A stretch of 64,000 nucleotides of DNA from Flectonema sp. DT1601 (Eukaryota): contig OZ025793.1 of the NCBI GenBank assembly GCA_964019425.1, positions 310,001 to 374,000 of the forward strand, in the 5' to 3' direction. The notes beneath the pieces were generated by a model. The model had not been told where the DNA came from and ran no database searches. It saw only the letters and a list, made by a program, of their open reading frames with translations. Of this stretch, positions 1 through 64,000 are shown one piece after another. Each line of letters opens with the position of its first letter. The stretch's first letter is position 1. The translations under genes were made by a program, and so were the position numbers.

Positions 1-12958: not shown

Positions 12959-15900
12959 CAAAAAAAAAAATGCAAAATTTCGTAAGACAACAAACAAGCT
13001 GGTTTCGGCTAAGATTAAAAACAATATAGTTAGTATCATTAAAAACAATATAGTTAGTTAGTTATTTAATCTAACTTTACTATACTATGAGTTCTCGAGG
13101 AGGTAACTCACAGCAACAGAAGATCTAATACGTAGCCGTCTCCGAAGACTCGGCAACGGCTTCACACATTCTTCATTCTTAACAAGAATCACCTTTGTAG
13201 CCAGAGGGTCCACATACTAAGTATTTGTTGACCAGAAATATAAGGAGAAGCAAGCCACTCCTTAGTTATGTACGGAAGGACACGACGAGCCACAACGTGT
13301 ACCTTGTTGCGTCAATAAATATTTCACTTCTGTTTTTTTTTTTTATTCTCTTTCCTTTTCATTCCCTTTCGGGTGCTATTGGAACAAAAATTTTACATAA
13401 ATAAATAAATAAATAAATTAAAAGATCTTTATAAAAGATTGGGAAAGAGAATCCGCACTAACGTTTTCTGAAGTCTGTGCTGTCTTTCCCAACTGACTAA
13501 CGAACGTTCACAAAATTAAAAGTTTTTGTGTTTTTTTAGTTTTGTTGTTACCGTTTTTTTTTTTTTTTTTTTTTTCGACGCAGATAAAATGAAATACCAG
13601 CATACAATCAAAATTTGGGAGCCTGACTTGGAGTGAACGGAAACTGGCTCGCACAAAGTACCAAATTGGGAGAGCTCAAACGGTAAGAGGATGAATCGTG
13701 ATCAACACAACCAATAAAACAAAAAACACATATGATACAGCAAACTACTCTAGGAAACGGAAACCAGCGTATTTCTCAGTTTTCTTTGTGCCTTCTCAAC
13801 TATGAGGATCACAATACTTACCGTAAAATGAAACATTCTCTCGAAAAAAAAAAAATGATGAATTTTTTTCCTCACAAGAACAATTTTTACAACGCATAAT
13901 GAATCAGCAACGATATCTTCGTTACTGTTATTGAAAAGCTCATTTACTGGTTTTTAAATATTAAACGTAAAAAAAAAAAAAAAAGGGAGATCAGGAGAAT
14001 TGATCATCTGTTGAAAAATGAATACTTATTTTAAACATAGCTCACGACAACAAAGGGAGCCTATCTGTAGCGTATACCGAGAGTAAGAAATGGTTGATTC
14101 AGTTCGATTCTCGACATAGTTCATATTTTTTTTTATTTTCTTTTTTCTAAAAATTCCCCCGCTTTAAGAAACAAAACAGAACACTACTGAGCCAGAAGCT
14201 TTTCAAGGTGCTAGCTTTTATTTGTTTTGATTGTGGTTGCGAGTTGGTTCAACTGCCTCAGGCAGTTGAATAAGACGAAGTGTCTACAGTGAAGTTACCA
14301 AATGGGGGGAATACTCACTGAGGTGTTTTTTTTTTAACCAAAAACGAGAAATATAAACTCCACGCGAGATATATATATAAATTGTGAGAAAATTCCCTTT
14401 ATTATTTTTTTGTTGTTTTTTTTTTTTCCATTTCGTAACAAAAGAGTCGCAGATCACCACACTATAGTAAAACAGCAGGGACCATGCACTCGGTATTAGT
14501 ATAAGGAAAACAAGAATAATGTATCAAATTATATCCTATTTTTTTTTATTGTTCTTAAGCGATTTCGTTCACAAGCGGAAATCTAAGTTTGTCTATCAGA
14601 GTAAGCAGACAGTTAAGCATTCGCCCCTGGGTAACAGTGGTGTAATATAACAGCAGTTTTATGTTTGTTTTTTTTCTTTCTTTCCCTTTTTTTTTTTTTT
14701 TTTTGTTAATTGATACTTCCAGCAGTATGAATTTCATTACTTGTTTTGAGCAAGCAAGGATATTGCCCACCTCAGGTTTTAATTCCTATTTATGTCCTTG
14801 TCAAGGAGAAGTACGCCAGCACTTAATTTCACCAATGGCAAAAGAACAAAACACGGAAAATAAATGTACCACTAGACATCTTAGTTTCAATCACAATAAC
14901 AGCTGCGAAGGATAAGAATTATCTGTACTTGAATATTGATTGCTGCTATTATACTAAAATGATAAAAAGAGATAAATGAGGGGCGTGTAACCAGCTAAGT
15001 TGACAGGTCATTAGCGAACCTACTAACTCCACCTCAATGCCACCTGCTTTGTATAAGTTGTTTGGAAGTTGTCTACAACAAAAATAAGAACAGATACTAG
15101 ATGACTATTTGATACATCCAGTTAGTCACCAGTATCACAATACTCCAACCGGTGAGTATGATAAAAAAGAAACAGTTGGTTGACTTTGATTGAATTTTTT
15201 TTTTTTGCCTTAAGAATAACCCAAAAAACCAGACTACATAACGACAATCAGTGAGGAGGTACTGTATCTCTCTCTCTCTTTCTCTCTTTTTTTTTGTTCT
15301 TTTGTTTTTTTTTTTTTTGTTTCTCCCATTCTTGGGGAAATCAATCAACAATTAAGTTTAACAGTGAGAGAATCGCTGCCCGACCTTGTGCTAAATGCAA
15401 ATTAGCCAGAAAGAGGATAAAGCATTCATACGTAGTAAGTAACTCGGCTGTACTAATTGACGGTAGTAACAAAACAATACTAAGACGTGAAATGTGCATG
15501 CGAGGACGATGGTAAGAGTTGTTATTATTATGTTCCATCGCTTGCAACGAGAAGAAAAACCTTCTATCTCAAATTGTCTGTTTTTTCCTTGTTCCAAACA
15601 GGAATGGTGTACGTTGCTGACCACAAAGGCTCTGTGGATATTTTGTCTACCTTAAGGGACGCAACATTGAAAAAGAAAATTAGTGGAAAGATGCGGCTGA
15701 AGATATAAATATGAATCCCTCCACAGTGATCAAGAATATTTTGTTGAGTCATTGCGTGATAGGTACGGTTGTTCTTACACTATAAGGCAACAAGACCTCA
15801 TCAAATTATCTTTCCTTACCAAACCGCACAAAAGCTGTAGCTGAGGGGAAAAAACTTTTTCCACAAAAAAAACGCATGACAAAGATCACGACTACCGTAC

Positions 15901-16993
15901 TGTTTGTCTATTTTATGGAGAGCACGCTCCACGAAGGTGAAAAAAAGAAAGTTGCGCATGACAGTTTTTTCAACTGTCTGGGCAAATAGTCCAAACTAAT
16001 AAAATATTTTTATTTTCAATACTCCCTCAAAAGGAATAGTTCAACATTGGTAATATGATCATCTTATATAAATGGAACAGCATAAGTTTTAAACTGGTGA
16101 TGTGTGACGGGGATGGAATCACGAGGAAGAAAAAACACAGAATTATTTCTCGAACCAAGAACACAGAGAGACTTGGCATCACGTAACGACTTCGCCACAT
16201 GTGAAGTACACTACGTGGTCGCAAGTTAGCATTTACACGACAAGAAGTGAAGGGAAAACAGAAAGTTACTCAGATGAGGGAAGGCATCGTTTTCAGCCCT
16301 GGGAGGGTTGTTTGGGATCAAGGCTAAACACTTACGGGAAATACAATGAAACCACAAGTGGCTTTCTGTCAGAAAAAACCATCCAGCAAGAAAGGAAATA
16401 GCTTCGCTCTCAAGGCACAAATACCACCTCTGTGCTCAATGCTGTCAACATTATTAATCACATTGTTCATCACATTCTCACATGATAACAAAGCGACAAG
16501 AGAGGCTAGTTTAAGAATCTTGTGCAGAGAACTCAACATGGCTTCACTCCTCTTAGTATTTTAAAGAAGGAAATGGTTTGTTTTTTCTTCTTAAGTACTT
16601 GGAAGCAACAATTCCTTCCCTGCCAGCTTGGGATTTTTGTGCAAGAACAGAGTAATAGGGGGAAAAATAAACAGAAAAAAAACGTTGAGCAGACAAGGGA
16701 ACCAAACTACTTGACATTCTTCAAGGAGACTATGCCTTGGGGATTAACTATTTCACGCTTAGTCGCCTTAGCTTTATGCATTGGTTTTTACAGAGACAGC
16801 GACAGCATGAATTAGAGGACCTTTAAAAGGATAATTGGTACATAAACTAGACCTACTTAACTGAAACTATCTCACTAACAACTTAAGTTGCCAGAGCGGA
16901 AAATATTTGAGCTGGTTTGTTGCGGCTCTGTATTCTTGTACGATTCTAACCAACACATAAGACAGAATTACAATTATTACAATTCAGTTTAGT

Positions 16994-19228
16994 TCACTCT
17001 GCAAGTATGTAAGACATCCAGACAGTTGGATCTAAAATGTGAAGGACGTACTTTCTAACAACAGGGAGAAGCTCTTCATAGCTGAAGGTTTCTTGGATTT
17101 CAGCTCCGACTTCTTGAAGCATGGAATCGAAGATGAAACTAGGAGGGGGCTGAACACCAATTTGGTTGCAAATATCATCAATAGCATCCTTGATATGACT
17201 TCTGAATAAGAATCCAGTTCCTTCTTCGTCATTCGCAGCAAATGTTGATTCAGTTACTTGTCTACACTTAGAGAAGTCAAGACAATATTCCATCCACTTA
17301 GCAGCGTCAACACCTGAGTTAAGCTTCTTAAGAGATGTCATAATTTCTTTTGCTGCCTCTTTTTGCAACCCCACACTTGGTAAGCCGAGTGTTACTGGCA
17401 CTTGAATACTTTCCCCCTGCCTGTCAATTTCCACTAAAACATTACTCTTGTGGTATACGCAGCTGCTAACACTCAACTCTCTCTTTAGCGATGCAGGTGA
17501 GTTGACCTCCCAGCCATTCACAGAGGCTATCCTGTCATCCTTAATAATACCAGGGATGTCTGAGTAAGTAACATCTAAATCGTCATTAGCTGATAGCTCA
17601 AGAAACCCAGAAGGAAAACAGTTTCCCATGCAAAGACCGTTATGAAGAGATATCAGGCGATCTCTTATAAGCAATAAGCATTTCTTGCACTTGGTACGGG
17701 AGCCTTCGCCGTAGATTACATCGAGAAACAAAGCTCTGAGATACGGGAAGAACTCATCAAAAGAGATAACACCGTTACCATCATCGTCAATTTCCGTGAA
17801 TGCTTCATCTGCGGATTCTTTAGAAGGAGGTTCCACTCCAGAAAGCTGTGATAAGTTCGTAAAAACTCCGTACATTTCCTCCTCATCTAAATATCCGTTT
17901 CCATCAAGATCAGCAGCTTGGAATGCAGCTTCAATGTGTCGAGTGCATGCTACTGGATTAGACATAAAGTCATCCATCACTTCTGCATTGATGGTCGGGA
18001 AAATCTTAACGAGCCTCGATAATCTTTTCAGTCTGCTTACTTTTGCCGCTTCAGTTTCCGGTCCAACAACAACAGGGCAGCTAATTACTCCTCTCTGTAA
18101 AGATGAGCGCACTGGTATATGATTCTTAGGCTCTGGTTTACCTAGAACTTGAGTCTTCCACTTGAGAATATCCTGTGGATGACGCACAACGTGAATTTCA
18201 ATTATAGTTCCTTGAAATACCTCACTGCGAGGCCCGACTGCTCTGTTGAAGTCATTTCTACTTTGCATTTTGAAAGATCCGTGCTTTGGAGTAACAATCT
18301 TTGTTATGTAGTCACCCTTTTGCAGACCGCCAAGGGCAGCAGAACCCTCGGGAGTGACAGAAGTTATTTTGAGGTCCTTCGAAATTTTCATTTGTAGTGA
18401 TCCGACTTGCCCAAAGGGCATGCATCGAATTTGGTGAGACGCAAGATACTTTTCCTTCAAAGATAAACCACATTGAGAACATTGGACAAGGTCTGTAACA
18501 CATGTTGCCATATGGTCTTCAAGAGTGTCAGCTGTAATTTTGAGGCAACAAACACTACATTCAACCAGTCGTTTTGGGCAGAATTTCCTTTCATGTAAAG
18601 GCATGCCCACGGAAGGATCAACTCTTTGAGAACACGCATCACAATTGGCAAGTGAACAAGTGGTCATGTGATCAGGTAATTCTTTAGCAGTCATGTGTTT
18701 ACCACAACTTTTGCACTGCACAGGTCTCTTGGGGCAAAACTTAGTGAGATGTTCTTCTAACGATAAGCTAGTACTACTTCTTTCACATTGTGGGCATACC
18801 CAACAAGCTGAATTATTTAATGGGTTACTAATTGATGAACCGAGGTATGTTGGAGACCTCACCAATGGAACGTACGTTGGAGATCTTACTGCAGGATGTG
18901 GGATCGTAGGTGACTTGCCGTCTTTGTTAGGCGATACGACTGTTCCGGCAAGAGATCCCCCACTTCTCTGACAAAACGATGAGCTCATCGACCAACAGGA
19001 ATTTCTTCTAAACATCGGCGTTATCTTAGACTGCGATCTCGCTTCACTTAAATCCATGCAACTCCCTGCACCACACAACATCAAATCTCTCACATTCATT
19101 TCATTTCTCTCAATATCAGAGCTGCTATCCGAGTTAGAGATCGATTCCTCATCAATGTAAAGAATGTCAGGTTGCTGCAATGTAATTTTTATACTCCTCT
19201 CGAGCAAAGCCTCTTCTTTCCCTCCCAT
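16994..19228 (-). CDS. Protein with TRAF-type zinc fingers, PDZ-like domains and EF-hands (~744 aa)
   Basis: Repeated C-x2-C...H...CPKRPVxC fingers; PDZ-like ITSVTPEGSAALGGLQKGDYITKI; canonical EF loops DLDGNGYLDEEE and DDDGNGVISFDE. The first ATG (19228) follows a pyrimidine tract plus AG. Confidence 0.85.
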   Translation of the reverse strand: MGGKEEALLERSIKITLQQPDILYIDEESISNSDSSSDIERNEMNVRDLMLCGAGSCMDLSEARSQSKITPMFRRNSCWSMSSSFCQRSGGSLAGTVVSPNKDGKSPTIPHPAVRSPTYVPLVRSPTYLGSSISNPLNNSACWVCPQCERSSTSLSLEEHLTKFCPKRPVQCKSCGKHMTAKELPDHMTTCSLANCDACSQRVDPSVGMPLHERKFCPKRLVECSVCCLKITADTLEDHMATCVTDLVQCSQCGLSLKEKYLASHQIRCMPFGQVGSLQMKISKDLKITSVTPEGSAALGGLQKGDYITKIVTPKHGSFKMQSRNDFNRAVGPRSEVFQGTIIEIHVVRHPQDILKWKTQVLGKPEPKNHIPVRSSLQRGVISCPVVVGPETEAAKVSRLKRLSRLVKIFPTINAEVMDDFMSNPVACTRHIEAAFQAADLDGNGYLDEEEMYGVFTNLSQLSGVEPPSKESADEAFTEIDDDGNGVISFDEFFPYLRALFLDVIYGEGSRTKCKKCLLLIRDRLISLHNGLCMGNCFPSGFLELSANDDLDVTYSDIPGIIKDDRIASVNGWEVNSPASLKRELSVSSCVYHKSNVLVEIDRQGESIQVPVTLGLPSVGLQKEAAKEIMTSLKKLNSGVDAAKWMEYCLDFSKCRQVTESTFAANDEEGTGFLFRSHIKDAIDDICNQIGVQPPPSFIFDSMLQEVGAEIQETFSYEELLPVVRKYVLHILDPTVWMSYILAE

Positions 19229-20139
19229 GTTTACTTGCAAAGGGTGGGGCTGGAGGAAAAAATAATATGAGTGGAAAAAATTAACTTTGAAAATTAGAAA
19301 CAAGCAACAGAGTTATCCGACTTGCAAACCAAGTAGTGCACTTAAACTATTTAAAAAAAATAAAAGAAAGTAGAACAAACAGATCGCCAAGTTGCTCACC
19401 GACTCCCCAGCGCTAACTCACAAGAGGGAGGTGCTGTTAATTACCTTGGAGGCTGCAATGCACTCCCCATGTTGCCCTATGATGGAAACTGTGAATCACA
19501 GTATGAGGAAGAGTTATTTTTAAAAAAAATGCAGCTGAAATTCAAAAAATTGTGACATTTTTGTGTGGTGAAAAATTTGAATAATGGAACTGTTGATGTC
19601 TAATCGGCTGCCCCGGGTGCTAAAATGAAAGATCGGTATATGGTTCTATATCCGGCCGTACCTGGTCGGATGTTTTACTCTGAAACAGTTACAAAGGCTG
19701 CTCGAAGCAAAGCAGTACCTTGTACATCTTACACTACACTTAGCCTATTTCTATTTTTGATTAGGCTTAGCTCTTTTGGCAACTTTTACTGCTGACTTTC
19801 TTCGTTTTCCTACCGGCAATGAACCGATAATAGAACTAGTTGAACGCAGCGATCTGAAACTGGAACTAGAACTAGATTCACTAACAGAGCAAGAGCCAGT
19901 AGAAGACTCACCAGAATCTGAGGTGGGTTCAGTTGTTTCTGAAATAGCCAACTTTCATCGCAGCGGGAATGAAATCAGCGGTGCAAAAGCGATTAAAATG
20001 GTTATTCGGTTTTAAGTTTTACTCCCTATTTTCACCCATAAAATACTGGAACCCTAAAATGGACGGTTATTTTTGGAATGACTAATATAACTAAACTGAG
20101 AGGAATACAATAAACTTCACAAGCAATACTTAGTAATAC

Positions 20140-20255
20140 TATTTCGTCCTTCACCCCTTTAAGCAAAGCAAGGCTAAAGTTCCGATCATTCGGATCAGAA
20201 TGGAGGGACATCGATGAAAAAGCAGAAGAAGAACTCCAAGCCTTCATATAGACTG
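20140..20255 (+). pseudogene. Diverged relic of the HERO-like retrotransposon N-terminal region
   Basis: Translates to FTPLSKARLKFRSFGSEWRDIDEKAEEELQAF*, against FTPLHPSRLKFRSFGTEWKDIDVSAAEKLQTF at ~45721-45820. Confidence 0.75.
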
Positions 20256-20376
20256 ATAGAAAACTGATCGGCGCAGTAAACAATGTTGCTCAAGACATTA
20301 TGCTTTATTTTTATCTTCCTTTTTTTATAAATACTGGTTTGCCATGTTAAGACAGATAGAAAACGGATCGGCATCA

Positions 20377-21230
20377 TTAAACAATGTCGCTCGAGGCATT
20401 ATACTTTGTCTTTTCTCTTCTTTTTTTATAAATACACCTGCTACTCGTTGGTAGCAGGTGAAAGTTGGCTCGCACCAACCCCCACATTTGGATCATCTTC
20501 ATCAATCGGTACAAAGCAGCCAGCACCAGGTACAACGCAATTTTCAAAGTTTCCAACAATGCAGTGTTTGCAGTAGCAGGACAACGGCCGGTGTCCAACA
20601 GTGCCCCTCTGACAGAGAGCTAAAGCAGAATATGCTGCTGCGGATATCCTTTATACGAACTGTCGTTGTACGGCCTGCATTGGTTGCAGTGGCCAAAGAA
20701 GCAGTTGTAAGACGGGTCTCGACATAGTATGAGTGGTAGGTCACTCAAGCGGGTTAGCTGACGGCTCTTCTCAGGCCCACAAGTCTTATGTAAGCAGGAA
20801 GGACAAGTGCAACTTGCATGTGCCACCTGCAACGGCATCGAGGGTTATTCGGACAAGATTTGACATGAGCAGGCCTTTTGTCACAAAACTGAGCATATGA
20901 GATAGAGCGCAGAGGAGCATACGCCGGGGATTTCAAGACTACCGCGAAGTCACGGCAGGGTGGCTCAAGAAGCTTGTTGAACTTCGAATTCCGTCTTTTC
21001 GCGTTAGTGTGCGAGGTGCAGTTGTAGTTGTCTGAGGAGCACGCCTTGTCGGTTCTTGTATTCCCGAAGTGCTTGTATTTCCGAAGGCATGCGATGCAGA
21101 TGTTGCCTTTCTCCCGCTCCGATTTAGCATCCTCATTACCGGTCCTGGCAAATCCGCGACAACATACTCAGCTGGTATCTCGTGGCACGTGTGACACTTC
21201 ATTGAGAGAAGTTTAAGCTGGTGCTGAAGG
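20377..21230 (-). pseudogene. Possible degenerate Cys-rich coding remnant
   Basis: A chain of overlapping minus-strand ORFs in shifting frames with CxxC motifs and higher GC than the flanks; no family recognised. Confidence 0.25.
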
Positions 21231-21879
21231 GAATAATAAGTGTAGTTACGAGAAAAAATGCCAATCTCTGATGCATTTCCCTTTTTTTTCCAGAAAAAAA
21301 TTAAATGCAGCAACAGGATTAACTTTTCCGTGCCTATAAAAAAGCAACAGGATTAACTTTTCCGTGTCTATAAACTGATTGTTTTTTTTTTTTAACCCTT
21401 ACACCACCGTAAGAACCCCCAAAACAACGGGTCCAAAATTTTACTGTTTTTCAAAAAGAGAAAAGGTACCCCCCCAGAAAACCTATGTACCAAACCGGAC
21501 ACAACTACCCCTACGGGTCAATAGCACCTGCCACCCGCACACCTAACGGTGCGTACCTTGGTGCGTTGCTGCACATTCAGCAAAACTAAAAATAAAGTCG
21601 GCAGTGTCGCACTAACGTACTCAACGGTTTCCATTCATAGCAGCTGCATGTTATTCCCTTCCCGTATTTTGAAAGGAATGATGTTTCTGCGCAACATCAT
21701 GTCAGAGGGAGCCCAAGTAAAGAGAATGCCAAATCACGGCCGATATTAAATCGAAAAATCAGATTTTTTCCCTGTTTTTTGAGCTTGTAAAAGCCCTCCG
21801 TGGTAGCGGAAAATACACGAACAACCCGCATCATGGCACAGCAGGTTCAGACACACAGGAGGATTACCACATTGAATGC

Positions 21880-22025
21880 AAGAATGTCAAGGTTGGTCAC
21901 CTTGCCTATCAACGCACAACATTGGTGGTCTCTACTAGACCCTGAGTGATCCCACTGGATCTCTCATCGTTCATAGTACCTATGTGAAGTTATAAAATCA
22001 AAGGTAAACTATGAACTACAAATGC
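21880..22025 (-). mobile_element. Family A internal fragment
   Basis: Near-identical to ~34818-34962. Confidence 0.8.
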
Positions 22026-22192
22026 TATGAAGATTTGAATTGCTACTCTCAGCTGGTGCAAGTCATTGTATTGTGTTTTATAAAGAGGTTTTTCTGATGC
22101 AGCTATTATTGTTATTGTTATTATTGTTGTTTTTGTTATGTCCCAAAAGATGTCTTGGAAGTTGACACTAAACCTTCCACCGTTTTTACACT

Positions 22193-22500
22193 CTACCTCT
22201 CGTTTACACAGGCAAATAACAGGAACCTCATTCCTGATGCAGGAATGTTTCGGTGCTTATGGGTGCTGTCACTGGGTGCTATCGCGCTCTTGAGGCCGTC
22301 GCACCGCACTTGTACGTTGTCGGCTAAGTCGCCGCTGCAGCTGTTGCAGACTATAACGTCACATGCATCAGTTACAGGCGATAGCATCAACTTGATGAAG
22401 AGAGTGGCTCACCTGCACTGGAGCATGGATGCAGATGAAGGAGGAGGTTTGCCACACTGCCGCTGCTCCTCCACCTCTGAAGGAAGCTGATCGTCACTCG
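22193..22500 (-). pseudogene. Possible degenerate PHD-finger-like coding remnant
   Basis: VCNSCSGDLADNVQVRCDG...H spacing resembles a PHD finger but is incomplete and interrupted by stops. Confidence 0.25.
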
Positions 22501-22534
22501 CTTGGTTTGCTTGGCATCTGGCATAGTTAATCGC

Positions 22535-22728
22535 CTAAAAAAAACAAAATAAACAGGTTTGTACTATTACCCTCTTAAGTGTTTCTTTGTGCCTGCTTGC
22601 CGATGCCTTGCAATCTTTTCTTCGCTGACGATTGGCTGGGATGCGACCCCCCGTAGGAGAGCAGAAGTGAAGGGAGGGCCGATCCCAAAAGGATCCAGCC
22701 CCTATCCCCCCTGTTGATTTATTCACTC
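22535..22728 (+). mobile_element. Family C 3' end (CAAAA-hairpin insert; 5' limit uncertain)
   Basis: GGGC-C-GATCC-CAAAA-GGATC-CA-GCCC at 22676-22701, ending TTATTCACTC. The same 3' end recurs at 27141-27208. Confidence 0.7.
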
Positions 22729-23128
22729 CAGGTGTGAGTAGTTTTTTTGTTCTTGCTCTTCAGGGAGGGCCTTAGCCAAAAGCTAACAGTCCAAATCTCA
22801 CCTGGTAACTTAACTCTCTCTCCTGTTGTGACAAACACAAAATACACACACAGCTTACAGTGTGTTCTTTGTGTATGTTTTCTTCAGGTGTGAGTAGTTT
22901 TTTAGTTCTTGCTCTTCAGGGAGGGCCTTAGCCAAAAGCTAACAGTCCAAATCTCACCTGGTAACTTAACTCTCTCTCCTGTTGTGACAAACACAAAATA
23001 CACACACAGCTTACAGTGTGTTCTTTGTGTATGTTTTCTTCAGGTGTGAGTAGTTTTTTAGTTCTTGCTCTTCAGGGAGGGCCTTAGCCAAAAGCTAACA
23101 GTCCAAATCTCACCTGGAAATTCAACTC
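22729..23128 (+). repeat. Three tandem copies (156-bp period) of the family A 3' terminus
   Basis: Ends at 22816, 22972 and 23128, each after GGGC-C-TTAGC-CAAAA-GCTAA-CA-GTCC. Confidence 0.9.
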
Positions 23129-23395
23129 CGTTTGTTAGCTGCTGGTGTAATTAAATCATTGCATTTGTTTATTTGTTATCTTTTACTACAATTACTGTTC
23201 TGGTCTGTTACTTCATTTGTCTTGTTTAACTTCAGTTATATCCATTTTACTTTTTATTGTTTCCCATCTACTTTTTATTTTCTATTAGTTCTGGTCAGAA
23301 ACTCCTGGGCAGCAAGAAGGAAAGTAGTTAAGTACTTCTGGGTGTTTGGCATCACCCCCCATAGTGAGCAAGTACAACAGGTAGCATTGGTAGTC

Positions 23396-24150
23396 GAATA
23401 AGAAATTTGGGAGAGGAATGGGGGCAGTGAACTTTTGATTCAGGCCCTTCCCATCGAACAGGACGAAGACTTCTAAAACCTGAGATGAACCAATTGAGTT
23501 GAAACAAACAAATAACAGAGACGCAACACATACCGGAACATCATCGCAAGCAATGCTTCGGACCTCCGTCGACCTTCGTTCTTCCGGCGGCAAAGGGAAA
23601 CAAGAAAGAACGGGCAATGAGACAAACCTGTTAGTTGGTGTTGTGTTGTTGTTAAAAACAAAAACATAAACGCCAGGAAGTTCGACAACGAAGACATCGA
23701 CATCGATCGCTGCTCTGCAGATGTCCGGCGGGTGTTTGTCTACACTGTGTTTATTGTTTGTTTTTTTCCCAAGGTTCAACCCTGGGAAGAGAAGTAAAAA
23801 ATTCCGTCAGTGTTGGCCTTCCTGTTCGAAGGTGCGCACCAATGACGATAAATAGAGTGGGGGGGAGAAAACCTTTGATCCAACTGGATCCCTTCACGAG
23901 CTGACATTGCCATGTGAAGTTAAATATTCTGGCGATGCCAGCTCAGGCGACTTAGCCTGCTTTTTTCTTTAAATAAAAAAAATAAAAAGATACCAACAGG
24001 TGGGGTGATGGGTTGCACCACTGCAATCCAGTCACAAAAAGAAACAAAGGTAATCTCAAGGGTTCTCGACCCTTGGCTCTCCCTGCGCAAGCATCGCATG
24101 GAGGGTGACGCTAAGCACCCGGGGGGTACGAAACAAACTTTCCCCCTGCT
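23396..24150 (-). mobile_element. Family D insert (~750 bp) within a family A copy
   Basis: Unique sequence interrupting A. Its minus-strand 3' end has GGGC-C-TGAAT-CAAAA-GTTCA-CT-GCCC (23447-23422) followed by ...TTCTTATTC. Confidence 0.65.
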
Positions 24151-25224
24151 GTCCTGAGTGATCCCAGCTACAGTTTTGTTTTTCTTTCTTTTTTTTAGAA
24201 GAAGATCAGGACAGCCTAGCACTGCTGGATAGTTGCTGAATGCAGGGCCTGCCTGTGGCATTATAATAACAGGCTAAGTCATTTGAAGTTCATAGTTTAC
24301 CTTTGATTTTATAACTTCACATAGGTACTATGAACGATGAGAGATCCAGTGGGATCACTCAGGGTCTAGTAGAGACCACCAATGTTGTGCGTTGATAGGC
24401 AAGGTGATCAACCTTGACATTCTTTCTTTTCTCTCCTGTTGTGACAAACACAAAATACACACACAGCTTACAGTGTGTTCTTTGTGTATGTTTTCTTCAG
24501 GTGTGAGTAGTTTTTTTGTTCTTGCTCTTCAGGGAGGGCCTTAGCCAAAAGCTAACAGTCCAAATCTCACCTGGAAATTCAACTCTTCTGGTCTGTTACT
24601 TCATTTGTCCTGTTTAACTTCAGTTATATCCATTTTACTTTTTATTGTTTCCCATCTACTTTTTATTTTCTATTAGTTCTGGTCAGAAACTCCTGGGCAG
24701 CAAGAAGGAAAGCAGTTTAGTACTTCTGGGTGTTTGGCATCACCCCCCATAGTGAGCAAGTACAACAGGTAGCATTGGTAGTCTGTTGATCCTGAGTGAT
24801 CCCAGCTACAGTTTTGTTTTTCTTTCTTTTTTTTAGAAGAAGATCAGGACAGCCTAGCACTGCTGGATAGTTGCTGAATGCAGGGCCTACCTGTGGCATT
24901 ATAATAACAGGCTAAGTCATTTGTAGTTCATCGTTTACCTTTGATTTTATAACTTCACATAGGTACTATGAACGATGAGAGATCCAGTGGGATCACTCAG
25001 GGTCTAGTAGAGACCACCAATGTTGTGCGTTGATAGGCAAGGTGACCAACCTTGACATTCTTTCTTTTCTCTCCTGTTGTGACAAACACAAAATACACAC
25101 ACAGCTTACAGTGTGTTCTTTGTGTATGTTTTCTTCAGGTGTGAGTAGTTTTTTTGTTCTTGCTCTTCAGGGAGGGCCTTAGCCAAAAGCTAACAGTCCA
25201 AATCCCACCTAGTAAATTCAACTC
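24151..25224 (+). mobile_element. Two head-to-tail partial family A copies
   Basis: Both end in AATTCAACTC (24585, 25224) and match the reverse complement of ~34656-35295. Confidence 0.85.
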
Positions 25225-25225
25225 C

Positions 25226-25482
25226 TAACGGAGATAACGTGACTCTCTTGTCGTAAAATCTTGGTCGGCGTGCGGTCGCAGAGCTTCACTCTGCGGCATT
25301 GTCGGAAGAATAGAGGCTAGAGGACAAAGAGGGGTGATATAATTAAGGGTAGGGATAAGGGGTTTAATAAGAGGAGTAAAAAGACTACTCGTAGTTGTAA
25401 AGAGCGAGAGGTAGTTCTTTGCTATCTTCATCATAGCAACAGATTCATACAAAATAGGGGATCGGGGGGAAACTTGTTGACT
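25226..25482 (-). pseudogene. Fragment of the HERO-like ORF C-terminal extension
   Basis: Encodes YESVAMMKIAKNYLSLFTTTSSLFTPLIKPLIPTLNYITPLCPLASI, as at ~52252-52508, with a few substitutions and a frameshift. Confidence 0.9.
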
Positions 25483-26866
25483 GAGTTGAATTACCAGGTG
25501 AGATTTGGACAGTTAGCTTTTGGCTAAGGCCCTCCCTGAAGAGCAAGAACAGAAAAACTACTCACACCTGAAGAAAGCATACACAAAGAACACACTGTAA
25601 GCTGTGTGTGTATTTTGTGTTTGTCACAACAGGAGAGAAAAGAAAGAATGTCAAGGTTGGTCACCTTGCCTATCAACGCACAACATTGGTGGTCTCTACT
25701 AGACCCTGAGTGATCCCACTGGATCTCTCATCGTTCATAGTACCCTGTGTGAAGTTATAAAATCAAAGGTAAACTATGAACTACAAATGACTTAGCCTGT
25801 TATTATAATGCCACAGGCAGGCCCTGCATTCAGCAACTATCCAGCAGTGCTTGGATGTCCTGATCTTCTTCTAAAAAAAAGAAAGAAAAACAAAACTGTA
25901 GCTGGGATCACTCAGGATCAACAGACTACCAATGCTACCTGTTGTACTTGCTCACTATGGGGGGTGATGCCAAACACCCAGAAGTACTTAACTACTTTCC
26001 TTCTTGCTGCCCAGGAGTTTCTGACCAGAACTAATAGAAAATAAAAAGTAGATGGGAAACAATAAAAAGTAAAATGGATATAACTGAAGTTAAACAAGAC
26101 AAATGAAGTAACAGACCAGAACAGATAGAGAATAAAAATAAAAGATATAGGCAAGAATGATTGTAGTGAAAGATTAACAATAAAAAAAATGCAAGATCAA
26201 CACATGATCAAGATACACCAGCAGCTAACAAACAACATAAAATTGAAGATCAGTTTCCAGAGTATTTCAACCATGGTAGAATACTCGCCCCTCTGGCAGG
26301 GATTATCCCAGACTTGTCCTTTAATCTAGTTGGACACCATGGCTTACAACCCTTCCAGAGGGAAGCACCATTATGACTTCTATTTTTTTCTTCAAGAAAA
26401 TCATAAGGTGGGAACAAAGAAAAATGCTAAGAGGAACCCCTTATTAACACCTAAGACATCTAAACTGCAGCCCAGCTTATGCCCAATGCACTAACAGGTC
26501 ATTCCCTCACACTCAGATCAAAAAATCAAAGTTCAGAGTGCATCTTAGCATGAATGAGAGAAATTTCTCATCGCTTTTTTTGAACAAAAGGGATAGAAGA
26601 GGGGATAGAAAACGAACATAACAATAAAATTCTAAATGAGAAACACTTAGCAGAAACACTTAGCAGCTTTTAAGGAGCTGAAAAGCAAAAAAAAAATCTA
26701 AGTGAGAAACACTTAGTAGAAACAATTCGTAGCTAATTAAGCTGAAAATAAAAAAATAAAAAAATTCTAAGTGAGAAATACTTAGCAACTTTTAGAACAA
26801 ATATTTCAGTAAATAACCTGTAATGATTAAACCATTACAGGTTTGATGTCAAAACTGACAAGGACT
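25483..26866 (-). mobile_element. Full-length family A element (~1.38 kb, non-coding)
   Basis: Collinear with 34656-36014; its 3' end at 25483 carries the CAAAA hairpin. Confidence 0.85.
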
Positions 26867-28418
26867 GAGTTGAATTACCAGGTGAGATTTGGACAGTTAG
26901 CTTTTGGCTAAGGCCCTCCCTGAAGAGCAAGAACAGAAAAACTACTCACACCTGAAGAAAGCATACACAAAGAACACACTGTAAGCTGTGTGTGTATTTT
27001 GTGTTTGTCAAAACAGGAGAGAAAAGAAAGAATGTCAAGGTTGGTCACCTTGCCTATCAACGCACAACATTGGTGGTCTCTACTAGACCCTGAGTGATCC
27101 CACTGGATCTCTCATCGTTCATAGTACCCTGTGTGAAGTTGCGGAAGTGAAGGGAGGGCCGATCCCAAAAGGATCCAGCCCCTATCCCCCCTGTTGATTT
27201 ATTCACTCCTTAGCCTGTTATTATAATGCCACAGGCAGGCCCTGCATTCAGCAACTATCCAGCAGTGCTTGGATGTCCTGATCTTCTTCTAAAAAAAATG
27301 GGCTGCAGTTTAGATGTCTTAGGTGTTAATAGGGGGTTCCTCTTAGCATTTTTCTTTGTTCCCACCTTATGATTTTCTTGAAGAAAAAAAATAGAAGTCA
27401 TAATGTTGCTTCCCTCTGGAAGGGTTGTAAGCCATGGTGTCCAACTAGATTAAAGGACAAGTCTGGGATAATCCCTGCCAGAGGGGCGAGTATTCTACCA
27501 TGGTTGAAATACTCTGGCAACTGATCTTCAATTTTATGTTGCTTGTTAGCTGCTGGTGTAATTAAATCATGTGTTGATACTTGCATTTGTTTATTTGTTA
27601 TCTTTTACTACAATAACGCTTGCTTATCCTTTCTTTTTATTCCCTATCTAATGCCTTTTGTTCAAAAAAAGCGATGAGAAATTTCTCTCATTCATGCTAA
27701 GATGCACTCTGAACTTTGATTTTTTGATCTGAGTGTGAGGGAATGACCTGTTAGTGCATTGGGCATAAGCTGGGCTGCAGTTTAGATGTCTTAGGTGTTA
27801 ATAAGGGGTTCCTCTTAGCATTTTTCTTTGTTCCCACCTTATGATTTTCTTGAAGAAAAAAAATAGAAGTCATAATGGTGCTTCCCTCTGGAAGGGTTGT
27901 AAGCCATGGTGTCCAACTAGATTAAAGGACAAGTCTGGGATAATCCCTGCCAGAGGGGCGAGTATTCTACCATGGTTGAAATACTCTGGCAACTGATCTT
28001 CAATTTTATGTTGTTTGTTAGCTGCTGGTGTATCTTGATCATGTGTTGATACTTGCATTTTTTTATTTGTAATCTTCTATTACAATTCTCTTTCTGTTCT
28101 GATCTGTTACTTCATTTGTCTTGTTTAACTTCAGTTATATCCATTTTACTTTTTATTGTTTCCCATCTACTTTTTATTTTCTATTAGTTCTGGTCAGAAA
28201 CTCCTGGGCAGCAAGAAGGAAAGCAGTTTAGTACTTCTGGGTGTTTGGCATCACCCCCCATAGTGAGCAAGTACAACAGGTAGCATTGGTAGTCTGTTGA
28301 TCCTGAGTGATCCCAGCTACAGTTTTGTTTTTCTTTCTTTTTTTTAGAAGAAGATCAGGACATCCTAGCACTGCTGGATAGTTGCTGAATGCAGGGCCTG
28401 CCTGTGGCATTATAATAA
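26867..28418. mobile_element. Rearranged family A pieces: minus 26867-~27298 (with a family C insert), plus ~27299-27650 and ~27655-28418
   Basis: Repeated blocks identical to A in both orientations. Confidence 0.8.
27141..27208 (+). mobile_element. 68-bp 5'-truncated family C insert
   Basis: Matches 22661-22728 and replaces 34 bp of A (ATAAAATC...AAATGA) when compared with ~34930-34963. Confidence 0.85.
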
Positions 28419-29250
28419 TTTTTTATCGGACTAATTTCTATTTTCCGTTTCTTTTCTTTAAAAAATAAATAAAAAGAATTTAAAATAAAAAAAATGAATA
28501 AACAATGTTATCATTATTTTTTCTATCGATCGACTTTGTCGACTAATTTCTATTTTCCGTTTTTTTTTCTTTAAAAAATTAATAAAAAGAATTTAAAAAA
28601 CAAAAAAAGAATAAACAATGTTATCATTGTTTTTTTATCGATCGACTATGTCGATCACTTTCTATTTTCCGTCCTGGTCAAGACGCTAAACTGAATGTTT
28701 TTTTTTTTTCAAAATTAATAAAAAAGAATATAAAAAAAAAAAATTAAAAAAAAAAAGAATAAACAATGTTATCATTGTTTTTTTTATCGATCGACTCTGT
28801 CGACTAATTTCTATTTTCCGTTTTTTTTTTTTTTCTTTAAAAAATAAATAAAGAGAATTTAATAAAAAAAAAAAAAAGAATAAACAATGTTATCATTGTT
28901 TTTTTTATCGATCGACTATGTCGATTACTTTCTATTTTCCGTCCTGGTCAAGACGCTAATCTGATTGTTTTTTTCAAAATTAATAAAAAAGAATATAAAA
29001 AAAAAATAAAAAAAAAAAGATTAAACAATGTTATCATTGTTTTTTTTATTGTTCGACCTTGTCGACTAATTTCTATTTTCCGTTTTTTTTCTTTAAAAAT
29101 AAATAAAAAGAATTTAAAAAAAAAAAAAAAAAGAATAAACAATGTTATCACTGTTTTTTTATCGATCGACTATGTCGATTACTTTCTATTTTCCGTCCTG
29201 GTCAAGACGCTAAATTGATTGTTTCTTCTAAAAATAAATTAAAAAAAATA

Positions 29251-29281
<31 letters not shown>

Positions 29282-29526
29282 ATAAACAATGTTATCATTG
29301 TTTTTATCGATCGACTTTGTCGACTAATTTCTATTTTCCGTCCTGGTCAAGACGCTAAACTGATTGTTTTTTCTAAAAATAAATAAAAAAAAAAAAAAAA
29401 AAAAAAAGGGAATAAACAATGTTATCATTGTTTTTTTTTATCGATCGACTATGTCGATTAATTTCTATTTTCCGTCCTGGTCAAGACGCTAAACTGATTG
29501 TTTTTTTCTAAAAATTAATAAAAAGA

Positions 29527-29561
<35 letters not shown>

Positions 29562-29935
29562 ATAAACAATGTTATCATTGTTTTTTTATCGATCGACTCT
29601 GTCGACTAATTTCTATTTTCCGTTTTCTTTTTCTTTAAAAAATAAATAAAAAGAATTTTAAAAAAAAAAAAAAAAAAGAATAAACAATGTTATCATTGTT
29701 TTTTTTATCGATCGACTATGTCGATTACTTTCTATTTTCCGTCCTGGTCAAGATGCTAAACTGATTGTTTTTTTTTTAAAAATTAATAAAAAGAATATAA
29801 AAAAAAAAAAAAAAAAAAAAAATGAATAAACAATGTTATCATTGTTTCTTATCGATCAACTTTGTCGACTAATTTCTATTTTCCGTCCTGGTCAAGACGC
29901 TAAACTGATTGTTTTTTCTTTAAAATAATTAAAAG

Positions 29936-29971
<36 letters not shown>

Positions 29972-30516
29972 ATAAACAATGTTATCATTGTTTTTTTTTC
30001 TATCGATCGACTATGTCGATTAATTTCTATTTTCCGTCCTGATCGAGACGCTAAACTGATTGTTTCCTTTTTTTTAAATAATAAAAAAAAAAAAAAAAAA
30101 AAAGAGCATCTCCCTGCTATCCCTCATATCCCCACAATAATATTATACCTTTTCATTTTCTCTTTCCTTTTCTGGTCTTTTTTTTTTTCCTTTTTCATAC
30201 AACGTTTTTTATTTATATATATATTTTTTTTTTTTTTTTTTTTTTTTTCATGTTTGATTATTTCCTCTTCATATTTTTTTTCTTTTTTCTTTTCTTTCTT
30301 TTCTTTCTTTTTTTTTCTTTTTTTCTCTGCCTCTCTCTTAATTCTGTTCGTTTCTTTGAAACGAAAATTCATTTGAATATTATTCCTTGGTCAGCAACCA
30401 TCATTGTCGCCCTTTGGGCCTGTTAAAAAAAATAAAAAGTAAAAAGAAAGTTTACATCGGGAATAGGGCAGGAGCTAAAAGCTCCCAGTCCGTTACTTCC
30501 CACTTTATCGAAATTC
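28419..30516 (+). mobile_element. 5'-truncated copy of the HERO-like 3' region (satellite plus unique terminus)
   Basis: Satellite monomers followed by GAGCATCTCCCTGCTATCC...CCACTTTATCGAAATTC, the same end as at 44879, 49987 and 59233. Confidence 0.85.
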
Positions 30517-30574
30517 ATGATCGGACAGACATAAACATATCGACAAAATAATACAAATAATTTAATACTAATCT

Positions 30575-31197
30575 AGTCAGTTTTGGCATCAAACTTGTAA
30601 TGGTTTAATCATTACAGGTTATTTACTGAAATATCTGTTCTAAAAGTTGCTAAGTATTTCTCACTTAGAATTTTTTTATTTTTTTATTTTCAGCTTAATT
30701 AGCTACAAATTGTTTCTACTAAGTGTTTCTCACTTAGATTTTTTTTTTGCTTTTCAGCTCCTTAAAAGCTGCTAAGTGTTTCTGCTAAGTGTTTCTCACT
30801 TAGAATTTTATTGTTATGTTCGTTTTCTATCCCTTCTCCTATCCCTTTTGTTCAAAATAAGCGGGAGGAAATTCTCTCATTCACGCTAAGATGCACTCTG
30901 AACTTTGATTTTTTGATCTGAGTGTGAGGGAATGACCTGTTAGTGCATTGGGCATAGGCTGGGCTGCAGTTTAGATGTCTTAGGTGTTAATAGGGGGTTC
31001 CTCTTAGCATTTTTCTTTGTTCCCACCTTATGATTTTCTTGAAGAAAAAAAATAGAAGTCATAATGGTGCTTCCCTCTGGAAGGGTTGTAAGCCATGGTG
31101 TCCAACTAGATTAAAGGACAAGTCTGGGATAATCCCTGCCAGAGGGGCGAGTATTCTACCATGGTTGAAATACTCTGGCAACTGATCTTCAATTTTA
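30575..31197 (+). mobile_element. 5' half of family A
   Basis: Reverse complement of ~35382-36007. Confidence 0.85.
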
Positions 31198-32210
31198 TAA
31201 GATTAAACAATGTTATCATTGTTTTTTTTTATCGTTCGACTTTGTCGACTAATTTCTATTTTCCGTTTTTTTTTTCTTTGAAAAATAAATAAAAAGAATT
31301 TAAAATAAAAAAAAAGAATAAACAATGTTATCATTGTTTTTTTATCGATCGACTATGTCGATCACTTTCTATTTTCCGTCCTGGTCAAGACGCTAAACTG
31401 ATTGTTTTTTTTCAAAATTAATAAAAAAAAGAATATAAAAAAATACAAAAAAAAAGAATAAACAATGTTATCATTGTTTTTTTTTATCGTTCGACTTTGT
31501 CGACTAATTTCTATTTTCCGTTTTTTTTTTCTTTAAAAAATAAATAAAAAGAATTTAAAATAAAAAAAAAAGAATAAACAATGTTATCATTGTTTTTTTA
31601 TCGATCGACTATGTCGATTACTTTCTATTTTCCGTCCTGGTCAAGACGCTAAACTGATTGTTTTTTTTTCAAAATTAATAAAAAAGAATATAAAAAAATA
31701 AAAAAAAAAAAGAATAAACAATGTTATCATTGTTTTTTTTTATCGTTCGACTTTGTTGACTAATTTCTATTTTCCATTTTTTTTCTTTTTAAAAATAAAT
31801 AAAAAGAATTAAAAAAAAAAAAAAAAAGAATAAACAATGTTATCATTGTTTTTTTTATCGATCGACTATGTCGATTAATTTCTATTTTCCGTCCTGGTCA
31901 GGACGCTAAACTGATTGTTTTTTCTTTAAAAATAAATAAAAAGAATTAAAAAAAAAATAAAGGAATAAACAATGTTATCATTGTTTTTTTTTATCGATCG
32001 ACTATGTCGATTACTTACTATTTTCCGTCCTGGTCAAGACGCTAAACTGATTGTTTTTTCTTTAAAAAAAAATAAAAAAAAAAAAATAAAATAAAAAATA
32101 AACAATGTTATCATTGTTTTTTTTATATCGATCAACTATGTCGATTACTTTCTATTTTCCGTCCTGATCGAGGCGCTAAACTGATTGTTTCCTTTTTTTA
32201 ATAATAAATA
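31198..32210 (+). repeat. HERO 3'-region satellite (distal monomers)
   Basis: AAACAATGTTATCATTGTTT / ATCGATCGACTATGTCGAT / GTCCTGGTCAAGACGCTAAACTGATTG monomers. Confidence 0.9.
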
Positions 32211-32221
32211 ACATACTTGTA

Positions 32222-32430
32222 CCCCTTTAAAGGGGGCAAAATAAAGGGGAAATTAAAGGGCTTTTAATGCCCTTTAATTTCCGTAATTCCAAAATAAAGG
32301 GGAAATAAAGGGCTTTTAATCCAAATAAAGGGCTTTTTTTCCTTTTTTTCCAAAATAAAGGGGAAATAAAGGGGAAATAAGCGGAATAAAGGGGGGTGAG
32401 AAAGCCCCTTTATTTCCGCTTTATTTATTA
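32222..32430. repeat. AAATAAAGGG(G) repeat block, possible subterminal repeat of the adjacent MULE-like element
   Basis: About 8 copies of AATAAAGGG plus inverted CCCTTTA(T) copies. One inverted copy (CCCTTTATTT) lies at ~33774-33783. Confidence 0.45.
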
Positions 32431-32689
32431 AATCCCAAGGCACCCACCACGCTGCGTCATCCTAAGTCGGAAAGGAAATTACTCGAAAGTCGGGGCAGTT
32501 CGAACGTCAGCATTCACATCAGCAAGCAACCAGTCCTGAGTACTTAAAGAACCCAACCATTACGTGTATCAGTCACAGTCACACTTAGTATAGCGTTAGT
32601 ACAGAGGACACGGATCTGCTATGCAGGGAAGTGACTTGAACTCGTTCAACTAATTAATGTGTGTAGATATAAGCGCCGCGAATTGACGG

Positions 32690-33431
32690 GTTCGTTCGGG
32701 GGAGTGCCACCTCAGCAAACAACCATGCTGTCACACCACTGGGTGAAGGACAATGGGAAGTACGACGAGAACACGGGTGGTTGGTGTGTCTGAAAGATGG
32801 AACATTAGTGTGTGGCTGTCCTGATTTCCTCCGCCACAACCTACCTTGCATCCACACAGTCAGAGTATTGACACATCAGCGCAATAATGTCTTTACTCAC
32901 GAAACCTCTTTGCCTCCCTACACCAGAATGAGCAGCTACAGAGAGCTCTACCGCGTCTCTGTGTACCCACAGGCGATACCTACCGGACAGCTTCAATTCG
33001 ACGGCACGAAACCCCCTGTTGTGCAGAAGGGTGTCGGGAGAAGAAGAAAGGTTCGGATTCGCTCCAACGGTGAATCAAGGACCCTGACGTGCTCCAACTG
33101 CGACGCTAAAGGTCACAACAAACGAAGTTGTCGGAAACCAACCTCGCAATCATCAAAGCCAGCAGCAAAGCCAGCAGCGAAGAAAGCAGCAGCAAAGCCA
33201 GCAGCAAAGCCAGCAGCAAAGCCAGCAGCAAAGCCAGCAGCAAAGCCAGCAGCAAAGCCAGCAGCAAAGAAAGTAGCAGCAAAGCCAGCAGCAAAGACAG
33301 TCAAGAAGAAGCGAAAGCGATGTGAATCCTCTGATTCGGACTCACAATCTTTAAGTGCACAGTCATCCTACTCATCTTACTCAACTTCAACGACAGAGTC
33401 TTACTCAACTTCAACGACAGATTCTGACTGA
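32690..33431 (+). pseudogene. MULE/Mutator-like transposase C-terminal remnant (SWIM finger, CCHC knuckle) with a KPAA-repeat tail
   Basis: SWIM CGCPDFLRHNLPCIH, basic GRRRKVRIRS, knuckle CSNCDAKGHNKRSC and about 9 KPAA repeats. No DDE core or ATG start is visible. Confidence 0.7.
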
Positions 33432-33593
33432 CTTACTGGCCACTGACTTGTTCAACAATGTTTATCCCTCTCTAAAAAGAAAACTCTGATTGCCATATGC
33501 ATGTGTTTTGACACTTTTGCCACGTCTGGTCTTATTTTGAATTGCCTTTGTCACGCTCTCTTTTTCCATCAGGTTTTGGGTAAAAAAAAAAAA

Positions 33594-33666
33594 GGTCGTA
33601 TCGGGATTCGAGCCGGGTACCTCTGGGATATAAGGTGGAGGTACTACCTCTCGACTAACGGGTCGC
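33594..33666 (-). other. Degenerate tRNA-like sequence / Pol III promoter
   Basis: The minus strand has A-box-like TAGTCGAGAGG, a CTTATAT loop, B-box-like GGCTCGAATCC and then T12. The acceptor stem does not pair. Confidence 0.4.
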
Positions 33667-33780
33667 TGTAAAAAAAAGTTTTTTCCCTCTTTTTATTCAT
33701 ATCGGGGTGGGACGTTTTTTTTTTGTGATGAGTTGGCGATTTCGCAAACTATTTTTGTGGAATTAGGGGTTTTCCCTTTA

Positions 33781-34241
33781 TTTTTTAAAGAAAAAAACGG
33801 AAAATAGAAATTAGTCAACAAAGTCGAACGATAAAAAAAACAATGATAACATTGTTTATTCTTTTTTTTTTTTTTTTTTTTTTTTTATATTCTTTTTTAT
33901 TAATTTTGAAAAAAAAACAATCAGTTTAGCGTCTTGACCAGGACGGAAAATAGAAAGTGATCGACACAGTCGATCGATAAAAAAACAATGATAACATTGT
34001 TTATTCTTTTTTTTTATTTTAAATTCTTTTTATTTATTTTTTAAAGAAAAAAAACGGAAAATAGAAATTAGTCAACAAAGTCGAACAATAAAAAAAAACA
34101 ATGATAACATTGTTTATTCTTTTTTTTTTTTTTTTTTTTTTTATATTCTTTTTTATTAATTTTGAAAAAAAAAACAATCAGTTTAGCGTCTTGACCAGGA
34201 CGGAAAATAGAAAGTAATCGATATAGTCGATCGATAAAAAA
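33781..34241 (-). repeat. HERO 3'-region satellite fragment
   Basis: Same monomers, inverted. Confidence 0.9.
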
Positions 34242-34502
34242 GAATTTCGATAAAGTGGGAAGTAACGGACTGGGAGCTTTTGGCTCCTGCCCTATTCCCG
34301 ATGTAAACTTTCTTTTTATTTTTATTTTTTCTTAACAGGCCCAAAGGGCGACAATGATGGTTGCTGACCAAGGAATAATATTCAAATGAATTTTCGTTTC
34401 AAAGAAACGAACAGAATTAAGAGAGAGGCAGAGGAAAAAAAAAAAAAAAGAAAGAAAAGAAAAGAAAAAAAAAAATGAAGAGGAAATAATCAAACATGAA
34501 AA

Positions 34503-34543
<41 letters not shown>

Positions 34544-34655
34544 ATAAAAAACGTTGTATGAAAAAGGAAAAAAAAGAAAAAAAAAAGACCAGAAAAGGAA
34601 AGAGAAAATGAAAAGGTATAATATTATTGTGGGGATATGAGGGATAGCAGGGAGA

Positions 34656-36147
34656 GAGTTGAATTTCCAGGTGAGATTTGGACTGTTAGCTTTTGGCTAA
34701 GGCCCTCCCTGAAGAGCAAGAACAAAAAAACTACCCACACCTGAAGAAAACATACACAAAGAACACACTGTAAGCTGTGTGTGTATTTTGTGTTTGTCAC
34801 AACAGGAGAGAAAAGAAAGAATGTCAAGGTTGGTCACCTTGCCTATCAACGCACAACATTGGTGGTCTCTACTAGACCCTGAGTGATCCCACTGGATCTC
34901 TCATCGTTCATAGTACCCTGTGTGAAGTTATAAAATCAAAGGTAAACTATGAACTACAAATGACTTAGCCTGTTATTATAATGCCACAGGCAGGCCCTGC
35001 ATTCAGCAACTATCCAGCAGTGCTTGGAAGTCCTGATCTTCTTCTAAAAAAAAGAAAGAAAAACAAAACTGTAGCTGGGATCACTCAGGATCAACAGACT
35101 ACCAATGCTACCTGTTGTACTTGCTCACTATGGGGGGTGATGCCAAACACCCAGAAGTACTAAACTGCTTTCCTTCTTGCTGCCCAGGAGTTTCTGACCA
35201 GAACTAATAGAAAATAAAAAGTAGATGGGAAACAATAAAAAGTAAAATGGATATAACTGAAGTTAAACAAGACAAATGAAGTAACAGACCAGAACAGAAA
35301 GAAAATTGTAATAGAAGATTACAAATAAAAAAATGCAAGTATCAACACATGATCAGGATACACCAGCAGCTAACAAACAACATAAAATTGAAGATCAGTT
35401 GCCAGAGTATTTCAACCATGGTAGAATACTCGCCCCTCTGGCAGGGATTATCCCAGACTTGTCCTTTAATTTAGTTGGACACCATGGCTTACAACCCTTC
35501 CAGAGGGAAGCACCATTATGACTTCTATTTTTTTTCTTCAAGAAAATCATAAGGTGGTAACAAAGAAAAAATGCTAAGAGGAACCCCCTATTAACACCTA
35601 AGACATCTAAACTGCAGCCCAGCCTATGCCCAATGCACTAACAGGTCATTCCCTCACACTCAGATCAAAAAAATCAAAGTTCAGAGTGCATCTTAGCGTG
35701 AATGAGAGAATTTCCTCCCGCTTATTTTGAACAAAAGGGATAGGAGAAGGGATAGAAAACGAACATAAAAATAAAATTCTAAGTGAGAAACACTTAGCAG
35801 AAACACTTAGCAGCTTTTAAGGAGCTGAAAAGCAAAAAAAAAATCTAAGTGAGAAACACTTAGCAGAAACAATTTGTAGCTAATTAAGCTGAAAATAAAA
35901 AAAATAAAAAATTTCTAAGTGAGAAATACTTAGCAACTTTTAGAACAAATATTTCAGTAAATAACCTGTAATGATTAAACCATTACAAGTTTGATGCCAA
36001 AACTGACAAGGACTGAGTTGAATTTCCAGGTGAGATTTGGACTGTTAGCTTTTGGCTAAGGCCCTCCCTGAAGAGCAAGAACAAAAAAACTACCCACACC
36101 TGAAGAAAACATACACAAAGAACACACTGTAAGCTGTGTGTGTATTT
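34656..36147 (-). mobile_element. Family A full copy (34656-36014) plus tandem 3' piece (36015-36147) inserted into the HERO terminus
   Basis: Splits GAGCA|TCTCCCTG of the host terminus with no duplication. Confidence 0.9.
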
Positions 36148-36942
36148 TGCTCTTTTTTTTTTTTTTTTTTTTTTTCTTATTTATTATTTAAAAAAAGGAA
36201 ACAATCAGTTTAGCGTCTCGATCAGGACGGAAAATAGAAATTAATCGACATAGTTGATCGATAGAAAAAAAAACAATGATAACATTGTTTATTCATTTTT
36301 TTTTTTTTTTTTTTTTTTAAATCTTTTTAATTATTTTAAAGAAAAAACAATCAGTTTAGCGTCTTGACCAGGACGGAAAATAGTAAGTAATCGACATAGT
36401 CGATCGATAAAAAAAAAACAATGATAACATTGTTTATTCCTTTTTTTTTTTTTTTATTCTTTTTATTTATTTTTAAAGAAAAAACAATCAGTTTAGCGTC
36501 CTGACCAGGACGGAAAATAGAAAGTAATCGACATAGTCGATCGATAAAAAAAAACAATGATAACATTGTTTATTCTTTTTTTTTTTTTTTTATTTTAATT
36601 CTTTTTATTTATTTTTTAAAAAGAAAGAAAATGGAAAATAGAAATTAGTCAACAAAGTCGAACGATAAAAAAAACACAATGATAACATTGTTTATTCTTT
36701 TTTTTTTTATTTTTTTATATTCTTTTTTATTAATTTTGAAAAAAAAAACAATCAGTTTAGCGTCTTGACCAGGACGGAAAATAGAAAGTAATCGACATAG
36801 TCGATCGATAAAAAAAAACAATGATAACATTGTTTATTCTTTTTTTTTTTTATTTTAAATTCTTTTTATTTATTTTTTAAAGAAAAAAAACGGAAAATAG
36901 AAATTAGTCGACAAAGTCGAACGATAAAAAAAAACAATGATA

Positions 36943-37243
36943 CTGCAACTGGAAATATTACTGCGCTGAATAATTACTGCGGGGAAATATTACTGCGCGG
37001 AAAAATTAGTGCGGTTTTTTTGAGAAAAGATTAGTGCAGTTTTTTCCACTTGGTGGTAGAAAAAAAATTGGTTGCTTTTTTGCTGTGTAAGGCACCAGCA
37101 GAAAAATGCAGCTGGAGAAAAATCACTTCTGATCAGAAATATTAGTGCGGTGGAAATATTACTGCGTGGAAAAATTAGTGCGGTTTTTTGCAGATTTGGA
37201 AATTAGTGCGGTTTTTTCCGCGCAGTAATATTTCCAGTTGCAG
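36943..37243. mobile_element. 301-bp MITE, Tc1/mariner-type signature
   Basis: 24-bp TIR CTGCAACTGGAAATATTACTGCGC. TA is duplicated relative to the empty monomer AACAATGATAACATTG. Confidence 0.92.
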
Positions 37244-38939
37244 TAACATTGTTTATTCTTTTTTTTGTATTTTTTTATATTCTTTTTTATTAATTTTGAA
37301 AAAAAAACAATCAGTTTAGCGTCTTGACCAGGACGGAAAATAGAAAGTAATCGACATAGTCGATCGATAAAAAAAACAATGATAACATTGTTTATTCTTT
37401 TTTTTTTTTTTTTTTAAATTCTTTTTATTAATTTTTTAAAGAAAAAAAACGGAAAATAGAAATTAGTCAACAAAGTCGAACGATAAAAAAAAACAATGAT
37501 AACATTGTTTATTCTTTTTTTTATTTTTTTTTTTTAATATTTTTTTTTTATTTTGAAAAAAAAACAATCAGTTTAGCGTCTTGACCAGGACGGAAAATAG
37601 AAAGTAATCGACATAGTCGATCGATAAAAAAAACAATGATAACATTGTTTATTCTTTTTTTTTTTTTTTTTTTTAGATTCTTTTTATTTATTTTTTAAAG
37701 AAAAAAAACGGAAAATAGAAATTAGTCAACAAAGTCGAACGATAAAAAAAAACAATGATAACATTGTTTATTCTTTTTTTTATTTTTTTTTTTTTAATAT
37801 TTTTTTTATTTTGAAAAAAAAAACAATCAGTTTAGCGTCTTGACCAGGACGGAAAATAGAAAGTAATCGACATAGTCGATCGATAAAAAAAACAATGATA
37901 ACATTGTTTATTCTTTTTTTTTTTTTTTTTTTTAAATTCTTTTTATTTATTTTTTAAAGAAAAAAAACGGAAATAGAAATTAGTCAACAAAGTCGAACGA
38001 TAAAAAAAAACAATGATAACATTGTTTATTCTTTTTTTTTATTTTTTTTTTTTAATATTTTTTTTATTTTGAAAAAAAAAACAATCAGTTTAGCGTCTTG
38101 ACCAGGACGGAAAATAGAAAGTAATCGACATAGTCGATCGATAAAAAAAAACAATGATAACATTGTTTATTCTTTTTTTTTATTTTAAATTCTTTTTATT
38201 TATTTTTTAAAGAAAAAAAACGGAAAATAGAAATTAGTCGACAAAGTCGAACGATAAAAAAAAAAACAATGATAACATTGTTTATTCTTTTTTTTTTTGT
38301 ATTTTTTTTAATATTCTTTTTTATTAATTTTGAAAAAAAAAAAACAATCAGTTTAGCGTCTTGACCAGGACGGAAAATAGAAAGTGATCGACATAGTCGA
38401 TCGACAAAAAAACAATGATGACATTGTTTATTCTTTTTTTTTATTTTAGATTCTTTTTATTTATTTTTTAAAGAAAAAAAAAAACGGAAAATAGAAATTA
38501 GTCGACAAAGTCGAACGATAAAAAAAAAAACAATGATAACATTGTTTATTCTTTTTTTTTATTTTAAATTCTTTTTATTTATTTTTTAAAGAAAAAAAAC
38601 GGAAAATAGAAATTAGTCGACAAAGTCGAACGATAAAAAAAACAATGATAACATTGTTTATTCTTTTTTTTGTATTTTTTTATATTCTTTTTTATTAATT
38701 TTGAAAAAAAAAAACAATCAGTTTAGCGTCTTGACCAGGACGGAAAATAGAAAGTGATCGACATAGTCGATCGATAAAAAAAAACAATGATAACATTGTT
38801 TATTCTTTTTTTTTATTTTAAATTCTTTTTATTTATTCTTTAAAGAAAAGAAACGGAAAATAGAAATTAGTCGACAAAGTCGAACGATAAAAAAAAAAAC
38901 AATGATAACATTGTTTATTCTTTTTTTTTTTTTTTTATA

Positions 38940-39240
38940 CTGCAACTGGAAATATTACTGCGCGGAAAAAACCGCACTAATTTCCAAATCTGCAAAAAAT
39001 CGCACTAATTTTTCCACGCAGTAATATTTCCACCGCACTAATAATTCTGCTCAGAAGTGATTTTTTCTCCAGCTGCATTTTTCTGCTGGTACCTACACAG
39101 CAAAAAAGCAACCAAATTTTTTTCTACCACCAAGTGGAAAAAACCGCACTAATCTTTTCTCAAAAAAACCGCACTAATTTTTCCGCGCAGTAATATTTCC
39201 CCGCAGTAATTATTCAGCGCAGTAATATTTCCAGTTGCAG
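38940..39240. mobile_element. MITE copy 2 (opposite orientation to copy 1)
   Basis: Same TIRs, flanked by TA. Confidence 0.92.
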
Positions 39241-40244
39241 TATTCTTTTTATTAATTTTTTAAAAAAAAAAAAAAAACAATCAGTTTAGCGTCTTGACCA
39301 GGACGGAAAACTGGAAGTAATCGACATAGTCGATCGATAAAAAAAACAATGATAACATTGTTTCATCTTTTATATTTTTTAATTTTTTTTTATATTTGAA
39401 GAAAAGAAAGAAGAAAAAAAAAAAAAAAAAAACAAGCGGAATTGATCATAATGGGTGGCAGGGGTTGATATAACTTCATTTGAAAATTCTTCTTTTTTAA
39501 TTTCTTTTTTTTTGAAAATTTTTTTTTTTATTTAACAGGAGTTAAGATCACTTACATGAGTTAACACAACACAGATACGAGAGTCGCAAACTGAGGTAAC
39601 ACTACCAATTCAACAAAAAATAATCAGGATCGGACACAAGGAGGAGAGTTCATTCTACCTCTCACTGTCCTTGCTGGTATCTTAAGTGTCTTGGTATCTC
39701 TTGTGTGTCGGTATCTCGGAAGTGCTGGTATCTCGTATGTGCGTTGGTATCTCTTGCGTGTTGGTATCTCTTGCACATAATAAAAAAAAATATTGAGTTA
39801 ACATGATCAGTTTTATTTAACATCAGAGACAGACCGGAACTATTTGAAAATAAAATGTAGATGGGAAACAGTGAAAATTAAAATGAATGATAAAATTAAA
39901 TGAGATTTATGACATAACAGACCAGATAGAGAGTAATAAAGGGAAAAGGAAAACGGAAAGGGTTCATTCACTTAGTTAAAGTTAAGACCGATTAGTCAGT
40001 TTAAGGTCTTGACTAGGACCAACAAAAAAAAAAAAAAATAAATAAATAACGATCAAGCTGAGCTGATCTTGTTTTTATTAAAATAAGGGGAGCGGGAGGG
40101 ATGGAAGGAATAAAGGAAAAAAAAAGAAAAGGTCGATCAATTGGATCTGGTCGTCGAGAAGAAGAAGACAATTATTTTAAAGGTCGATCGGCATAGCCGA
40201 TCGTTGAGAAAAATAACCAGATATAAATACAATCAGTTTAAATA

Positions 40245-40546
40245 CTGCAACTGGAAATATTACTGCGCGGAAAAAACCGCACTAATTTCCAAATCTGCAA
40301 AAAACCGCACTAATTTTTCCACGCAGTAATATTTCCACCGCACTAATAATTCTGCTCAGAAGTGATTTTTTCTCCAGCTGCATTTTTCTGCTGGTGCCTT
40401 ACACAGCAAAAAAGCAACCAAATTTTTTTCTACCACCAAGTGGAAAAAACCGCACTAATCTTTTCTCAAAAAAACCGCACTAATTTTTCCGCGCAGTAAT
40501 ATTTCCCCGCAGTAATTATTCAGCGCAGTAATATTTCCAGTTGCAG
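40245..40546. mobile_element. MITE copy 3
   Basis: Same TIRs, flanked by TA; absent from the homologous site at ~53690. Confidence 0.92.
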
Positions 40547-40599
40547 TAAAAAAAAAAAAAATAAATAAATAAAAAAAAGTTTAACGATCAAGCTGAGCT

Positions 40600-40643
40600 G
40601 AGTTGAGTTTACCAGGTGAGATTTGGACTGTTAGCTTTTGGCT
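40600..40643 (-). mobile_element. 44-bp family A 3' end insert
   Basis: Interrupts AAGCTGAGCT|GATCTTG of the HERO 3' region; compare 40055-40070. Confidence 0.8.
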
Positions 40644-40742
40644 TTTGATCTTGTTTTTATTAAAATAAGGGGAGCGGGAGGGATGGAAGGAATAAAGGAA
40701 AAAAAAAGAAAAGGTCGATCAATTGGATCTGATCGTCGAGAA

Positions 40743-41187
40743 GAGTTGAATTTCCAGGTGAGATTTGGACTGTTAGCTTTTGGCTAAGGCCCTCCCTGAA
40801 GAGCAAGAACAAAAAAACTACTCACACCTGAAGAAAACATACACAAAGAACACACTGTAAGCTGTGTGTGTATTTTGTGTTTGTCACAACAGGAGAGAAA
40901 AGAAAGAATGTCAAGGTTGGTCACCTTGCCTATCAACGCACAACATTGGTGGTCTCTACTAGACCCTGAGTGATCCCACTGGATCTCTCATCGTTCATAG
41001 TACCTATGTGAAGTTATAAAATCAAAGGTAAACTATGAACTACAAATGACTTAGCCTGTTATTATAATGCCACAGGCAGGCCCTGCATTCAGCAACTATC
41101 CAGCAGTGCTTGGATGTCCTGATCTTCTTCTAAAAAAAAAGAAAGAAAAACAAAACTGTAGCTGGGATCACTCAGGATCAACAGACT
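40743..41187 (-). mobile_element. 5'-truncated family A copy
   Basis: Matches ~34656-35100. Confidence 0.9.
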
Positions 41188-44100
41188 TAGAAAAATAAAA
41201 AGAATTTAAAATAAAAAAAAAGAATAAACAATGTTATCATTGTTTTTTTATCGATCGACTATGTCGATCACTTTCTATTTTCCGTCCTGGTCAAGACGCT
41301 AAACTGATTGTTTTTTTTTCAAAATTAATAAAAAAGAATATAAAAAAAAAAAAAAAAAAAAGAATAAACAATGTTATCATTGTTTTTTTTTTTATCGTTC
41401 GACTTTGTCGACTAATTTCTATTTTCCGTTTCTTTTCTTTAAAGAATAAATAAAAAGAATTTAAAATAAAAAAAAAAGAATAAACAATGTTATCATTGTT
41501 TTTTTTATCGATCGACTATGTCGATCACTTTCTATTTTCCGTCCTGGTCAAGACGCTAAACTGATTGTTTTTTTTTTTCAAAATTAATAAAAAAGAATAT
41601 AAAAAAATACAAAAAAAAGAATAAACAATGTTATCATTGTTTTTTTTATCGTTCGACTTTGTCGACTAATTTCTATTTTCCGTTTTTTTTCTTTAAAAAA
41701 TAAATAAAAAGAATTTAAAATAAAAAAAAAGAATAAACAATGTTATCATTGTTTTTTTTATCGATCGACTATGTCGATCACTTTCTATTTTCCGTCCTGG
41801 TCAAGACGCTAAACTGATTGTTTTTTTTTCAAAATTAATAAAAAAAAAAAAAAAAAAAAAAGAATAAACAATGTTATCATTGTTTTTTTTATCGTTCGAC
41901 TTTGTTGACTAATTTCTATTTTCCGTTTTTTTTCTTTAAAAAATAAATAAAAAGATTTTAAATAAAAAAAAAGAATAAACAATGTTACCATTGTTTTTTT
42001 ATCGATCGACTATGTCGATCACTTTCTATTTTCCGTCCTGGTCAAGACGCTAAACTGATTGTTTTTTTTTTCAAAATTAATAAAAAAGAATATAAGAAAA
42101 AAAAAAAAAAAGAATAAACAATGTTATCATTGTTTTTTTTTATCGTTCGACTTTGTCGACTAATTTCTATTTTCCGTTTCTTTTCTTTAAAGAATAAATA
42201 AAAAGAATTTAAAATAAAAAAAAAGAATAAACAATGTTATCATTGTTTTTTTATCGATCGACTATGTCGATCACTTTCTATTTTCCGTCCTGGTCAAGAC
42301 GCTAAACTGATTGTTTTTTTTTTTTCAAAATTAATAAAAAAGAATATAAAAAAAAAAAAAAAAAAGGAAAAACAATGTTATCATTGTTTTTTTTTTATCG
42401 TTCGACTTTGTCGACTAATTTCTATTTTCCGTTTCTTTTCTTTAAAGAATAAATAAAAAGAATTTAAAATAAAAAAAAAGAATAAACAATGTTATCATTG
42501 TTTTTTTTTGTCGATCGACTATGTCGATCACTTTCTATTTTCCGTCCTGGTCAAGACGCTAAACTGATTGTTTTTTTTTTTCAAATTAATAAAAAAGAAT
42601 ATAAAAAAATACAAAAAAAAGAATAAACAATGTTATCATTGTTTTTTTTATCGTTCGACTTTGTCGACTAATTTCTATTTTCCGTTTTTTTTTTTCTCTT
42701 TAAAAAATAAATAAAAAGAATCTAAAATAAAAAAAAAGAATAAACAATGTTATCATTGTTTTTTTATCGATCGACTATGTCGATCACTTTCTATTTTCCG
42801 TCCTGGTCAAGACGCTAAACTGATTGTTTTATTTTTTTTTTCAAAATTAATAAAAAAGAATATTAAAAAAAATACAAAAAAAAAAAGAATAAACAATGTT
42901 ATCATTGTTTTTTTTTTTATCGTTCGACTTTGTCGACTAATTTCTATTTTCCGTTTTTTTTCTTTAAAAAATAAATAAAAAGAATTTAAAATAAAAAAAA
43001 AGAATAAACAATGTTATCATTGTTTTTTTTTATCGATCGACTATGTCGATTACTTTCTATTTTCCGTCCTGGTCAAGACGCTAAACTGATTGTTTTTTTT
43101 TTCAAAATAAAAAAAATATTAAAAAAAAAAAATAAAAAAAAAGAATAAACAATGTTATCATTGTTTTTTTTTTTATCGTTCGACTTTGTTGACTAATTTC
43201 TATTTCCGTTTTTTTTCTTTAAAAAATAAATAAAAAGAATTTAAAAAAAAAAAAAAAAAAAAGAATAAACAATGTTATCATTGTTTTTTTTTATCGATCG
43301 ACTATGTCGATTACTTTCTATTTTCCGTCCTGGTCAAGACGCTAAACTGATTGTTTTTTTTTCAAAATAAAAAAAATATTAAAAAAAAAAAAATAAAAAA
43401 AAGAATAAACAATGTTATCATTGTTTTTTTTTATCGTTCGACTTTGTTGACTAATTTCTATTTTCCGTTTTTTTTCTTTAAAAAATAAATAAAAAGAATT
43501 TAAAAAAAAAAAAAAAAAAAGAATAAACAATGTTATCATTGTTTTTTTTATCGATCGACTATGTCGATTACTTTCTATTTTCCGTCCTGGTCAAGACGCT
43601 AAACTGATTGTTTTTTTTTCAAAATAAAAAAAAAATATTAAAAAAAAAAAAATAAAAAAAAAGAATAAACAATGTTATCATTGTTTTTTTTTATCGTTCG
43701 ACTTTGTTGACTAATTTCTATTTTCCGTTTTTTTTCTTTAAAAAATTAATAAAAAGAATTTAAAAAAAAAAAAAAAAAAAAAAAAGAATAAACAATGTTA
43801 TCATTGTTTTTTTTATCGATCGACTATGTCGATTACTTTCTATTTTCCGTCCTGGTCAAGACGCTAAACTGATTGTTTTTTTTTTCAAAATTAATAAAAA
43901 AGAATATAAAAAAATAAAAAAAAAAAGAATAAACAATGTTATCATTGTGTTTTTTTTATCGTTCGACTTTGTTGACTAATTTCTATTTTCCATTTTTTTT
44001 TTCTTTTTAAAAAATAAATAAAAAGAATTAAAAAAAAAAAAAAAAAAAAGAATAAACAATGTTATCATTGTTTTTTTTTATCGATCGACTATGTCGATTA

Positions 44101-44592
44101 CTTTCTATTTTCCGTCCTGGTCAGGACGCTAAACTGATTGTTTTTTCTTTAAAAATAAATAAAAAGAATAAAAAAAAAAAAAAGGAATAAACAATGTTAT
44201 CATTGTTTTTTTTTATCGATCGACTATGTCGATTACTTACTATTTTCCGTCCTGGTCAAGACGCTAAACTGATTGTTTTTTCTTTAAAATAATTAAAAAG
44301 ATTTAAAAAAAAAAAAAAAAAAAAAAAATGAATAAACAATGTTATCATTGTTTTTTTTTCTATCGATCAACTATGTCGATTAATTTCTATTTTCCGTCCT
44401 GATCGAGACGCTAAACTGATTGTTTCCTTTTTTTAAATAATAAATAAGAAAAAAAAAAAAAAAAAAAAAAAAAGAGCATCTCCCTGCTATCCCTCATATC
44501 CCCACAATAATATTATACCTTTTCATTTTCTCTTTCCTTTTCTGGTCTTTTTTTTTTCTTTTTTTTCCTTTTTCATACAACGTTTTTTATTT

Positions 44593-44623
<31 letters not shown>

Positions 44624-44879
44624 ATGTTTGATTATTTCCTCTTCATTTTTTTTTTCTTTTCTTTTCTTTCTTTTTTTTTTTTTTTCCTCTGCCTCTCTCT
44701 TAATTCTGTTCGTTTCTTTGAAACGAAAATTCATTTGAATATTATTCCTTGGTCAGCAACCATCATTGTCGCCCTTTGGGCCTGTTAAAAAAAAAATAAA
44801 AATAAAAAGAAAGTTTACATCGGGAATAGGGCAGGAGCCAAAAGCTCCCAGTCCGTTACTTCCCACTTTATCGAAATTC
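41188..44879 (+). mobile_element. 5'-truncated HERO-like copy (satellite plus terminus), head-to-tail with the next element
   Basis: Appears identical to ~55550-59233 (offset 14354). Confidence 0.85.
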
Positions 44880-45325
44880 AGCTTTTTGTGGAGCTATCCA
44901 CTCTGCGGTCTTTTTAGGCCCCTCTATCTCCTTTGCTTTATAAGACCCAATGTTTCTTCTCATCCAATTGCTTTTCTCAAGTTGCCTCTTCGGCATTCAT
45001 TTGCCAACCACATTATTTATCAAAATATATATTATAAACAAGTAGTTACTCCGATTTTTCTGTTTTAGAGCGTAGCTCGTTTTCCTTTAAACAGTATTTA
45101 CCAAAAAAAAAACTCTAGGGTTAGCTGCCCGAAATTAAAAAAAAAAGGAATAGTTTAAAAAAAAAGATCTTAACTCATCGATATTGTTTCTGAGCCATTC
45201 TCTTTTCTATTTTTTTTTTTTTTTTTATTATTGCTACTTCACAACAAAAAAAAAAAGAAACACCGGGCCGGCGGTGTCATAAAGATACTGGCAACCATCT
45301 CTCAGCCAACCCAGCCCCCGAGGCT

Positions 45326-48033
45326 TTGCAAGAGGCTATTTCGAGATCGGCTCTGGATGGGGATAAAACTTTAGTAGCCAAATGTCCTTTATGTTTTGAG
45401 ACATACCTCAAAGGTCCAGTTGCGCATTTTAGACGTAACTGTAAGTTTAGTAAGGAATTTAAGGACTATAAGTCACGTTTTCCCCCATCTACCCACTCCC
45501 AAGTTAAAGATTGTTACCACTTACCTTGTCCAGAATGTGGTAAGCTTTTCAAAAGTATCGCTACGAGAGCGAAACACTGTGTTAACGGTACATGTAAAGG
45601 TACACCTCTGTCTCCCCTCACAGGGAATAATTCAGACCTGGAACCTCCCTTTGTAGGAGAATCTGTAGATTTTAAAACTTCACAAACAGCTTTCGTTCCT
45701 TATAACTCTACAACACCCACTTTTACCCCGTTACACCCGTCTCGTCTCAAATTCCGATCTTTTGGAACTGAATGGAAGGACATCGACGTTTCTGCTGCAG
45801 AAAAACTTCAAACTTTCACCGTCGAAACAGAAAACTCTTCAAAACCTGCCGACCAACTTGATAAACTACTCAAAACGGTTTATCAAATATGTAGCGGTTT
45901 CTTTGAAGAAACAAAGCGGAATTTACCCCGCAAACAGAAATCAAGGGAAGAGGTCATCCTCGACCAAGAAAAACTTGAATGTCGTCTGGAAATGAAACAG
46001 CTAAGACAGGAGCTCCGCAAATCAGGGCCTTCTATAGAGAACGCTGTCAAATGGAAAGAGGCAAGAACGAGAATGAAAAGGATTTTCCGAATGTATCGGA
46101 ATTTAGAAAAGAAAAATTTATTCAAAAAATTACAAGATAAATTTCGTCAAAATCCGTTTACTGCCATAAAAGAAGAACTCCAAAAAGAAGATCCTCAACC
46201 CCCCTCCCTTGATATTCCAGAGGAAAAAATAATTGAACATTTTAAAAACAATTATTGTGACAATGAAAAAAAAAAAACTGATTTCACCCATCCCTCTTTT
46301 TTACCTAAGTCTGACTACAAGACAATGGATGATATCCAGTTCCCGAGCTTCGAACAGTTTGGTATTCTCTTATCAAAGAAAAAAAACAAATGTGCCCCTG
46401 GTCCCAATTGCATACCTTATGTTGTATGGAAAAAGGTCCCAACTTTTATGGAAGCACTTTACAAGGTATTAAAGAGAATTTTCGAACTCAAGGCCTATCC
46501 GGATAGTTGGGGCTTAGCATTTGTAACAATGCTCCCAAAGCCCAACTCCGATGGGAAAGACATCTCGAAAACGAGACCGATAGCTGTGGGCAACTGCGAC
46601 GGGAAAATTTTTAATACGGTTATTCAGGAAGCCGTCGCAAGCCACACTCTTTCTAAATTTAATTTTCAAAAAGGCTTTAGGAAAGGTGTCTCTGGGTGTA
46701 TCGAACATGCCACGATCACCTCAGAGATTTTTAAAGAAGTGAAAGCTCTCCGGAAAAACCTAACAATTGTCTGGGTGGATTTGGCAGATGCTTTCGGCTC
46801 AGTCAAACATCAATTAATTTTCTTTGCTTTAAAATATTTCGGAATTCACGAAAGAATAATCGGTTTCTATAAAAGGTATTATTCCTCCATGCGCGTCCAA
46901 ATCAGAGTTGGAGAAGGCCTGACGCCCACTATCCCTTTTGAAGTTGGTGTCTTTCAAGGCTGCGTTTCCTCCCCAACCCTTTTTAATTTGGTATTCCAAC
47001 TACTGCTCTTTTCCTTAGCAGTTCATCAACAGGAAGCCTACGAGTTTAACAATAAATCCCTCCAACTATTAGTTGCAGCTTTTGCTGATGATTTACAACT
47101 TACCACGTCATCAAAGGCGGGGGCAAAATTGCTAATCAAGTCGCTCGAACAGTTTCTTTCCTGGTCTCGTGGTATGAAAGCGAAACCCCAGAAATGCATT
47201 GCCCACAGCTTTGTACAAGGGAAACCAGCTAACCCGGACCTGAAGATTAACAATGTTCCGATTACGAATCTCCAGGAAGCTGGAGAGTTCAAATACCTCG
47301 GGCGTTGGTTTGAGCCGAACGCCAAAGAACAGAAATTGCGAGAGCGCCTGACCACTTTTACCAGGAATTTTTTAAAAAAAGTCGACGCCATGCCACTATA
47401 TGGGTCTCAGAAGGCTTGGTCTGTCCAACACTTGTTATTGTCAAGGTTAACATGGAGTTTAATGATCCAAAATAAAAAGAAGGATTTAAAAAAAAGAAGA
47501 AAAAAAAAAAAAAGAATAAACAATGTTATCATTGTTTTTTTATCGATCGACTATGTCGATCACTTTCTATTTTTCGTCCTGGTCAAGACGCTAAACTGAT
47601 TGTTTTTTCTTTAAAAATAATAAAAAGGATTTAAAAAAAAAAAAAAAAAAAAAAAGAATAAACAATGTTATCATTGTTTTTTTATCGATCGACTATGTCG
47701 ATCACTTTCTATTTTCCGTCCTGGTCAAGACGCAAAACTGATTGTTTTTTTTTCAAAATTAATAAAAAAGAATACAAAAAAAAATAAAAAAAAAAAGAAT
47801 AAACAATGTTATCATTGTTTTTTTTTTTATCGTTCGACGTTGTTGACTAATTTCTATTTTCCGTTTTTTTTTTTTCTTTTTAAAAAATAAATAAAAAGAT
47901 TTAAAAAAAAAAAAAAAAAGAATAAACAATGTTATCATTGTTTTTTTTATCGATCGACTATGTCGATTACTTTCTATTTTCCGTCCTGGTCAAGACGCTA
48001 AACTGATTGTTTTTTCTTTAAAAAAAAAAAAAG

Positions 48034-48070
<37 letters not shown>

Positions 48071-48844
48071 ATAAACAATGTTATCATTGTTTTTTTTTTA
48101 TCGATCGACTATGTCGATCACTTTCTATTTTCCGTCCTGGTCAAGACGCTAAACTGATTGTTTTTTTTTTCAAAATTAATAAAAAAGAATATAAAAAAAA
48201 AAATAAAAAAAAAAGAATAAACAATGTTATCATTGTTTTTTTTTTTATCGTTCGACTTTGTTGACTAATTTCTATTTTCCGTTTTTTTTCTTTTTAAAAT
48301 AAAAAGAATTTAAAAAAAAAAAAAAAAAAGAGTAAACAATGTTATCATTGTTTTTTTTATCGATCGACTATGTCGATTACTTTCTATTTTCCGTCCTGGT
48401 CAAGACGCTAAACTGATTGTTTTTTTTTCAAAATTAATAAAAAAGAATATAAAAAAAAACAAAAAAAAAAAGAATAAACAATGTTATCATTGTTTTTTTT
48501 TATCGTTCGACTTTGTCGACTAATTTTTATTTTCCGTTTTTTTTCTTTAAAAATAAATAAAAAGAATTTAAAAAAAAAAAAAAAAAAAGAATAAACAATG
48601 TTATCATTGTTTTTTTATCGATCGACTATGTCGATCACTTTCTATTTTCCGTCCTGGTCAAGACGCTAAACTGATTGTTTTTTCTTTAAAATAATAAAAA
48701 GGATTAAAAAAAAAAAAAAAAAAAAAAAAGAATAAACAATGTTATCATTGTTTTTTATCGATCGACTATGTCGATCACTTTCTATTTTCCGTCCTGGTCA
48801 AGACGCTAAACTGATTGTTTTTTCTTTAAAAAATAATTAAAAGG

Positions 48845-48875
<31 letters not shown>

Positions 48876-49267
48876 ATAAACAATGTTATCATTGTTTTTT
48901 TATCGATCGACTATGTCGATCACTTTCAATTTTCCGTCCTGGTCAGGACGCTAAACTGATTGTTTTTTCTTTAAAAATAAATAAAAAGAATAAAAAAAAA
49001 GAAAAAAAAAAGGAATAAACAATGTTATCATTGTTTTTTTTTTATCGATCGACTATGTCGATTACTTTCTATTTTCCGTCCTGGTCAGGACGCTAAACTG
49101 ATTGTTTTTTCTTTAAAAATAAATAAAAAGAATAAAAAAAAAAGAAAAAAAAAAGGAATAAACAATGTTATCATTGTTTTTTATCGATCGACTATGTCGA
49201 TCACTTTCTATTTTCCGTCCTGGTCAAGACGCTAAACTGATTGTTTTTTCTTTAAAATAATTAAAAG

Positions 49268-49300
<33 letters not shown>

Positions 49301-49553
49301 ATAAACAATGTTATCATTGTCTTTTTTCTATCGATCGACTATGTGGATCACTTTCAATTTTCCGTCCTGGTCAGGACGCTAAACTGATTGTTTTTTCTTT
49401 AAAAATAAATAAAAAGAATAAAAAAAAAAAAAAAAAAAAGGAATAAACAATGTTATCATTGTTTTTTTTCTATCGATCGACTATGTCGATTAATTTCTAT
49501 TTTCCGTCCTGATCGAGACGCTAAACTGATTGTTTCCTTTTTTTAAATAATAA

Positions 49554-49591
<38 letters not shown>

Positions 49592-52500
49592 ATCTCCCTG
49601 CTATCCTCATATCCCCACAATAATATTATACCTTTTCATTTTCTCTTTCCTTTTCTGGTCTTTTTTTTTTCTTTTTTTCCTTTTTCATACAACGTTTTTT
49701 ATTTATATTTTATTTTTTTTTTTTTTTTTCATGTTTGATTATTTCCTCTTCATATTTTTTTTCTATTCTTTCTTTTTTTTTTTTTTTTTTTTTTTCTCTA
49801 CCTCTCTCTTAATTCTGTTCGTTTCTTTGAAACGAAAATTCATTTGAATATTATTCCTTGGTCAGCAACCATCATTGTCGCCCTTTGGGCCTGTTAAAAA
49901 AAAAAAAAAAATAAAAAGAAAGTTTACGTCGGGAATAGGGCAGGAGCCAAAAGCTCCCAGTCCGTTACTTCCCACTTATCGAAATTCTGACTTATCTCTC
50001 CCTTTTGCCAAAAAAATGGACAAAATTATTAAACCTTTTTTGAAGAAATGGTGGGGATTTGTCCGCTCTGCGAACACAGTCATCCTTTTTACCGGTTCAA
50101 AGAATACTGTTGGTCTCAGACACAAAAGAGTTGAGACGCTATATAAACAAGCGCAATCAATTAAACTAGACATCCTCAGATCCTCACAGGACTCTGACAT
50201 GCACGGTGTCTACAATGTTATTATGGAGAAATCGTCCAACTGGTCGAAAAAGTTTTCAGCTTCTGCTGAGTGGGAGCGCCTTATTAAGTTTTTTTCTTAC
50301 CGTTCTCTTGCGAAGCAATCAGCTGGTCTTGGTCACCGATTGCGCGATCTACGTACTACTCGCCCCGATCTCCTTAAGCGTTTTGAAGTGGAAGCCACAG
50401 ATGAACTACTGAACTCTTTGAATAAATTACAAGTCCAAGGTCAATGGAAGGAGTGGTCTAAATGTATGATAAACGACTTCACCTGGAATAAGGTACTTAG
50501 GGAGGGAAATCCTGCCTATATCTCATTTCAACTGAAAGCGGTTACAAACACCCTCCCCTCACAAGATAATTTAAAGAGGTGGAACATCACCAATGTGGAC
50601 CAAAATTGTGTTTTGTGTGGCAAAGTGAATCCTACCCTCAGGCATGTCTTAACAGGCTGTCCTGTCTCTTTAACACAAGGGAGGTTCACGTGGCGTCACG
50701 ACAGCGTTCTAAAACGCATTGTTATCTTCTTGGAAGAGTTGATAATAAAAGCCAACAAAAGAAAAGAAAACCTTCCGCCTCCCTCTCAAACTTTTTTAAA
50801 AACAGGGGAAAATAAACCCCTAGAAAGAATTTCTAAAGAGACAGGCGAACTTTCACTAGCGAATGATTGGGTCATCCTCGACGATGTCGGTGATAACCGC
50901 CTAATTGTTCCTCTTGAAGTGTGCCATGTCTCGTCCTCTCTAAGACCAGACATTTTTATTTATTCTTTTTTTGCGAAAAGAGCACTGATTCTGGAGCTGA
51001 CGTGTCCAAATGAAGATCGTTTCGAAACCTCTCATGTCTTAAAGGAAAAGAAATACCTAAAGCTAAGAGACTCGATCATCGCTAATGGCTTCGACTGTAA
51101 CATTTTTACTATTGAAGTTGGCGTACGAGGAAACATCTGCATGGACCAGCTGAACATCTGGACACGTCACATCGGTTCACCTTTAGCACCAACAAAAGCT
51201 TTATTTTGTGAATGCACCAGAATCGCCAGACAGTGCTCATATGTTCTGTTCCAGACGAGGAACCTCCCCACGTGGCATTCAAGACCACTAATGCGCAGCA
51301 TTAAAGAAGAACCTGCCACTGCAAGTTTTATAAAAGATGGTAAAGAAATCTTCCCTGTGGAAGAAGTCAAAATCCACAAAGTAACAAAACTGAAAACGAT
51401 CGAAAAGCTCACCATTGAAAGATCGTGGCTTGAGAAATGTTTTATCTGGCAAACTTGTTACGCATCGGCTCTTTCTATTCTACTTGTTGCCAATGGTTCT
51501 TCCTCCCCGGCCCCTTCTGTTTTGTTAGATGAGGATGAGCTCACTGGACTCTCCTTGTCATTCTCTTCTATTTCTTCCATCTCTTTCCAGACTCCCCCAC
51601 CTGAACTCATGTCAACGGGATCGCAAACACTTCCTGCTGATTTCGCTATAGTGATAAGAACTCAATCTGACATGGGTTCTCAAACCCCCTTGTACAAAAA
51701 AAAAGAAGGAAAATTAAGGCTGAAACTTTCCTTGAAATGCCAGATTTTAGAAAACGAATTAGAGCAAATGAAAGAACGAATTTTTTATGTTCTATTTTTA
51801 TTTTACTTTAATGCGATGTCAGCCTCCCTCGAGAAAGACAAGCAGTTACTAAATGGATTACCTGTTGAGATCAAAGCTACCAACCAGGATCCATCCTCAC
51901 TTCCTCCTGCACCCCCTGTTTTAATTATTGAAAAAGATAGAAAAGAATATGAACTTCTGGAAGGAGTAATTCAACGGTTAACAGCAGAACGCGATGAATC
52001 GAAGACTTCTCTTTCTGCACTAGTTCGACAATATGACTTAGTGGAAGATTACAGGAAACGTGAGCTCGCAAATCTGACTCAGAGAGCAGACCTATCGGAA
52101 ATGGCGCTCTTTAATTACCATCAAAGGTTTGTTCTTCTGTCGAACGAATTGGAGACCAAATGTAATGAGGAAAGAGAAAGTAAAATTAGACTTTTCTATA
52201 CTCAACAGGAGGTCGAGAGTTTGCGTGCCGCGCGTCCCCGTATGACCCACTTTAGTCAACAAGTTTCCCCCCGAACCCCCGTTCTGTATGAATCTGTTGC
52301 TATGATGAAGATAGCAAAGAACTACCTCTCGCTCTTTACAACTACGAGTAGTCTTTTTACTCCTCTTATTAAACCCCTTATCCCTACCCTTAATTATATC
52401 ACCCCTCTTTGTCCTCTAGCCTCAATTCCTCCGACAATGCCGCAGAGTGAAGCTCTCGACCGCACGCCGACCAAGATTTTACGACAAGAGAGTCACGTTA

Positions 52501-52970
52501 TCTCCGTTAAAGAGAATACACCTATTGCGAGACAATGGTCCGAGGGTAGGATTGACTTACTCGAGAACTACTGTCGAGCAGTAGATGACTCTCTCGAAAC
52601 AAACGAGAAAGCGGCAGAGCTCTCAGAACAACTTCTGGATGCCCAACTTCGCCTCTCGGAGCTGAATCACCAACGGTGTACAACTCACGCAGAGCAGCTT
52701 GAGCAATCCATGATGTTAACGGGACTGGCGAGCGATTTAAATGCTCAACTCGCTTTGGCACGGTCTCAAATTGCGGCCCTGAAGTTCCAATTAGCTTCAT
52801 GGGCAGAAGGTTTGAGTCCGCCAGACACAGAAGAACATGAGGAAAATGAAACTCCGCCGAGAAAGTCTGAGCGTTCAACTCTGAAAAAACGAACCCCTCC
52901 ATCAAGATATCGTTACAATCGAAGGAGATGTTCTGCTGATGACGTTCACGGTGACTCCACCCCCTTGTAA
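45326..52970 (+). pseudogene. Retrotransposon ORF (ZnF, RT, CCHC, RLE, long C-terminal extension; ~1708 aa when rejoined), interrupted at 47470-49987
   Basis: CPLC and CPEC fingers; RT motifs APGPNCI, RPIA, QKGF, VDLADAFGSV, GVFQG and AFADD (47078-47092), FKYLG; CVLC..H..C, WRHDSVL and RPD..ILELTCP..K..KY endonuclease. Confidence 0.93.
47470..49987 (+). mobile_element. 5'-truncated copy of the element's own 3' region inserted in its ORF
   Basis: The empty site ATGATCCA|TGACTTATC is present at 61816-61832. The insert ends in TCGAAATTC and has no TSD. Confidence 0.92.
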
Positions 52971-53304
52971 TTCTCTTTTTCCTTACTTTCACATCACTTT
53001 GTTTATTTAGTTTTTTAGCTTATTTATTATTTATTGTTCGTTTTTGTTTGTATTATTTTATCGATATGTTTATGTCCGTCAGATCATAACGTTAATCAGG
53101 TTAATTGTTAATTGTTAATTATAAATGGTCTAAACCCCAATCCAAGTTCCCAAGGCTTGGCATAGATTTGAGTGACGCCTTACTGGCCTCCTCATCCTCT
53201 ATGAGTGGTGAGGGGGCCAGCAATGGTTTTTTTTTTTTTCTCTTATTTCTTTTTTTCTTTTTCTTTTACTCTAATATGAAATATTTTTGAACAAAATGTG
53301 ATTA

Positions 53305-53336
<32 letters not shown>

Positions 53337-54186
53337 TGTAAATGAATAATAAAAAAAAAAAAAAAAAAAAATCATGCCTTGGGAATACAACCAAAGCCCC
53401 AATTAATCGGTCCTTTCTTTTTTCCTTCTTGTCAAGTGATCGCTCCACTCGTCGATCACCAAAACCGATTGTATTTATATCTGTTCTTTTCTCAACGATC
53501 GGCTATACCGATCATTTTTTTTAAAAATAATTGTTTTCTTCTTCTCGACGATCAGATCCAATTGATCGACCTTTTCTTTTTTTTTCCTTTATTCCTTCCA
53601 TCCCTCCCGCTCCCCTTATTTTAATAAAAACAAGATCAGCTCAGCTTGATCGTTAAACTTTTTTTATTTATTTATTTTTTTTTTTTATTTATTTAAACTG
53701 ATTGTATTTATATCTGGTTATTTTTCTCAACGATCGGCTATGCCGATCGACCTTTAAAATAATTGTCTTCTTCTTCTCGACGACCAGATCCAATTGATCG
53801 ACCTTTTCTTTTTTTTTCCCTTTATTCCTTCCATCCCTCCCGCTCCCCTTATTTTAATAAAAACAAGATCAGCTCAGCTTGATCGTTATTTATTTATTTA
53901 TTTATATATTTTTTTTTTTTTTTTTTTTTTTTTTGTTGGTCCTAGTCAAGACCTTAAACTGACTAATCGGTCTTAACTTTAACTAAGTGAATGAACCCTT
54001 TCCGTTTTCCTTTTCCCTTTATTACTCTCTATCTGGTCTGTTATGTCATAAATCTCATTTAATTTTATCATTCATTTTAATTTTCACTGTTTCCCATCTA
54101 CATTTTATTTTCAAATAGTTCCGGTCTGTCTCTGATGATAAATTAAACTGATCATGTTAACTCAATTTTTTTTTTATTATGTGCAA

Positions 54187-54285
54187 GAGATACCAACACG
54201 CAAGAGATACCAACGCACATACGAGATACCAGCACTTCCGAGATACCGACACACAAGAGATACCAAGACACTTAAGATACCAGCA
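54187..54285 (+). repeat. Six iterated AGATACC motifs at ~16-19-nt spacing
   Basis: GAGATACCAAC, GAGATACCAAC, GAGATACCAGC, GAGATACCGAC, GAGATACCAAG, AAGATACCAGC; conserved in the inverted copy at ~39672-39772. Confidence 0.8.
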
Positions 54286-54480
54286 AGGACAGTGAGAGGT
54301 AGAATGAACTCTCCTCCTTGTGTCCGATCCTGATTATTTTTTGTTGAATTGGTAGTGTTACCTCATTTTGCTACTCTCGTATCTGTGTTGTGTTAACTCA
54401 TGTAAGTGATCTTAACTCCTGTTAAATAAAAAAAAAAAAATTTCAAAAAAAAAGAAATTAAAAAAGAAGAATTTTCAAAT

Positions 54481-54681
54481 AAAAAAAAAAAAAAAAAAGG
54501 CTGAATTTCGATAAGTGGGAAGTAACGGACTGGGAGCTTTTGGCTCCTGCCCTATTCCCGACGTAAACTTTCTTTTTATTTTTTTTTTTTTTTTAACAGG
54601 CCCAAAGGGCGACAATGATGGTTGCTGACCAAGGAATAATATTCAAATGAATTTTCGTTTCAAAGAAACGAACAGAATTAA
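54481..54681 (-). mobile_element. Inverted ~180-bp HERO 3' terminus plus AGCC-T18, inserted in the 3' region
   Basis: Absent from the homologous site at ~39470-39485. Confidence 0.85.
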
Positions 54682-54789
54682 GTTATATCAACCCCTGCCA
54701 CCCATTATGATCAATTCCGCTTGTTTTTTTTTTTTTCTTTTTTCTTCTTTCTTTTCTTCAAATATAAAAAAAAATTAAAAAATATAAAA

Positions 54790-57700
54790 GATGAAACAAT
54801 GTTATCATTGTTTTTTTTATCGATCGACTATGTCGATTACTTCCAGTTTTCCGTCCTGGTCAAGACGCTAAACTGATTGTTTTTTTTTTTTTTTTTTTTT
54901 AAAAAATTAATAAAAAGAATATATTAAAAAAAAAAAAAAAAAGAATAAACAATGTTATCATTGTTTTTTTTTTTATCGTTCGACTCTGTCGACTAATTTC
55001 TATTTTCCGTTTCTTTTCTTTAAATAATAAATAAAAAGAATTTAAAATAAAAAAAAGGAATAAACAATGTTATCATTGTTTTTTTATCGATCGACTATGT
55101 CGATTACTTTCTATTTTCCGTCCTGGTCAAGACGCTAAACTGATTGTTTTTTTTTCAAAATTAATAAAAAAGAATATTAAAAAAAAAAAAAAAAAAAAAA
55201 AAGAATAAACAATGTTATCATTGTTTTTTTTTATTGTTCGACTTTGTTGACTAATTTCTATTTTCCGTTTTTTTTCTTTAAAAAATAAATAAAAAGAATT
55301 TAAAATAAAAAAAAAGAATAAACAATGTTATCATTGTTTTTTTATCGATCGACTATGTCGATCACTTTCTATTTTCCGTCCTGGTCAAGACGCTAAACTG
55401 ATTGTTTTTTTTTCAAAATTAATAAAAAAGAATATAAAAAAAAAAAAAAAAAAAAAAAGAATAAACAATGTTATCATTGTTTTTTTTATCGTTCGACTTT
55501 GTTGACTAATTTCTATTTTCTGTTTTTTTTTCTTTAAAAAAAAAATAAATAAAAAGAATTTAAAATAAAAAAAAAGAATAAACAATGTTATCATTGTTTT
55601 TTTATCGATCGACTATGTCGATCACTTTCTATTTTCCGTCCTGGTCAAGACGCTAAACTGATTGTTTTTTTTTCAAAATTAATAAAAAAGAATATAAAAA
55701 AAAAAAAAAAAAAAAGAATAAACAATGTTATCATTGTTTTTTTTTTTATCGTTCGACTTTGTCGACTAATTTCTATTTTCCGTTTCTTTTCTTTAAAGAA
55801 TAAATAAAAAGAATTTAAAATAAAAAAAAAAGAATAAACAATGTTATCATTGTTTTTTTTATCGATCGACTATGTCGATCACTTTCTATTTTCCGTCCTG
55901 GTCAAGACGCTAAACTGATTGTTTTTTTTTTTCAAAATTAATAAAAAAGAATATAAAAAAATACAAAAAAAAGAATAAACAATGTTATCATTGTTTTTTT
56001 TATCGTTCGACTTTGTCGACTAATTTCTATTTTCCGTTTTTTTTCTTTAAAAAATAAATAAAAAGAATTTAAAATAAAAAAAAAGAATAAACAATGTTAT
56101 CATTGTTTTTTTTATCGATCGACTATGTCGATCACTTTCTATTTTCCGTCCTGGTCAAGACGCTAAACTGATTGTTTTTTTTTCAAAATTAATAAAAAAA
56201 AAAAAAAAAAAAAAAGAATAAACAATGTTATCATTGTTTTTTTTATCGTTCGACTTTGTTGACTAATTTCTATTTTCCGTTTTTTTTCTTTAAAAAATAA
56301 ATAAAAAGATTTTAAATAAAAAAAAAGAATAAACAATGTTACCATTGTTTTTTTATCGATCGACTATGTCGATCACTTTCTATTTTCCGTCCTGGTCAAG
56401 ACGCTAAACTGATTGTTTTTTTTTTCAAAATTAATAAAAAAGAATATAAGAAAAAAAAAAAAAAAGAATAAACAATGTTATCATTGTTTTTTTTTATCGT
56501 TCGACTTTGTCGACTAATTTCTATTTTCCGTTTCTTTTCTTTAAAGAATAAATAAAAAGAATTTAAAATAAAAAAAAAGAATAAACAATGTTATCATTGT
56601 TTTTTTATCGATCGACTATGTCGATCACTTTCTATTTTCCGTCCTGGTCAAGACGCTAAACTGATTGTTTTTTTTTTTTCAAAATTAATAAAAAAGAATA
56701 TAAAAAAAAAAAAAAAAAAGGAAAAACAATGTTATCATTGTTTTTTTTTTATCGTTCGACTTTGTCGACTAATTTCTATTTTCCGTTTCTTTTCTTTAAA
56801 GAATAAATAAAAAGAATTTAAAATAAAAAAAAAGAATAAACAATGTTATCATTGTTTTTTTTTGTCGATCGACTATGTCGATCACTTTCTATTTTCCGTC
56901 CTGGTCAAGACGCTAAACTGATTGTTTTTTTTTTTCAAATTAATAAAAAAGAATATAAAAAAATACAAAAAAAAGAATAAACAATGTTATCATTGTTTTT
57001 TTTATCGTTCGACTTTGTCGACTAATTTCTATTTTCCGTTTTTTTTTTTCTCTTTAAAAAATAAATAAAAAGAATCTAAAATAAAAAAAAAGAATAAACA
57101 ATGTTATCATTGTTTTTTTATCGATCGACTATGTCGATCACTTTCTATTTTCCGTCCTGGTCAAGACGCTAAACTGATTGTTTTATTTTTTTTTTCAAAA
57201 TTAATAAAAAAGAATATTAAAAAAAATACAAAAAAAAAAAGAATAAACAATGTTATCATTGTTTTTTTTTTTATCGTTCGACTTTGTCGACTAATTTCTA
57301 TTTTCCGTTTTTTTTCTTTAAAAAATAAATAAAAAGAATTTAAAATAAAAAAAAAGAATAAACAATGTTATCATTGTTTTTTTTTATCGATCGACTATGT
57401 CGATTACTTTCTATTTTCCGTCCTGGTCAAGACGCTAAACTGATTGTTTTTTTTTTCAAAATAAAAAAAATATTAAAAAAAAAAAATAAAAAAAAAGAAT
57501 AAACAATGTTATCATTGTTTTTTTTTTTATCGTTCGACTTTGTTGACTAATTTCTATTTCCGTTTTTTTTCTTTAAAAAATAAATAAAAAGAATTTAAAA
57601 AAAAAAAAAAAAAAAAGAATAAACAATGTTATCATTGTTTTTTTTTATCGATCGACTATGTCGATTACTTTCTATTTTCCGTCCTGGTCAAGACGCTAAA

Positions 57701-58800
57701 CTGATTGTTTTTTTTTCAAAATAAAAAAAATATTAAAAAAAAAAAAATAAAAAAAAGAATAAACAATGTTATCATTGTTTTTTTTTATCGTTCGACTTTG
57801 TTGACTAATTTCTATTTTCCGTTTTTTTTCTTTAAAAAATAAATAAAAAGAATTTAAAAAAAAAAAAAAAAAAAGAATAAACAATGTTATCATTGTTTTT
57901 TTTATCGATCGACTATGTCGATTACTTTCTATTTTCCGTCCTGGTCAAGACGCTAAACTGATTGTTTTTTTTTCAAAATAAAAAAAAAATATTAAAAAAA
58001 AAAAATAAAAAAAAAGAATAAACAATGTTATCATTGTTTTTTTTTATCGTTCGACTTTGTTGACTAATTTCTATTTTCCGTTTTTTTTCTTTAAAAAATT
58101 AATAAAAAGAATTTAAAAAAAAAAAAAAAAAAAAAAAAGAATAAACAATGTTATCATTGTTTTTTTTATCGATCGACTATGTCGATTACTTTCTATTTTC
58201 CGTCCTGGTCAAGACGCTAAACTGATTGTTTTTTTTTTCAAAATTAATAAAAAAGAATATAAAAAAATAAAAAAAAAAAGAATAAACAATGTTATCATTG
58301 TGTTTTTTTTATCGTTCGACTTTGTTGACTAATTTCTATTTTCCATTTTTTTTTTCTTTTTAAAAAATAAATAAAAAGAATTAAAAAAAAAAAAAAAAAA
58401 AAAGAATAAACAATGTTATCATTGTTTTTTTTTATCGATCGACTATGTCGATTACTTTCTATTTTCCGTCCTGGTCAGGACGCTAAACTGATTGTTTTTT
58501 CTTTAAAAATAAATAAAAAGAATAAAAAAAAAAAAAAGGAATAAACAATGTTATCATTGTTTTTTTTTATCGATCGACTATGTCGATTACTTACTATTTT
58601 CCGTCCTGGTCAAGACGCTAAACTGATTGTTTTTTCTTTAAAATAATTAAAAAGATTTAAAAAAAAAAAAAAAAAAAAAAAATGAATAAACAATGTTATC
58701 ATTGTTTTTTTTTCTATCGATCAACTATGTCGATTAATTTCTATTTTCCGTCCTGATCGAGACGCTAAACTGATTGTTTCCTTTTTTTAAATAATAAATA
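54790..58800 (+). repeat. ~4-kb satellite of alternating long (~135 bp) and short (~112 bp) hairpin-containing monomers inside the retroelement 3' region
   Basis: Dimer period ~240-255 bp; conserved palindromic cores separated by variable poly(A)/poly(T) tracts. Confidence 0.92.
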
Positions 58801-58946
58801 AGAAAAAAAAAAAAAAAAAAAAAAAAAGAGCATCTCCCTGCTATCCCTCATATCCCCACAATAATATTATACCTTTTCATTTTCTCTTTCCTTTTCTGGT
58901 CTTTTTTTTTTCTTTTTTTTCCTTTTTCATACAACGTTTTTTATTT

Positions 58947-58977
<31 letters not shown>

Positions 58978-59233
58978 ATGTTTGATTATTTCCTCTTCAT
59001 TTTTTTTTTCTTTTCTTTTCTTTCTTTTTTTTTTTTTTTCCTCTGCCTCTCTCTTAATTCTGTTCGTTTCTTTGAAACGAAAATTCATTTGAATATTATT
59101 CCTTGGTCAGCAACCATCATTGTCGCCCTTTGGGCCTGTTAAAAAAAAAATAAAAATAAAAAGAAAGTTTACATCGGGAATAGGGCAGGAGCCAAAAGCT
59201 CCCAGTCCGTTACTTCCCACTTTATCGAAATTC

Positions 59234-62200
59234 AGCTTTTTGTGGAGCTATCCACTCTGCGGTCTTTTTAGGCCCCTCTATCTCCTTTGCTTTATAAGAC
59301 CCAATGTTTCTTCTCATCCAATTGCTTTTCTCAAGTTGCCTCTTCGGCATTCATTTGCCAACCACATTATTTATCAAAATATATATTATAAACAAGTAGT
59401 TACTCCGATTTTTCTGTTTTAGAGCGTAGCTCGTTTTCCTTTAAACAGTATTTACCAAAAAAAAAACTCTAGGGTTAGCTGCCCGAAATTAAAAAAAAAA
59501 GGAATAGTTTAAAAAAAAAGATCTTAACTCATCGATATTGTTTCTGAGCCATTCTCTTTTCTATTTTTTTTTTTTTTTTTATTATTGCTACTTCACAACA
59601 AAAAAAAAAAGAAACACCGGGCCGGCGGTGTCATAAAGATACTGGCAACCATCTCTCAGCCAACCCAGCCCCCGAGGCTTTGCAAGAGGCTATTTCGAGA
59701 TCGGCTCTGGATGGGGATAAAACTTTAGTAGCCAAATGTCCTTTATGTTTTGAGACATACCTCAAAGGTCCAGTTGCGCATTTTAGACGTAACTGTAAGT
59801 TTAGTAAGGAATTTAAGGACTATAAGTCACGTTTTCCCCCATCTACCCACTCCCAAGTTAAAGATTGTTACCACTTACCTTGTCCAGAATGTGGTAAGCT
59901 TTTCAAAAGTATCGCTACGAGAGCGAAACACTGTGTTAACGGTACATGTAAAGGTACACCTCTGTCTCCCCTCACAGGGAATAATTCAGACCTGGAACCT
60001 CCCTTTGTAGGAGAATCTGTAGATTTTAAAACTTCACAAACAGCTTTCGTTCCTTATAACTCTACAACACCCACTTTTACCCCGTTACACCCGTCTCGTC
60101 TCAAATTCCGATCTTTTGGAACTGAATGGAAGGACATCGACGTTTCTGCTGCAGAAAAACTTCAAACTTTCACCGTCGAAACAGAAAACTCTTCAAAACC
60201 TGCCGACCAACTTGATAAACTACTCAAAACGGTTTATCAAATATGTAGCGGTTTCTTTGAAGAAACAAAGCGGAATTTACCCCGCAAACAGAAATCAAGG
60301 GAAGAGGTCATCCTCGACCAAGAAAAACTTGAATGTCGTCTGGAAATGAAACAGCTAAGACAGGAGCTCCGCAAATCAGGGCCTTCTATAGAGAACGCTG
60401 TCAAATGGAAAGAGGCAAGAACGAGAATGAAAAGGATTTTCCGAATGTATCGGAATTTAGAAAAGAAAAATTTATTCAAAAAATTACAAGATAAATTTCG
60501 TCAAAATCCGTTTACTGCCATAAAAGAAGAACTCCAAAAAGAAGATCCTCAACCCCCCTCCCTTGATATTCCAGAGGAAAAAATAATTGAACATTTTAAA
60601 AACAATTATTGTGACAATGAAAAAAAAAAAACTGATTTCACCCATCCCTCTTTTTTACCTAAGTCTGACTACAAGACAATGGATGATATCCAGTTCCCGA
60701 GCTTCGAACAGTTTGGTATTCTCTTATCAAAGAAAAAAAACAAATGTGCCCCTGGTCCCAATTGCATACCTTATGTTGTATGGAAAAAGGTCCCAACTTT
60801 TATGGAAGCACTTTACAAGGTATTAAAGAGAATTTTCGAACTCAAGGCCTATCCGGATAGTTGGGGCTTAGCATTTGTAACAATGCTCCCAAAGCCCAAC
60901 TCCGATGGGAAAGACATCTCGAAAACGAGACCGATAGCTGTGGGCAACTGCGACGGGAAAATTTTTAATACGGTTATTCAGGAAGCCGTCGCAAGCCACA
61001 CTCTTTCTAAATTTAATTTTCAAAAAGGCTTTAGGAAAGGTGTCTCTGGGTGTATCGAACATGCCACGATCACCTCAGAGATTTTTAAAGAAGTGAAAGC
61101 TCTCCGGAAAAACCTAACAATTGTCTGGGTGGATTTGGCAGATGCTTTCGGCTCAGTCAAACATCAATTAATTTTCTTTGCTTTAAAATATTTCGGAATT
61201 CACGAAAGAATAATCGGTTTCTATAAAAGGTATTATTCCTCCATGCGCGTCCAAATCAGAGTTGGAGAAGGCCTGACGCCCACTATCCCTTTTGAAGTTG
61301 GTGTCTTTCAAGGCTGCGTTTCCTCCCCAACCCTTTTTAATTTGGTATTCCAACTACTGCTCTTTTCCTTAGCAGTTCATCAACAGGAAGCCTACGAGTT
61401 TAACAATAAATCCCTCCAACTATTAGTTGCAGCTTTTGCTGATGATTTACAACTTACCACGTCATCAAAGGCGGGGGCAAAATTGCTAATCAAGTCGCTC
61501 GAACAGTTTCTTTCCTGGTCTCGTGGTATGAAAGCGAAACCCCAGAAATGCATTGCCCACAGCTTTGTACAAGGGAAACCAGCTAACCCGGACCTGAAGA
61601 TTAACAATGTTCCGATTACGAATCTCCAGGAAGCTGGAGAGTTCAAATACCTCGGGCGTTGGTTTGAGCCGAACGCCAAAGAACAGAAATTGCGAGAGCG
61701 CCTGACCACTTTTACCAGGAATTTTTTAAAAAAAGTCGACGCCATGCCACTATATGGGTCTCAGAAGGCTTGGTCTGTCCAACACTTGTTATTGTCAAGG
61801 TTAACATGGAGTTTAATGATCCATGACTTATCTCTCCCTTTTGCCAAAAAAATGGACAAAATTATTAAACCTTTTTTGAAGAAATGGTGGGGATTTGTCC
61901 GCTCTGCGAACACAGTCATCCTTTTTACCGGTTCAAAGAATACTGTTGGTCTCAGACACAAAAGAGTTGAGACGCTATATAAACAAGCGCAATCAATTAA
62001 ACTAGACATCCTCAGATCCTCACAGGACTCTGACATGCACGGTGTCTACAATGTTATTATGGAGAAATCGTCCAACTGGTCGAAAAAGTTTTCAGCTTCT
62101 GCTGAGTGGGAGCGCCTTATTAAGTTTTTTTCTTACCGTTCTCTTGCGAAGCAATCAGCTGGTCTTGGTCACCGATTGCGCGATCTACGTACTACTCGCC

Positions 62201-64000
62201 CCGATCTCCTTAAGCGTTTTGAAGTGGAAGCCACAGATGAACTACTGAACTCTTTGAATAAATTACAAGTCCAAGGTCAATGGAAGGAGTGGTCTAAATG
62301 TATGATAAACGACTTCACCTGGAATAAGGTACTTAGGGAGGGAAATCCTGCCTATATCTCATTTCAACTGAAAGCGGTTACAAACACCCTCCCCTCACAA
62401 GATAATTTAAAGAGGTGGAACATCACCAATGTGGACCAAAATTGTGTTTTGTGTGGCAAAGTGAATCCTACCCTCAGGCATGTCTTAACAGGCTGTCCTG
62501 TCTCTTTAACACAAGGGAGGTTCACGTGGCGTCACGACAGCGTTCTAAAACGCATTGTTATCTTCTTGGAAGAGTTGATAATAAAAGCCAACAAAAGAAA
62601 AGAAAACCTTCCGCCTCCCTCTCAAACTTTTTTAAAAACAGGGGAAAATAAACCCCTAGAAAGAATTTCTAAAGAGACAGGCGAACTTTCACTAGCGAAT
62701 GATTGGGTCATCCTCGACGATGTCGGTGATAACCGCCTAATTGTTCCTCTTGAAGTGTGCCATGTCTCGTCCTCTCTAAGACCAGACATTTTTATTTATT
62801 CTTTTTTTGCGAAAAGAGCACTGATTCTGGAGCTGACGTGTCCAAATGAAGATCGTTTCGAAACCTCTCATGTCTTAAAGGAAAAGAAATACCTAAAGCT
62901 AAGAGACTCGATCATCGCTAATGGCTTCGACTGTAACATTTTTACTATTGAAGTTGGCGTACGAGGAAACATCTGCATGGACCAGCTGAACATCTGGACA
63001 CGTCACATCGGTTCACCTTTAGCACCAACAAAAGCTTTATTTTGTGAATGCACCAGAATCGCCAGACAGTGCTCATATGTTCTGTTCCAGACGAGGAACC
63101 TCCCCACGTGGCATTCAAGACCACTAATGCGCAGCATTAAAGAAGAACCTGCCACTGCAAGTTTTATAAAAGATGGTAAAGAAATCTTCCCTGTGGAAGA
63201 AGTCAAAATCCACAAAGTAACAAAACTGAAAACGATCGAAAAGCTCACCATTGAAAGATCGTGGCTTGAGAAATGTTTTATCTGGCAAACTTGTTACGCA
63301 TCGGCTCTTTCTATTCTACTTGTTGCCAATGGTTCTTCCTCCCCGGCCCCTTCTGTTTTGTTAGATGAGGATGAGCTCACTGGACTCTCCTTGTCATTCT
63401 CTTCTATTTCTTCCATCTCTTTCCAGACTCCCCCACCTGAACTCATGTCAACGGGATCGCAAACACTTCCTGCTGATTTCGCTATAGTGATAAGAACTCA
63501 ATCTGACATGGGTTCTCAAACCCCCTTGTACAAAAAAAAAGAAGGAAAATTAAGGCTGAAACTTTCCTTGAAATGCCAGATTTTAGAAAACGAATTAGAG
63601 CAAATGAAAGAACGAATTTTTTATGTTCTATTTTTATTTTACTTTAATGCGATGTCAGCCTCCCTCGAGAAAGACAAGCAGTTACTAAATGGATTACCTG
63701 TTGAGATCAAAGCTACCAACCAGGATCCATCCTCACTTCCTCCTGCACCCCCTGTTTTAATTATTGAAAAAGATAGAAAAGAATATGAACTTCTGGAAGG
63801 AGTAATTCAACGGTTAACAGCAGAACGCGATGAATCGAAGACTTCTCTTTCTGCACTAGTTCGACAATATGACTTAGTGGAAGATTACAGGAAACGTGAG
63901 CTCGCAAATCTGACTCAGAGAGCAGACCTATCGGAAATGGCGCTCTTTAATTACCATCAAAGGTTTGTTCTTCTGTCGAACGAATTGGAGACCAAATGTA
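59234..64000 (+). mobile_element. Next head-to-tail HERO-like copy (runs off the window)
   Basis: Matches 44880-47469 joined to 49988-52164. Confidence 0.9.
59680..64000 (+). CDS. Apparently intact retrotransposon ORF (ZnF-RT-CCHC-RLE-extension), 3'-incomplete in the window
   Basis: Uninterrupted version of 45326-52970, reading ...LTWSLMIHDLSLPFAKK... across the empty site. It is probably missing from the ORF track because its stop lies beyond 64000. Confidence 0.9.
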   Translation, partial: MQEAISRSALDGDKTLVAKCPLCFETYLKGPVAHFRRNCKFSKEFKDYKSRFPPSTHSQVKDCYHLPCPECGKLFKSIATRAKHCVNGTCKGTPLSPLTGNNSDLEPPFVGESVDFKTSQTAFVPYNSTTPTFTPLHPSRLKFRSFGTEWKDIDVSAAEKLQTFTVETENSSKPADQLDKLLKTVYQICSGFFEETKRNLPRKQKSREEVILDQEKLECRLEMKQLRQELRKSGPSIENAVKWKEARTRMKRIFRMYRNLEKKNLFKKLQDKFRQNPFTAIKEELQKEDPQPPSLDIPEEKIIEHFKNNYCDNEKKKTDFTHPSFLPKSDYKTMDDIQFPSFEQFGILLSKKKNKCAPGPNCIPYVVWKKVPTFMEALYKVLKRIFELKAYPDSWGLAFVTMLPKPNSDGKDISKTRPIAVGNCDGKIFNTVIQEAVASHTLSKFNFQKGFRKGVSGCIEHATITSEIFKEVKALRKNLTIVWVDLADAFGSVKHQLIFFALKYFGIHERIIGFYKRYYSSMRVQIRVGEGLTPTIPFEVGVFQGCVSSPTLFNLVFQLLLFSLAVHQQEAYEFNNKSLQLLVAAFADDLQLTTSSKAGAKLLIKSLEQFLSWSRGMKAKPQKCIAHSFVQGKPANPDLKINNVPITNLQEAGEFKYLGRWFEPNAKEQKLRERLTTFTRNFLKKVDAMPLYGSQKAWSVQHLLLSRLTWSLMIHDLSLPFAKKMDKIIKPFLKKWWGFVRSANTVILFTGSKNTVGLRHKRVETLYKQAQSIKLDILRSSQDSDMHGVYNVIMEKSSNWSKKFSASAEWERLIKFFSYRSLAKQSAGLGHRLRDLRTTRPDLLKRFEVEATDELLNSLNKLQVQGQWKEWSKCMINDFTWNKVLREGNPAYISFQLKAVTNTLPSQDNLKRWNITNVDQNCVLCGKVNPTLRHVLTGCPVSLTQGRFTWRHDSVLKRIVIFLEELIIKANKRKENLPPPSQTFLKTGENKPLERISKETGELSLANDWVILDDVGDNRLIVPLEVCHVSSSLRPDIFIYSFFAKRALILELTCPNEDRFETSHVLKEKKYLKLRDSIIANGFDCNIFTIEVGVRGNICMDQLNIWTRHIGSPLAPTKALFCECTRIARQCSYVLFQTRNLPTWHSRPLMRSIKEEPATASFIKDGKEIFPVEEVKIHKVTKLKTIEKLTIERSWLEKCFIWQTCYASALSILLVANGSSSPAPSVLLDEDELTGLSLSFSSISSISFQTPPPELMSTGSQTLPADFAIVIRTQSDMGSQTPLYKKKEGKLRLKLSLKCQILENELEQMKERIFYVLFLFYFNAMSASLEKDKQLLNGLPVEIKATNQDPSSLPPAPPVLIIEKDRKEYELLEGVIQRLTAERDESKTSLSALVRQYDLVEDYRKRELANLTQRADLSEMALFNYHQRFVLLSNELETKC

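Follow-up and report, generated by a model that had tools for sequence, protein, structure and literature searches.

The L2-clade pairs, eel UnaL2/UnaSINE1 and zebrafish ZfL2-1 and ZfL2-2, carry a small 3' stem-loop with swappable stem letters and a specific loop (PMC4176376). In zebrafish L2, stems can be exchanged, whereas an altered loop or an unpaired stem is not tolerated (PMC4176376). UnaL2 is reported to require an internal loop (PMC1636434) and ends in TGTAA repeats (PMC3747384). The R2 3' UTR positions the RNA end for priming (PMC13580325). Drosophila willistoni R2 has an RLE-type protein and a non-autonomous partner, R2 SIDE, with compensatory changes in the 3' structure, junction deletions, untemplated bases and template jumps (PMC3414825). 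R2 is specific for 28S rDNA, and R2 SIDE has a 3' end 81% identical to R2, a poly(A) end and a 5' HDV-like ribozyme. The Entamoeba EhLINE/EhSINE and R4-1_ED pairs are protist RLE LINEs with SINE-like partners that are listed as having common 3' ends (PMC3747384). EhLINE/EhSINE insertions are dispersed, and at the site examined EhSINE1 duplicated 22 bp of its target (PMC1635306). Monocot L1 LINEs and SINEs have in common a hairpin of ~50 nt whose loop is conserved and whose stems vary through compensatory changes (PMC3747384). The HERO clade combines RLE architecture with mostly non-specific insertion (PMC4640811).

The 64,000-nt stretch analysed here (the window) contains four insertion families, A to D, that end in one type of hairpin. 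Family B is the probable 3' end of an RT-RLE element; A, C and D carry no recognizable gene. As in the L2-clade pairs, a predicted 3' stem-loop with a conserved loop is common to autonomous and non-autonomous elements. The protein is of the RLE type here versus APE endonuclease there, and the repeat tail is absent. SINE tails of L2-clade pairs are usually near-identical to the LINE tail, whereas only 16 of 67 aligned tail columns are invariant at this locus, which appears to lack this trait of stringent pairs. R2 SIDE resembles the locus in protein type, partner and junctions, but insertion here is not site-specific, and three families with unrelated bodies and no detected ribozyme are involved. 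Insertion is dispersed as in Entamoeba but without target duplication, and the descriptions of the Entamoeba pairs consulted mention no shared covarying hairpin. The monocot hairpin differs in belonging to poly(A)-type elements of the L1 clade and in its UCU loop. Architecture and insertion resemble HERO, but the predicted protein has a C-terminal extension of >500 residues and the element a putative 6.3-kb UTR. None of the searches returned a named HERO sequence, and membership of that clade is putative. A literature search, with Repbase Reports and most subscription journals outside its scope, found no 3' structure or partner SINE for HERO. The sequence-only reading had called the motif undescribed for HERO elements. 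Its novelty was overstated, because a shared 3' stem-loop with a variable stem and a fixed loop is the established rule of stringent LINE/SINE pairs and has precedents in the RLE group. The principle is known already from L2, R2 SIDE and EhLINE/EhSINE; what is new is a compact, sequence-flexible tag without a repeat tail.

The hairpin and its pairing

The pattern GGGC-N5-7-CAAAA-N6-8-GYCC has 18 exact matches in the window (100 shuffles: mean 0.02, maximum 1). A relaxed structural scan added the TAAAA copy at 30466 and one poor chance match at 33660. The intact hairpins number 19 (10 A, 6 B, 2 C and 1 D), more than had been listed from sequence alone, and all coordinates and sequences quoted there for the four families are present (Table 1). 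A covariance model was built from eight window ends of the hairpin families. Its 20 significant matches in the window are the 19 intact hairpins and an A copy cut inside the hairpin (40600-40643), all at element ends; the next-best matches have E ≥ 1.2. The spacing to the 3' end, previously given as about 25 nt, measures 24-27 nt to the fixed terminus (A and B 24-25, C 27, D 26 nt; six copies measured). Spacing varies, and a strict ruler is absent.

The proposal that the upper stem differs by family yet always pairs was borne out: there are four stems, and 72 of 72 cells are paired. Both sides are changed at four of nine pairs, and control structures shifted by 1-3 columns are 25-50% paired. 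Because only four stems are independent, this evidence falls short of an R-scape-level test of covariation. The fixed letters alone have 70 matches in prokaryote genomes, treated as chance, two of which pair at all five upper-stem positions. Minimum-energy folds of all six ends examined include the lower stem and an outer purine/pyrimidine stem. Single-sequence folding z-scores are modest (-0.7 to -2.9), with A, C and D unremarkable. Predicted pairing probability of the hairpin in context is 0.43-0.62 for A and 0.87-1.0 for B, C and D; models place the A hairpin in competition with alternative folds. The loop of the 30466 copy is predicted to close to three bases. By blastn, tail similarity is limited to the 27-nt hairpin, seen for one A copy against B (E 0.04), and the C and D tails gave no match. 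Pattern and model searches of 78 distant RT loci (27-35% identity) did not detect the hairpin 3' of the match; in 11 of these loci the sequence continues for <20 nt beyond it.

Table 1. Features of the four insertion families and the RT-RLE element (window positions)
Feature	Position	Strand	Details
Putative full-length RT-RLE non-LTR element	44880..59233	+	5' leader, ORF, 6.3-kb 3' UTR, hairpin B, ATTC end
Later B insertions inside RT-RLE element	47470-49987; about 54481-54682	+; -
RT-RLE ORF	45194..52970	+	about 1750 codons stop to stop
Uninterrupted ORF copy	59548..64000	+	open at window end; Pfam, motifs, fold match
Putative 3' UTR	52971..59233	+	A-rich stretch, two 233-nt repeats, about 4 kb of 258-nt minisatellite, 400-nt tail, hairpin
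Second 3' UTR copy	34242..40742	-	5'-truncated and interrupted; hairpin B at 34267-34292
Hairpin B	44829..44854	+	stem GGAGC/GCTCC; pattern and structural scans, fold
Hairpin B, other copies	30466 (TAAAA), 49938, 59183; 34292, 54552	+; -
Full-length family A	25483..26866	-	1384 nt, non-coding; hairpin 25507-25532
Second full-length family A	34656..36014	-	1359 nt; preceded by 135-nt partial copy ending at 36015
Hairpin A	22767..22792	+	stem TTAGC/GCTAA; pattern and structural scans
Hairpin A, 10 intact copies	22767, 22923, 23079, 24536, 25174; 25532, 26916, 34705, 36064, 40792	+; -
Family A insertion starting inside hairpin	40600..40643	-	44 nt; blunt, 3 extra A at 5' junction
Inverted family A piece	21880..22024	-	A positions 1078-1223; forward pieces downstream begin at A position 1229
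Family C copy	27141..27208	+	68 nt; stem GATCC/GGATC; hairpin 27156-27181
Family C end	22661..22728	+	hairpin 22676-22701
Family D insertion	23396..24151	-	756 nt; hairpin 23447-23422; stem TGAAT/GTTCA, U-G closing pair
Diverged sister RT ORF fragment	20132..20245	+	60% amino-acid identity over 38 residues

The R2-like element and hairpin B

The uninterrupted ORF copy encodes two N-terminal zinc fingers, an RT, a CCHC knuckle, a PD..E.K endonuclease motif and the long C-terminal extension. Pfam identifies RVT_1 (E 3e-26) and zf-RVT, and the knuckle and endonuclease motif downstream of the RT are conserved in a 32-row alignment. R2 proteins are the top solved-structure matches (E 5e-77), and the structural model aligns to R2 with a TM of 0.68 over 940 columns. 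The endonuclease region, searched as a single sequence, had no match among solved structures. The predicted features are those of a single-ORF R2-like (RLE) non-LTR retrotransposon with a fixed 3' end and variable 5' truncation. The 5' boundary at 44880 is based on two tandem junctions. The ORF at 45194..52970 is interrupted at 47469|49988 by a B insertion with zero target duplication.

Hairpin B probably forms the 3' end of this element, across the 6.3-kb UTR (longest stop-free frame 114 codons). The link consists of two overlapping pieces. One contig of sequencing run X2 crosses the A-rich stretch, covering 52700-53223 and 53382-53564 in a single record, and the minus-strand UTR copy runs from the counterpart of 53540 through the minisatellite and tail to hairpin B. 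The earlier assignment of B to the RT ORF is upheld by these links, with the limit that the span from ORF to hairpin lacks any single independent record and that runs X1, X2 and X3 leave 53700-54500 uncovered, a gap not counted as evidence. An element ending at the A-rich stretch near 53314-53373, with B separate, was rejected because one X2 record bridges the stretch. A UTR of this length would be unusually long. The B hairpin is first met upstream of each ORF in the window because the copies lie head-to-tail.

Insertion junctions and families A, C and D

Six insertions have an empty reference. None of the six has a target duplication, and target loss was 0, 0, 0, 1, 6 and 34 nt; the 34-nt and 6-nt losses belong to the 27141..27208 C copy and the 23396..24151 D copy, both of which lie within A copies. 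The junction flanks have no consensus. Insertion is largely non-site-specific, which is consistent with HERO and not diagnostic of it. In one B copy the ATTC is followed by AGCC and 18 T, and one A copy carries an extra A. These extra bases suggest RNAs running beyond the terminus. Both full-length A copies have a partial copy in front of them in head-to-tail order (for 25483..26866, one with its end at 26867). Over the 135 nt compared, nucleotide differences number 0 within a tandem pair and 5 between pairs. Fixed 3' ends, truncated 5' ends, the lack of target duplications and same-template tandems together fit target-primed reverse transcription and not Helitrons. The inverted and forward A pieces fit twin-primed reverse transcription, a suggestive reading only, as other insertions lie between the pieces.

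Ends also occur beside new flanking sequence: run X2 has such a case for B, and in run X1 an A end lies inside the RT ORF. Copies of the RT gene contain A, B or D ends at 16 further sites: among 99 database proteins of the same RT clusters, the B end occurs in 12 (three by terminal tripeptide only), A in three, D in one and C in none. An 'IHS' match in P0170, considered as a C end, was in the wrong context and was left out of the count. These A, B and D insertions lie in near-identical young copies of the main RT gene and are therefore recent. Family D also adjoins RT ORF sequence in P0293 and P0220.

Family A is about 1.38 kb long, and its full-length copy has no stop-free frame of >92 codons. 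An internal segment of ~110 nt matches the RT element 3' UTR at 76-79%, and its 5' end does not align to the RT element. If A is a deletion derivative of the R2 SIDE type, in which both ends align to the autonomous element, its parent may be a sister family. Both mapped 5' ends begin with AG followed by a 5-bp hairpin. The 5' ends of C and D are unmapped; the body of the 22661..22728 C copy may extend to about 22025. A tRNA search of the window found none, and a simple pattern for Pol III A or B boxes found none in the A head or in C and D, whose heads are unmapped. Families A, C and D do not appear to be canonical SINEs, which have a tRNA-, 5S- or 7SL-derived head and Pol III boxes.

Proposed role of the hairpin

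On the best reading of these data, the hairpin is a 3' structure that the resident RT recognizes stringently, and it may descend from sister RT families now dead. It would be an RNA handle, bound by the element's RT before copying into a nicked chromosome, and A, C and D would borrow the surviving RT; we give this a probability of roughly 0.6. The protein would read the CAAAA loop, the 1x2 internal loop and the GGGC/GYCC helix, and would require only pairing of the upper stem. With neither poly(A) nor a repeat tail present, cDNA synthesis would start at a UC end shortly downstream of the hairpin, and this end may lie within a longer read-through RNA. Head-to-tail pairs could arise by template jumps or from a circular or tandem template. 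The A, C and D tags were probably inherited from diverged sister elements and would now use the surviving RT. The sequence-only reading, in which the HERO-like RT or close relatives mobilize the element itself and several passenger RNAs, is partly supported. The hairpin lies at fixed ends of insertions with retrotransposon-type junctions, A is non-coding, and A, B and D occur in young RT copies. C and D may instead be sister-element ends: at least two sister RT families have left fragments, so C and D may never have used the main RT.

The hairpin might instead make or protect the RNA 3' end, either by way of a host factor that binds or cleaves it or because it belongs to a self-cleaving or circularizing RNA. 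The RT would then copy whatever ends there. Precise ends without a poly(A) or repeat tail, same-template pairs that look like circular-RNA copying and the AG-plus-hairpin 5' ends would fit this. We consider it unlikely, since no Rfam family reaches threshold anywhere in the window (weak matches only), and no ribozyme, 5' HDV-like ones included, scores at the junctions at threshold or among weak matches, where a divergent one could escape detection. The extra bases beyond the B and A ends suggest read-through RNAs, and the covariance model has no significant match in the host-gene part of the window. The nearest protein to the host gene is a protist transcript at 82%, and an Atlas search gave no more than a weak EF-hand lead.

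A rather improbable alternative keeps the hairpin as an RT handle but gives each variant its own sister RT, so that A, C and D are sister ends or deletion derivatives not cross-mobilized by the B-type protein. Fragments indicate that at least two sister families existed: X (P0172, P0174, P0180 and P0200; 90-95% identical in overlaps) and Y (P0183 and P0212; 97% identical), both 55-72% identical to the main RT, beside a separate 88% group. Family X proteins appear to lie in the same assembly as main-family proteins, and the unmapped C and D 5' ends and the segment that A has in common with the RT element 3' UTR also favor separate RTs. However, the sister matches listed are all single-member fragments of <400 residues, and no long RT ORF between 36% and 99% identity is among the matches listed, where the sole named organism is Sycon ciliatum (uncharacterized protein, 34%). 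The recent A and D insertions inside near-identical main-RT copies, and the lack of a long frame in full-length A, also argue against it.

Helitrons have a CTRR 3' end and an A^T target. Helitron-like rolling-circle DNA elements, with the hairpin as a single-stranded DNA terminator, would account for a subterminal hairpin, tandem copies and absent target duplication but are largely refuted, as a CTRR end occurs in none of the four families, an A^T target at only two of six mapped sites and a Rep or helicase domain in none of eight scanned ORFs, and B is joined to an RT ORF.

The handle reading has a broader form, which we hold only tentatively and think possible at less than even odds. A 45-nt structure-only tag would suffice to license any RNA for insertion by an RLE RT, cDNA synthesis would start inside a longer or circular transcript with no tail or target homology, and one surviving RT would move the tags of several extinct sister lineages.

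What is understood of RNA selection in the RLE group comes mainly from R2. The present branch is a non-site-specific RLE, for which the literature search found no 3' structure. The locus offers natural mutagenesis of a candidate recognition element of very small size, with free and fixed letters visible. Template recognition is directly testable with the four natural RNAs and a small set of mutants. Should the tag prove sufficient, RT-based RNA-to-DNA writing would gain a compact handle. The motif would find every family in the genome that moves by this route, even those with unrelated bodies.

The CAAAA hairpin and its pairing

The hairpin consists of a GGGC/GYCC lower stem, a 1x2 internal loop, a 5-bp upper stem, and a CAAAA loop. 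Its exact pattern matched 18 times in the 64-kb window, compared to a shuffled mean of 0.02. Together with the TAAAA copy of hairpin B at 30466, these matches give 19 intact hairpins (10 in family A, 6 in B, 2 in C, and 1 in D), so the motif is genuine and more frequent than in the sequence-only reading. A covariance model made from 8 element ends was scanned over the window; it recovered all 19 hairpins and a 44-nt A copy cut within the hairpin, with no further significant match there. The hairpin ends 24–27 nt before the element terminus, which bears out its proposed position near the 3' end. The proposal that the upper stem differs in each family yet always pairs also held. All 72 alignment cells are paired and both sides changed in 4 of 9 pairs, a count that represents four independent stems only. 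Prokaryote genomes yielded 70 chance matches to the invariant letters, of which 2 pair at all five upper positions; therefore, paired upper stems in 4 of 4 families are far beyond chance. The lower helices and the outer stem are present in the minimum-energy folds of 6/6 ends. Folding z-scores of the hairpin ends are modest, and, in its sequence context, hairpin A forms only about half of the time in the predicted ensemble. The shared hairpin is a real feature with a conserved structure.

The RT element and hairpin B

The ORF of the R2-like element encodes two zinc fingers, a reverse transcriptase (RT), a CCHC knuckle, and an endonuclease motif, and the structure model of its protein matches R2 proteins across 940 columns. 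Hairpin B lies directly upstream of both ORFs in the window, so its membership in the element was checked. Contigs from three of four sequencing runs carry the ORF through to 53223, and a single record from run X2 extends past the A-rich stretch as far as 53564. In the window's minus-strand copy, the equivalent of 53540 leads into a minisatellite and then hairpin B. These two links overlap and thus give a 6.3-kb non-coding UTR and head-to-tail copies. We infer that hairpin B ends the ORF element, as the sequence-only reading had it; the two overlapping links support this terminus, and no single independent record crosses the complete distance.

The minisatellite (54734–58830; 258-nt unit) contains internal palindromes, accounts for ~4 kb of the inferred 3' UTR, and moves together with the element. 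The ORF runs >500 residues beyond the endonuclease (51290–52970), and in a second subfamily (database proteins P0002 and P0138) the core is near-identical and this C-terminal tail only about 56–72% identical. The first in-frame ATG is codon 267. The zinc-finger part (45194–45330) lies upstream of it, preceded by a poly-A run whose length differs between copies, and the translation start may be non-canonical. The palindromic miniature element also occurs within RT ORFs elsewhere, and the SWIM zinc-finger insertion is probably a MuDR-type DNA transposon remnant.

Coding regions and other elements in the window
Feature	Coordinates	Remarks
ORF, uninterrupted	59548-64000	
ORF, split by B insertion	45194-52970	
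Palindromic miniature element, 305 nt	36941-37245, 38937-39242, 40243-40548	three copies, TA-like flanks
Insertion with SWIM zinc-finger ORF	32200-33780	weak match, E 4e-4

Families A, C, and D, and the insertion junctions

Family A is non-coding and 1359–1384 nt long, its 5' end set by two tandem junctions, and it has about 110 nt in common with the RT element's UTR at 76–79%. Family D is a 756-nt insertion, and family C spans 68 nt or more. Neither matched the set of RT-family proteins with which they were compared. At 10455–10546 (minus strand), a host MORN-kinase gene is interrupted by a short intron that apparently starts with GTTTGT and ends with TAACAG. Both C and D contain an ACAG/GTTTGT string and, by this resemblance, may carry host-derived sequence. 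The 5' starts of the RT element (44880–44905) and family A (26866–26815, minus strand) are alike: AG, a short run, a 5-bp hairpin whose tetraloop begins with G, and a longer stem. TTTTG, the complement of the CAAAA loop, is found in both 5' ends; the resemblance is based on these two examples.

Insertions are fixed at the hairpin end and variable at the opposite end. Target duplication is absent from 6/6 insertions with an empty reference; target loss is 0, 0, 0, 1, 6, and 34 nt, with 5' microhomology in two and extra A residues in one. Families A, B, and D share recent activity: B and A stand next to new flanks in other runs, and copies of the main RT gene that are themselves young contain A and D insertions. 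The 99 RT-cluster proteins appear, partly on the basis of identity, to belong to the same genome as the window. The B end is read into or out of in 12 of them (3 by the terminal tripeptide only), the A end in 3, the D end in 1, and the C end in none. Tandem A pairs show no difference within a pair and 5 nt between pairs, and two RT-array stretches are 2 single-base indels apart over 6278 nt. This near-identity would be expected from template jumping, from a circular or tandem template, or from DNA duplicated recently. In element coordinates, an inverted A piece adjoins the start of the forward piece. A Helitron identity was rejected on Helitron criteria. One B copy (54481–54502, minus strand) carries AGCC and 18 T past ATTC, as if the RNA had read through into the AGCTTTTT start of the next element and gained a U-run extension.

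Precedents, mechanism, and lineage of the tag

The principle of a shared 3' structure is known and has several precedents. The free stem and fixed loop found here match the pattern measured for zebrafish L2 (PMC4176376). Compensatory change maintains the 3' fold of R2 SIDEs (PMC3414825), Entamoeba RLE LINEs have partner elements, and the monocot L1/SINE hairpin has variable stems (both PMC3747384). The R2 3' UTR places the RNA for priming (PMC13580325), and HERO is described as mostly non-specific (PMC4640811). Further literature was not decisive (PMC9004415, PMC5678591, PMC7650587, PMC10294476, PMC2657916, PMC1635306, PMC11167929). A literature search, with Repbase and supplements outside its scope, found neither a HERO 3' structure nor a CAAAA-hairpin motif. 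The novelty lies in how small the tag is, in the four families having lost identity in primary sequence, in the complete lack of a repeat tail, and in the tag's occurrence in an RLE element that is not site-specific. The hairpin probably acts like a stringent LINE/SINE tail: the RT would bind it directly, read its loop, and initiate at the UC end. A function of the hairpin in RNA end processing is a less likely possibility.

The tag is absent from 78 distant RT loci at 27–35% identity, 11 of which end <20 nt past the match, which argues that it is not clade-wide. Some of these relatives lead into simple repeats: telomere-type CCCTAA in five (L002, L007, L012, L050, L071), which may target telomeres, TCTA in four others (L026, L029, L043, L078), and CTA and TAAC in one each (L066 and L069). 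A short motif common to the 3' regions of L033, L051, L058, and L065 may represent a different lineage's 3' structure. Closer to the main RT, at 55–72% identity, two or more sister families are represented by fragments, all single-member, one of them also within the window. No long ORF at 36–99% identity was among the top-scoring candidates listed, and in the best 150 of an exhaustive search the matches in this range were fragments only. Divergence of the tag among sister lineages, with the surviving RT now serving all of them, is the simplest account.

Follow-up and report, generated by a model that had tools for sequence, protein, structure and literature searches.

The repeats in the window (the whole 64,000-nt stretch of DNA analysed) are most plausibly the work, with a probability of about 65%, of a recently multiplied diplonemid non-LTR retrotransposon that combines a reverse transcriptase (RT) and a restriction-like endonuclease with a ~6.3-kb 3' region. 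This region would run through a 4-kb array to a fixed end just past a hairpin, and recognition of the hairpin by the protein in target-primed reverse transcription would have produced an island of nested copies. The host is a diplonemid, a marine single-celled flagellate, and a flanking gene shows 80% identity to a Flectonema neradi protein. Our literature search returned no publications on Flectonema transposable elements, and among the matches listed for diplonemid retrotransposons no title described a comparable element. The terms 'HERO' and 'non-LTR' were absent from the searched supplements of PMC10161547, a paper whose repeat section perhaps lies outside its searchable text.

The retrotransposon unit and its protein

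The element is a non-LTR retrotransposon with an RT and a restriction-like endonuclease; its copies have fixed 3' ends and variable 5' truncation, and there is no LTR. The units and their coding parts are:

44880..59233, plus strand: unit 1, 11,636 nt minus two secondary insertions; 44880 is the putative 5' end
45194..47468, plus strand: ORF copy 1, 5' part (two zinc fingers, RT), interrupted by a nested insertion
49988..52970, plus strand: ORF copy 1, 3' part (CCHC knuckle, PD..E..K endonuclease, 564-aa tail, stop)
59234..64000, plus strand: unit 2, in which an uninterrupted ORF (frame from 59548) follows the leader; exits the window
25226..25482, minus strand: ORF fragment of 257 nt that lies between two B ends and matches 52254-52509 at 97% identity

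A single frame of 1,752 codons encodes two zinc fingers, the RT, a CCHC knuckle (residues 966-983), a PD..E..K endonuclease (residues 1079-1114) and a 564-aa tail. RVT_1 (E 3e-26) and zf-RVT were matched, and the RT domain has a FADD motif of the non-LTR type at residue 630; together with the CCHC and PD..E..K motifs, this bears out a retrotransposon with RT and restriction-like endonuclease, as assumed in a preliminary description of this DNA. The CCHC and PD..E..K residues are unchanged in all 28 aligned sequences. R2 proteins are the best PDB matches (E 7.5e-33), ahead of L1 (1e-19), and P0001 matched only unnamed RT clusters in the Atlas. The 564-aa tail found no outside relatives; the Atlas gave only generic coiled-coil look-alikes, under the recognition threshold. 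A second subfamily has the RT and endonuclease of the window element and a diverged tail. In an RT tree of 125 rows, which holds unnamed or uncharacterised relatives and no named HERO, NeSL, R4 or CRE sequence, the branch of the element is long (1.13), and its identity to relatives does not exceed 39%. The family profile has named relatives in sponge, sea urchin and mussel, and a metagenome scan returned 3 loci of 1.1-1.4 kb (26-40% identity), too short for 3' ends to show. Near-identical ORF pieces form clusters of 235 and 47, on contigs of up to 1.39 Mb, and from these the retrotransposon appears to have multiplied recently.

The only uninterrupted frame exits the window, so no complete 5.1-kb ORF is present in one piece, and copy 1 is broken at 47468/9, where 2.5 kb of array and terminus are inserted bluntly. 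Of the unit layout first proposed, the 3' region at 52971-59233, reaching ~6.3 kb beyond the stop, and the 11,636-nt unit stand, and the intact ORF does not. The proposed ~450-nt leader depends on the assumption that translation starts with TTG at 59680; in the unit 2 ORF an in-frame ATG first appears at 60346, downstream of both N-terminal zinc fingers.

Six copies share the 3' end GAAATTC, at 30516 (plus), 34242 (minus), 44879 (plus), 49987 (plus), 54503 (minus) and 59233 (plus); their 5' limits, in the same order, are at about 28419, 40742, 41193, 47469 and 54682, the last copy being full length. The common 3' end and the differing 5' limits had been described before and are confirmed as 3' anchoring; a common orientation is not, with 34242 and 54503 on the minus strand. 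Truncated copies and remnants are as follows:

28419..30516, plus strand: 5'-truncated copy, 12 monomers and terminus
34242..40742, minus strand: inverted 3'-region copy back to the equivalent of ~53540, with ~20 monomers and B and MITE insertions; no ORF attached
41193..44879, plus strand: 5'-truncated upstream copy, 25 monomers and terminus, equal to 55547-59233 except for two 1-nt indels
47469..49987, plus strand: nested 5'-truncated copy, 15 monomers and 480-nt terminus, blunt and without target duplication
54484..54682, minus strand: inverted 180-nt terminus copy, then AGCC and a T run; missing from the 39414-40244 copy
31199..32211, plus strand: array remnant that has lost its terminus and shows the -3/-2/-1 variant order
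33777..34241, minus strand: array remnant, target of the 34242 copy

The copy ending at 54503 is a 180-nt insertion within the 3' region, and it has the terminus variant of the nested 47469..49987 copy.

The terminus-to-leader junction, GAAATTCAGCTTTTTG, occurs exactly twice, placing the ends at 44879 and 59233, as the preliminary description had noted. Between 41193-47468 and 55547-61822 there are zero substitutions and two 1-nt indels; both GAAATTC junctions thus sit in near-identical duplicates and carry the evidential weight of one event. The head-to-tail pair could accordingly have arisen when one nested insertion was later duplicated in tandem at the DNA level, with 44880 an insertion point and not the true 5' end, a reading compatible with the retrotransposon model. 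Besides the identity of the two copies over 6.3 kb across the junction, except for the two indels, it agrees with the failure of any public run to bridge this junction and with the lack of an HDV-like or Rfam ribozyme at the 5' end: neither rRNA nor a ribozyme was matched in Rfam at E<=1, and both strands at the junction, at the A-rich tract and at the B start gave no hit to a loose HDV-like descriptor. Multimeric copying, however, fits a pattern seen twice in the ORF-less family B, in which upstream 3' fragments 135 and 432 nt long precede one fixed start, and a 156-nt end repeated 2.6 times. We regard the duplication as a serious possibility that falls short of an even chance. We reject a pure assembly artefact, because units 1 and 2 differ by the 2.5-kb insertion and two indels. 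The fixed end itself recurs outside the window: in run X1, GAAATTCA is followed by a new flank, and four database proteins (P0066, P0071, P0241, P0244) read across the same 3' end at other loci.

The 3' region and its tandem array

The 3' region of unit 1 has four parts:

52971..53371, plus strand: proximal 3' region with the A-rich tract (53312-53371) at its end, bridged by a run X1 contig
53372..54743, plus strand: pre-array region, which contains 17-bp repeats and a 233-bp duplication and matches family B at 79% identity over ~100 nt
54744..58753, plus strand: internal tandem array, 79% AT, in which long and short monomers (31 in all, 111-153 nt) alternate to give a ~257-nt dimer
58754..59233, plus strand: terminus, 480 nt, ending GAAATTC, no poly(A)

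The first and last monomers of the array are fixed, and its long monomers measure ~140-150 nt. Arrays are only 0.5-4 kb long and always lie within, or are cut from, element boundaries; no free-standing satellite beyond these boundaries was seen in the window. The variants CAGGAC, TTACTTACTA and GTCCTGATCGAG occupy monomers -3, -2 and -1 in four of seven arrays (59233, 44879, 34242, 32211), and the last-monomer variant is found in six of seven. An order kept in several copies, as proposed earlier, is thus upheld, with two of the four ordered arrays being the same duplicate. As judged from the fixed outer monomers and unit boundaries, the array moves as an internal part of the copied unit, which agrees with the earlier view of a satellite travelling within its element. 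It is likely that a ~11.6-kb retrotransposon carries a 4-kb AT-rich tandem block in its tail.

The link between the ORF and this long 3' region across the A-rich tract at 53.3 kb, also claimed before, is backed by one contig. This X1 contig carries variants of its own and spans 51800-53223 as well as 53382-53564; the interval between the two is 163 letters long in the contig and 158 in the window. Contigs from X2 and X3 stop at or inside the tract and X4 does not reach it, so that one of four public runs bridges it; 53224-53381 was skipped as a repeat in the contig comparison, and 13 loose ends lie beyond those displayed. No single record covers the ORF through to the terminus, and the public-run contigs leave the leader (59235-59619) and most of 53690-54495 without cover. 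From the ORF 5' part to the terminus, summed contig depth, which is not a copy number, rises through 4.8, 9.1 and 26-33 in X1 and through 2.3, 4.05 and 6.2 in X2.

Alternatively, the retrotransposon proper ends at the A-rich tract, and the 5.8-kb stretch with the array is a separate non-autonomous element of B, C or D type fused behind some copies. The tract is poly(A)-like and lies 340 nt past the stop, an X3 contig terminates inside it, and the inverted 3'-region copy in the window has no ORF attached. Most relatives of the protein sit on ~4-kb contigs, and the median tail is 17 aa in 132 relatives compared with 564 aa here; the pre-array region has ~100 nt and the hairpin in common with ORF-less B. 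On the other hand, the X1 contig passes through the tract with different variants, no hairpin lies near it, and none of the terminus copies in the window starts at that place with a defined 5' end. We consider such a fusion unlikely, although individual ORF copies may end at the tract; the ~6.3-kb 3' region is likely to be part of the unit copied with the ORF, as far as the contigs indicate.

A hairpin common to four 3' ends, and the nested island

The preliminary description lacked families B, C and D, whose ends carry the predicted hairpin of the retrotransposon (end type A). Representative ends are:

59176..59218, plus strand: predicted 3' hairpin with CAAAA loop, end type A
22661..22729, plus strand: end type C, same hairpin; second copy at 27141-27209
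23396..23458, minus strand: end type D, same hairpin
34656..36149, minus strand: family B, 1,359-nt ORF-less unit after a 135-nt B 3' fragment, blunt in a terminus

Other B ends lie at 22816, 22972, 23128, 24585, 25224, 25483, 26867, 40599 and 40743, and X2 contains a B copy within the ORF that is absent from the window. The covarying CAAAA-loop hairpin precedes each of the four different 3' ends by 24-28 nt; the elements end in AYTC, with no poly(A). In an alignment of four sequences, from which the structure was itself derived, all 36 cells are paired, four of nine pairs are changed on both sides, and the one-sided changes are G-U; none of 500 shuffles reached the observed pairing. All four end types fold to one shape (z -1.4 to -3.2). 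The predictions point to a conserved 3' RNA structure shared by ends A-D, as in stringent recognition between a LINE and its partners. By tblastn, B, C and D contain no RT or endonuclease remnants, and no tRNA head was found for them; they may be users of this RT or of another element's. We can only speculate that AGCTTTTT serves as a Pol III terminator, that the T run at 54503 reflects U-tailing or that the upstream terminus supplies trans-splicing signals.

The 20 hairpin ends in the window (11 plus, 9 minus strand) all run into family DNA, which is partly expected because they come from a repeat island; five are antisense in their target. Of 33 protein flanks from other loci, 15 consist of sequence from A, the array, B or D. 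Insertions are blunt, without target duplication or poly(A), and copies are nested in one another in both orientations. Two blunt insertions fall at A|T and other targets vary; by eye, the window junctions, all in family DNA, show no consensus.

We propose that the protein binds the CAAAA hairpin and that target-primed reverse transcription would begin 24-28 nt past it, at AYTC. Stalling at variable points would leave short terminus and array copies outnumbering ORF copies. The same protein might also copy sister 3' regions or the RNAs of families B, C and D, which have no ORF, and head-to-tail joins could arise by insertion into, or template jumping onto, other copies. Excerpts of PMC3414825 and PMC11371274 describe template jumps and 3'-UTR recognition for R2.

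The island adjoins the head of a minus-strand gene cluster, and families A-D have no match within window positions 1-21,870. Doubled TTAGGG/CCCTAA is absent from the whole window, which contains no tRNA genes; the Rfam scan (E<=1) gave only two matches, near 32.3 kb, judged to be chance. With ends on both strands (5 of 20 antisense) and no telomeric repeat, the earlier analogy to a polarised HeT-A/TART-like array is unsupported; the copies form an island of nested repeats next to a gene cluster. The suggested structural chromosome domain likewise finds no support, the two head-to-tail junctions being one duplicated sequence. A dedicated telomere-like array or centromere built by the element seems to us quite unlikely. 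In its favour, the accessible parts of PMC1868937 and PMC3292466 describe T. brucei centromeres as lying between gene clusters together with AT-rich repeats of ~147 bp and degenerate retroelements, and here long monomers of similar length form a 79% AT array at a cluster head. Against it, both strands are used, arrays stay short and within or cut from element boundaries, copies are scattered over many contigs, and long repetitive regions generally separate gene clusters in D. papillatum (PMC10161547, searchable text). That one RT reads exchangeable multi-kilobase 3' modules by hairpin shape and distance, targets itself and so builds ~140-bp AT-rich islands as diplonemid centromeres is a long shot. 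An excerpt of 10.1101/2024.08.06.606595 reports a CENP-A candidate and no recognisable kinetochore in diplonemids, which makes the array a ready probe for a centromere test.

That A-D are non-autonomous rolling-circle (Helitron/Helentron-type) elements with central tandem repeats, carrying the RT gene as a passenger, is hardly credible: lack of target duplication, a subterminal hairpin, internal tandem repeats, multimers and the two blunt A|T insertions would fit, and DINE/Helitron central repeats are known satellite sources (PMC9659126, in part), but 5'-TC and 3'-CTRR are absent, the ends being AYTC, the remaining targets differ from A|T and T|T, and there is an intact RT-endonuclease frame, accompanied by 5'-truncated copies. 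Helitrons are marked by 5'-TC and 3'-CTRR ends and an A|T or T|T target.

Comparison with known systems

HERO, the clade named in the preliminary description, is a candidate affiliation, and the knuckle and endonuclease motifs presumably resemble those of HERO. Non-specific or microsatellite targets predominate in the HERO clade. HERO elements, known from sea urchin, lancelet and fish (PMC9004415), have a single frame with RT and restriction-like endonuclease, as here, and mostly non-specific targets (PMC4640811, excerpt); the window element differs by its 564-aa tail, ~6.3-kb 3' region, long branch (1.13) and protist host. With R2 and its SIDEs it shares the order of zinc fingers, RT, CCHC and endonuclease, blunt insertion, 5' truncation, putative non-autonomous partners that use the 3' end, and probable template jumps. 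Unlike R2, it has no rDNA target and no 5' ribozyme (no match at E<=1 for the 28S rDNA insertion and HDV-like ribozyme of the R2 clade; none with our own descriptor at 3 regions), and its partners keep only the hairpin shape, not the 3' sequence. A 3' stem-loop near the end is the likely recognition signal of ZfL2-1 and ZfL2-2 (PMC4176376, in part), which are L2-clade elements with an AP-endonuclease; here there is no short tail repeat or poly(A). Tandem repeats in a 3' UTR are described, in the accessible text, for the jockey-clade, polyadenylated Hebe of Adineta vaga (varying in number, 1-4 copies of 72 bp; PMC2861651) and for Ogre/PisTR-A, Ogre being an LTR element (PMC9659126), whereas the present arrays hold 12-31 monomers in a long-short dimer.

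The long non-coding region, head-to-tail joins and internal repeats recall HeT-A/TART and SLACS/CZAR. Drosophila HeT-A/TART form uniformly oriented head-to-tail arrays with long 3' UTRs, whereas the ends here have no polarity (11 plus, 9 minus) and no telomeric repeat. Trypanosomatid SLACS/CZAR have internal tandem repeats and insert in spliced-leader RNA genes; Rfam found no spliced-leader or other RNA gene target in 21,500-64,000, where a divergent diplonemid gene could be missed, and all 20 flanks are family DNA.

The element offers a concrete, mobile non-LTR case of moving a multi-kilobase higher-order repeat, a proposed path to new satellites, and may show how long repeat regions build up between diplonemid gene clusters. 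Its four-way covarying hairpin is a short, testable candidate 3' signal for a restriction-like-endonuclease RT without strict target that copies at least 6 kb of non-coding RNA, and R2-type proteins are under study as insertion tools. New are the four unlike 3' ends with one covarying hairpin and the second subfamily with its diverged tail.

Structure of the unit and linkage of its 3' region

The observation as a whole is real, and mostly as the preliminary description saw it. The best explanation, at odds of roughly two in three, is a non-LTR retrotransposon encoding a reverse transcriptase (RT) and an endonuclease, whose unit likely includes the ~6.3-kb 3' region with its tandem array and hairpin end. 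After removal of secondary insertions, this unit (family A) spans 11,636 nt, and its GAAATTC 3' end is indeed common to six copies. The repeated junction between terminus and leader is present twice, but 41193–47468 equals 55547–61822 except for two 1-nt indels and 49988–52164 equals 61824–64000; the two junctions therefore represent duplicates of a single sequence. ORF copy 1 is interrupted by a blunt 2.5-kb insertion of array plus terminus, and an inverted 180-nt terminus is located within the 3' region. At all 163 compared positions the two insertions agree with each other, and both are distinct from the array copies, so more than one source copy was active.

ORF copies ending at the A-rich tract (53312–53371) without the satellite had been set beforehand as evidence against a unit that carries its satellite. 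In the public sequencing runs, contigs of X2 and X3 end at or within the tract and X4 falls short of it; one 1,771-nt contig of X1, with its own variants, covers both 51800–53223 and 53382–53564, with 163 letters in between, and thus crosses the tract. With 53224–53381 masked and the count made over the contig ends listed (13 further loose ends lie outside it), the linkage of ORF to 3' region passed once, with zero failures. The summed contig depth in X1 and X2, not readable as copy number, climbs toward the terminus, as 5' truncation predicts. The terminus is joined to a new flank in X1, as is a 5'-truncated ORF in X2. Among the runs and database records compared, no single record runs from ORF to terminus or from terminus to leader.

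Seven arrays are present in the window, in which monomers of ~140 nt and ~115 nt alternate; the longest has an AT content of 79%. The two copies that extend to the initial monomer, one with 31 and the other with about 20 monomers, carry the same variant there; the final variant is common to 6/7 arrays. Because the initial and final monomers are fixed, the arrays in this window are a variable-length internal repeat, not free satellite. The proposed order of three diagnostic variants holds in four of the seven, two of which form a duplicate pair. The segment 32212–33776 interrupts two arrays and codes for a SWIM zinc finger (weak Pfam match), a CCHC knuckle and AAKP repeats; it is likely a MULE fragment. 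A ~306-nt TIR element has entered the array as well as the pre-array region:

Copies of the ~306-nt TIR element (TA flanks; one copy 5'-short)
36941–37245
38966–39246
40243–40548

It looks like a Tc1/mariner-type MITE, and the same MITE is found in ORF copies elsewhere (database proteins P0068 and P0250).

The encoded protein and its C-terminal tail

Read through the nested insertion, the frame of ORF copy 1 comprises 1,752 codons and contains the following motifs:

Motifs in the element protein
aa 64 and aa 112, zinc-finger-like motifs
aa 630, FADD
aa 966, CCHC
aa 1079, PD..ELT..K

The earliest in-frame ATG lies at aa 267 (window 60346) and is preceded by nine out-of-frame ATGs, so the zinc fingers would need a non-AUG start. 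Both fingers are encoded upstream of this ATG (59548–60346) and follow an extended run of T and an AG; initiation at a non-AUG codon, or trans-splicing, may play a part here.

The closest relatives of solved structure are R2 proteins. A tree of 125 rows places the element on a long branch with identities of at most 39%; the named relatives, from sponge, sea urchin and mussel, are few and uncharacterised. The knuckle and endonuclease motifs resemble those of HERO elements; the label HERO-like is tentative and draws on these motifs and on the clade description in PMC4640811.

The C-terminal tail measures 564 aa, versus a median of 17 aa (maximum 399) among 132 relatives, and searching 1.84 billion representatives gave 20 matches, every one a piece of the element's own family. 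This family falls into two clusters (235 and 47 pieces, 15 members listed for each) that share 97–100% identity over RT and endonuclease and 39–67% over aa 1400–1750, a pattern suggestive of 3'-module exchange. P0226, a third variant (87%), has a stop directly after the endonuclease. On long ENA contigs, from this or another organism, the P0049 cluster (208 pieces) represents a distant second RT family with 24% identity.

A predicted hairpin common to four 3' end types

Family B (1,359 nt, without ORF) has 11 ends with a fixed 3' end, and further fixed types are C (two ends) and D (one end). All four types, A–D, carry GGGC-N-stem-CAAAA-stem-CWGYCC with differing stem sequences. Pairing is kept in 36/36 cells, with both-side changes in 4/9 pairs and 0/500 shuffles matching it, in an alignment of four sequences only, from which the structure was itself derived. 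All four hairpins are predicted to fold alike and end in AYTC, 24–28 nt beyond the motif; a poly(A) tail occurs at 0/20 ends. The hairpin looks like a candidate for a stringent 3' recognition signal, by analogy with those in PMC4176376 and PMC3414825.

In two places a full-length B unit follows a B 3' fragment, whose length differs between the two, in a manner resembling the terminus–leader join. Either template jumping, as described for R2 (PMC11371274), or a later duplication would explain this pattern. Immediately after a C end, 22726–23128 holds a 156-nt tandem of B 3' ends (2.6 copies), a small repeat arising from an element end. B also has an internal inverted repeat (24152–24424), of which a 145-nt piece lies isolated at the left margin of the island (21880–22024).

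Targets, genomic setting and known systems

Family DNA follows all 20 hairpin ends in the window (15 sense, 5 antisense), three non-independent pairs being included. The 33 protein flanks of at least 10 aa in 51 database proteins, whose loci possibly belong to the same assembly as the window, fall in A terminus (10), array (2), B (2), D (1), MITE (2) and the ORF itself (6), with 10 unplaced. X2 contains a B copy inside the ORF at 50308/50310 that is absent from the window. Landing in family DNA may reflect either targeting or purging of genic insertions. At the N-terminus of P0086, a 5'-truncated ORF copy lies behind a short tandem repeat with a unit of ~27 nt, as judged by its translation; the new X1 flank at 59234 and the initial ~20 nt of the leader have a similar look. 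Such sequence may be a second preferred target.

Minus-strand eukaryotic genes (MORN-kinase, TRAF-PDZ-EF-hand) fill the left 21.8 kb of the window, and nested repeats occupy it from 21.9 kb on; contig OZ025793.1 measures 461,604 nt. The TRAF-PDZ-EF-hand protein shares 80% identity with a protein of Flectonema neradi and 34% with one of Namystynia, which identifies the host as a diplonemid. Families A–D gave no blastn match in window 1–21,870 (E ≤ 1e-5). Within the gene-rich part, 20132–20245 matches the ORF N-terminal region weakly at the protein level (60% over 38 aa), possibly an old element fragment, and 233–3535 (minus strand) is an ORF of 1,100 aa with many QKFGRRYLAKMEL-like motif repeats and only a weak IQ match.

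A centromeric role for the island is a speculative reading that draws on a resemblance to T. brucei (PMC1868937, PMC3292466). A polarised array of HeT-A/TART type is not supported: ends lie on both strands (11 plus, 9 minus), and the window lacks any telomeric repeat. No published description of such an element was found in the literature covered, which lies outside subscription journals and Repbase Reports. Repeat regions full of R2-like ORFs are known between diplonemid gene clusters, from a study that deferred rigorous annotation of the elements (PMC10161547). Tandem repeats in retrotransposon 3' UTRs are known from Hebe (PMC2861651) and Ogre (PMC9659126); this element is unusual in its scale, in its orphan tail, in the apparent swap of modules and in the hairpin shared by four end types.
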